From contig NC_003364.1 of assembly GCF_000007225.1 (NCBI RefSeq), positions 630,001 through 662,000 on the forward strand: a stretch of 32,000 nt of DNA. The letters are read 5' to 3'. The notes below the pieces were generated by a model that searched no databases, had not been told where the DNA came from, and saw only the letters and a list, made by a program, of their open reading frames with translations. The DNA is from Pyrobaculum aerophilum str. IM2 (GTDB lineage Archaea > Thermoproteota > Thermoprotei > Thermoproteales > Thermoproteaceae). The position numbers and the translations under genes are program-made. Positions 1-32,000 of the stretch are shown piece after piece (the stretch's first letter is position 1; the number at the start of each line of letters is the position of its first letter).

Positions 1-55
1 CCAATGGAGAAGGGGAAAGCCTAAAGCTCAGTATAGCTCTACGTAATAAATCCGT

Positions 56-787
56 ATGTTCTTATATAGTCTGAAGTGCGATGTTGAAAAGGCCAGGGAG
101 GTCCTTGATGGGGTCTATAAGGTGGTGGAGCTTGGCGGCGCCGTGAGGCTGGTGGAGAGCTTCATCGCCTTCTACGCGGGGGATATGCCGCTGTGTATGT
201 ACAAGAGCTGGAGAATGACTTATGCCGACGTCTCACAACTGGGCTTGGCCAAGGCGGAGGTCCTCGTGAGGAAGGAGGGGCTGTTAATTAGGCTCGTAAG
301 GCCGGACGAGAAGCTGGGGCTTCCGGAGCTGGTAGAGGGCAGTCCCTTCGTAATACACGCAATGGATGTTAATGAAAGCGGCGTGATATACCGCGTGTTT
401 AGAATTGGGGGATACGTGGAGCTGGTGGCCAAGGGAGTCGCTGGTAGCATAAAGGAGGCCTTCCACCCCAAAAGGGGAGTTAACATCTTAATCGTCGATT
501 TACCCCTCATGCCTAAATTCCAGCCCCTCTTTAACGAGGTGATAGAGCTGTCCAGAGAACACTACGTAGAGCTACACACGACAATGATTTCAGACGTGTG
601 CCCTTTGTGCGGCGGCAGGATGGAGAAGAGGGGGAGGCTGGTGAGGTGTCCCACTTGCAAAATCCAGCTTAATAGAGATGTCAACGCCGTATGGGCCCTG
701 GCGAGAAATATCGTCAGGAGGCTGGGCAGAGAGCAACAACTGGCCGAGCTCAGGGAGATATTTCGCCTATACTACCCAAACGTATAG
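56..787 (+). CDS. TnpB-like (IS200/IS605 OrfB-family) RuvC/zinc-ribbon protein, unusually short form
   Basis: 243-aa ORF. The C-terminus CPLCGGRMEKRGRLVRCPTCKIQLNRDVNAVWALARNI is a CxxC...CxxC zinc ribbon followed by the DxNA....NI RuvC-III-type motif typical of TnpB/OrfB. AMDVNESG resembles RuvC-I, and ILIVDLP sits where the RuvC-II glutamate is expected. Only ~100 aa precede RuvC-I, so the usual N-terminal half is missing. There is an in-frame stop at 47-49. Confidence 0.55.
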   Translation: MFLYSLKCDVEKAREVLDGVYKVVELGGAVRLVESFIAFYAGDMPLCMYKSWRMTYADVSQLGLAKAEVLVRKEGLLIRLVRPDEKLGLPELVEGSPFVIHAMDVNESGVIYRVFRIGGYVELVAKGVAGSIKEAFHPKRGVNILIVDLPLMPKFQPLFNEVIELSREHYVELHTTMISDVCPLCGGRMEKRGRLVRCPTCKIQLNRDVNAVWALARNIVRRLGREQQLAELREIFRLYYPNV

Positions 788-924
788 ACGGCGTTTCCAG
801 CCTCTTAGGCCAAGCCCCTTAGCCTCCAGACCCGTTGCAGGGATAAACGCAGGGCAGGCTACCACGGTCATTAAAGCTACATACAACTACAGCCCGCATA
901 AACGCGAAGGGAATCCTCAAGGTG

Positions 925-954
925 GCAATGCTTTTAAGCCTGTTTTTTTGAGTC
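925..954 (+). promoter_or_regulatory. Conserved promoter/leaderless-start box, copy A (most diverged)
   Basis: GCAATGCTTTTAAGCCTGTTTTTTTGAGTC directly precedes ATG 955. It aligns to the boxes at 3657, 9474 and 12729 (AATG, TATA-like element, CC, T-run, GA, then ATG). Confidence 0.55.
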
Positions 955-3108
955 ATGGTGTCCAGCAAGGCTATAATGTTGGCGTTAATAGGGTTAGTGA
1001 TCCTCGTATTTGCAAGGGCTGGGGGAATAGCGGTGTATATTAATAGCAGCGTGGAGATCCCGCCCCTGGCGTATTACGACGGAAAGGCGCTGAGGCCAGT
1101 CCATGTGACATACGTGGGGGAGTGGGACAGGGCGTTTTGGTATGAGGCCAACGCCACTGTTAATATACCCACGTGGAGTTTTAAAAAAGCCGTAATTTAC
1201 CTACCGCGCGAAGCCCTCGGGGCTAGAGCCCCGCCTAACTTCAAGAGGGGAGTCCTCCGCGTATATATAAATAATACTGTAGTAGAGCTCGTTGAGGCAC
1301 CGCCGGAGGTAATAGCCACTTACAGCTATTTAAAGCCAGGCGAGGAGATAAAGGCTAGTAAGGCCAAAGCCACGTGGGTCAAGTCGCCAGTTGGAAGAGG
1401 GCCAGCGGAGAGGGATAAGGAGCAGAACGGGAGAGACGCTACTGACAAATTCAGCTCTGTCCTACAAGCGTTTCAAGCGTCTTCTGTTGTCTTTCCAGAC
1501 GGCGCCTTTATATACAAGCAGTTTAATGGGTTGGTTAACAGTAACAGTGAGCGGTGTTTGGAGGTTTTGAGGACTGACTCCTACAGCCCGCCAGATAATC
1601 CGACAGTGGCCTCTGTTGGTTACAACGCCACTTACGTGTGGAGGACTGCGTGGTATGTATTTACCAGTAGTCTCAGCAGCGGGGCAGTTGCGGGGAGGGG
1701 GGTAATTAAAGTGTGGGAGGTGGACCCGGCGACGCTAAATAAGAAGTATCTCTTGGGGGCGTGGTCTGTGGATTTGAGAAACGGCTACGTCACGTTCACC
1801 ACTTCAATCTCTCTGAACTGGCCCGATAAGTTCATAGGCTTAGAGCTGTGTTTCGCCCCCAGCGTCAGCGCCACGTATACAGTAGGCGCAAACGCCACTC
1901 TAGGCTTTAGGAAAAACGCCATATCAATTGCCATGGGGAGCTACTCGCTTGGGGTTGTCCCAGTAGACAGGACGCAATATGTGGGTGGCGTTGTGTATTA
2001 CCAAGTCCTTCGACCCCCCATTAGGAATATTATTTTTGGTCCATTTACTCTAGCTGACGGTTATTACGGCCAGACGCTGAACTTAGATATGACCGTATAC
2101 GTGCCGTGGAGCACATCACAATGCCCGACGCTTGTAGTGACGACATACGTGGGAGATTTAGCCCACATGCAAATCGACTCGATCTCCTTTACGGCATCTG
2201 GGTACGGCAACGGCGCGTGTAGATATGAGGTGAGGAGGACGGTCACGCTCAGCTCTTCCGCAATCGGGTTCTGGTACGACGAGGCGAGGGCTAGGGACAA
2301 GGCCGTGGTTATAAGAGTTTCGTTTAACTACAACGTCTCAGAAGTGGTAATATACAGAGTGGACATCTCGGGATACAGATTTGCAGAAAACTACATAGAT
2401 AAAAACGTTAACTCATGGCTGACCCTTGTACTCAGGGGCTACTACTCGCAGACGCTTAGAGCTTGCACTATGGCGAGGTTGCCGCAAGTGAACTATACAG
2501 TGGTCTTGGCCAATATAGAGACGTATAGCGCGGCAGCGGGAACAAGGCCCGCCGACTTCCTTGCCGTTAACGTAGGCGCTCCAAGTGGGTATAAAATACA
2601 GAGCGTGGAATTCCGCATTAGACCGTCTGCCGCATTTGCGCCTCCTGTTAATGTGTACGTCAAGGGTACGAAGTTTGAAGAGCCCTGGTGGTTGACTTGG
2701 ACGTTTAGAATTGCCCAAGCGATAAAGACGGTACTAGACTTCCTTGGCCTCATACCAGGTCCTTTGAGCTGGTTTATAGATAGAGTTTTTGATCTCCGCG
2801 GATTATTATACCCGGATTTGACTATTACGCAGACCGCTGATTATGTTGCTGTAACTTGGCGTGCTGGAGTGTACGACAGTTATTACCAAGTGGCGTTTGA
2901 AATTGGCGTGGCTAACGTAGACAGAGTGCTAGAGGCGACTAATGTATATGTCTCAAATTCTGCCTATTTGTGCATGTACGCGCCCATTTCATCACAGATG
3001 CCTAAGCTAGATACCAATGCCCCATTTGATACCCAATACCTCAGACACTGGGTATACGGCATAAGGGTTACCCGTGACATCCCGTTTATAGTAGATGCGG
3101 CTGGTTAG
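955..3108 (+). CDS. Large secreted/surface protein, paralog A of a four-member family (unknown function)
   Basis: 717-aa ORF with a signal-like N-terminal helix (AIMLALIGLVILVFARA) and many N-x-S/T sequons. It shares several blocks with the ORFs at 3688, 9505 and 12760: the N-terminal LPR..A.R.PP block (IYLPREALGARAPPNF), a charged linker (GRGPAERDKEQNGRD), the EEPWW motif ~140 aa from the C-terminus, and a C-terminal YVAVTWRAG block. No catalytic motif recognised. Confidence 0.85.
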   Translation: MVSSKAIMLALIGLVILVFARAGGIAVYINSSVEIPPLAYYDGKALRPVHVTYVGEWDRAFWYEANATVNIPTWSFKKAVIYLPREALGARAPPNFKRGVLRVYINNTVVELVEAPPEVIATYSYLKPGEEIKASKAKATWVKSPVGRGPAERDKEQNGRDATDKFSSVLQAFQASSVVFPDGAFIYKQFNGLVNSNSERCLEVLRTDSYSPPDNPTVASVGYNATYVWRTAWYVFTSSLSSGAVAGRGVIKVWEVDPATLNKKYLLGAWSVDLRNGYVTFTTSISLNWPDKFIGLELCFAPSVSATYTVGANATLGFRKNAISIAMGSYSLGVVPVDRTQYVGGVVYYQVLRPPIRNIIFGPFTLADGYYGQTLNLDMTVYVPWSTSQCPTLVVTTYVGDLAHMQIDSISFTASGYGNGACRYEVRRTVTLSSSAIGFWYDEARARDKAVVIRVSFNYNVSEVVIYRVDISGYRFAENYIDKNVNSWLTLVLRGYYSQTLRACTMARLPQVNYTVVLANIETYSAAAGTRPADFLAVNVGAPSGYKIQSVEFRIRPSAAFAPPVNVYVKGTKFEEPWWLTWTFRIAQAIKTVLDFLGLIPGPLSWFIDRVFDLRGLLYPDLTITQTADYVAVTWRAGVYDSYYQVAFEIGVANVDRVLEATNVYVSNSAYLCMYAPISSQMPKLDTNAPFDTQYLRHWVYGIRVTRDIPFIVDAAG

Positions 3109-3655
3109 AGAGCTTGGCCTAAAATATTTGGCTTTTTCCCCAGCTATCCTAGCCTTTCCCTACCTTTCCTACGGGCCGCTGGTGAGCTGGGATCCCTCTT
3201 GGGGTTTTAGGATGGGGGTTGGGCTGATGGGCCTCGGGCATTATCTATACTTAGTCATGCAAGTGGCGTACTATGCTTGTAAACTCCCGCCGAAATACAT
3301 AGCCCTTTCCACAGCGGCTTTTTTAGCATACTTCTTGTCTTTGACGCGGCCTGAGCTGGTCGTCTTGTCGCTAGTCGGGCTTATCTACTCAGCGGCTGTT
3401 GTTTTGTACTTCGGCGTGAAAGACGGAGTTTTCGCGAACTGGCTTGGGGCTATCGCGTGGCTATTCCTCTGGAACTTAATAGGAGGGGTTTTGTCAATTC
3501 CAGCGCATATTTACTTCGGCGGGGGAGACATATGGCTGTGGTGGAGGGAGCCCCCGGCAGATCCCCTCTACGCGCTGGCAGTGGGAATTGCGGGGGCCGT
3601 GGCGACGTGGGCTTTGGGTAAAATCCGCCTACTGGTTGAATTCACCTGCCGGTAG
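3095..3655 (+). CDS. Small polytopic membrane protein, partner A'
   Basis: 186-aa ORF, almost entirely hydrophobic helices (about 5). It overlaps the end of gene A by 14 nt in the +1 frame. The N-terminal GLK motif and the EPPADPLY motif are shared with partner C'. Confidence 0.75.
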   Translation: MRLVRELGLKYLAFSPAILAFPYLSYGPLVSWDPSWGFRMGVGLMGLGHYLYLVMQVAYYACKLPPKYIALSTAAFLAYFLSLTRPELVVLSLVGLIYSAAVVLYFGVKDGVFANWLGAIAWLFLWNLIGGVLSIPAHIYFGGGDIWLWWREPPADPLYALAVGIAGAVATWALGKIRLLVEFTCR

Positions 3656-3656
3656 C

Positions 3657-3687
3657 GTAATGTTTATAAAGCCGTTTTTTTTGACAT
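3657..3687 (+). promoter_or_regulatory. Conserved promoter/leaderless-start box, copy B
   Basis: GTAATGTTTATAAAGCCGTTTTTTTTGACAT directly precedes ATG 3688. It begins 2 nt after the stop codon of partner A' (3653-3655). Confidence 0.7.
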
Positions 3688-6009
3688 ATGTTGTCTAGAA
3701 GAGCGTTAATAACTGCGATGTTATTAATTGCAGTACTAAGGGCGGCGGATATTTCCAGCTACGTCTTCGTAGAGTTTAACCCGGGAGACGGCTTTCCCTA
3801 CGTTGTGATTAACTCCACAGCGGTTGAGCCAGTGCCCATAGTCTACATCATGGTAGAGAGAGATATAATAATGCAGGAAATGGCTTTAAACACCACCATG
3901 TACTTGCCCCAGGGCGTGTACCTTGCCTTACCCAGGAGGTATTTCGCGCCGCGGCCGCCGGCGCCTCCGCCGGGCGTAAGGGGGCGTGTGGTGGACATAG
4001 AGGTAGAGGGCTTGGGAGTAGCCCGGGTTGTCATCGCCAGAAACGCCACGGAGATCCCCAACGCCGTGGCTTACTATGTGTATCTAGACGCGGAGGAGAG
4101 AGGCGGGAGGTATTACTACAAAGGCAAGCCGCTGGACGTCAGAAGGCCCAAGACGCCGAGGGACCGGGCGGGCGGTAGCGCCCAGGGTAGCGAGCCCGTG
4201 GGCCAAGCGGAGCCGATGTACTACACAGAGACTAAAAGCGGCACCGCCGTAAGTAGCTGGGCGAGATACGTCTTCAACCCAGCGTCGCCAATTAACGTGA
4301 GAAACCCCCCATCTTCTAGCTACACGCCGGTGAGGTACTTCAACGCCACGGGTTACGCCAACAACGACTTTGTAATGGGCACAACTCCATGGGCCTATCT
4401 AGGCCATGGCGTCTCTGACATATATCTAGCCATCCAAGGGGGGTCGAGTAGCTCTATCCGCTACTCCCTTTGCCCCTACTCCACGCCTACTCCAACTCCC
4501 CCGGCGTCGCCCACCGCCTCCCCATGCGTGCGCAACTCCCAGACCGCGCCGAGCTTCGGCCGCTACCTATTGGCGCGTATAAGCGCGGCGCCCTATGCCA
4601 ATAGCTATTTATGGTTCTACGCAGAGATTTACAACCCACTTAACCTTCCCATCAACGCCTCTATAGCTGTGGTGTACAACAGGCCCGCCCCTTCGGACGG
4701 CTCCGTCTACTCTTTGCTAACGGCCAACTGGCTCTCCTCAGTGGGCCAGCCGGGATACACATTCGGCGCAGACTACGGCTACAGCGTGAGGGTGTCCAGA
4801 CTCCTCTTTACTGTTAGAATACCACCAGGCGCCCAGATGCCTATAAACATTGCGTTAGTAGGCCTGGCGGTATACACCTGTAGCCCCAGCTCTACACTTA
4901 CCGTAAAGATATACACGCCGGCCGACCCAAACGCCTACGTCACAGCCACGGGGCAGAAGTACACATCTGCCGAATGCGCCACATACTTCTTTAGCGACAT
5001 ATACGGAACTTTGCCGGAATCAGCCGTAGTTCCGTTACTAGCGGCGAATTCTACGGTGATACCGCTGATTATAGAGTTTAATCCCAGCCTCTATGCCAGC
5101 TACCCAAATCGAGTAACTGTGACGTTTAAATCACTATTTGCCTTCGGCCAGCGCTGGCCAGAGATATGGAGACACAACGCCAACAATTGGATAAGCAGTT
5201 CTAAGACTTACCCATACACAACATTACCTGTTAAAGTTGTTTTTAGAGATTACTTAGCATTTTCAGTGTGGTCCACTGCGTATAATTTAAAGAACGAGTC
5301 GGTATCTCCATGGACAGATCTCAACATATTAGCTTACGCCGTGTTGACTACACAAGTAGGCTCTAGCGTAGCTTACGATCCACCCTCGTTCCCTAGGGCT
5401 TCGCTACAGTACATCCCTCTCGATCAATATCTTCAACTTAAGAAGGTGTGTCTGGCGTTTGAGAGCGTAAAGGCTGGCGCGGTTGGCTCGTTGACTACCT
5501 ACGTCAGCGTTGAGGGGCAGAACCCGTGGCTTGAGGCGTTTGCCTCCATTGTTTCCGCCGTTACTAATGCAATTGGAAACACTATAACAGGTTATCAGAT
5601 AATAAGCAAGATTTTTGGACTGGCGATGCCCTCGTTTTTAGGACCCCTTGGCTACGTGGTTTGGGGGCTTGGCATATTCGCGGCGTTAGTGCCCATGTCT
5701 GGAAATATCAACTGTGCGCCGTCTTCAGACTGGCTCTCTCACGGCTACGACGCGGGTACTGGGTACATAAAGGCGGCGGGATGGAAAATAGGCACGAATG
5801 AGTTGCCGTCTTACGCCGGGGGGCTTAAGGTGAAGATCTCTATGCTGATTGACCACTCGTTTTACCACAGTGTAAAAACCGTTGCGCCGGGAAGCGGGAT
5901 ATACGTAGACTTCTTCTCCTATGCCATATTTGACTCCTCTAACTACTTCACAGGGCCGTTGGAGCCCTATGCGCTGGGCGTTGGGAGGTTCTATCTTAAA
6001 ATCCAGTAG
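3688..6009 (+). CDS. Large secreted/surface protein, paralog B (unknown function)
   Basis: 773-aa ORF with a signal-like N-terminus (LITAMLLIAVLRAA) and many sequons. It carries the LALPRRYFAPRPPAPPPG block, a charged linker (RRPKTPRDRAGG), a Pro/Thr/Ser-rich stretch (STPTPTPPASPTASP), an NPW motif followed by a long hydrophobic segment ~160 aa from the C-terminus. Confidence 0.85.
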   Translation: MLSRRALITAMLLIAVLRAADISSYVFVEFNPGDGFPYVVINSTAVEPVPIVYIMVERDIIMQEMALNTTMYLPQGVYLALPRRYFAPRPPAPPPGVRGRVVDIEVEGLGVARVVIARNATEIPNAVAYYVYLDAEERGGRYYYKGKPLDVRRPKTPRDRAGGSAQGSEPVGQAEPMYYTETKSGTAVSSWARYVFNPASPINVRNPPSSSYTPVRYFNATGYANNDFVMGTTPWAYLGHGVSDIYLAIQGGSSSSIRYSLCPYSTPTPTPPASPTASPCVRNSQTAPSFGRYLLARISAAPYANSYLWFYAEIYNPLNLPINASIAVVYNRPAPSDGSVYSLLTANWLSSVGQPGYTFGADYGYSVRVSRLLFTVRIPPGAQMPINIALVGLAVYTCSPSSTLTVKIYTPADPNAYVTATGQKYTSAECATYFFSDIYGTLPESAVVPLLAANSTVIPLIIEFNPSLYASYPNRVTVTFKSLFAFGQRWPEIWRHNANNWISSSKTYPYTTLPVKVVFRDYLAFSVWSTAYNLKNESVSPWTDLNILAYAVLTTQVGSSVAYDPPSFPRASLQYIPLDQYLQLKKVCLAFESVKAGAVGSLTTYVSVEGQNPWLEAFASIVSAVTNAIGNTITGYQIISKIFGLAMPSFLGPLGYVVWGLGIFAALVPMSGNINCAPSSDWLSHGYDAGTGYIKAAGWKIGTNELPSYAGGLKVKISMLIDHSFYHSVKTVAPGSGIYVDFFSYAIFDSSNYFTGPLEPYALGVGRFYLKIQ

Positions 6010-6517
6010 TCTTTTTTCCCTCAGCCTCCTCTTCCTCTTCTCGGCGTCACTCCTCCCCCTGGGATCTGCCCAGCTTATCCGCGCCAATGTGGCGTATACC
6101 TTCTCGGTCGTGTCGGCCGTGTGCCTCTTCGTGTCGTGCCGCCGTTATTTTTACACAGCCGCGGCGTTTGGGGCCGTTTTGTGGGGGCTGTCCTTCGCCT
6201 ACCCCCACTTCCTCGTGGCGTTTCTCTCCATGTGGCTTTACCTGGGCTGGGCTTGGCTCGGCTTGCTGTGGGCCTCTTGGAGGCTTTGGAGAGTTAAAGG
6301 CGTTGTCACCGCCTTTGCGGCGCTGTATGTGATAAACCTTATGTACATACCCCTCGAATTTGCCAATTTATTGCCCGATTGGGCGCTGGCGGCAATAGGG
6401 GACAACCCTCGCACGACCTTCCTCAACTGGGCTAGGTATTTGCTAACCTATCTCACCACCATGGCCGTGTTGCAGACAATCCGCGTCTTGGCCAAGCTCG
6501 ACCAGCGGCGCCGCTAG
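5969..6517 (+). CDS. Small polytopic membrane protein, partner B'
   Basis: The track ORF starts at 5921. I prefer ATG 5969 because it places the ILK + F/L/S-rich first helix the same distance from the N-terminus as in partner C'. It overlaps gene B by 41 nt in the +1 frame, has multiple hydrophobic helices and a basic tail (DQRRR). Confidence 0.65.
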   Translation: MRWALGGSILKSSSLFSLSLLFLFSASLLPLGSAQLIRANVAYTFSVVSAVCLFVSCRRYFYTAAAFGAVLWGLSFAYPHFLVAFLSMWLYLGWAWLGLLWASWRLWRVKGVVTAFAALYVINLMYIPLEFANLLPDWALAAIGDNPRTTFLNWARYLLTYLTTMAVLQTIRVLAKLDQRRR

Positions 6518-7401
6518 GATAGGAGGTGGCTTCCGTCGCAGTGCGCACCTGGTGTGTTCAAATCGGCGAACTCCTCCCGGCAGATGTTGAACTGGAGGCC
6601 GTGGCGCCTGGCGTATTCAGCCACAAGCGCCAGGATTCTCCTCCTGTACTCCCTCGGCGCGTACCACTGTCCGTGGAAGTACTGCCCCTCTTGGAAGTAC
6701 ATCCTCCGCCACGTGAGTGCTTTGTCTGGAAAGGCCTTTGCCAGGCGGGCAAAGTTATCTCTCTTGGCCTTATACGTACTGGCGACGAGATGTTTAGCCC
6801 CGGCCTCAGCGGCTTTTGACACCACCTCCTCAATATTGTCCACGTCGTCGTTGAGCAAGGGAATTAAGGGGTCAAGCCTCACTGCGACGGGCACTCCAGC
6901 CTCCGAAAGGCGCCTTACGGCGTCAAGCCTCCCCGCGGGCCGCGGCGCCCCAGGCTCTAATACCGACGCCAGCTCTTCTCTAAGCGTGGTGATTGTGATC
7001 TGCACCGCCACACGCCCCCTGTGTCTTTGGAAGATGTCTAAATCCCGGAGGACGAGGGGGGACTTCGTCACTATAAGCACCTTGTACCCCCTCTCCAAGA
7101 GCATTTGCAATACCCTCCGGGTCAGCCCCAGCCTCGCCTCTGGAGGGGTGTAGGGGTCGGAAGAGTTAGATAGGGACACCACGGCGCCTTTTGGAATTTT
7201 TTCCAGATCCCGCCTCACTTTATCCAATAGGTCCTCCTTGGGCCGGGGATTGAAGGCATCTGGTATATACGACGTGATGTAGCAGTAAAGACACCCGTGG
7301 CCGCAGCCGGTGTAGGGGTTGAGGCCGTATTTAAAGGGGCAGGTGCAGAGGGGGTTGCCCCAGGGGTCAAAGGGCCTGACGACGCTAAGCGATATGCGCA
7401 T
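6514..7401 (-). CDS. Radical SAM protein (SplB/COG1533-like, 'DNA repair photolyase' type)
   Basis: 295-aa ORF with a CGHGCLYC (Cx3Cx2C) cluster near the N-terminus. Length and layout fit the SplB-like radical SAM group. It starts 9 nt downstream of the ATPase gene on the same strand. Confidence 0.75.
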   Translation of the reverse strand: MRISLSVVRPFDPWGNPLCTCPFKYGLNPYTGCGHGCLYCYITSYIPDAFNPRPKEDLLDKVRRDLEKIPKGAVVSLSNSSDPYTPPEARLGLTRRVLQMLLERGYKVLIVTKSPLVLRDLDIFQRHRGRVAVQITITTLREELASVLEPGAPRPAGRLDAVRRLSEAGVPVAVRLDPLIPLLNDDVDNIEEVVSKAAEAGAKHLVASTYKAKRDNFARLAKAFPDKALTWRRMYFQEGQYFHGQWYAPREYRRRILALVAEYARRHGLQFNICREEFADLNTPGAHCDGSHLLS

Positions 7402-7410
7402 ATCGGGCGG

Positions 7411-8178
7411 CTATCTCCTCTGCCCCACCTCTATCCCCAGCTCTCTCAGCTGTTTGCTAAGCATTTTCAACATGGTCTTGACGTCTATCTCGGCCACGCG
7501 TCCGTTGACAATTTCAAAATGTATCCAGTCGTGGGCAACCTTAAGCCTCCTCGCCCTAGATATCCTCATACGCCTCACGTACAGCCCCATCTCCTCCAAG
7601 TTGGGATCCACCTCTATTTGTATAACCACGTCTGCCAAGTGGACGGATGTAGCCAACACGCCGTATACCTCCTCCACGTCTGTATGCGCAGTAGCCACGA
7701 CTATGGAGTCGGTATGCCTGGCAAAGATCTTAAAGGCGCGGAACACGTCTAGCGCAGACCCCGGGCTTCTTATCAACACTTCGTTAAGCGAGTCCACCAC
7801 GACGACGCCCCCTCTGAAATCCCCGGCGAATTCAGCCAGCTTATTCACCAAGGCGTAGGCGTCAGGCGTCTCAAGCCTGTGTCTAAACGTCGGCTTCAAC
7901 TTGGCCAGCCGCTCGCCGGGCGCGACAAATCCGTCAACAACTATTACCCGGTCCGCCGGCCCCCCGTGGCTTTTTAACTCCTCTAAAACCTCGTCTGCCA
8001 GCGCGTCAATGGCGAAGAACAAAACGGGCGCCCCTGCCCTTGCCGCCGTCGCCGCTATAGTTGAGGCGAAGAAAGTCTTCCCCACTCCGAGGAAGCCCTC
8101 AATTAGGACCACGTAGCCAGGGGGGATGCCATCGGGAATCTGCTCGTCTACTGGATCAATTCCCGTCTTAAAACCCAT
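7411..8178 (-). CDS. KaiC/RecA-superfamily ATPase (single-domain)
   Basis: 255-aa ORF with Walker A GFLGVGKT and a Walker B-like VVVVDSL. The overall pattern matches COG0467-type archaeal KaiC-like ATPases. Confidence 0.75.
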   Translation of the reverse strand: MGFKTGIDPVDEQIPDGIPPGYVVLIEGFLGVGKTFFASTIAATAARAGAPVLFFAIDALADEVLEELKSHGGPADRVIVVDGFVAPGERLAKLKPTFRHRLETPDAYALVNKLAEFAGDFRGGVVVVDSLNEVLIRSPGSALDVFRAFKIFARHTDSIVVATAHTDVEEVYGVLATSVHLADVVIQIEVDPNLEEMGLYVRRMRISRARRLKVAHDWIHFEIVNGRVAEIDVKTMLKMLSKQLRELGIEVGQRR

Positions 8179-8624
8179 GTAAAAAACGCGACGGCCTTAT
8201 TAAAAACTTCGCCTCCAATCAATAAGTATAACACTTTGCGGAGCGGGCCCCTCCGGCATCCTAACAAAGGGGCGTTTATTTTTACCTCCAAGAATGCTGT
8301 TATATACGCAAAAGAGCCGCGACAAATATTCCCAATAAACGCCGTGAAGAGATGCGGTACTCCTGACTCTTCGTTGTAGTTTACAAATCCGTGGGCGGCG
8401 GCGTTTATCACCTCGCCTGCGTCTGGTGTAAAGAGCAGAACAACACTTGTGCACCTAACAGTCTCGTCGTAAAACTCCACTATCGCCGTCAATGCGACTG
8501 TAACCAGCAGTGTGGCGATTACTACTGCTAGAGATCATAGTGTAGTGAACAATACCTATTTTTCGTTAATAACGGATTTTAAATGCTGTTGCCTAACAGA
8601 GAGGGAATAAAAATGGCACGGCCC

Positions 8625-9257
8625 CTAATAATACAGCTTTTTTAAACTCACCACGGCCTTTGTTCCATCTAGTACCGCCTCGGCGTAGTAGCCGTCTTTC
8701 AAGGGGCCTGGGTTGACGACGATCGTATCGCCGATTATGTCAATGCCTCTATCCTCGTGTATGTGGCCGTGGACGGAGAGAATCGGTTGTTTTTCCTCGA
8801 TGTATTTCTTAACCGCCAGGCTGCCAACTGGCCTTACCCCGCCCACTTTGTCTAAATGTCCCCTCGGCGGGTTGTGGACCACCAAGACGTGGGGCGTGGG
8901 CGTAAGGGAGTAGAGTAGCCCCTGGAGATCCTCTTCCGACACTCTGAACAAGTCGTTGAAGGGCGTCGGGAGGCTCCCCCCGGCGCCTCCGATCACGTAG
9001 GGGCCCAGCCTTTGAGTCCTCCCGTGGACAGGCTTAATAGAGTCCTTCTCAAACCCGGCCAGCTCCGGAGGGTCTGTATTCCCCGGCACGAAGTACACAG
9101 GGGCTATCCCGGCGAGAGCCTCCAGCGCCTCCACAGCCGCCTCAACGCTCCGCTTGTAGGTGAAGTCGCCAGCCGCTATTACCGCGTCGTAACTGCCCCG
9201 GATTAATCTCACTTGTTTAACTCCGTCGTGTACATCGGCGACTAGTAGCAGGCGCAT
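8625..9257 (-). CDS. Metallophosphoesterase (calcineurin-like, MJ0936/YfcE type)
   Basis: 210-aa ORF with the motif series DVHDG, GDF, GNTD, VHNPP and HGHIHE. Confidence 0.85.
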   Translation of the reverse strand: MRLLLVADVHDGVKQVRLIRGSYDAVIAAGDFTYKRSVEAAVEALEALAGIAPVYFVPGNTDPPELAGFEKDSIKPVHGRTQRLGPYVIGGAGGSLPTPFNDLFRVSEEDLQGLLYSLTPTPHVLVVHNPPRGHLDKVGGVRPVGSLAVKKYIEEKQPILSVHGHIHEDRGIDIIGDTIVVNPGPLKDGYYAEAVLDGTKAVVSLKKLYY

Positions 9258-9473
9258 TTGCGCTTTAAGATATTCTGTTTTAAACTTGACGGCGCTAGTT
9301 AATGCGCCTCCCTACATTTATATAACAACATGTAGAACGGCGACTAGGCAAAGCAAAAGCGACACTGGGAAGCACTCTCCAACACTCGCCAAAGTCCCCG
9401 GGCGTACCCAGACCTCACAGCCCCCTCGCTTTTTAACGCGGAAAGGACACTGAATAGGAAATACTACTATAGC

Positions 9474-9504
9474 GCAATGTTTATAAATCCGTTTTTTTTG
9501 AGGC
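9474..9504 (+). promoter_or_regulatory. Conserved promoter/leaderless-start box, copy C
   Basis: GCAATGTTTATAAATCCGTTTTTTTTGAGGC directly precedes ATG 9505. The TATA element TTTATAAA starts 25 nt upstream of the ATG. Confidence 0.7.
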
Positions 9505-11625
9505 ATGTTGCCGAGATCTCTTCTAGTAATGGCGTTGGCGGCTTGGGCTGTGTTGCTAACAGCGCAGGGACCGCCTGGGGAGCTGTTCTGCGCCTCGGCG
9601 GGGGAGCTGGGGCTTGCGGGAGAGCCGTCAACGCTTATGTTCTCAGTGTTTGAAAGGGGGTCTTGGAGGCCTGCCGCCGCATATATAGAGCCGGAGAACG
9701 TCACCTTCCTCCTCGTGCCGCTCCTCACTAGAAACGACACTGACATATCTAAAGCCGCGGTGCCGGGCAGGCTCCCGCCCCCTGTCTTGAGAAACGAGAC
9801 AGTGGTGTGTTTTGAGGCCGCCCCGGGGAGGCCTGCGGTGGATCCGCCCGCGCCAGGCCTCCTCATAGTGGCAGAGAAGAGGGTGGCTAAATACCACGTC
9901 TTCGTCGCCAGGGCAGAAGACGTGGAGAACCCCGCCAATTTTACGCTTGCTTTGCCCAATAAGGCCGAGGGGAAGAGGCCGGACAAGGTAGAACTGGCAG
10001 ACCAACGCCCGCCTCGCGGCGGCAAGAAAAAACAACAGCCAGAGGCAGAGGTGCAGTCTGTAAATAGCCTAAGCTACTGGGCCGCCTTCAAGCTGTATAA
10101 ACTGACCTCTGCCTCCCTGGCGCCAGGCGCGTGTCTATCCACTACCTTCGACGTGCCAGAGGGAACGCGGCAGGCGGCAGTGGTCTTAACAGGCGGCACA
10201 ACACCTGGGACGTATCAATACACTATAACCAACACCTTAAGTCCGTCCAACAGGTGGAGCGGCACGGTAACTGTACCCCAGGGATCTCCGCAAACTGCGG
10301 TGCAGTGGTTGCCCTCTGGCAGAGCCCAGTACTACGTAGAGATATGTAATAGAAACTCCCAAACCGCCACCGTCTACACCTCGGTGTTACTCCAAGCCCA
10401 GAACCAGCAGTATTTTAGAAACGACGTAATTAGAACTCCTAGGATCTACATCCTCACCTACTTGCCTGTATACTGTAGTAATTATGGCCTCTGTCCGAGC
10501 AACACGCATGTAATATATGAAAACTCTTACTTCGCCATTCCTGGGTTTTATGTAGACGCCGCCTCCTACATCTTCCTCGAAATATACGTAAAAGTGCCAA
10601 AAGAGGCCGCTAAGTCCGACCCAGTTACGGTGTACTGGGGAAGTATCCCTGTGGCAACTCTCTACGGCTATGACTCGGGGAACACCAAAATCTACTCAGG
10701 CAGCGTGGTGATACCAGACAGCTATTTGATGTTCCTCCTACCCACTTACGGCCTAGGAGGAGTTATCTCAATAGGCCCCTTTACCATCTACGCAAACTCT
10801 GCATATGAAGTGGAAGTAAAGGCGGCTGTGAGGAAGCCGCAGGAACTCGCCCCAGCAGGTGACGCAACAGTATACAATACGTTAGTAAGAAGATTCAGAG
10901 AGTCCTTTCTCTTCTTTAACCGGAGAGCATTTATAGCAGACATAGACTATGCAAGAGCAGGTGGGGCAAGTGGCGAGCTCGTTATAAGTACTAAGCCGGT
11001 TGTAGATATTGGCGCACCGCCATGGGCCAAGTACTCATACGTGACGTTCTACATAAGATTCTACGACGGCTCTATGAATCCGATAGAAATATCTGGAGGT
11101 AGCGCATTTGTTGTCAATACGACTTCGTGGTGGGGGAGTGCGTTGAAAAACTTGGCAATAGTTTCTGCAATTCTCCAGATTTATGATTTGATAAAGGGCA
11201 CTGTTGACGCTTTGAAGAAGGTGGCCACGGGCTTTCCAGTGATTGGATATGTGACTTTTGCCATGGACGCCATTATTAACGCCGCGGAGGCCAGTGTAAG
11301 CGTTGAAAGAGTTGATTCCTACACGTTGAAAGTCACTCTGTGGACAGGAGGATACGATAGGGATCCACTAGAGGCGAGAATATATTTTAACATACGGAGT
11401 GATCCGCAGTACGTCGCCGTTACGGGGGTTGAGTATAGTATTGGCGAATTAGGTTCTTGGATTACTGTACATAGAGTGGATAAGCCGGTTCTGCCGTACA
11501 CGTCATATGCGTATGTGGGAGGTGCCAGTAGCGTTACCTACTTCCCCTACAGGACTTTGACATGCGGCGTCCAAGAGTCTCTAGGTTATCCGTGGAATAA
11601 GTGTGACAGCGCGTATTATCGGTAG
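9505..11625 (+). CDS. Large secreted/surface protein, paralog C (unknown function)
   Basis: 706-aa ORF with a signal-like N-terminus (LLVMALAAWAVLLTA) and many sequons. It carries a VPGRLPPPV block, a charged linker (QRPPRGGKKKQQPEAE), an SWW motif followed by an amphipathic/hydrophobic segment ~165 aa from the C-terminus, and a C-terminal YTLKVTLWTGG block. Confidence 0.85.
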   Translation: MLPRSLLVMALAAWAVLLTAQGPPGELFCASAGELGLAGEPSTLMFSVFERGSWRPAAAYIEPENVTFLLVPLLTRNDTDISKAAVPGRLPPPVLRNETVVCFEAAPGRPAVDPPAPGLLIVAEKRVAKYHVFVARAEDVENPANFTLALPNKAEGKRPDKVELADQRPPRGGKKKQQPEAEVQSVNSLSYWAAFKLYKLTSASLAPGACLSTTFDVPEGTRQAAVVLTGGTTPGTYQYTITNTLSPSNRWSGTVTVPQGSPQTAVQWLPSGRAQYYVEICNRNSQTATVYTSVLLQAQNQQYFRNDVIRTPRIYILTYLPVYCSNYGLCPSNTHVIYENSYFAIPGFYVDAASYIFLEIYVKVPKEAAKSDPVTVYWGSIPVATLYGYDSGNTKIYSGSVVIPDSYLMFLLPTYGLGGVISIGPFTIYANSAYEVEVKAAVRKPQELAPAGDATVYNTLVRRFRESFLFFNRRAFIADIDYARAGGASGELVISTKPVVDIGAPPWAKYSYVTFYIRFYDGSMNPIEISGGSAFVVNTTSWWGSALKNLAIVSAILQIYDLIKGTVDALKKVATGFPVIGYVTFAMDAIINAAEASVSVERVDSYTLKVTLWTGGYDRDPLEARIYFNIRSDPQYVAVTGVEYSIGELGSWITVHRVDKPVLPYTSYAYVGGASSVTYFPYRTLTCGVQESLGYPWNKCDSAYYR

Positions 11626-12157
11626 TTTTGGGCTAAAGGCCTCTTTTTTCTTGTTTCTTTTTTCCTACTTGTTGCTGGCTGGGGTTCGCGCGGGGCTGTT
11701 TGAGTTTCCCCATTTCCTTCTGTTGGGGGCTTTGGCGTATTTAGCGGCTTATTACGTGGCTAGTGGGCGTTATCTCTTCCCCACGGCTGTTTACGGGGCT
11801 GGGCTTGGGCTTTTGGCCCTCAACAAGTTTCTGCCGCCTAGCGCCGTGTTCGGGCCTCTGCCCGTTGATTTGAGCTGGGCCACTTTCTACTTCCCCTTTG
11901 CCGCCGCGGCCCTTCTCTTGTACGCGGCCACTTTCGCCAGGGGGTTTGCGGCGAGGGCTCTCTCAGTACTTCTCCTGGCGCTGGCAGTGGCGCTGGGACA
12001 CTTCTACATGGTTTACGTGGGCTGGCTGTGGAGGGCCGTGGTGCCCTCCCTGGGGCTGGCCCCCGCCTTCCCCGAGCCCCAAGACGCGCCGCTATACATA
12101 CTGCTCTACGAGCTGTGGAGAGCTGTACACCAGCTCCCCCTCCGGCGCAAGGCTTAA
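11603..12157 (+). CDS. Small polytopic membrane protein, partner C'
   Basis: 184-aa ORF with a GTG start, overlapping gene C by 23 nt in the +1 frame. It has about 5 hydrophobic helices, the GLK and EPQDAPLY motifs, and a basic tail (RRKA). Confidence 0.7.
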   Translation: MTARIIGSFGLKASFFLFLFSYLLLAGVRAGLFEFPHFLLLGALAYLAAYYVASGRYLFPTAVYGAGLGLLALNKFLPPSAVFGPLPVDLSWATFYFPFAAAALLLYAATFARGFAARALSVLLLALAVALGHFYMVYVGWLWRAVVPSLGLAPAFPEPQDAPLYILLYELWRAVHQLPLRRKA

Positions 12158-12178
12158 TCCAAGACTCTACTGGCGTGG

Positions 12179-12330
12179 ATGCCCCCGCCTCTGGTGGCCG
12201 ATACATGCGGCGGAGTTGGGCAGGTGAGTCCTATCGGCGGCATTTACGACGCGGCAACAGCCGCCGGCGGCCAGGCAGAACGTCGAGGTTGCTGTGAAAG
12301 CGCTGGAGACACTCGCCGTGATAGCGCCGT
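12179..12330 (+). pseudogene. 5' fragment of a metallophosphoesterase gene (copy of 8625-9257, opposite orientation)
   Basis: It aligns to the first ~50 codons of the intact gene: PLVADTCGGVGQVSPIGGIYDAATAAGG vs LLVADVHDGVKQVRLIRGSYDAVIAAGD. By hand count, 55/77 nt are identical over one ungapped stretch. An internal deletion and a frame change follow (LETLAVIAPCI vs LEALAGIAPVY). It ends abruptly at ~12330. Confidence 0.8.
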
Positions 12331-12545
12331 GTATTTCAACCTACAGGCAGATTGCGTTGTCGACGATGTGGAAAACTCCCGCGGAGACGCAGGTAGGTGA
12401 TACACTTGTAAAGCTCAGATGCAAAAGCTGGAACAAAGGCGTATTTTTGAATGATGGCCGCATTAATGAGTTTGTATATAAAACTTAGTGTTTTAAACAC
12501 AAGGGTCTTTATGAAAACAGATATGTTTCCGCGGGCTTTACATCT
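12331..12545 (-). pseudogene. 5' fragment of a rhomboid protease gene (copy of 16298-, opposite orientation)
   Basis: A 26-nt run at 12427-12452 is identical to the reverse complement of 16412-16437. At protein level, INAAIIQKYAFVPAF matches LNPAVIQKYAFVPAL. Similarity continues upstream into the rhomboid promoter region (to ~12600 on the + strand). It is fused tail-to-tail to the phosphoesterase fragment. Confidence 0.8.
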
Positions 12546-12728
12546 CATAATAGCAAATCCACTGGCTAAATCTATACAAGAACCTACCACAGAGATACGG
12601 CGCTGAGGAGAGGCCGGAGCCTCGGCGCTGTCGCAACGCCCGCAGTCTCCCAAGCCAGTGCTCAACCCCTTGACGAGGGAGCCGACAGCAGTGCATACTC
12701 CAACGCCTTCGTAATCAAGTGATGATGC

Positions 12729-12759
12729 GCAATGTTTATAAATTCCGTTTGTTTGAGAT
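12729..12759 (+). promoter_or_regulatory. Conserved promoter/leaderless-start box, copy D
   Basis: GCAATGTTTATAAATTCCGTTTGTTTGAGAT directly precedes ATG 12760. The first 12 coding nt (ATGTTGCCGAGA) are identical to those of gene C. Confidence 0.7.
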
Positions 12760-14886
12760 ATGTTGCCGAGAATAGTTCTGTGGATTGCGATTGCGGCGTT
12801 TGTAATAGCTGGTTATGTTGACGTCCACGTAGAGGGCGGGCCAGACGTTGAGAGCCTGCATTTGTACGTATGGAACGGCTCCGACTGGACGCCTGTTTAT
12901 GTCATTTACCAGCCAGAGTTTATTGACACATACCTTGTCGCCACTGGCCAGTGGGTATTGATGCCCTACTACAACATGTCTAAATATGTCCTGCGCATTC
13001 CCAGGGCGGCTCTGGCGCCGCGGGGGCCTCCACAAGTCCCGCCGGGGCTAGAGCGCTGGACTCTGGAGGTGGAGAACGGGACTAGAAAAGCGGTCATAAC
13101 GCTGGCAGTGGGCAGAGACCCGCTGAGGCGCGGCAACACAACTCTGGCCACATGGAAGGCGCTTGGTCAAGAAATAGTGAAGACGCCAAACCGGGGCAAA
13201 ATTGACAGGCCGCCTAGGAGGGGGCCTCAGAACAGCCCAGATGGCGGCGATGTTGCAACCGCCAGCTACGCCGTGTCTACAGGCGCTACCGTATACCCCA
13301 TTGGAAGCCTCTATTTCAAATCGGCCTCCGTTGCTGGCACCTTCAGCACATACCTGCCCGTTGACTCGCCCACGGGCGAGACGAGGCTGTGCGGCTTGGA
13401 CAATATGCACTGGGTTGGGTTTGAAGTTCAAAACTTCACCTTAGGGATTAAGGTGGATGGATATGTCACCGGGGGCTACCTCACTCTAGAAATTTACAAC
13501 TTAGACACGTGCACCTTAATAAGCAACACGCTCTTCGCACTTCCAAATACCGGGACCTACTGGACAAATATACAGATTAGCCTCCCCCAAGACAGCCAAA
13601 TTGGCGTGAGGCTAAAGGCAAGCGGTAGCGCGGAAGTCGCGTCCATTTCAGCATATGTAGTTGCGAGGTATAAAAAGACTGTAAACAGCCTCGCCCAAAT
13701 AGCAACTTCGAAGGTTATTTCAGCCTCTGCTCCTAGAATAAGCGTAAGTGGCAGGTACAAAGTGGGAGTCCTCTACGGACCTTACGTCGCGTATGACGGC
13801 TTGGCGGGGAACTCCGCTGGTTCGAGCTACAGCAACGTATATGTTCCGCCGTCTACAGTAACGCTTACAGTGTATGGGCAGTACTGCCCGTTATTAAATG
13901 TACAGATTTATATCAACGGTATGTTATACACATCTGACCTTGTAAGCCCCGTCTCGACGACCCCTGCAGGTTATACTTGTACTTATAATGTTCCTTCGAA
14001 AACCTTACAGATATGGCCCAGGGAGTACGCAGTATCTAAGGCCACTTATTCGGGCGGGGGCATCTCAGTCACAGTGGTATATACATTTTGGGGAAGTAGC
14101 GCAACCATAAGCTTTTCCGACAGACTCCAAATAGTATATGACAGGTGGATAGAGCCGTTCCATTCGCGCTATATAGACGTCAGTACTGGATTACCCTATC
14201 TCCAGTGGGGGACTGTATTACTCTATAACACATTACAAATTTTAGGACCAGTCAACAGCTCCACTCTGAACATAGTAACGGAAATAAGGGCCAGAAACAA
14301 TGAATTGATAATATCTCTTGCGCACAACTTGCTAAATCCCATGTTTCATGTATGCGGCGCTGAGTGGGTAATAACAGCGCCTGTGGAAAGCCAGGGCATA
14401 AGTACTTATTACGACGGTTCCGCTGTTGAGGAGCCGTGGTGGGCGGCAACAGCAAAGAGAGTTTTAGATGCCATAGACTGGCTCTTGATATTTGCCCAGG
14501 GAGACAAGGGGACGTTGGCATCTCTCGCATTAAAAGTAGTATACAATGTGGTAAGCGCAGCCACTCCCCAAGTCTCTGTAACCAGTAGCAACGGAGTATA
14601 TAGAGTAACGTGGATTAGAGGCTGGGCCGATCCCATTCCATCAAACGTTGTGCTAATGTTAAGGCGTATGTCAGTTCCAGCGACTAGCCCGGCGTATGCG
14701 GAGTGGAGATATTTCAGAGACGGAGCGCCGAATATATTCGGTTGTATTCTCTCACCGTTTTACTACGTAGTAAATACCAATATGTACTTACCGCAAAGGC
14801 TTTTTAGTAGTGATGCCAGAGGGCGACTGATATGGACGTGGCGTGGGCAGACCAACTTAATATCGGAGGTGATAGTGACTGGGTAA
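12760..14886 (+). CDS. Large secreted/surface protein, paralog D (unknown function)
   Basis: 708-aa ORF with a signal-like N-terminus (IVLWIAIAAFVIAG) and many sequons. It carries the LRIPRAALAPRGPPQVPPG block, a charged linker (DRPPRRGPQNSPDGGD), the EEPWW motif ~150 aa from the C-terminus, and a C-terminal YRVTWIRGW block. Confidence 0.85.
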   Translation: MLPRIVLWIAIAAFVIAGYVDVHVEGGPDVESLHLYVWNGSDWTPVYVIYQPEFIDTYLVATGQWVLMPYYNMSKYVLRIPRAALAPRGPPQVPPGLERWTLEVENGTRKAVITLAVGRDPLRRGNTTLATWKALGQEIVKTPNRGKIDRPPRRGPQNSPDGGDVATASYAVSTGATVYPIGSLYFKSASVAGTFSTYLPVDSPTGETRLCGLDNMHWVGFEVQNFTLGIKVDGYVTGGYLTLEIYNLDTCTLISNTLFALPNTGTYWTNIQISLPQDSQIGVRLKASGSAEVASISAYVVARYKKTVNSLAQIATSKVISASAPRISVSGRYKVGVLYGPYVAYDGLAGNSAGSSYSNVYVPPSTVTLTVYGQYCPLLNVQIYINGMLYTSDLVSPVSTTPAGYTCTYNVPSKTLQIWPREYAVSKATYSGGGISVTVVYTFWGSSATISFSDRLQIVYDRWIEPFHSRYIDVSTGLPYLQWGTVLLYNTLQILGPVNSSTLNIVTEIRARNNELIISLAHNLLNPMFHVCGAEWVITAPVESQGISTYYDGSAVEEPWWAATAKRVLDAIDWLLIFAQGDKGTLASLALKVVYNVVSAATPQVSVTSSNGVYRVTWIRGWADPIPSNVVLMLRRMSVPATSPAYAEWRYFRDGAPNIFGCILSPFYYVVNTNMYLPQRLFSSDARGRLIWTWRGQTNLISEVIVTG

Positions 14887-14902
14887 AGACGCTTGCTTCC
14901 AA

Positions 14903-15397
14903 ATGATTAAAACGGCAAAAATACTGTTTTTTGTCTCTTTTTCTTTCACTCTTTTTTTGGCCTATTTAGTTAGCGATGGCATCTTTTACCCCTTCGGCGC
15001 TGGCACGTTCCTCGCCGGTTTGTACCTTACGCTAGTGGGGCTTATTTTTTTCTTCAGCGAGGTGCCGAAGATGCGCAGGCGGTTGCTGGAGGCTGTGGCA
15101 ATAATCCTCCTCTTCGCCTCGTTTCACCTGTTCCCGCCTCTTTCGCTGACGGCAATACCCGCTCTGTTTTTTATCTTGTTAATGCCAATATACCTTGGAT
15201 GGAAGCACCGTGTGTTTATAGACGTGGTGCACATAGTTTTGTGGCTGATCGCCTCGTCAGCTCTGGGATCGGCCTTGTATTGGCCTATGCCCAAGGCCTT
15301 TTGGTCCCAAGTTTTGACGGCCGGAGCCTCTTCCCTAGCCGCCCATTATTTCCTCTTAAAGGCCTACCCTCGCATAAAGAAGACACGGCGTATATAA
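14903..15397 (+). CDS. Small polytopic membrane protein, partner D'
   Basis: 164-aa ORF whose ATG lies 16 nt after the stop of gene D, again in the +1 frame relative to D. It has an F/L/S-rich first helix, about 5 hydrophobic helices and a basic tail (KKTRRI). Confidence 0.75.
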   Translation: MIKTAKILFFVSFSFTLFLAYLVSDGIFYPFGAGTFLAGLYLTLVGLIFFFSEVPKMRRRLLEAVAIILLFASFHLFPPLSLTAIPALFFILLMPIYLGWKHRVFIDVVHIVLWLIASSALGSALYWPMPKAFWSQVLTAGASSLAAHYFLLKAYPRIKKTRRI

Positions 15398-15774
15398 GTC
15401 TCTCAAATTACAGTTCTATGTCCAAAGCCGGAATTCGACAGCCTATTTTACTAAGTTTTTGCCCAATGAGGTGGCCGTCACAGCGGCTGGCCTCTGGATT
15501 ATTGACGCGGGGCGAGCAGTGCTCTATATGGAGGATAGATCTTATACTTACTCAAGAAGGCCCTGTGGATTTATGTAGTTTTAACGAGTAGCGCAAACTG
15601 CATCGAATACGCAGGCGGCGTTAAGGCGAGCGCCGTCTATGCCGTGCTCATAGGCCCTGCCATCCGAAAGGCGTAACTAATGGCGTGGCTTACCTACGAC
15701 AAATAACTCAATGCGTATTCTGACGGACATGTAAATACTCGGTTCTCCGCGGGCTTTGGATTCTGGCCTTAGGG

Positions 15775-16212
15775 GCTGTATTTGGGTTAAAGACTTTATC
15801 CACCCGTATCTGGCTGTGGGTTCTTCCAGAGGTTTTTTGAGCCGCCCATTTTCTCCTCGTGGGGACTTTGGCGCGATTAGCGGCTTGTTTTACGGCCTGC
15901 GGGCGCTATCTCATCTCGTCGTGATGCGCGGGGCTTTCTCGCCCTCGACAAGGCCCTCTCCCTAAGCGCAGTGTTAGGGCTATTGCCCGGAGACGCGGGC
16001 TGGACCGCTTTTCTAACTCCCCTCTGCCGCGTCGCTCTTATACGCAACTGTTTGCCGTGGGTGATTTGGGGCTAGAGCTCTCAGTTTTTATCACTGGCGT
16101 TTGCAGTGGCGCTGGGGTACTTCTTAGATCTTCGCTGGATATCTGCGGAGAGCCCTCGCACCTTCCCATGTCCTCGTCCCGGCCTTTCCAAGATGCGCGG
16201 CGGCGTGATTAA
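15775..16212 (+). pseudogene. Decayed fifth copy of the membrane-partner gene (closest to partner C')
   Basis: Nucleotide-level collinearity with 11621-12157. For example, GCTGTATTTGGGTTAAAGAC matches GGTAGTTTTGGGCTAAAGGC, and 16103-16116 is a 14-nt run identical to 11984-11997. The reading frame is broken by stops (first at 15966-15968) and by internal deletions near the 3' end. No cognate large gene lies upstream. Confidence 0.7.
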
Positions 16213-16297
16213 GGCCGGCGTCTGGCCTGGCAACTGGCTGTCTGTTTTCGGGGCGTCTTAGCCGAGGTAGTTTTTATATAACTGGGGCATTTAACCA

Positions 16298-16990
16298 GTG
16301 GCTCTGCCGTTGCGAGATATAAATCCTACAATGACGTTTCCGTTTGTCACAAAGGCGTTGGTGTTTATAAACGTTGCCGTGTTTATCTACGAGCTTCTTA
16401 ACCCCGCCGTTATTCAAAAATACGCCTTTGTTCCAGCCCTGGCATTTTCAGAGCCTTACAGATGGGTTACGCACATGTTCCTCCACGGGGGACTTCTGCA
16501 CATAGTTGGTAATATGATCTACCTGTGGGTCTTCGGCGACAATGTGGAGGATCACTACGGACACTTCCGTTTTCTAGCGCTTTATCTCATGTGGGGGTTG
16601 GCCGCCGCCTTTGTTCACTACTGGGCTGTGGCTAGCCAAGCGGCATTGCTATCCGCAGTGGGCGTTGTGGGAGATCCCATGTGGGTGCCTGCCGTAGGCG
16701 CCTCGGGGGCTATAAGCGGGGTGCTCGGCGCCTATATGGTGCTCTATCCACACGCGCGGATTTTAACCCTTACTTTTTTCATAGTGATAACGCTGGTGGA
16801 AATACCTGCTTGGGCTTACATAGGATTTTGGTTTATTTACCAGCTCTTTTACGGCGCATTGGAGTTCATCACGTTGCAGTCAAGCGGCGTGGCGTACTTC
16901 GCCCACATAGGAGGGTTCATTGCGGGGGCTCTGACCGCGTTAATATATAGAAGGAGGCGTGCTGTGCATTACTACTGGTATTGGCAGTAA
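16298..16990 (+). CDS. Rhomboid-family intramembrane serine protease
   Basis: 230-aa polytopic ORF (GTG start) with the catalytic GASGAISG (GxSG) motif, the downstream HIGGFIAG histidine, and HMFLHGGLLHIVGN. A TATA element at 16274-16281 lies ~20 nt upstream of the start. Confidence 0.9.
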   Translation: MALPLRDINPTMTFPFVTKALVFINVAVFIYELLNPAVIQKYAFVPALAFSEPYRWVTHMFLHGGLLHIVGNMIYLWVFGDNVEDHYGHFRFLALYLMWGLAAAFVHYWAVASQAALLSAVGVVGDPMWVPAVGASGAISGVLGAYMVLYPHARILTLTFFIVITLVEIPAWAYIGFWFIYQLFYGALEFITLQSSGVAYFAHIGGFIAGALTALIYRRRRAVHYYWYWQ

Positions 16991-17085
16991 TATCGCGGGG
17001 CTTTTCGCTAGCGTTTTACTGACTTGTGGGCATGGAGAAAAACGGCCGGCCAAAAACATTTCAATATTAAACATAGGTTATATTC

Positions 17086-17733
17086 ATGAAGGACGCCAGA
17101 GCCATTATGAGTGATAATGTTAAGTTAGATGCGCTGGATATGCTTATTTTATACAGTATATATACTGCAAGGGGGGAGGTTTCGCGTAAGGTTATTAACA
17201 AGGTTGTGTCTTATGGCATACTTGTAAGAGGGGGCAAGTTCAATCCCGTTGATGAGCCGAGGCTATTAAGGCCCTTAAGGATTAGCCACTTCGGCTGGAT
17301 CATCCCCGACGTTGATGAAAGGCTGAGGAAGTTGGCAGAGGCCGGTTTCTTGGAGCTCCGCTACGAAAAGAAAGGGAGGAGGGAGGTCATATACGCCAAG
17401 CCTAAGGATATACACGGTGTGTTCGAGGTAGTGAAAACGGCGTTGGCCAAAGAGCTCAGCGAGGCGAGAGCTACCGCCATTTTAGAGTCGATTAACGAGG
17501 CGCTGGAGCTTTATAGAAGGGGTGGGTCAGAGGGACTAGTAAAGGCCCTTGAGGAAAGTACGTATATCGCTGGCGTGAAGTACGCCTTAGTTGGTTGGGA
17601 CGGTGAGAGTTACGCAAAGGTCATGGGGGAGTTGAACAAAAGGGGAGAGGAGATAAGGAAGAAGCATCCAGATATGCCTGGCAGCGCGGAGTTTTTAGAA
17701 CTGAGGCGCAGAATCAAAGAGCCTCTTTTGTAG
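17086..17733 (+). CDS. Hypothetical protein, possible winged-helix domain
   Basis: 215-aa ORF in a visibly A/T-richer stretch. LRKLAEAGFLELRYEKKGRREVIY looks like a wHTH recognition helix plus wing. It ends 10 nt upstream of the PIN-domain ORF. No family assignment possible by eye. Confidence 0.55.
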   Translation: MKDARAIMSDNVKLDALDMLILYSIYTARGEVSRKVINKVVSYGILVRGGKFNPVDEPRLLRPLRISHFGWIIPDVDERLRKLAEAGFLELRYEKKGRREVIYAKPKDIHGVFEVVKTALAKELSEARATAILESINEALELYRRGGSEGLVKALEESTYIAGVKYALVGWDGESYAKVMGELNKRGEEIRKKHPDMPGSAEFLELRRRIKEPLL

Positions 17734-17742
17734 ACCCCCTAG

Positions 17743-18504
17743 ATGCGTTCTCTTGGATCTAAAAGGTCGCTGTATCTAAGGTTATTTCGCCACGGGTTAG
17801 AACTAAGCGAACTCTTAGATGGCGTAGCAAGGGGCTTGCGGGCGCCATCAGAGATCAAGATTCTTGCGGACACGAGCATAATACTAGCATCAATGTTGTT
17901 AGAGGAAAGGGATAGGGTGATTATGTTATCGATTAGCGACTTATTAGAAGGTCTAAGCCGTCTCCAGATACCCGTGTTAGTATCATCAACAACTATCTTT
18001 GACGCATGGTCGGCGTTGGCTAAACGGGCAATACGGCAAGATCTCTTGCCAGCTAAGATAATTAGTATGATTGAAAGTTTTATCTCGTCGCCTAGCAATA
18101 TCATTGTGTTAATTCACAAGGCTACTCCTCTAGTAGAGGGAAGGCTCAATATCAAGTGGGAGCCGTTGACTCATGAAGATGTATATGCGGCAAGCGAGGC
18201 CACCAGTACGAATATGCTAAAAGAGTTGGGAATTCACGACATTTTCATAGTATCTACCGCCAAGAGACTTGGCGCGTATTTACTAACTGCGGACCGAAAA
18301 CTACGTTTTTTGAAATATGCCGTGCTAGATAAGGGAGTTATGGTGGTAATACCGTGTTCATGGGTTATAGCTTCATACTATCGTAAACACGTAGGGCCTC
18401 GCTATGTGCAGTCGCAAAGAGCCGTCGATATATTCCAGTATGTAGTAGAGAAGGAGTCAAGAATAAAGAGTTTAGTGAATAGATTTGAACAGTGTATGAG
18501 ATGA
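17743..18504 (+). CDS. PIN-domain protein (VapC-like nuclease fold, long form)
   Basis: 253-aa ORF. ILADTSIIL (N-terminal acidic PIN motif) and HDIFIVSTAKRLGAYLLTADRKL (C-terminal PIN signature) are spaced as in PIN domains. It carries extra sequence at both ends compared with minimal VapC. Confidence 0.55.
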   Translation: MRSLGSKRSLYLRLFRHGLELSELLDGVARGLRAPSEIKILADTSIILASMLLEERDRVIMLSISDLLEGLSRLQIPVLVSSTTIFDAWSALAKRAIRQDLLPAKIISMIESFISSPSNIIVLIHKATPLVEGRLNIKWEPLTHEDVYAASEATSTNMLKELGIHDIFIVSTAKRLGAYLLTADRKLRFLKYAVLDKGVMVVIPCSWVIASYYRKHVGPRYVQSQRAVDIFQYVVEKESRIKSLVNRFEQCMR

Positions 18505-18583
18505 GAAAGGATATCTCCCGCTGGCAGGGGAAACCTCCAAGAGGCGTGGCGTCTGCATCGTAAAGGGGGGACAGTAAGTAATA

Positions 18584-18850
18584 CTACTCCCGTCTTACAA
18601 CTTTCTCTTTTGACAAAGCGCTCTCTATGGCCTCAAGCTTTCTCAAGGCGTTGGCGCAATTGAGAATGTATATAGTAGTCCCGTTGATTTTTGCCGATTT
18701 TATATATCCGTTATTCTCCAGCCAGAAGAGGTGCCACTGGGCGGCTCCCCAGGTAATGCCTAGATCTTTAACTACATCTGTGACCGTCGTATAGCCCTGG
18801 GTTGCTATTTTTCTAAGGATTTGAACCTTGACGTTATCAAGCATTGCCAT
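18584..18850 (-). CDS. Small winged-helix DNA-binding protein (ArsR/MarR-like)
   Basis: 88-aa ORF. VQILRKIATQGYTTVTDVVKDLGITWGAAQWHLFWLENNGYIKS has the typical HTH-plus-wing layout. A TATA-like element on the minus strand lies ~20 nt upstream (18866-18876). Confidence 0.65.
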   Translation of the reverse strand: MAMLDNVKVQILRKIATQGYTTVTDVVKDLGITWGAAQWHLFWLENNGYIKSAKINGTTIYILNCANALRKLEAIESALSKEKVVRRE

Positions 18851-18914
18851 ACAAATTTTCCTCAGTTATATTTTTTCCGGAGATCTGTTTATAACTGGGG
18901 TTTTATATAATAAT

Positions 18915-18977
18915 GCCCCTGGCGTGGGGCGTCGAGGCGCCGCCACGGCCGCTGTGAAAACGCCCCCTCCAAGGGGC
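18915..18977. other. GC-rich nested inverted repeat (candidate small structured RNA or operator)
   Basis: The outer arms GCCCCTGG (18915-18922) and CCAAGGGGC (18969-18977) pair with one bulged A. The inner arms GGGGCG (18926-18931) and CGCCCC (18961-18966) pair perfectly. The element sits in A/T-rich flanks, with TATA-like elements at 18887-18895 and 18901-18910 just upstream. Confidence 0.3.
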
Positions 18978-19008
18978 GCACAATTTAAACACATGTCTCA
19001 TTTAAACT

Positions 19009-19368
19009 GTGGACATAGTAGTATCAGCATCGACGTTAGGACTGCTGGGAGGATTAGTGGTTCTGCTCACGTTTTTCGGCCGCATCCCGCCCTGGCTTGG
19101 ATACCCCATAGGTGGGGGCTTGCTCTCTATTTACGTGCTTATCCTCGTCGTTGGCTTAAAGGCGTCTCGGGAGTTTAGGAAGAGGCCGCCCCCCACGGCC
19201 AGCGTCGTTGGCAAGAGGGGGGTGGTGGTGGAGGCGGAGGCCGGGTGGGCGCTGGTAAAAATCGAGGGCGCCTACTGGAAGGCGTATTGCAACGGCTGTG
19301 CCCCCGGAGACGTCGTCGAGGTGGTTAGGGTAGGCGACGCGGGGGTGGAGGTAAGGAGGGTTGGATGA
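19009..19368 (+). CDS. NfeD-like membrane protein (C-terminal OB-fold type)
   Basis: 119-aa ORF (GTG start) with two N-terminal hydrophobic helices, followed by GKRGVVVEAEAGWALVKIEGAYWKAYCNGCAPGDVVEVVRVGDAGVEV, which fits the NfeD C-terminal domain pattern. Confidence 0.7.
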   Translation: MDIVVSASTLGLLGGLVVLLTFFGRIPPWLGYPIGGGLLSIYVLILVVGLKASREFRKRPPPTASVVGKRGVVVEAEAGWALVKIEGAYWKAYCNGCAPGDVVEVVRVGDAGVEVRRVG

Positions 19369-19853
19369 TTCCCCTAGTGGTTTTGGCGCTTGTAGTGGCG
19401 GCGATTATATTACATTTATTATGGCCTTTCCTCGCGGGGAGGGGAGGCGCCTACAGTACGTCGAGCGTAAGTGCGACTGAGTGGGCGTTTAGACGCATTG
19501 GAGTGGCGGGGAGGAGGGTGTACGACTTGGGTTGCGGCTACGGCGTAATACTCGCGCTTGCGAAGAGAATGGGAGCAGTGCCCATCGGCGTAGAGATCGA
19601 CCCGTTGCGGTGGCTGATATGTTCCCTACGCTGTAGGTGCAGAGTTATTCTAGGGGATATGTTCCAAGTCCCCCTCGCCGATGCCGACGTTGTATACATA
19701 TTCCAGTGGCCATCTGTTAACGCGCGTCTCGCTGAGAAATTCCTCAGCGAGTTGAGGCCTGGGGCATACGTCGTGTCGTATATGTGGGAAGTGCCCCGCC
19801 TTAAGCTCGTGGCCTACGAACCTGTCCTCAAGATCTATATTTATCAAGTTTAA
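19365..19853 (+). CDS. Class I SAM-dependent methyltransferase with N-terminal membrane helix
   Basis: 162-aa ORF with motif I VYDLGCGYG and a following acidic motif (GVEID). It has a 4-nt ATGA overlap with the NfeD-like gene. Confidence 0.7.
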   Translation: MIPLVVLALVVAAIILHLLWPFLAGRGGAYSTSSVSATEWAFRRIGVAGRRVYDLGCGYGVILALAKRMGAVPIGVEIDPLRWLICSLRCRCRVILGDMFQVPLADADVVYIFQWPSVNARLAEKFLSELRPGAYVVSYMWEVPRLKLVAYEPVLKIYIYQV

Positions 19854-19876
19854 AGCTTTTAATCAGTGGGCTTTTA

Positions 19877-22720
19877 ATGCCTATGAGCGAGCTGTCAAGC
19901 CTCTTTATAAAGATGGCGGAGAAGTGGCAGGCTAAGTGGGCCGAGGCGCGGGTGTACGAGCCCGAGCCTAGGCCCGGGGCGGCTAAGTTTTTCGTAACAG
20001 CGGCATATCCCTATCCCAACGGCGCTATTCACATTGGCCACGGGCGGACGTATTTAATTGCCGACGTGTTGGCGCGTTTTCACAGACACATGGGCCGCGT
20101 CGTTCTATTCCCCATGGGATTTCACTACACGGGCACTCCGATATTGACCATCGCAGAGGCAATTGCCTCAGGCGACGCGACTGTTATTGAGGAGTACATG
20201 GCGATATACGGAGTCCCTAAAGATGAGATTGAAAAAATGGGCAACCCCCTGTACCTGGCCCGGTACTTCCACGAGCAGTCAAAAAGGGCGATGCAGAAAT
20301 TCGGCCTAGGCATTGACTGGACTAGGGAGTTCACGACTATCGACCCCGAGTACCAGCGCTTCATACAGTGGCAGTTTGAAAAGCTCAGGGAGAGGGGGCT
20401 GATTGTGAGGGGGAGACATCCCGTCGGCTGGTGCCCCCGCCACTCAATGCCAGTGGGCGCTCATGACACAAAAGACGACAAAGAGCCCGAGATCGGCCAG
20501 TGGACGTTGATTTACTTCGCCGATGGGGAGGGGCTTGTCTTTCCTGCGGCGACGCTCAGGCCAGAGACGGTGCTGGGCGTTACAAATATGTGGATTAACC
20601 CAGACGCCGAATACGCCGTTATTGAGCACAACGGCCGCAAAATGGTAGTGAGTAAAGACGCGGCTTTTAGGCTGTCTTTCCAGGGGGATGTGAGGATTTT
20701 GAGAGAGGCCAGGGGGAGGGAGTTTGTAGGCCGCTCCGTCCAGAACCCAGTGACTGGGGAGTGGGTCCCCGTATATGAGGCAAAGTTTGTAGACCCCAAG
20801 GTGGGCACAGGCGTAGTTATGTCTGTGCCTGCCCACGCGCCTTACGACTACGCCGCGCTGAGGGATTTAAACGCAGTGAGGCTAATTCCGCTGATCCGAG
20901 TCGAGGGCTATGGCGACTACCCGGCTAAGGAGGTTGTGGAGCGTATGGGGATTAAGAGCCAGACAGACCCCGCGCTTGAGGAGGCAACTAGGGAGGTTTA
21001 CTCAGCGGAGTATACAAAAGGCGTTATGAGAGAAGACGTCGTTGGGCGCGTCGGCGCACACCTAAGCGAGCCTGCGAGGTCTATGCTGAGGGCTGTGTTT
21101 AAGATGTACTTCGCCGGGAGGCCCGTGAGGGAGGCGAGGGAGTTTATCTCCAAGTGGCTTGTGGAGGCCGGCATTGGCGGCGTGATGTACGACATTATGA
21201 ACAAGCCGGTGTATTGCCGTTGCGGAACTGAAATCGTAGTCAAGGTTTTAGAGGATCAGTGGTTTATTAATTACGGCGAGGGGAGGTGGAAAGAGTTGGC
21301 GAGAAAACTCGTTGAGGAAATGGCTATAGTGCCGCCGGAGGCAAAGGCGCATTTCCTTGCCACAATAGACTGGCTGGACAAAAGGGCATGCGCCAGGACT
21401 AGGGGGCTGGGGACGCCGCTACCGTGGAGCGACGGGTGGGTTATCGAGAGCCTCAGCGACTCCACTATATACATGGCCTTTTACACTGTGATTAAGAGAA
21501 TAAGGCAATTCGGCATTAAGCCGGAGCAGTTAATTAAAGAGTTTTGGGACTACGTGTTCCTAGGCGTCGGGACGCCAGAGGAGGTGGCTAAGAGGACTGG
21601 GGTGCCGCCAGAGCAATTAAAGGCAATTAGGGAGGAGTTCGACTTCTGGTATCCGCTTGACTCCCGCAACTCGGGCAAGGACTTAATACCAAACCACTTG
21701 ACGTTCTTCATCTTTAACCACGTGGCCATATTCCCCAGGGAGAAGTGGCCGCGGCAAATAGTGGCCAACGGCTGGGTTTTAAGAGAGGGGGAAAAAATGT
21801 CGAAGTCAAAACGCAACGTACTGCCCTTAGACAAGGCAGTGGACATGTACGGGCCAGATCCCCTAAGGGCCACCCTCGCCATAACGGCCGAGGTAGAGCA
21901 AGACTTAGACTTTAGACACGCAGAAGCTATTAGAAACGCCCAGCAACTCATGTCTATTTACTCCTTGGCGCAGAGGCTGGCCCAAACCGCCGAGGACCGT
22001 AGCCCCAACTGGCTTGACAAATGGCTAGTGTCAGAAATTGCGCTTGTGTTAGAAAGAGCCAGGGAGGCGTATGAGAAAGTGAGGGTGAGACAAGCCGCCG
22101 TGGAGGTTTTATACAATGCCAAGAGCGTGTTTGACCAGTATTTAGCCAGCGTGGAGAGGCCGTCAAAACTGGCAGTGGAGGCGGCGAGGGCCTGGGCCGT
22201 GGCCATGGAGCCTATAGCGCCCCACTTGGCAGAGGAGATATGGTCTATCCTAGGCGGGGAGGGGCTTGTGGTAAAGGCTCCATGGCCCCAGTTAAGGCCA
22301 GATCCAGTGGCTCTGCTGGCCAAGAGATATGTGGACATGGTAATAGACGACGTCAAGAGAATACCAGCCTTCGGGGAGGGCGTTAAGAGAGTAGTAATTT
22401 ACGTAAATCCCAATTACGCGTGGGTCAAGGCGGCTTTAAGCGGCGATGTGAAGGCGGTGATAAACGCAGGTGCGCCGCCCCAAGCGGCTAAACGTGTGGT
22501 AGATATAGTAAAGACGCTGGGAGACGAGCTCCGCGGCCTTATTTCCGCCGTGGGGAAATTCGACGAGGCAGAGGCCCTCGCCTCTTACAAAAACTACATG
22601 GAGAAGGCGCTAGGCGCACCTATGGAGATTTACAACGCAGATGATCCATCGGCGCCTGACCTGGGGAGCAAGAAGAAGGTCGCGTTGCCCCTAAGGCCGG
22701 GCATTTATATCGAAAAGTAA
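19877..22720 (+). CDS. leuS: Leucyl-tRNA synthetase (archaeal type)
   Basis: 947-aa ORF with the HIGH motif (AIHIGHGRTY) and KMSKS, an inserted editing domain, and overall LeuRS-like sequence (PYPNGAIHIGH, LIPNHLTFFIFNH). Confidence 0.95.
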   Translation: MPMSELSSLFIKMAEKWQAKWAEARVYEPEPRPGAAKFFVTAAYPYPNGAIHIGHGRTYLIADVLARFHRHMGRVVLFPMGFHYTGTPILTIAEAIASGDATVIEEYMAIYGVPKDEIEKMGNPLYLARYFHEQSKRAMQKFGLGIDWTREFTTIDPEYQRFIQWQFEKLRERGLIVRGRHPVGWCPRHSMPVGAHDTKDDKEPEIGQWTLIYFADGEGLVFPAATLRPETVLGVTNMWINPDAEYAVIEHNGRKMVVSKDAAFRLSFQGDVRILREARGREFVGRSVQNPVTGEWVPVYEAKFVDPKVGTGVVMSVPAHAPYDYAALRDLNAVRLIPLIRVEGYGDYPAKEVVERMGIKSQTDPALEEATREVYSAEYTKGVMREDVVGRVGAHLSEPARSMLRAVFKMYFAGRPVREAREFISKWLVEAGIGGVMYDIMNKPVYCRCGTEIVVKVLEDQWFINYGEGRWKELARKLVEEMAIVPPEAKAHFLATIDWLDKRACARTRGLGTPLPWSDGWVIESLSDSTIYMAFYTVIKRIRQFGIKPEQLIKEFWDYVFLGVGTPEEVAKRTGVPPEQLKAIREEFDFWYPLDSRNSGKDLIPNHLTFFIFNHVAIFPREKWPRQIVANGWVLREGEKMSKSKRNVLPLDKAVDMYGPDPLRATLAITAEVEQDLDFRHAEAIRNAQQLMSIYSLAQRLAQTAEDRSPNWLDKWLVSEIALVLERAREAYEKVRVRQAAVEVLYNAKSVFDQYLASVERPSKLAVEAARAWAVAMEPIAPHLAEEIWSILGGEGLVVKAPWPQLRPDPVALLAKRYVDMVIDDVKRIPAFGEGVKRVVIYVNPNYAWVKAALSGDVKAVINAGAPPQAAKRVVDIVKTLGDELRGLISAVGKFDEAEALASYKNYMEKALGAPMEIYNADDPSAPDLGSKKKVALPLRPGIYIEK

Positions 22721-22721
22721 A

Positions 22722-25700
22722 TTAACTGGCTAGATGAGGCAAAACCTCTTTTCTAAACTCGTCGTATAACTCGGCGATAACCTCTTCGTATCTCGCCTTG
22801 CCGACTTCAATGGCGTCCATGTACTGTTCTATAAGTCTTGTCCTGTCCTCGCTGACAAGCTTGCCGAAGGCCTCCTTTAAAAATCGGAATATCTCCCTGC
22901 CCCTTTTTGTAGGTATCATGAGTTTTGTGCGCCCTGTCACGTAGACATAATACCGCTTCGCTAAGACTTGAAGTATATGCGCATAAGTGCTGGGCCTGCC
23001 AATACCCCGCTGTCTCATTAACGCCAATACGTCTGCTTGAGACAATACCCTCCTCACAACGCGGTATCTCTTAATCACTACGTCTAGAGTCCCCGTGGGC
23101 AATTCCGGCTCTACAGGCGTGAGTTGATACAGAGTTTGAAATCCCATATACGCCACTCCCACGGTCCTCTCAAGTTGTATCACGTGGCCGTCTATTTCCA
23201 CGTTGTACTTGGCGACTTCCACTACGCTGGGTTCCATCTGGCTTGCCATAAAGCGCCTGAAGATTATGTCGTATAACTGGTAGTGGCTCTTAGTCAGCTG
23301 AATAGCTAATTGTATAACGCCTGCGTTTACGAGACCGCGGAGCTCCTCCACGTCTATAGGCCTCGTGGGCCTAATGGCCTCGTGCGCTCCCTCCTCGGCC
23401 TCCCCCCAGCTCCTCGGCTTAAAGACCCCCTCGCCGAATTTTCTCACTATGTACTCCCTTGCTATAGCAATGCCGGCGGTGGACACTCTTGTGCTGTCCG
23501 TGCGGTGATATGTGATAAGCCCGCTCTCAAATAAGTCCTGGGCAAGCCTCATGGCGTAGTCTGCCGAGAGGCCGAGTTTATTCACCGCATCTCTCAGCAA
23601 CTCGTCGGTGGTGTAAGGTGGGGGCGGGTTCACCTGTCGCCTTTCCCTCGCTACGAGCTTAATTGCGACTCTCTTTTTCTTCCGCAAGACGTCGAGCACA
23701 TCTCTGGGGACTTGTAATCTGATGTCTACATCGTTGAGCTGTAACTCCACGTTGTACACCCTGTTTTTCAAAGACTCCTCATATGTATTAACTATCCAGC
23801 CCAACACTGGAGTCTGTACTCTACCAGCGGATAGGTTCGGGTTTTTGAAGTTGGCTTGTAGTATTTTGCTGAGGCCGAAGCCGATCCACCTATCCTCTAC
23901 TCTCCTCACGATTTGTGCCTTCACAAGAGAGAAGTTAACGCCGCGGGGATTTGCCAGGGCGTTTAGAATAGCCCTTCTCGTCACCTCGTGGAACTCCACC
24001 CGCCTAATATCCTGCACATATGGCCGCAGGCCTAGGTATAAATCAAAGGCTATCTTCTCCCCTTCTGAGTCCGGATCAGTGCCGAGCAGTACCGTATCCA
24101 CCTCTACGGCTATATTGCGAATAGCCTCTAAAACGTCCAGCGGCTTACAGCCAGGCGGTATGTCTATGTCGTCAACATAGACCGCGCCTCTACACCTCCA
24201 GATTTTATTATACACGGGGACGAAGCCGTACTCTTTTACAATTACAGCGTAGTTTTCCCCGTCATAATTACCATGTTTAAAATCGCCGAACCACTTGGCC
24301 AGAACCTCGCGTTGTCTCTGGTCAATTTTATTCAGCGACGTTGGCAGTTCGTATATGTGTCCTAGAGAGGCCGTGACCATTAAGACGGCGTCGCCTGTGG
24401 ACACCTCATATATGGGGATGCCCTCTGAGATTATAAGACTAGGCCTGCCGAAGAAGTTGGCAATAGTCCTAGCCTTAGTGGGCGACTCTACTACCATGAG
24501 TATTGTCCTCATGAGATCTACCCCCCGGGCGGCCGGGACAAGCCTCCCCTCCATTATGTCCCTAATCGTCTTCCTATCTCTGTCCACATCTGCCAGTATT
24601 TTGTCTAAATCCGCCTCACCTAAGTGTTTAAACTCCGCCTCGTCAAACCTGAGGCTAAGCTCTCTTTTCAACGCGTGGAATACCTTGGGGTCGTCTACAA
24701 TTACGACGCTGAGGCCCTTGGATAGCCCCCCGGCGTAGAGGCGGGAGGTGCGCCCACTGCCTTGTATGTAAGTAGTCACGTCGGGGACTAAAACGTACAT
24801 CTCCCCGTCGATATAAGCTAGTTTCACCTCTGACGACGTCTCTATGGCCTTGCGTATCTCCTCGTTTTGTAATAAGGAGTTTACGAACTCGACGGCGGAT
24901 TTGACCACATCGACGGCGTGTCTGTCAAAACTTGACAGCTCGGCGCCTTCGCTGGCCTTCTTCAAGGCCTCTTGCACGCTTAAGGCATAGGGGGCCAGCC
25001 TCTTGAGTTGCCCAATTAGCCTATCTGCCTTGTACCTCGCGTCCCCCGCGAGCACAGACCTAACGTTGTAGAGGAAGGTCAAATAGGCCGGTATGGAGAA
25101 TTCCTCAAGTCTAACTCTAAACTTAAACTTGGGCACTCCGACGAAAATTACGTATCGTATAACGTGGGGCAAGTCAATGCCCCTCACTAGTGCAGATCTG
25201 GAAGAGGCCAGCCCCACGAGCGCCGCCAGCTCTCCGCGCTCGAAGCTCTCCAAGACGCCGCGGCGGGGGCGGAAGAAGTGCTCAACAGCGAGACCCGCCT
25301 CCCTGGCCCTCTCCACAATAGCCTCTCCAAGCTCCCTGTCTTGTACGTAGATAATTCCGCCGGGGCCCAGCCTCTTTACAAGCGCCAATGTCTGTTCTAT
25401 AACGTTGTCAGACGCCTCGACGTAGAGGTCCACTACATTTCTGAGACCCTCGGCGCGCCCGCCGACGTCAAAACCCAAAATCTCTCTGAATAGCAATAAC
25501 CTCACCGTTCTCCTTGCCTTAGCCAGCGCGCCGGACGCGACGAATACGCCGAGTTTAAGCCTCTGAACCTCCTCTCGCAACTTAGCCCTCAGCTTTGCCA
25601 TTTCCTGATCTAGTCTCTCCACTTCTTTTAAGTCCCCGGCCACCTCCGCCTTCCTCAACTGCTTAGTTAAGTTAATCACCTCAAGTGCGGTGTTTAATAC

Positions 25701-26408
25701 GGCGTCTGACACGCCTAGTAGTCTCAAAATGCGGTCGATGTTTTTACTAGTGGCCCTGAGAATGCTGTCCACATCGTCGGCCGCCACGAAGTCGAATTTA
25801 TACCGGCTAAGCAACTCGAAGCGCTTAGGCAGAAAGGCCGATGTCGTCACGAGCACGTCGAAGTCGCCTCTCTCTAAGGCCTCCAACGCCTCTTTCTTCT
25901 CGCGCTCCGTGAGAAGGGAATGGTAAGCCAATGCCTTGAGGGAAACGCCGCCCCTTTCGGCAAAGGTCAGTAGCTTTTTATAGGCTTGGTGCGCCAGAGC
26001 AGATGTGGGGAATATGAGCAACGCCCTCTTGCCCTGCTTCGCCGAGTAGAGAGTAGCGATGAGGATAAACGTAGTCTTCCCCGACCCGGTCGGCGCGACA
26101 ATGGCGAAGCTCTTCCCCCTCACAAACCGCCGCGCCCAGAGCCTCTGTGCTCCCCACATCTCAAATCCAACTATTCTTTTGAAAAACTCGGCGAACTCCT
26201 CATAGCCGCGGAGGTAAGCCTCTACCCACGCCAGGCCTTGCAACGCCTTCCTCTTCCGCAAGGCGGTTATTACTTGTTTAATAGAGCCAGCCTTAGCTCC
26301 ATCGGGGAGACACTCCCTACAGGGGAGCCCCGAGGCAAGTCTGTCAGAAGTAATGGGGCCACCGCAGTTAGGACATGAATGGAGGTACGCCACTAACGGC
26401 ACTTCCAC
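22722..26408 (-). CDS. rgy: Reverse gyrase
   Basis: 1228-aa ORF (GTG start) with an N-terminal zinc finger (CPNCGG...CRECL), a helicase-like domain (APTGSGKT, AADDVD), and a C-terminal topoisomerase IA domain with active-site ITYHRTDS. Confidence 0.95.
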   Translation of the reverse strand: MEVPLVAYLHSCPNCGGPITSDRLASGLPCRECLPDGAKAGSIKQVITALRKRKALQGLAWVEAYLRGYEEFAEFFKRIVGFEMWGAQRLWARRFVRGKSFAIVAPTGSGKTTFILIATLYSAKQGKRALLIFPTSALAHQAYKKLLTFAERGGVSLKALAYHSLLTEREKKEALEALERGDFDVLVTTSAFLPKRFELLSRYKFDFVAADDVDSILRATSKNIDRILRLLGVSDAVLNTALEVINLTKQLRKAEVAGDLKEVERLDQEMAKLRAKLREEVQRLKLGVFVASGALAKARRTVRLLLFREILGFDVGGRAEGLRNVVDLYVEASDNVIEQTLALVKRLGPGGIIYVQDRELGEAIVERAREAGLAVEHFFRPRRGVLESFERGELAALVGLASSRSALVRGIDLPHVIRYVIFVGVPKFKFRVRLEEFSIPAYLTFLYNVRSVLAGDARYKADRLIGQLKRLAPYALSVQEALKKASEGAELSSFDRHAVDVVKSAVEFVNSLLQNEEIRKAIETSSEVKLAYIDGEMYVLVPDVTTYIQGSGRTSRLYAGGLSKGLSVVIVDDPKVFHALKRELSLRFDEAEFKHLGEADLDKILADVDRDRKTIRDIMEGRLVPAARGVDLMRTILMVVESPTKARTIANFFGRPSLIISEGIPIYEVSTGDAVLMVTASLGHIYELPTSLNKIDQRQREVLAKWFGDFKHGNYDGENYAVIVKEYGFVPVYNKIWRCRGAVYVDDIDIPPGCKPLDVLEAIRNIAVEVDTVLLGTDPDSEGEKIAFDLYLGLRPYVQDIRRVEFHEVTRRAILNALANPRGVNFSLVKAQIVRRVEDRWIGFGLSKILQANFKNPNLSAGRVQTPVLGWIVNTYEESLKNRVYNVELQLNDVDIRLQVPRDVLDVLRKKKRVAIKLVARERRQVNPPPPYTTDELLRDAVNKLGLSADYAMRLAQDLFESGLITYHRTDSTRVSTAGIAIAREYIVRKFGEGVFKPRSWGEAEEGAHEAIRPTRPIDVEELRGLVNAGVIQLAIQLTKSHYQLYDIIFRRFMASQMEPSVVEVAKYNVEIDGHVIQLERTVGVAYMGFQTLYQLTPVEPELPTGTLDVVIKRYRVVRRVLSQADVLALMRQRGIGRPSTYAHILQVLAKRYYVYVTGRTKLMIPTKRGREIFRFLKEAFGKLVSEDRTRLIEQYMDAIEVGKARYEEVIAELYDEFRKEVLPHLAS

Positions 26409-26845
26409 GGGGTTTGGAGGCGTGGAGTATTAAAAAGTTTGGTTTACTGCGTTGTAACAGGCTTAACGTAGCCGGGCCGCTGTGTTTACACGCCTCCACA
26501 AGGCGCTCCGGAGGCGTTAACGGACCGCTGATATTCCGCCGCTTAGAGGAACGGCGTTTTCAAGGCACGCCAGCAAACCTTAAAGGGGACTGTTAAGGGA
26601 GTTTCTATTTAACGTTTGTATACGTGAATACCCAAGAGGTACAAAGGCAACGTTACGATGAACTACTTGCCAAGGCCGCCCAGCTGAGGGGGGTTTAGCC
26701 ACTGGGTTTATAAGAGAGGATCGCATGCGGGCAGGTGGCTGCCGGCGTTTCAGTTAGCATAAAGCGAATACGTCTGGGGAAATGTGCCACGGTGAGCGTC
26801 TTCCTTATGGGGCTAACATTTAAATACGTGAGATAAGGGGGTCAA

Positions 26846-27235
26846 ATGGAGAGAATAATACAGTGGATAGACGCCTTTAACCAAATCGCTAGGAGTGAGA
26901 ACAACTTCCACAGCTTCTACATAGAGAAGGGAGAGGACTTCATAGACGCCACGCTTACCCTAGAGGAGGTGGCCCGCGTGGAGGAGTGCAGGGGAGGGTC
27001 CTACGCGGCGGCGACTGTCACGTTGAGGGGAGGCAAGGCTGTTTTAGAGATGGCGTCTGGAAGATATAAAAAGTGTCCCACCCAGTCGGGATACAACGCG
27101 GAGTACACAGATACCACAGTGGAGAGAATAGAGCTGGGGGACGACCCGGAGATTCTTAACTTTATAAAGTCTATAAAAAACGAGGGGGACTTCGTGGCGC
27201 TCTTAGAGGCGGTATTACAAGCGGCCGCCCGGTAG
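26846..27235 (+). CDS. Hypothetical protein
   Basis: 129-aa ORF with compositionally normal coding sequence. The TATA-like ATTTAAATA at 26817-26826 lies ~20 nt upstream. No recognisable motifs. Its 3' end overlaps the convergent macro-domain gene by 21 nt. Confidence 0.55.
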   Translation: MERIIQWIDAFNQIARSENNFHSFYIEKGEDFIDATLTLEEVARVEECRGGSYAAATVTLRGGKAVLEMASGRYKKCPTQSGYNAEYTDTTVERIELGDDPEILNFIKSIKNEGDFVALLEAVLQAAAR

Positions 27236-27763
27236 GTGCTTTTTAAAAACTTCCAGGAATTTTTGATAGGCTTCCTCTCCGTACAACACGACGAGAATCC
27301 GACGTATGCTACGGAGGGCGGGGGCGACCTCCCTTATCGCCGTGGCCATCTGCTCCGCGGCAGCGTCGTAGGGACAGCCGAAGATCCCGGTGCTAATCGC
27401 CGGGAGGGCTATTGAGACAAGGCCTAGCTCCTCCGCCTTGAGCAAGGCGTTTTTAACGGCCTCGGCCAGCTTTTCAATCGGCTCGACTCCACAGCGGGGG
27501 CCGACGGCGTGTATTACATACTTGGCCTTGAGCCTGCCGGCTGATGTGACGGCGACGTCGCCCACGGGCACGGGGCCGTGTTTTCTCACCCACTCCCTGC
27601 TCTCCTCTTGAATTACTTGTCCTCCCTTTCTGACAATAGCCCCAGCCACCCCTCCGCCGTGCTCTAGATATGAATTAGCCGCGTTTACAATGGCGTCTGC
27701 CTCAACCTCGGTTATGTCCCCCCTCATCAAGACGACTTCGACTCCGCCTACACTAAACTCCAT
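27215..27763 (-). CDS. Macro-domain protein (ADP-ribose/O-acetyl-ADP-ribose binding or hydrolase)
   Basis: 182-aa ORF with NAANSYLEHGGGVAGAI and the distal ISTGIFGCP motif, both characteristic of macro domains. Confidence 0.85.
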   Translation of the reverse strand: MEFSVGGVEVVLMRGDITEVEADAIVNAANSYLEHGGGVAGAIVRKGGQVIQEESREWVRKHGPVPVGDVAVTSAGRLKAKYVIHAVGPRCGVEPIEKLAEAVKNALLKAEELGLVSIALPAISTGIFGCPYDAAAEQMATAIREVAPALRSIRRILVVLYGEEAYQKFLEVFKKHLPGGRL

Positions 27764-27893
27764 ACAGGTAAGAGCGCACAGGGTTTTTAACGATTTCAGC
27801 GCAAATCGTCCCGCTCATGGTCGCACAGGGGCTAGTTCATCACCGGCTTTTTGGTGGCATTATGTAAATATATGCTAAAAATATTGATTTTAT

Positions 27894-29552
27894 GTGCCTC
27901 TACATTTCGATGTTGCGTTGCTCCACGCGCCAAGCGTCTATGATTTTAGAAATTTGAGGCGTGTCCACTACGGGCCTATAAGCGATGTAATACCGTCGAG
28001 ACCCGTGTTCGACATGTATCCCGTGGGCTTTATCTACATTGTCTCTTACCTAGAGAAGAGGGGGGTGAAAACCGGCATTTTCAACGTAGCGGCGAGGATG
28101 CTCAACGAGCCCCGATTAGACGTCTCCAAGCTTCTCAAAGGCATAAAGGCCACCCTATACGCAGTGGATATCCACTGGCTCGTACACGCCCACGGCGCCG
28201 TGGAGGTGGCTAAGCTGGTGAAGGAGATACACGGCGCGCCTGTGGCAGTCGGCGGGTTCTCAGCCACATACTACTGGCGGGAGATACTGGAGAAATACCC
28301 CTTCATCGATTTTGTGGTTCTAGGCGACACAACGGAGCCAGTGATATACCAACTGCTTCACGCCGTGGAGAGGGGTGACCGGGGGAAGCTCTACGAAATC
28401 CCCAACCTGGCGTTTAGAGACGGGGATAAACTAGTCAACACGGGTATTAGGTATATCCCCCAGGAGTTGGACGACTTGAAGCCAGACTACACAGCAGTAG
28501 CCCGGGCAATGATCAGAAGCGGTATTAGGAACTCGCTACCCTGGAGTACCTTTTTCAAACACCCAATAGCCGCCGTTATCTCGTACAAGGGGTGCCCACT
28601 CAACTGCCTAGCCTGCGGGGGAAGCAACTACACTTACAGCGCAGTTTTCGGCAGAAGAGGACTGGGCCGGAAGAGCCCTGAAACCCTAGTGGAGGAGTTT
28701 AGGGAGATAACTGAGCGGCTTAAAATCCCCGTGTTCTTTGTCGGCGATCTGCAGTACCTCGGGAGGAGATACTTGGAGGAGTTTGCAGAATTGCTGAGGC
28801 GGAAGAAACCCAGCGTAGAGCTCATATTCGAGTTCTTCACACCGCCGCCGCGGGAGGTGCTCAGCCTATATAGAAGGGCAGGGGACATGGTGTACCTCCA
28901 GATATCCCCCGAGTCCCACGACGAGGATATTAGAAAACACTACGGGAGGCCCTACGACAACTCCAGCCTCTTGGAATTTATAAAAAATGCCGCAGAGCTC
29001 CGTTTTGAGCGGGTTGATCTCTACTTCATGGTGGGCCTGCCCATGCAAACCCCCGAAAATGTGAAGGGGCTTGGCGACTTCTTCCTAGAGCTGGCGAAGC
29101 GCGGCGGCGGAGCCCTCAACGCCTTTGTAGCTCCCCTCGCCCCCTTTGTAGATCCCGGGAGTCCTGCCTTCCACAACCCCTCGAAATACGGCTACGTTAT
29201 ACTAGCCAGGAGCTTTGAGGAGCACAGAAGGCTCCTTCTCGCCGAGAGGTGGTACATGATGCTGAACTACGAGACGACAACCATGACGAGGAGCCAAATT
29301 GCCGAGGCGACATACAACGCGGTGGAGAGCTTGGCCAGGGCTAAATACATTGCGGGGATTATAGACGACGAATACCTCGGCGCCGTCTTAGAAACTGTCA
29401 AAAACGCGAGAAGCGGCGCGCCGCCCGTGGGACTAAACTCTAAAGAAACAGTTAGAGAAGAGGAGTTGTATCCAAAAAAGTTCTGGATCTCGTACCTAAC
29501 CCCCCGCTCTGTCGCCGAGATAATAAGGTATTCGCTAGGGAGGCTCGCATAG
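27894..29552 (+). CDS. B12-binding-domain radical SAM protein
   Basis: 552-aa ORF (GTG start) with an N-terminal Rossmann-like region (DFVVLGDTTEP), then CPLNCLAC (Cx3Cx2C) after ~230 aa, as in class B radical SAM enzymes. Confidence 0.75.
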   Translation: MPLHFDVALLHAPSVYDFRNLRRVHYGPISDVIPSRPVFDMYPVGFIYIVSYLEKRGVKTGIFNVAARMLNEPRLDVSKLLKGIKATLYAVDIHWLVHAHGAVEVAKLVKEIHGAPVAVGGFSATYYWREILEKYPFIDFVVLGDTTEPVIYQLLHAVERGDRGKLYEIPNLAFRDGDKLVNTGIRYIPQELDDLKPDYTAVARAMIRSGIRNSLPWSTFFKHPIAAVISYKGCPLNCLACGGSNYTYSAVFGRRGLGRKSPETLVEEFREITERLKIPVFFVGDLQYLGRRYLEEFAELLRRKKPSVELIFEFFTPPPREVLSLYRRAGDMVYLQISPESHDEDIRKHYGRPYDNSSLLEFIKNAAELRFERVDLYFMVGLPMQTPENVKGLGDFFLELAKRGGGALNAFVAPLAPFVDPGSPAFHNPSKYGYVILARSFEEHRRLLLAERWYMMLNYETTTMTRSQIAEATYNAVESLARAKYIAGIIDDEYLGAVLETVKNARSGAPPVGLNSKETVREEELYPKKFWISYLTPRSVAEIIRYSLGRLA

Positions 29553-29633
29553 CGTGTTCTTTACTTTCAGCGTACTCTCTCCCCTATACTTAATAATAGC
29601 AGTGCTAATATATATTATTGAAAATAACATCAT

Positions 29634-31295
29634 GTGTTCGTAATTGGGGCCAGGCCGCCTATAAGGGCGGAGCGCGTCGATTTAATCCCACTGGTCAGGA
29701 GGGGCCTTACCTATGTTGAGTCCAGCGACGCCGTGTGGCGAGTGTGCGAGCCGGCCGAGCGCTGGGAGCAACTCAGAGCTAAGCTTGTGGCCAAGGGGTA
29801 TAGAGTATCTCAGTCTTATATTCCGCCGTCTGTGCGGCGGTACCTCCACGGGGAGAGAAAAGTGGAGCTGGGCGGAGGAGTGGCGGCTGTGTATGTAAAA
29901 GACGGCGTGTTTAAGTGGCGCCTGGGGGATGAATACGGCGTCGGCTGTCCGCCGGCTAAATACGTGGCGTACTGGGGGCAGAGGCCTAATTGTAATGGCG
30001 TAGTTATAGACTTGAAGAAGATTTATAAAAGGGGGTTCTGGTCGGCGGTCGCTGAGAGGTTCGGCGACCAGTGGCTCCTCAAGGCGCTGAGGGGGGAGCC
30101 AGACGACGTGTTAAACGCCCTCTACCTCCTCGCCGTGGAGGCCGCGCGCTTCCTTGAAGCTCTGGCCCTGGCGACCGGCGTGGGGGTGGACGCGGTGCTG
30201 GACGTGTTTGAGAACAACTCAGTGGCGGCGCTGGCCGAGGCCGTGTTTCACCGCGAGGCTGAGAGGAGGGGCTATGTAATTGAGGACTCTAGGCGCCACT
30301 TCGACATGCCTTATTTCGACATGGCGAGGGGCAGGGCGCCTGGGGTGTACAAACGCGTGGCCGAGCTGGACTTCAAATCGCTGTTCCCATCGCTAGTCGT
30401 GAAACACGGGGTGGACCCCACGACTGCAAGGCCCTGTTCCAACGGGCTTAGGGCAGGGGGCCTCGGCAGGTATTGTTTCGACGGGGGCCCTGTTGCCGAC
30501 GTTATCCACAAGTGGCTAGACCAGAGGCTTAGCACGGGGGATAAGGCCGTTTCAGACGCACTTAAGTGGCTTATGAACGCGGGGATAGGAGCGTGGGGGA
30601 AGGCCGGCTGGGGGATGATATGCGAGCCGTGTTTACTGGCTGTGAGAACTGAGGCGGCCCGTCTGTTCGACGAGGCGTGGAGGCTGTTCTCTCCTATATA
30701 CGGCGATACTGATTCTATATACGTTGAGGAGGACAAGGCAGGCGGCGTGTTGAGCTGGGGGGCCTCCCTCGGGGGGCTTAGGCTGGAGCTGAGGGGGGTT
30801 TGGGACGTTTTTATACTGGCGCCTGCCAGGCGCGGGGGCGTCGCCGAGAAGAACTACGTCAAGGCGGGTGGCGGCGGGCTTGAGGTGAAGGGAGGCCTTC
30901 TGAGACCTCACGACGTGCCTCTGGCAGTGCGGCTTAGATACGGCGACGTGATCCGTGTGGTGGCTGAGGGCGGGGATCCCGTCGAGGCGGCGGTGGGGAT
31001 TTTGCAAAACGCGCCGCCGGAGCAATTGTTCATTTACAGAGCTGTGTGGAGGGAGAGGCTGGCGGAGATAAACAAGCCGTCTCTGTTCCACACAGCGGCG
31101 CGTTACGTCGCGGAGAGGTGTAGTTGCGATCCCGTTGACGTTTTCTACCTGCCGGGCGACGGCGTTGTTTACACGCCCTGGGTTGCCGTGGACAAAAGGC
31201 TTAGGGCCAGGCCCGCCGACGTCGAGGAAGTGAGACGCGCCGCGGCGGAGTACGTAAGGAGGCTTTGGAAGTTACGCGCCTTAAGGCTTATATGA
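29634..31295 (+). CDS. Family B DNA polymerase, short PolB2 (Dpo2)-like form
   Basis: 553-aa ORF (GTG start) with motif A ELDFKSLFPS, motif B-like KWLMNAGIGAWG, motif C YGDTDSIYV and a KNY (KxY-like) motif. The N-terminal ~240 aa show no Exo I-III motifs by eye. Confidence 0.8.
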   Translation: MFVIGARPPIRAERVDLIPLVRRGLTYVESSDAVWRVCEPAERWEQLRAKLVAKGYRVSQSYIPPSVRRYLHGERKVELGGGVAAVYVKDGVFKWRLGDEYGVGCPPAKYVAYWGQRPNCNGVVIDLKKIYKRGFWSAVAERFGDQWLLKALRGEPDDVLNALYLLAVEAARFLEALALATGVGVDAVLDVFENNSVAALAEAVFHREAERRGYVIEDSRRHFDMPYFDMARGRAPGVYKRVAELDFKSLFPSLVVKHGVDPTTARPCSNGLRAGGLGRYCFDGGPVADVIHKWLDQRLSTGDKAVSDALKWLMNAGIGAWGKAGWGMICEPCLLAVRTEAARLFDEAWRLFSPIYGDTDSIYVEEDKAGGVLSWGASLGGLRLELRGVWDVFILAPARRGGVAEKNYVKAGGGGLEVKGGLLRPHDVPLAVRLRYGDVIRVVAEGGDPVEAAVGILQNAPPEQLFIYRAVWRERLAEINKPSLFHTAARYVAERCSCDPVDVFYLPGDGVVYTPWVAVDKRLRARPADVEEVRRAAAEYVRRLWKLRALRLI

Positions 31296-31771
31296 CTTCC
31301 CACGGTTTTGTAAACGCCGGGGATTTACTAAAAGTGGCAGAAATGGCGAGAGGGCACGGCGGCTGGGTTAGCTTTGAGCTCCTTTACAAAAAATGGGGGG
31401 ATTACGCCTTTGCGATTTTAGAGGCGGCGCAGTTGCTAGGGGTTTTAAAATGGGCGAGGGAAGACGGCGCTGGCAAGACCCGCGTGGCGTACGCCCTGGG
31501 CAAGAGGGGGGCTGTTTTACTAAACCTCTTGGTAGATCCCTGCCCAATTGACGCATATATCCACAGGGGCGTGTTGAGGCTAGACACGCCTCTAGGCCCC
31601 CTCTCCGTCGCGCCGGAGCCCGGTTACATGCTCTCCGTTGCGTACAAACTGGCCGAGATCTGCGGCGGAGATCCCCGCTCCTTATATCTCAAGCTAAAGC
31701 TGGCTGTTTACAAGGCAGTTAAGAGGGCTAACGGCCTCGAGAAGTGGCTAGTGCCCCAGCTCCGACGCTAG
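31292..31771 (+). CDS. Hypothetical protein, translationally coupled to the PolB2-like gene
   Basis: The track ORF starts at TTG 31265. ATG 31292 forms an ATGA overlap with the polymerase stop codon (31293-31295), giving a 159-aa product. No recognisable motifs. Confidence 0.55.
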   Translation: MTSHGFVNAGDLLKVAEMARGHGGWVSFELLYKKWGDYAFAILEAAQLLGVLKWAREDGAGKTRVAYALGKRGAVLLNLLVDPCPIDAYIHRGVLRLDTPLGPLSVAPEPGYMLSVAYKLAEICGGDPRSLYLKLKLAVYKAVKRANGLEKWLVPQLRR

Positions 31772-31922
31772 TTTCAACACGGCGTCGGCAAGCCTCTTCA
31801 TGTCGCTTTCCACAAACTCTAACGCGGGATATCTGCTGAACTCCACTTCTGTCAAGGCCATTGTACTGAAATTCGTTTATAGCCACGTTGGTCAAGTCGG
31901 CGAGTTTAACTCTTGCAACGTC

Positions 31923-32000
31923 TTATAACGCCTTGGCTACTGCCAGCATATAGCCTGTGGGCGTGAAGGCAATTATAAAAATCGGCTGGGCCAACCCTCT
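31923..32000 (-). CDS. 3' end of an unidentified gene running off the window
   Basis: The minus-strand frame is open from the window edge for 25 codons (...RGLAQPIFIIAFTPTGYMLAVAKAL) up to the stop at 31923-31925. It is too short to identify. Confidence 0.3.
   Translation of the reverse strand, partial: RGLAQPIFIIAFTPTGYMLAVAKAL

Follow-up and report, generated by a model that had tools for sequence, protein, structure and literature searches.

Gene pairs at the locus

The window, a 32,000-nt stretch of the Pyrobaculum aerophilum IM2 genome, contains four gene pairs that we call A/A′, B/B′, C/C′ and D/D′. Each consists of a gene for a large protein followed by one for a small membrane partner. 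The pairs and associated gene remnants are as follows, with family numbers taken from the "P. aerophilum family" labels of the 2002 genome annotation.

955..3108, + strand: large protein A, 717 aa (AAL63242, family 66), without Pfam or NCBIfam match
3095..3655, + strand: partner A′, 186 aa (family 79), about six transmembrane (TM) helices, 14-nt overlap with A
3688..6009, + strand: large protein B, 773 aa (AAL63244, family 68)
5969..6517, + strand: partner B′, 182 aa (family 70), a hydrophobic protein ending in a basic tail, 41-nt overlap with B
9505..11625, + strand: large protein C, 706 aa (AAL63250, family 59)
11603..12157, + strand: partner C′, 184 aa (family 3), 23-nt overlap with C
12191..12332, + strand: relic of a metallophosphoesterase gene (5′ end, frameshifted)
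12366..12509, − strand: relic of a rhomboid gene (5′ end)
12760..14886, + strand: large protein D, 708 aa (AAL63252, family 66)
14903..15397, + strand: partner D′, 164 aa (family 79), about six TM helices, 16-nt gap after D
15790..16193 (approximate), + strand: pseudogene of a C′-type partner, without an upstream large gene

The four ORF pairs of the original prediction are real annotated genes, and all eight exact proteins are recorded for P. aerophilum IM2. The start of B′ at 5969 is also that of the identical RefSeq product WP_128621429. The surroundings are likewise as first described, with a truncated TnpB-like gene and a rhomboid gene as flanks, and a minus-strand block made up of radical SAM, KaiC-like and metallophosphoesterase genes. 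A decayed fifth partner had been proposed, and it is indeed a frameshifted C′ pseudogene. Aligned with the C′ profile, it spreads over three successive frames (E 6e-10, 1e-8 and 7e-7) and contains in-frame stops. The metallophosphoesterase relic was recognized by tblastn to residues 5-54 of the 8625-9257 product as well as by a DNA match, and the rhomboid relic is 54% identical to residues 19-68 of the rhomboid at 16298-16990.

The 2002 labels refer to the same genes and carry no function. They already put A and D together, and likewise A′ and D′, but place B, C, B′ and C′ each in a separate family, and the pairing, promoter and strain variation described below are absent from them. A literature search found no publication that names these proteins.

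Conserved pairing and a common promoter

The association of the large gene with a partner is far beyond chance. Across 91 loci, 68 of 80 large homologues are followed closely by a partner ORF on the same strand, usually overlapping, and 11 of the 12 that lack one have at most 430 nt of contig remaining downstream. Additional pairs were seen at other places in P. aerophilum-like genomes, and other species have them too. There are at least seven divergent pairs per genome, located singly amid tRNA synthetase, ribosomal-protein and other housekeeping genes, and no conserved third gene accompanies the pairs at these loci. In total, about forty paired sequences were recovered.

A near-identical motif of the TATA/oligo-T type, ATGTTTATAAAnCCGT8GAGnc-ATG-TTG, precedes all four large genes:

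931..954, + strand: promoter of A, with TATA-like CTTTTAAG, a T-run and GAGTC abutting the ATG; a diverged copy of the family motif
3660..3687, + strand: promoter of B, ATGTTTATAAAGCCGTTTTTTTTGACAT; two mismatches to the motif, with 0 chance matches expected
9477..9504, + strand: promoter of C, ATGTTTATAAATCCGTTTTTTTTGAGGC; matches the motif exactly
12732..12759, + strand: promoter of D, ATGTTTATAAATTCCGTTTGTTTGAGAT

In 0.67 Mb of fetched loci, 29 of 30 matches to a relaxed version of the motif lie at starts of large genes. The partners A′ to D′ have no promoter of their own. Each module is thus likely to be a two-gene operon under one family-specific promoter.

Relationships among the four pairs

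The pairs had been described as four paralogous modules. This is clearly correct for A and D, which align over 674 residues (BLASTP E 2e-14), and for their partners (HHalign of the A′ and D′ families, 96%, E 2e-9). In profile comparisons, the similarity of the other large proteins to A and D is confined to the N-terminal domain, comprising about 165 columns in B (HHalign 94%, E 9e-8) and 116 columns in C (70%, E 4e-5). The profile comparison of B with C is not significant. For B′ and C′ no such similarity was detected, as they match no other partner family (best HHalign probability 10.7%, with thin profiles of 3-6 sequences).

Sub-threshold matches among the large proteins are collinear. The architecture seen in the models of C and D, together with the promoter that the pairs have in common, favours common descent of all four. 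Because B′ and C′ are not demonstrably homologous to A′ and D′, a single mechanism for the four pairs is an extrapolation.

The family was predicted to be lineage-specific, and all named matches do belong to Pyrobaculum or to a Thermoproteus metagenome-assembled genome (MAG), the exceptions being a few near-identical entries from MAGs that carry the label Thermofilaceae or Desulfurococcaceae. In a set of 1.84 billion proteins, the A′ family is limited to 10 representatives. In agreement with the initial impression that no characterized family or catalytic motif is present, none of the eight proteins has a match in Pfam or NCBIfam, a search of PDB sequences returned nothing, and no cofactor motif was found. 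PADLOC also gave no match at E <= 0.1. Foldseek against the PDB produced only generic matches, with TM-scores of at most 0.29, which include carbohydrate-active, glycan-binding and collagen-binding proteins.

Features of the large proteins and their partners

Each of A to D has the expected N-terminal hydrophobic helix. This Sec-like leader, whose cleavage was assessed by eye only, and the integral-membrane nature of the partners make the proposed envelope location plausible. The large protein would be exported via the Sec pathway.

The description of the large proteins as sequon-rich was overstated. Each contains 5-7 sequons, which is not above the expectation from its own composition (z 0.4-1.3), although the density of 7-10 per 1000 aa compares with 0-3.6 in cytoplasmic neighbours. 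Several sequons and cysteine pairs are conserved among homologues, which is a sign of an extracellular protein, and we infer that the large protein is glycosylated and exposed at the surface. A few motifs, such as FGPYxAYDG, DRWIEPF and IWTWRGQ, are strongly conserved.

The AF2 model of D (pLDDT 84, pTM 0.82) and that of C (pLDDT 74) have their parts in the same order. Both consist mostly of beta structure, and their one helical hairpin precedes a C-terminal beta domain. The predicted order is an N-terminal beta domain, a flexible basic and proline-rich linker, a large body of multiple beta sandwiches, an amphipathic helical hairpin starting at PWW or SWW, and the C-terminal beta domain. Residues 650-668 of B score as a TM segment. 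No C-terminal hydrophobic segment was found in A to D, and the large protein probably has no membrane anchor of its own.

All four partners are almost wholly hydrophobic with a basic tail, as originally noted. They are small multi-helix proteins, but the count of about five helices has to be revised, since manual inspection guided by the positive-inside rule yields six, with both ends inside. The outer loops are about 25 residues at most and form no ectodomain. Given these short loops, any surface in contact with the large protein must be small. C′ additionally has a conserved FPEPQDxPLY loop.

Strain variation and cassette turnover

The idea that these modules diversify is well founded. In one near-identical strain, the C and D alleles have an identity of only 70-73%, compared with 97-98% for the flanking sequence, and in another, C-C′ was lost by a crossover in the promoter repeat. 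Variability of the large protein peaks in the C-terminal third. The dN/dS ratio is 0.29 for the N-terminal domain, 0.59 for the body, 0.77 for the hairpin plus C-terminal domain and 0.28 for the partner. Not all modules are hypervariable, since P. oguniense has versions of A and B over 90% identical to those of P. aerophilum. Recombination, partly in the conserved promoter repeat, appears to add, remove, invert and replace whole cassettes, and the exposed body and C-terminal domain would diversify fast.

Identity of the large protein correlates with that of its partner (r = 0.92). In Mantel tests on 29 pairs of a single clade, all run on non-independent metagenome sequences, partner distances track those of the N-terminal domain and the hairpin (rho 0.38 and 0.34, respectively, both with p about 5e-4), but not those of the C-terminal domain (rho 0.06, p 0.22), even though the latter is encoded nearest to the partner gene.

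Possible functions

Our preferred interpretation, which we put forward tentatively from the sequences and structural models, is that each pair is a two-gene operon encoding a surface protein that diversifies and a membrane partner that retains it. The partner would make physical contact with the large protein and keep it on the outside of the membrane, with the helical hairpin and the N-terminal domain, singly or together, as the most likely points of attachment. Cassette turnover and fast diversification would suggest pressure from viruses or neighbouring cells. The partner may be an anchor, an assembly factor or an immunity protein.

One of the closest known systems is SlaA/SlaB of Sulfolobales, in which a large, secreted, beta-rich protein is also encoded beside a membrane protein thought to tether it at the cell surface. 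The original prediction drew this analogy, but it fails. SlaB has one TM helix and a long ectodomain stalk (bioRxiv 10.64898/2026.08.21.746120), whereas each partner at this locus fits about six TM helices into 164-186 aa and lacks an ectodomain. The modules show no sequence or fold similarity to SlaA/SlaB, no S-layer protein is among the Foldseek PDB matches, and the modules here occur in at least seven divergent copies per genome.

Moreover, the Pyrobaculum S-layer is another, single protein. Cryo-EM and mass spectrometry identified it as PySLP, a single chain of 2,667 residues with 19 Ig-like domains that ends in an anchoring TM helix and a basic tail (preprint, bioRxiv 10.64898/2026.08.21.746120). 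With the S-layer assigned to PySLP, we rejected the large proteins as the S-layer lattice. PySLP does come from the same organism group, is secreted, contains cysteines, and has an exposed face that diverges faster than its membrane-facing side (bioRxiv 10.64898/2026.08.21.746120). By contrast, the large proteins here have only about 700-770 residues, are not anchored at the C-terminus, and are accompanied by a partner encoded in its own gene. A PySLP-like S-layer protein, recognizable by Ig-like domains in tandem, a TM helix at the C-terminus and a basic tail with a final lysine, was also rejected, since A to D (706-773 aa) have no C-terminal TM helix and end with the hairpin and then the C-terminal beta domain. 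Archaeosortase/PGF-CTERM sorting was rejected too, since the eight proteins have no NCBIfam or Pfam match and no C-terminal TM signal.

A more specific version of the surface-protein reading, which we consider rather doubtful, is a polymorphic Pyrobaculum/Thermoproteus surface system, serving as a receptor, decoy or self/non-self marker under diversifying selection driven by viruses or neighbouring cells. The conserved promoter and first codons could also be a recombination handle for deleting, inverting and swapping cassettes. If true, the system would resemble bacterial surface-antigen variation, although the proteins here have no known relatives.

Pore-forming colicins are exported proteins with a helical hairpin, have a small multi-pass immunity protein encoded beside them, and occur at strain-variable loci. 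The modules share these features, and the large protein could analogously be a secreted toxin (archaeocin) that attacks competitor membranes via its hairpin, with the partner as a polytopic immunity protein guarding the producer. The gene order, the small polytopic partner and the amphipathic-to-hydrophobic hairpin, TM-like in B, fit this explanation, as do presence/absence and allelic replacement among near-identical strains, the orphan partner remnant, and the concentration of variability in the C-terminal third. However, the partner evolves far more slowly than the variable region, as the dN/dS ratios above indicate, and the orphan partner decayed rather than being kept. The genes are chromosomal and in many copies among housekeeping genes, with no linkage to mobile elements, whereas colicins are plasmid-borne. 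Colicins are ten-helix bundles, but the models here are mainly beta, and we found no colicin or other toxin or pore-forming domain in Pfam and only the generic low-TM fold matches. Some sequons are also conserved, which counts against a toxin. We regard this explanation as unlikely.

It is quite improbable that the large protein binds or acts catalytically on an insoluble extracellular substrate such as a mineral, sulfur or a polymer, with the membrane partner serving in docking or transfer. The carbohydrate-active, glycan-binding and collagen-binding proteins among the low-TM fold matches are consistent with this role, as are the few strongly conserved motifs. Against it are the lack of cofactor or catalytic motifs and of Pfam, NCBIfam or PDB sequence matches; a dN/dS of 0.6-0.8 and 70% identical alleles in one population would also be unusual for enzymes.

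An origin from an enveloped archaeal virus, whose glycoprotein and small membrane protein would survive as remnants or have been domesticated, is very unlikely: a truncated TnpB-like gene adjoins the array and BFVD fold matches are capsid and tail-type jelly rolls, but their TM-scores are at most 0.28, IMG/VR and deposited phage and virus genomes (tblastn) gave no match, PHROGs gave nothing better than one match at E 0.044, and the pairs stand singly amid housekeeping genes.

Returning to the reading of a surface protein held by its partner, very little is known of the Thermoproteales envelope beyond the S-layer and of their virus receptors. The two-gene unit occurs in many copies in P. aerophilum, its uncharacterized proteins resemble no known family, and the gene family is abundant and confined to Pyrobaculum and Thermoproteus. 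Given at least seven pairs per genome, one strong-looking promoter and strain-level turnover, the modules are a concrete candidate for a role in virus-host or cell-cell interaction. The paired sequences recovered are numerous enough for attempting complex prediction and designing experiments.

Paired genes and their surroundings

All eight open reading frames of the original prediction were found at their predicted positions, and their products exactly match records of P. aerophilum IM2. They make up four pairs, in which the gene for a large, secreted-type protein (A to D) is followed by that for a small membrane protein, its partner (A' to D'). The families are automatic labels.

955-3108 (+): A, large protein, AAL63242, 'P. 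aerophilum family 66'
3095-3655 (+): A', partner, family '79'
3688-6009 (+): B, large protein, AAL63244, family '68'
5969-6517 (+): B', partner, family '70'
9505-11625 (+): C, large protein, AAL63250, family '59'
11603-12157 (+): C', partner, family '3'
12760-14886 (+): D, large protein, AAL63252, family '66'
14903-15397 (+): D', partner, family '79'

The genome annotation of 2002 already implied the paralogy of A and D, and of A' and D'. The flanks are likewise as predicted: a truncated TnpB-like gene, a rhomboid gene and a minus-strand block, which encodes a radical SAM protein, a KaiC-like ATPase and a metallophosphoesterase. Genes for leucyl-tRNA synthetase and reverse gyrase lie further right. 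The TnpB-like reading frame (56-787) is only 243 aa long, and its match is confined to the C-terminal zinc-ribbon (TNB) domain (E 2e-6). We take it as a probable decayed transposon gene outside the modules.

We gathered 91 loci from genomes and metagenomes, containing 80 large homologues; the genome scan yielded only 3 loci. A partner-size reading frame lies directly downstream on the same strand in 68 of the 80 homologues, mostly with an overlap of 1-4 nt, and 11 of the 12 others have at most 430 nt of contig remaining downstream. The pairing of large gene and partner is real. Further pairs (710+161 aa, 795+185 aa and 737+176 aa) occur elsewhere in P. aerophilum-like genomes, which therefore have at least seven pairs each. 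At the loci examined, each pair is solitary among housekeeping genes, and no conserved third gene was found beside the pairs. The rhomboid gene was rejected as a module component, given that a distant species has it beside the radical SAM gene, apart from a single D pair, and that other pairs have no rhomboid gene nearby.

Two P. aerophilum assemblies (compared at L004:12133-12618 and L005:10897-11381) encode an identical 710-aa large protein. One of them has the partner annotated as 119 aa, with its start 124 nt downstream, rather than as 161 aa overlapping the large gene; the partner may be disrupted in that strain.

A shared promoter

The four large genes have nearly identical upstream stretches of 30-45 nt, (g)caATGTTTATAAAnCCGTTTTTTTTGAGnc, followed by ATG TTG. 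Its TATA box is about 18-25 nt 5' of the start codon, a spacing that in archaeal promoters suggests leaderless transcripts. In several species, homologues of all three large families have the motif upstream. Of the 30 matches to a relaxed version in the fetched loci (0.67 Mb), 29 are at large-gene starts; the strict version is not expected to occur by chance within the window. The partners have no such promoter element and either begin within the large gene (overlaps of 14, 41 and 23 nt) or follow it after a 16-nt gap. Therefore, each pair looks like one operon. B's promoter takes up almost all of the 32 nt that separate A' from B (3656-3687), and its T8 run could also be the terminator of the A-A' transcript.

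Relationships among the four pairs

The four pairs were predicted to be paralogous, and this is shown in part. The alignment of A with D spans 674 residues (BLASTP E 2e-14), and the A' family, with just 10 representatives in 1.84 billion proteins, matches the D' family in a profile-profile comparison (96% probability, E 2e-9). B and C are connected to A/D only via N-terminal columns: about 165 for B (94%, E 9e-8) and 116 for C (70%, E 4e-5). Profile-profile comparison alone made these connections; scoring single sequences with the A/D profile (4 bits for B, about 0 for C) was discarded as a link. B and C had no significant profile match to each other, and B' and C', whose profiles are thin, matched no other partner family. 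Common descent is nonetheless favoured by the collinear order of sub-threshold profile matches, by the shared promoter and by the architecture of the C and D models.

Predicted architecture and possible function

AlphaFold2 models of D (pLDDT 84, pTM 0.82) and C (pLDDT 74, pTM 0.72) have an identical order of parts: a leader helix, an N-terminal beta domain (N-domain), a disordered basic/proline linker, a large beta body, a helical hairpin starting at the PWW/SWW motif and a C-terminal beta domain (C-domain). The large proteins have Sec-like leaders, no C-terminal anchor and no detectable internal repeats. They were described as rich in sequons. Their 5-7 sequons each do exceed those of cytoplasmic neighbours, but not what their own composition predicts. 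The D family conserves some of its sequons and cysteine pairs.

The partners were read as having about five helices. We determined their topology by hand, because a crude hydropathy scan under-calls aromatic- and glycine-rich helices, and counted six. Judging from the basic loops and tail, both ends face the cytoplasm. Helices 5 and 6 are joined by the longest outer loop, which in A' and C' bears a conserved EPxDxPLY-type motif. A second, short motif, G(V/I)(K/R)xG(V/L)F, lies after helix 4 in A' and D' but after helix 1 in C', which may point to an internal repeat or permutation. In a 238-aa reading frame (P0274), an A-type N-terminal domain and linker run straight into a mid-partner segment (PGLVVLALVG); this arises either from a natural deletion that joined A to A' or from an artefact of assembly.

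Searches with the eight proteins and three large-family profiles against Pfam, NCBIfam, PHROGs, PADLOC and PDB sequences gave no match, and no relatives were detectable outside Pyrobaculum and Thermoproteus. Whole-chain Foldseek searches of PDB and BFVD gave only generic multi-beta-sandwich or jelly-roll matches (TM-scores of at most 0.29), with overlapping lists for D and C (PorU, BcsB, peptidylglycine monooxygenase, birnavirus VP2 and Cry1A). We found no publication naming these proteins in the paper library searched, where the module structure, shared promoter, predicted architecture and strain-level turnover also appear undescribed. Papers on glycoproteins and on transcriptomes likewise offered no usable data.

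Median dN/dS within the D clade rises along the large protein, from 0.29 in the N-domain through 0.59 in the body to 0.77 in the hairpin plus C-domain; the partner's value is 0.28. Identities of large proteins and partners correlate overall (r = 0.92). In a single clade of 29 pairs, the distances between partners go with those of the N-domain (Mantel rho 0.38) and the hairpin (rho 0.34; p about 5e-4 in both cases), but not with those of the neighbouring C-domain (rho 0.06, p 0.22). The non-independence of the sequences makes this pattern weak evidence.

The best-supported model, which we infer tentatively, is that the large protein would be exported, and probably glycosylated and disulfide-bonded. 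The six-helix partner would hold it at the membrane, perhaps via the hairpin or N-domain, while the exposed body and C-domain would diversify under outside pressure. A toxin with its immunity protein is an improbable reading, and a poorer fit given the decay of the orphan partner (see below) and the much stronger conservation of the partner than of the variable region. An enzymatic or binding role is less likely, as is a viral origin, which we reject for now given that viral contigs, phage genomes and PHROGs contained no match. The suggested analogy to slaAB, the S-layer operon of Sulfolobales, fails, since the Pyrobaculum S-layer is a different protein of 2,667 residues (bioRxiv 10.64898/2026.08.21.746120).

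Rearrangement and strain-level turnover

The predicted decayed fifth partner is present at about 15790-16193; it is a C'-type pseudogene whose remains occupy three frames and which lacks an upstream large gene. Moreover, the spacer between C' and D contains relics of the 5' ends of the metallophosphoesterase gene (12191-12332, +) and the rhomboid gene (12366-12509, -), whose intact copies are at 8625-9257 and 16298-16990. These relics reproduce the gene junctions of a related strain's locus, L012. Therefore, the array probably arose when a D-D'-C-C' block was duplicated or inverted along with the ends of its flanking genes.

When L012:5972-11499 is compared with window positions 9480-15372, the flanks are 97-98% identical, while identity is only 73% for C-C' and 70% for D-D', each of which is inverted relative to the flanks. 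Identity is also reduced, to 83%, in the adjoining metallophosphoesterase gene. At the array locus, a more distant species has a D pair only. In a near-identical strain (locus L011), C-C' is absent, and the junction is within the repeat formed by the promoter and first codons: in L011:1890-2010, compared with window positions 9429-9549 and 12684-12804, C's promoter and its first four codons run into the D coding sequence. This is a crossover inside the conserved promoter repeat.

What the first reader, a model, noticed from the sequence alone, without database searches (positions are those of the whole stretch)
925..12771. Near-identical ~31-nt promoter/leaderless-start box retained upstream of all four diverged large genes
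Seen: the four boxes, ending at the ATG, are as follows. A (from 925): GCAATGCTTTTAAGCCTGTTTTTTTGAGTC-ATG. B (from 3657): GTAATGTTTATAAAGCCGTTTTTTTTGACAT-ATG. C (from 9474): GCAATGTTTATAAATCCGTTTTTTTTGAGGC-ATG. D (from 12729): GCAATGTTTATAAATTCCGTTTGTTTGAGAT-ATG. Conservation runs into the first codons: ATGTTGCCGAGA is identical in C and D, and B has ATGTTGTCTAGA. The TATA element begins 25 nt upstream of the ATG. By established archaeal promoter geometry (TATA centred ~26 nt upstream of the TSS), transcription should start at or next to the start codon, giving leaderless mRNAs. The coding bodies have diverged beyond easy nucleotide alignment, yet the box is kept, including the CCG-T8-GA segment between TATA and ATG that basal promoter function does not require. 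Inference: either selection for co-regulation by a shared factor binding the T-run/GA segment, or recurrent gene conversion of the 5' ends.
Basis: partly seen in the sequence, partly recalled or inferred. Interest (0 to 1): 0.7.

Follow-up and report, generated by a model that had tools for sequence, protein, structure and literature searches.

The report
Conserved promoter box of variable archaeal cassettes
Four very different secreted-protein genes of the hot-spring archaeon Pyrobaculum aerophilum all start with the same ~45-base promoter-and-start box, which selection has kept almost unchanged in this gene family across the genus, is nearly absent from other genes, and is where whole gene cassettes get deleted.

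Summary
The four boxes end at ATG 955, 3688, 9505 and 12760. They are the only nucleotide similarity among four two-gene cassettes. Each cassette has a ~710-770 aa secreted all-beta protein and a ~165-200 aa polytopic membrane protein. These are P. aerophilum 'families 66, 68, 59'.

The box is not the organism's generic promoter. An HMM built only from boxes in other genomes finds exactly these four sites in the window. In 334 kb of Pyrobaculum DNA, 16 of 18 TATA/T-run/start matches precede family genes. In the complete P. oguniense genome a strict pattern hits only three family genes.

The box is old and under selection. C- and D-type orthologues with saturated synonymous sites keep it 68-87% identical. 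Consensus: TTTATAAA-GCCG-(8-9 T-rich nt)-GAGAC-ATGTTG.

Copies also recombine. C and D boxes are 91% alike, and one strain has lost cassette C with the junction inside the box.

Best reading: a family-specific extended core promoter for leaderless transcripts, probably carrying a factor site, with the T-tract at the proximal promoter element position. Neither the start site nor the factor was tested. T-tract phase variation remains possible but is weakly supported.

The parts
925..966 (+). Box A, the most diverged copy: GCAATG, TTTTAA (932-937), GCCTG, T7 (943-949), GAGTC, then ATGGTGTCCAGC.
   Evidence: Scores 11.2 bits with the independent HMM.
955..3108 (+). Gene A, 717 aa secreted all-beta protein (P. 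aerophilum family 66, identical to AAL63242).
   Evidence: No Pfam match. Full-length homologue of D by hhalign, 99.8%, E 4e-29.
3095..3655 (+). Gene a, 186 aa polytopic membrane protein. It overlaps the end of A, so it is probably co-transcribed.
3657..3699 (+). Box B: GTAATG, TTTATAAA (3663-3670), GCCG, T8 (3675-3682), GACAT, then ATGTTGTCTAGA. It begins 2 nt after the stop codon of gene a.
   Evidence: Scores 27.9 bits.
3688..6009 (+). Gene B, 773 aa secreted protein (family 68, identical to AAL63244).
   Evidence: The N-terminal ~270 columns are related to D (hhalign 92%, E 7e-7).
5969..6517 (+). Gene b, 182 aa membrane protein. An alternative start at 5921 gives 198 aa.
9474..9516 (+). 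Box C: GCAATG, TTTATAAA (9480-9487), TCCG, T8 (9492-9499), GAGGC, then ATGTTGCCGAGA.
   Evidence: Scores 36.1 bits. It is the left arm of the deletion junction in L064.
9505..11625 (+). Gene C, 706 aa secreted protein (family 59, identical to AAL63250).
   Evidence: Only weak N-terminal relation to D (hhalign 72%, E 3e-5).
11603..12157 (+). Gene c, 184 aa membrane protein. It overlaps the end of C.
12729..12771 (+). Box D: GCAATG, TTTATAAA (12735-12742), TTCCG, TTTGTTT (12748-12754), GAGAT, then ATGTTGCCGAGA.
   Evidence: Scores 15.8 bits. It is the right arm of the deletion junction in L064.
12760..14886 (+). Gene D, 708 aa secreted protein (family 66). It is built of beta-sandwich/jelly-roll domains with a helical hairpin at residues 560-599.
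   Evidence: AlphaFold model pLDDT 81.7, pTM 0.81.
14903..15397 (+). Gene d, 164 aa membrane protein.

Best explanation
Each box is the complete extended core promoter plus leaderless start of one cassette. It has these parts:
- a BRE-like GYAATG;
- a near-perfect TATA box, TTTATAAA, at -25..-18;
- a (G/T)CCG element directly after the TATA box;
- an 8-9 nt T-rich tract at -13..-6, where the archaeal promoter proximal element lies;
- a GAGNC pyrimidine/purine initiator ending at -1;
- ATG-TTG.

Shown here: the module is specific to this cassette family. Purifying selection has held it across Pyrobaculum and Thermoproteus for longer than it takes to saturate synonymous sites. Copies within one genome are additionally homogenised and recombined.

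Inferred:
- The module fixes where and how strongly transcription starts, at or within a few nt of the ATG, so that all cassettes share one output.
- The invariant CCG and GAGNC flanks are contact points for a dedicated trans-factor or for a particular TFB.
- The T-tract acts as the proximal element. In tandem arrays it also acts as an oligo-T terminator that stops read-through from the preceding cassette.

The cassettes themselves are fast-evolving, strain-variable cell-envelope proteins.
For: Family restriction:
- A strict pattern scan of 185,579 species genomes gave archaeal hits only at boxes A, B and C of the complete P. oguniense TE7 genome. The other 22 hits were single chance matches in bacteria.
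- nhmmer over 679 kb of Pyrobaculum loci: every hit above 15 bits precedes a family gene, except one TFB-paralogue promoter at 16 bits. The next hit scores 8 bits.
- A loose regex (TATA, then T>=6, then a start codon with an ORF) on 334 kb non-redundant DNA gave 18 hits, 16 of them family genes. Twelve of the 14 T/A runs >=8 lie in these boxes.
- Other promoters in the window share only the generic cAAgTTTAAA at about -27.

Selection:
- About 66 D-type orthologues (45-70% aa identity) carry ATGTTTATAAAGCCG-(8-9 T-rich nt)-GAGAC-ATGTTG.
- C-type orthologues (51% aa) carry the box.
- Three other family genes carry a related TATA/T-run/ATG box: a third family-66 gene of P. aerophilum (L062) and two genes on the P. 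aerophilum-like contig L146.
- Between orthologues the box is 68-87% identical, against 25-48% at four-fold sites and 48-60% in the 62 nt upstream.
- The spacer length is held at 8-9 nt.

Geometry:
- The distance from the TATA end to the ATG is 17-18 nt, inside the 14-21 nt range of other genes in the window.
- P. aerophilum mRNAs are leaderless (PMC2151090).
- The PPE lies at about -10 and modulates promoter strength (PMC5316973).
- Five to six T residues terminate archaeal RNAP efficiently at 90 C (PMC2253867), and box B starts 2 nt after the stop codon of gene a.

Recombination:
- Boxes C and D are 91% identical, against 70-77% to their orthologues.
- L064 lacks window 9517-12771, with the junction inside the box.
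Against: - No transcription start site, expression or binding data were available.
- The box has no conserved dyad or direct-repeat symmetry of the kind most archaeal regulators use.
- Some family members have lost the T-tract or most of the box: A-type in L005/L006, B-type in L144/L145, D-type in L119. The box is therefore not indispensable.
- TTTATAAA is centred at about -21.5 from the ATG. That is a few nt closer than the textbook -26/-27, so the real start could lie at +1 to +6. In one sub-clade ATG is replaced by GCG and the ORF would start at the conserved TTG.
- Only about 0.3 Mb of non-redundant Pyrobaculum DNA and one strict whole-genome pattern were scanned. Diverged copies upstream of unrelated genes elsewhere in the genome cannot be excluded.
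Confidence: 0.6

Rival explanations
1. Phase-variable (contingency) promoter. Slippage in the poly-T tract changes the TATA-to-initiator spacing and switches individual cassettes up or down. A population would then express different surface-protein variants, as with the poly(A) tract of Mycoplasma hyorhinis vlp promoters.
For: - The genes are a multi-copy family of strain-variable secreted proteins with a conserved promoter and leader and a homopolymer inside the promoter.
- Pure T runs vary in length: 6 (1 contig), 7 (4), 8 (17), 9 (4), 15 (1). Interrupted tracts never vary.
- Across about 9.1 kb that is ~99.7% identical between the window and P. oguniense TE7, two of the only three indels are T8->T7 in boxes B and C.
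- From my own recollection of Fitz-Gibbon et al. 2002 (paper not held), P. aerophilum lacks MutS/L and has unstable mononucleotide runs.
Against: - Five independent assemblies of the window lineage have identical tract lengths at all four boxes.
- T8 is kept between contigs whose flanks differ by up to 15-20%. Length differences appear only at <=95.5% flank identity. This points to stabilising selection on length.
- Large sub-clades carry interrupted, slippage-proof tracts such as CTTTCTTTT and TGTCTTTT.
- TE7 was sequenced with 454 plus SOLiD, so T7 versus T8 may be a homopolymer error.
- Other promoters in the window tolerate 14-21 nt TATA-to-ATG spacing.
Confidence: 0.12
2. There is no selection on the box. 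The similarity is only recent duplication or recurrent gene conversion of the 5' ends among neighbouring paralogues.
For: - Boxes C and D of the window share derived states (GCGCAATG..AAAT and CCGAGA). They are 91% identical, against 70-77% to their orthologues in L065.
- In L066 the divergently oriented C and D boxes share T7-GGGTC-ATGTTGTC.
- L064 shows a crossover inside the box.
Against: - The same box heads single, unlinked family genes in other genomic contexts (L062, L146).
- It heads D-type orthologues in dozens of metagenome lineages that have saturated synonymous sites.
- Conversion cannot act between species, so it cannot explain this conservation.
Confidence: 0.08
3. The box is simply the generic strong promoter of Pyrobaculum (TATA plus an A/T-rich proximal element), with nothing specific to this family.
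For: - BRE-like AA(T)G plus TTTATAAA fits the generic cAAgTTTAAA seen in the window.
- Two unrelated genes in L062 (ferritin-like, SBP56) have the TATA/T-run/ATG layout.
- The KaiC-like gene at 8178(-) has TAATAAGGCCG...T6..ATG.
Against: - 16 of 18 loose matches, and all HMM hits above 15 bits but one, precede family genes.
- TE7 has only three strict matches in 2.44 Mb.
- No other promoter in the window scores above 4 bits.
Confidence: 0.05
4. The main role of the box is as a recombination site that lets cassettes be deleted, swapped or inverted. Its promoter function is secondary.
For: - There is a precise C-c cassette deletion between boxes C and D.
- Cassette order and orientation differ in L065, which has D'-d'-C'-c' inverted between flanks that are 97-99% identical to the window.
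- TE7 lacks cassette D.
Against: - Only one junction maps inside a box. The other rearrangements do not have box-defined ends.
- No recombinase gene is linked to the cassettes.
- Single-copy family genes keep the box.
- The conserved parts coincide with known promoter elements.
Confidence: 0.07

Closest known systems
[quoted passage not shown]
   Same: The elements and positions match. TATA lies 17-18 nt before the start codon, as in other genes of this window. There is a T-rich block at about -10 and a pyrimidine/purine step at -1/+1.
   Different: Generic promoters conserve only BRE and TATA loosely. Here about 45 nt, including CCG after the TATA box, the tract length, GAGNC and the first two codons, are kept across species and are restricted to one gene family.
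Mycoplasma hyorhinis vlp variable-lipoprotein gene family. The cluster is described in PMC4198240. The poly(A)-tract promoter switch is from my own knowledge of Yogev 1991 and Citti & Wise 1995.
   Same: It is a cluster of divergent surface-protein genes, each preceded by a highly conserved promoter and leader that contains a homopolymeric tract. Gene number varies between strains.
   Different: It is bacterial, with the tract in the -35/-10 spacer, and its tract-length switching is proven. Here the promoter is archaeal TATA-type, tract length is mostly fixed at 8-9 nt, many lineages have interrupted tracts, and no switching has been shown.
VARTIG hypervariable module of Thermococcales (PMC8416519)
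   Same: A large secreted, hypervariable archaeal protein gene is followed by small partner genes. There is evidence of recombination between species inside the large gene. Compare gene C here: ~100% identical to TE7 for its first ~300 nt, then 60-80%.
   Different: No Ig or other Pfam domains were detected and no sequence relation was found. The partner here is one fixed small polytopic membrane protein. No shared promoter box is mentioned in the VARTIG abstract; the full text was not read.
Promoter subsets served by alternative TFB paralogues, for example Sulfolobus TFB3 (PMC6101591, listed)
   Same: The shared idea is that a subset of promoters is distinguished by sequence next to TATA or the TSS and read by a special general factor. 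In one metagenome clade a TFB paralogue lies divergently next to the D-type gene, and its own promoter has TTTAAAGCCGTGTTTTT.
   Different: No TFB paralogue is in this window, the metagenomic one is often a pseudogene, and there is no functional evidence.

Membership tests
Archaeal BRE/TATA/PPE/Inr promoter of a leaderless mRNA | An 8-bp A/T TATA box about 24-27 nt upstream of the TSS | tested here: met
   TTTATAAA lies at -25..-18 from the ATG in B, C and D, and TTTTAA in A. The spacing falls within the range of other genes in the window. Position relative to a real TSS is unknown.
Archaeal BRE/TATA/PPE/Inr promoter of a leaderless mRNA | An A/T-rich proximal element at about -10 and a pyrimidine(-1)/purine(+1) initiator | tested here: met
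   T7/T8 or TTTGTTT lies at -13..-6. C or T is at -1 and A at +1 in all four boxes. The definition is from PMC5316973.
Archaeal BRE/TATA/PPE/Inr promoter of a leaderless mRNA | Transcription starts at or within a few nt of the start codon | not testable with these tools
   No TSS data were available. Published P. aerophilum 5' ends are leaderless (PMC2151090).
Family-specific cis-regulatory element (regulon box) | The motif is confined to a defined gene set rather than spread over the genome | tested here: met
   The test is limited to about 0.33 Mb of non-redundant DNA plus one strict pattern over the TE7 genome.
Family-specific cis-regulatory element (regulon box) | Conserved in orthologues beyond neutral expectation | tested here: met
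   The box is 68-87% identical, against 25-48% at four-fold sites and 48-60% in the upstream flank.
Family-specific cis-regulatory element (regulon box) | A recognisable operator architecture (dyad or repeats) and a cognate factor | tested here: not met
   No inverted repeat of 5 nt or more is shared by boxes A-D. No candidate regulator was identified in the window.
Phase-variable contingency promoter (vlp / Neisseria type) | A homopolymeric tract inside the core promoter of surface-protein genes | tested here: met
   T7-T8 lies between the TATA box and the start. The proteins have signal peptides.
Phase-variable contingency promoter (vlp / Neisseria type) | Tract length differs among very close relatives or within a population | tested here: inconclusive
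   There is no variation among 5 near-identical assemblies. TE7 has T7 where the window has T8, but TE7 was sequenced with 454. Lengths of 6-9 occur among lineages with <=95.5% identical flanks.
Phase-variable contingency promoter (vlp / Neisseria type) | Expression switches with tract length | not testable with these tools
   This needs reporter or transcript assays.
Concerted evolution / gene conversion of paralogue 5' ends | Paralogous boxes within one genome are more alike than orthologous boxes, and recombinant junctions exist | tested here: met
   Window C/D boxes are 91% identical, against 70-77% to their orthologues. L066 C and D boxes share GGGTC-ATGTTGTC. The L064 junction lies inside ATGTTGCCGAGA. 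The pattern is not seen in every genome: in L068 the orthologues are closer.
VARTIG (Thermococcales) | A large protein with Ig domains (arCOG07710) | tested here: not met
   None of the four large proteins has a Pfam family at E<=0.1. The fold search gives only generic jelly-roll hits with TM about 0.1.
Pyrobaculum S-layer protein PySLP | A 292-kDa Ig-rich protein with a C-terminal transmembrane anchor | tested here: not met
   The proteins here are 706-773 aa and end without a membrane helix. PySLP is described in bioRxiv 10.64898/2026.08.21.746120.

The most novel reading that the evidence does not exclude
The boxes head an archaeal 'contingency' system: an array of alternative cell-surface cassettes whose expression is set by the length of a slippage-prone poly-T tract between the TATA box and the initiator. 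Cassette content would be reshuffled by recombination at the same boxes. A refinement is that the CCG element just downstream of the TATA box is read by a dedicated TFB paralogue. This would be the first homopolymer-driven promoter phase variation that I am aware of in Archaea; no dedicated search of the literature was made.
Probability: 0.12. Interest if true: 0.8.

Novelty: new variant of a known kind. Interest (0 to 1): 0.5.

Why it matters
Archaeal promoters are usually described as BRE plus TATA with little information downstream. Very few family-specific extended core promoters are known, least of all in Thermoproteales, where no genetic system exists.

This box offers a naturally replicated mutagenesis series: more than 60 variants, with tract lengths of 6-15 nt, interrupted tracts, and ATG replaced by GCG. 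The series can test how the TATA-to-initiator spacer, the proximal element and the first codons set start-site choice and strength for leaderless mRNAs at about 100 C.

It also flags an uncharacterised, strain-variable secreted-protein/membrane-protein cassette family. The 9.1-kb block that carries cassettes A-a and B-b and the 5' end of gene C was exchanged between species. That makes the family a candidate for virus or cell-cell interaction at the Pyrobaculum surface.

Tried and rejected
- Viral contig scan with the box pattern: 29 single hits, all in AT-rich (21-42% GC) contigs, without CCG or ATG spacing. These are chance matches.
- Pfam on all eight cassette proteins: nothing useful.
- Rfam on the whole window: only an H/ACA sRNA at 18915-18982 and nothing at the boxes.
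- Foldseek of the D model against PDB: only generic jelly-roll or beta-sandwich hits with TM about 0.1.
The folds of C and D could therefore not be compared.
- The profile search with the four-protein alignment returned only A-type relatives.
- P0094 (P. ferrireducens) could not be located.
- The P. aerophilum genome paper is not held. Its statement on unstable mononucleotide runs is cited from memory only.
- Dyad symmetry or a direct repeat as an operator signature: none is shared. The ACATGT repeat seen in one D sub-clade is not general.
- S-layer identity was rejected on size and architecture.
- A terminator-only role for the T-tract was rejected, because boxes with divergent upstream genes (box C, and D-type genes next to the TFB paralogue) keep the tract.

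Full report
OBSERVATION. A MAFFT alignment shows conservation from about -34 to +12 and none further upstream. blastn among the four cassettes, with 100 nt of flank each, finds nothing but this 45-49 nt stretch, at 80-87% identity. A version allowing the indels of A and D finds all four. As an independent test I built an HMM from 37 boxes collected only from other genomes and metagenomes. In the 32-kb window it scores the four sites at 36.1, 27.9, 15.8 and 11.2 bits, and the next best site at 4.0 bits.

WHAT THE GENES ARE. Each box precedes a two-gene cassette. The first gene encodes a 706-773 aa protein with an N-terminal signal peptide. The second, overlapping or abutting it, encodes a 164-198 aa protein with several membrane helices. 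None has a meaningful Pfam match. Exact-sequence look-up identifies A, B and C as AAL63242, AAL63244 and AAL63250 of Pyrobaculum aerophilum IM2, annotated as 'P. aerophilum family 66', '68' and '59' proteins. D falls in the cluster of AAL63252, family 66. An AlphaFold model of D built with 39 orthologues (pLDDT 81.7, pTM 0.81) is a chain of beta-sandwich/jelly-roll domains with one helical hairpin. It has no informative match in the PDB, with TM about 0.1. The proteins are not the 292-kDa Pyrobaculum S-layer protein.

Profile-profile comparison gives a graded picture of relatedness:
- D against A: 99.8%, E 4e-29, over the full length.
- D against B: 92%, E 7e-7, over the N-terminal ~270 columns.
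- D against C, using a 14-sequence C profile: 72%, E 3e-5, over the N-terminal ~320 columns.
- C against A and C against B: nothing.
So A and D are certain paralogues, B is a probable one, and C is only a possible one.

IS THE BOX GENERIC? No. Other promoters in the window share only a cAAgTTTAAA-type BRE/TATA ending 14-21 nt before the start codon. A strict pattern scan of one genome per species (185,579 species) gave archaeal hits only in P. oguniense TE7. There were three hits in its complete 2.44-Mb chromosome, and they are boxes A, B and C of the same locus. The other 22 hits were isolated chance matches in bacteria. nhmmer with a box HMM over 679 kb of Pyrobaculum and Thermoproteus loci gave a bimodal result. 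Every hit above 15 bits lies directly upstream of a family gene, with one exception, the promoter of a TFB paralogue at 16 bits. The next hit scores 8 bits. A deliberately loose regular expression (TATA, 2-8 nt, T>=6, 1-8 nt, a start codon with an ORF of 60 aa or more) on 334 kb of largely non-redundant DNA gave 18 hits, of which 16 are family genes. Of the 14 T or A runs of 8 or more in that DNA, 12 are in these boxes.

IS IT OLD AND SELECTED? Yes. A metagenome scan with a D-type profile returned 80 loci. In about 66 of them the 5' end was present, and it shows the consensus (A/C)TGTTTATAAAGCCG-(8-9 T-rich nt)-GAGAC-ATGTTG, although the proteins are only 45-70% identical to D. C-type orthologues at 51% aa identity in L066 and L068, and the C' gene of L065, carry the box. 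A third family-66 gene of P. aerophilum carries a related TATA/T-run/ATG box (L062). So do two further family genes on the P. aerophilum-like contig L146. For orthologous pairs, identity at four-fold degenerate sites is 25-48%, which is saturated or close to it. The 62 nt upstream of the box are 48-60% identical, which is the alignment baseline. The box (-31..-1) is 68-87% identical. The spacer between CCG and GAGNC is held at 8 or 9 nt in 59 of 66 sequences.

The box is not universal. A-type orthologues in L005 and L006, B-type orthologues in L144 and L145, and the D-type gene of L119 keep only fragments (TATAAA..CCG..GA.AC) or nothing.

RECOMBINATION AT THE BOXES. Within the window, boxes C and D are 91% identical. 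They share states (GCGCAATG, AAAT, CCGAGA) that their orthologues in L065 lack, and they are only 70-77% identical to those orthologues. In L066 the divergently oriented C and D boxes share T7-GGGTC-ATGTTGTC. Yet the L066 and L068 C genes are 90% identical at four-fold sites while their boxes are only 77% identical.

Contig L064 matches window 7541-9516 and then 12727-17072. The 45 nt of overlap are the box, so this strain lacks cassette C-c, and the junction lies inside ATGTTGCCGAGA. The longest exact repeats shared by boxes C and D are 17 and 12 nt. That is below usual assembly k-mer sizes, so a mis-join is unlikely (inference).

In L065 the flanks are 97-99% identical to the window. The cassettes, however, are D'-d'-C'-c', inverted relative to the flanks, and only ~70% identical in protein. 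TE7 lacks cassette D. The surrounding genes (rhomboid, radical SAM, KaiC-like, a TnpB-like ORF) are syntenic even in the distant L119. The array is therefore a variable island at a fixed chromosomal position.

HOW IT PROBABLY WORKS. The sequence shows a near-perfect TATA box 17-18 nt before the ATG, a T-rich block at -13..-6, and a pyrimidine/purine step at -1/+1. From the literature:
- P. aerophilum transcripts are leaderless (PMC2151090).
- An A/T-rich proximal element at about -10 and the initiator tune promoter strength (PMC5316973).
- Five to six T residues stop archaeal RNA polymerase efficiently at 90 C (PMC2253867).
I infer that the box is an extended core promoter that fixes start site and output for every cassette. 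The T-tract would serve as the proximal element. In tandem arrays it would also terminate the previous cassette's transcript, since box B begins 2 nt after the stop codon of gene a.

The nearly invariant CCG just after the TATA box and the GAGNC at the start are not explained by generic promoter needs. They are the best candidates for contact with a dedicated factor or a particular TFB. No dyad symmetry supports a classical dimeric operator, and no factor could be named.

One caveat concerns the start site. The TATA centre is about 21.5 nt from the ATG, so the start could be a few nt inside the annotated ORF. A sub-clade has GCG in place of ATG and would have to start at the conserved TTG.

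PHASE VARIATION? Pure T runs vary in length (6, 7, 8, 9 and 15 nt), whereas interrupted tracts never do. Between the window and TE7 there is a 9.1-kb block, window ~705-9800, with 22 substitutions and 3 indels. Two of the three indels are T8->T7 in boxes B and C.

Several points argue against phase variation. TE7 was sequenced with 454 plus SOLiD. Five independent assemblies of the window lineage agree at all four tracts. T8 is retained between contigs whose flanks differ by 5-20%. Whole sub-clades carry slippage-proof tracts. I therefore rate phase variation as possible but not favoured, at about 0.12.

COMPARISON WITH KNOWN SYSTEMS. In function the box is an archaeal BRE/TATA/PPE/Inr promoter. 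It differs in being about 45 nt long, family-restricted and deeply conserved. The closest analogue in logic is the Mycoplasma hyorhinis vlp family, which has divergent surface-protein genes behind a conserved promoter and leader containing a homopolymer. The cluster is described in PMC4198240. The tract mechanism is from my own knowledge. At the level of the locus it resembles the VARTIG hypervariable module of Thermococcales (PMC8416519), but it shares no domains with it. The cassettes are not members of either family.

VERDICT. The start site and the binding factor remain untested, and the T-run lies in a known promoter element. I rate this a new variant of a known kind, with interest 0.5.

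Noticed in passing
window ~705-9800, compared with L058/L057 (P. oguniense TE7, CP003316): A ~9.1-kb block is ~99.7% identical between this P. aerophilum-type window and P. oguniense TE7 (22 substitutions, 3 indels). It covers cassettes A-a and B-b, the radical SAM, KaiC-like and Metallophos genes, box C and the first ~300 nt of gene C. Identity falls to 73-76% to the left of it and to 60-82% through most of gene C. This looks like a recent inter-species transfer or recombination with one end inside gene C.
   Followed up: partly
L065 9843-15982; L057 3444-6741: Strain-level rearrangements of the island. In L065 the cassettes are in the order D'-d'-C'-c', inverted relative to flanks that are 97-99% identical to the window. 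In TE7 cassette D is replaced by a second, oppositely oriented copy of Metallophos, KaiC-like and radical SAM, whose proteins are 80-88% identical to those of the window copy.
   Followed up: partly
L123 8536-9345 (-); also L069, L070, L073, L074, L076, L079, L084, L093, L096, L103, L117, L133, L135, L137: A short TFB paralogue (Zn ribbon, B-reader, cyclin repeats; 269 aa in L123) lies divergently upstream of the D-type gene in one metagenome clade. In several contigs it carries in-frame stops or frameshifts. Its own promoter, AAAACTTTTTAAAGCCGTGTTTTT..ATG, resembles the box (16 bits).
   Followed up: partly
window 56-787 (+): A 243-aa ORF has only the C-terminal Cas12f1/TnpB-like zinc-ribbon (TNB) domain (PF07282, E 2e-6). 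It is conserved at 79-81% aa identity in the same neighbourhood in TE7 and in the distant L119, and in L001 it follows a PaREP2b gene. It looks like a fixed, truncated TnpB relative rather than a mobile copy.
   Followed up: partly
L085, L087, L101, L104, L105, L110, L111, L113, L120, L122, L132, L138 (D-type gene starts): In one sub-clade the ATG of the box is GCG (GTG in L110), while the rest of the box and the next codon, TTG, are kept. The ORF would then begin at TTG. This raises the question of which codon is really used in the family.
   Followed up: no
window 8179-8210 (-), upstream of the KaiC-like gene: The promoter TTTTTAATAAGGCCGTCGCGTTTTTTAC-ATG has a TATA box followed by GCCG and a T6 run near the start. 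This is a faint echo of the box, on a gene that always neighbours the cassettes in the P. aerophilum/oguniense group.
   Followed up: no
window 18915-18982 (+): Rfam match to Pyrobaculum H/ACA-like sRNA 201 (RF02801, 93.7 bits).
   Followed up: no
window 6710, compared with L058: There is a single-base indel between the window and TE7 inside the radical SAM gene (6514-7401, minus strand). The TE7 copy matches in two frames, so it carries a frameshift or a sequencing error.
   Followed up: no
L007 4817-13215: An open reading frame of at least 3,960 aa runs off the contig about 1.6 kb downstream of an A-type family gene in a JGI metagenome contig.
   Followed up: no
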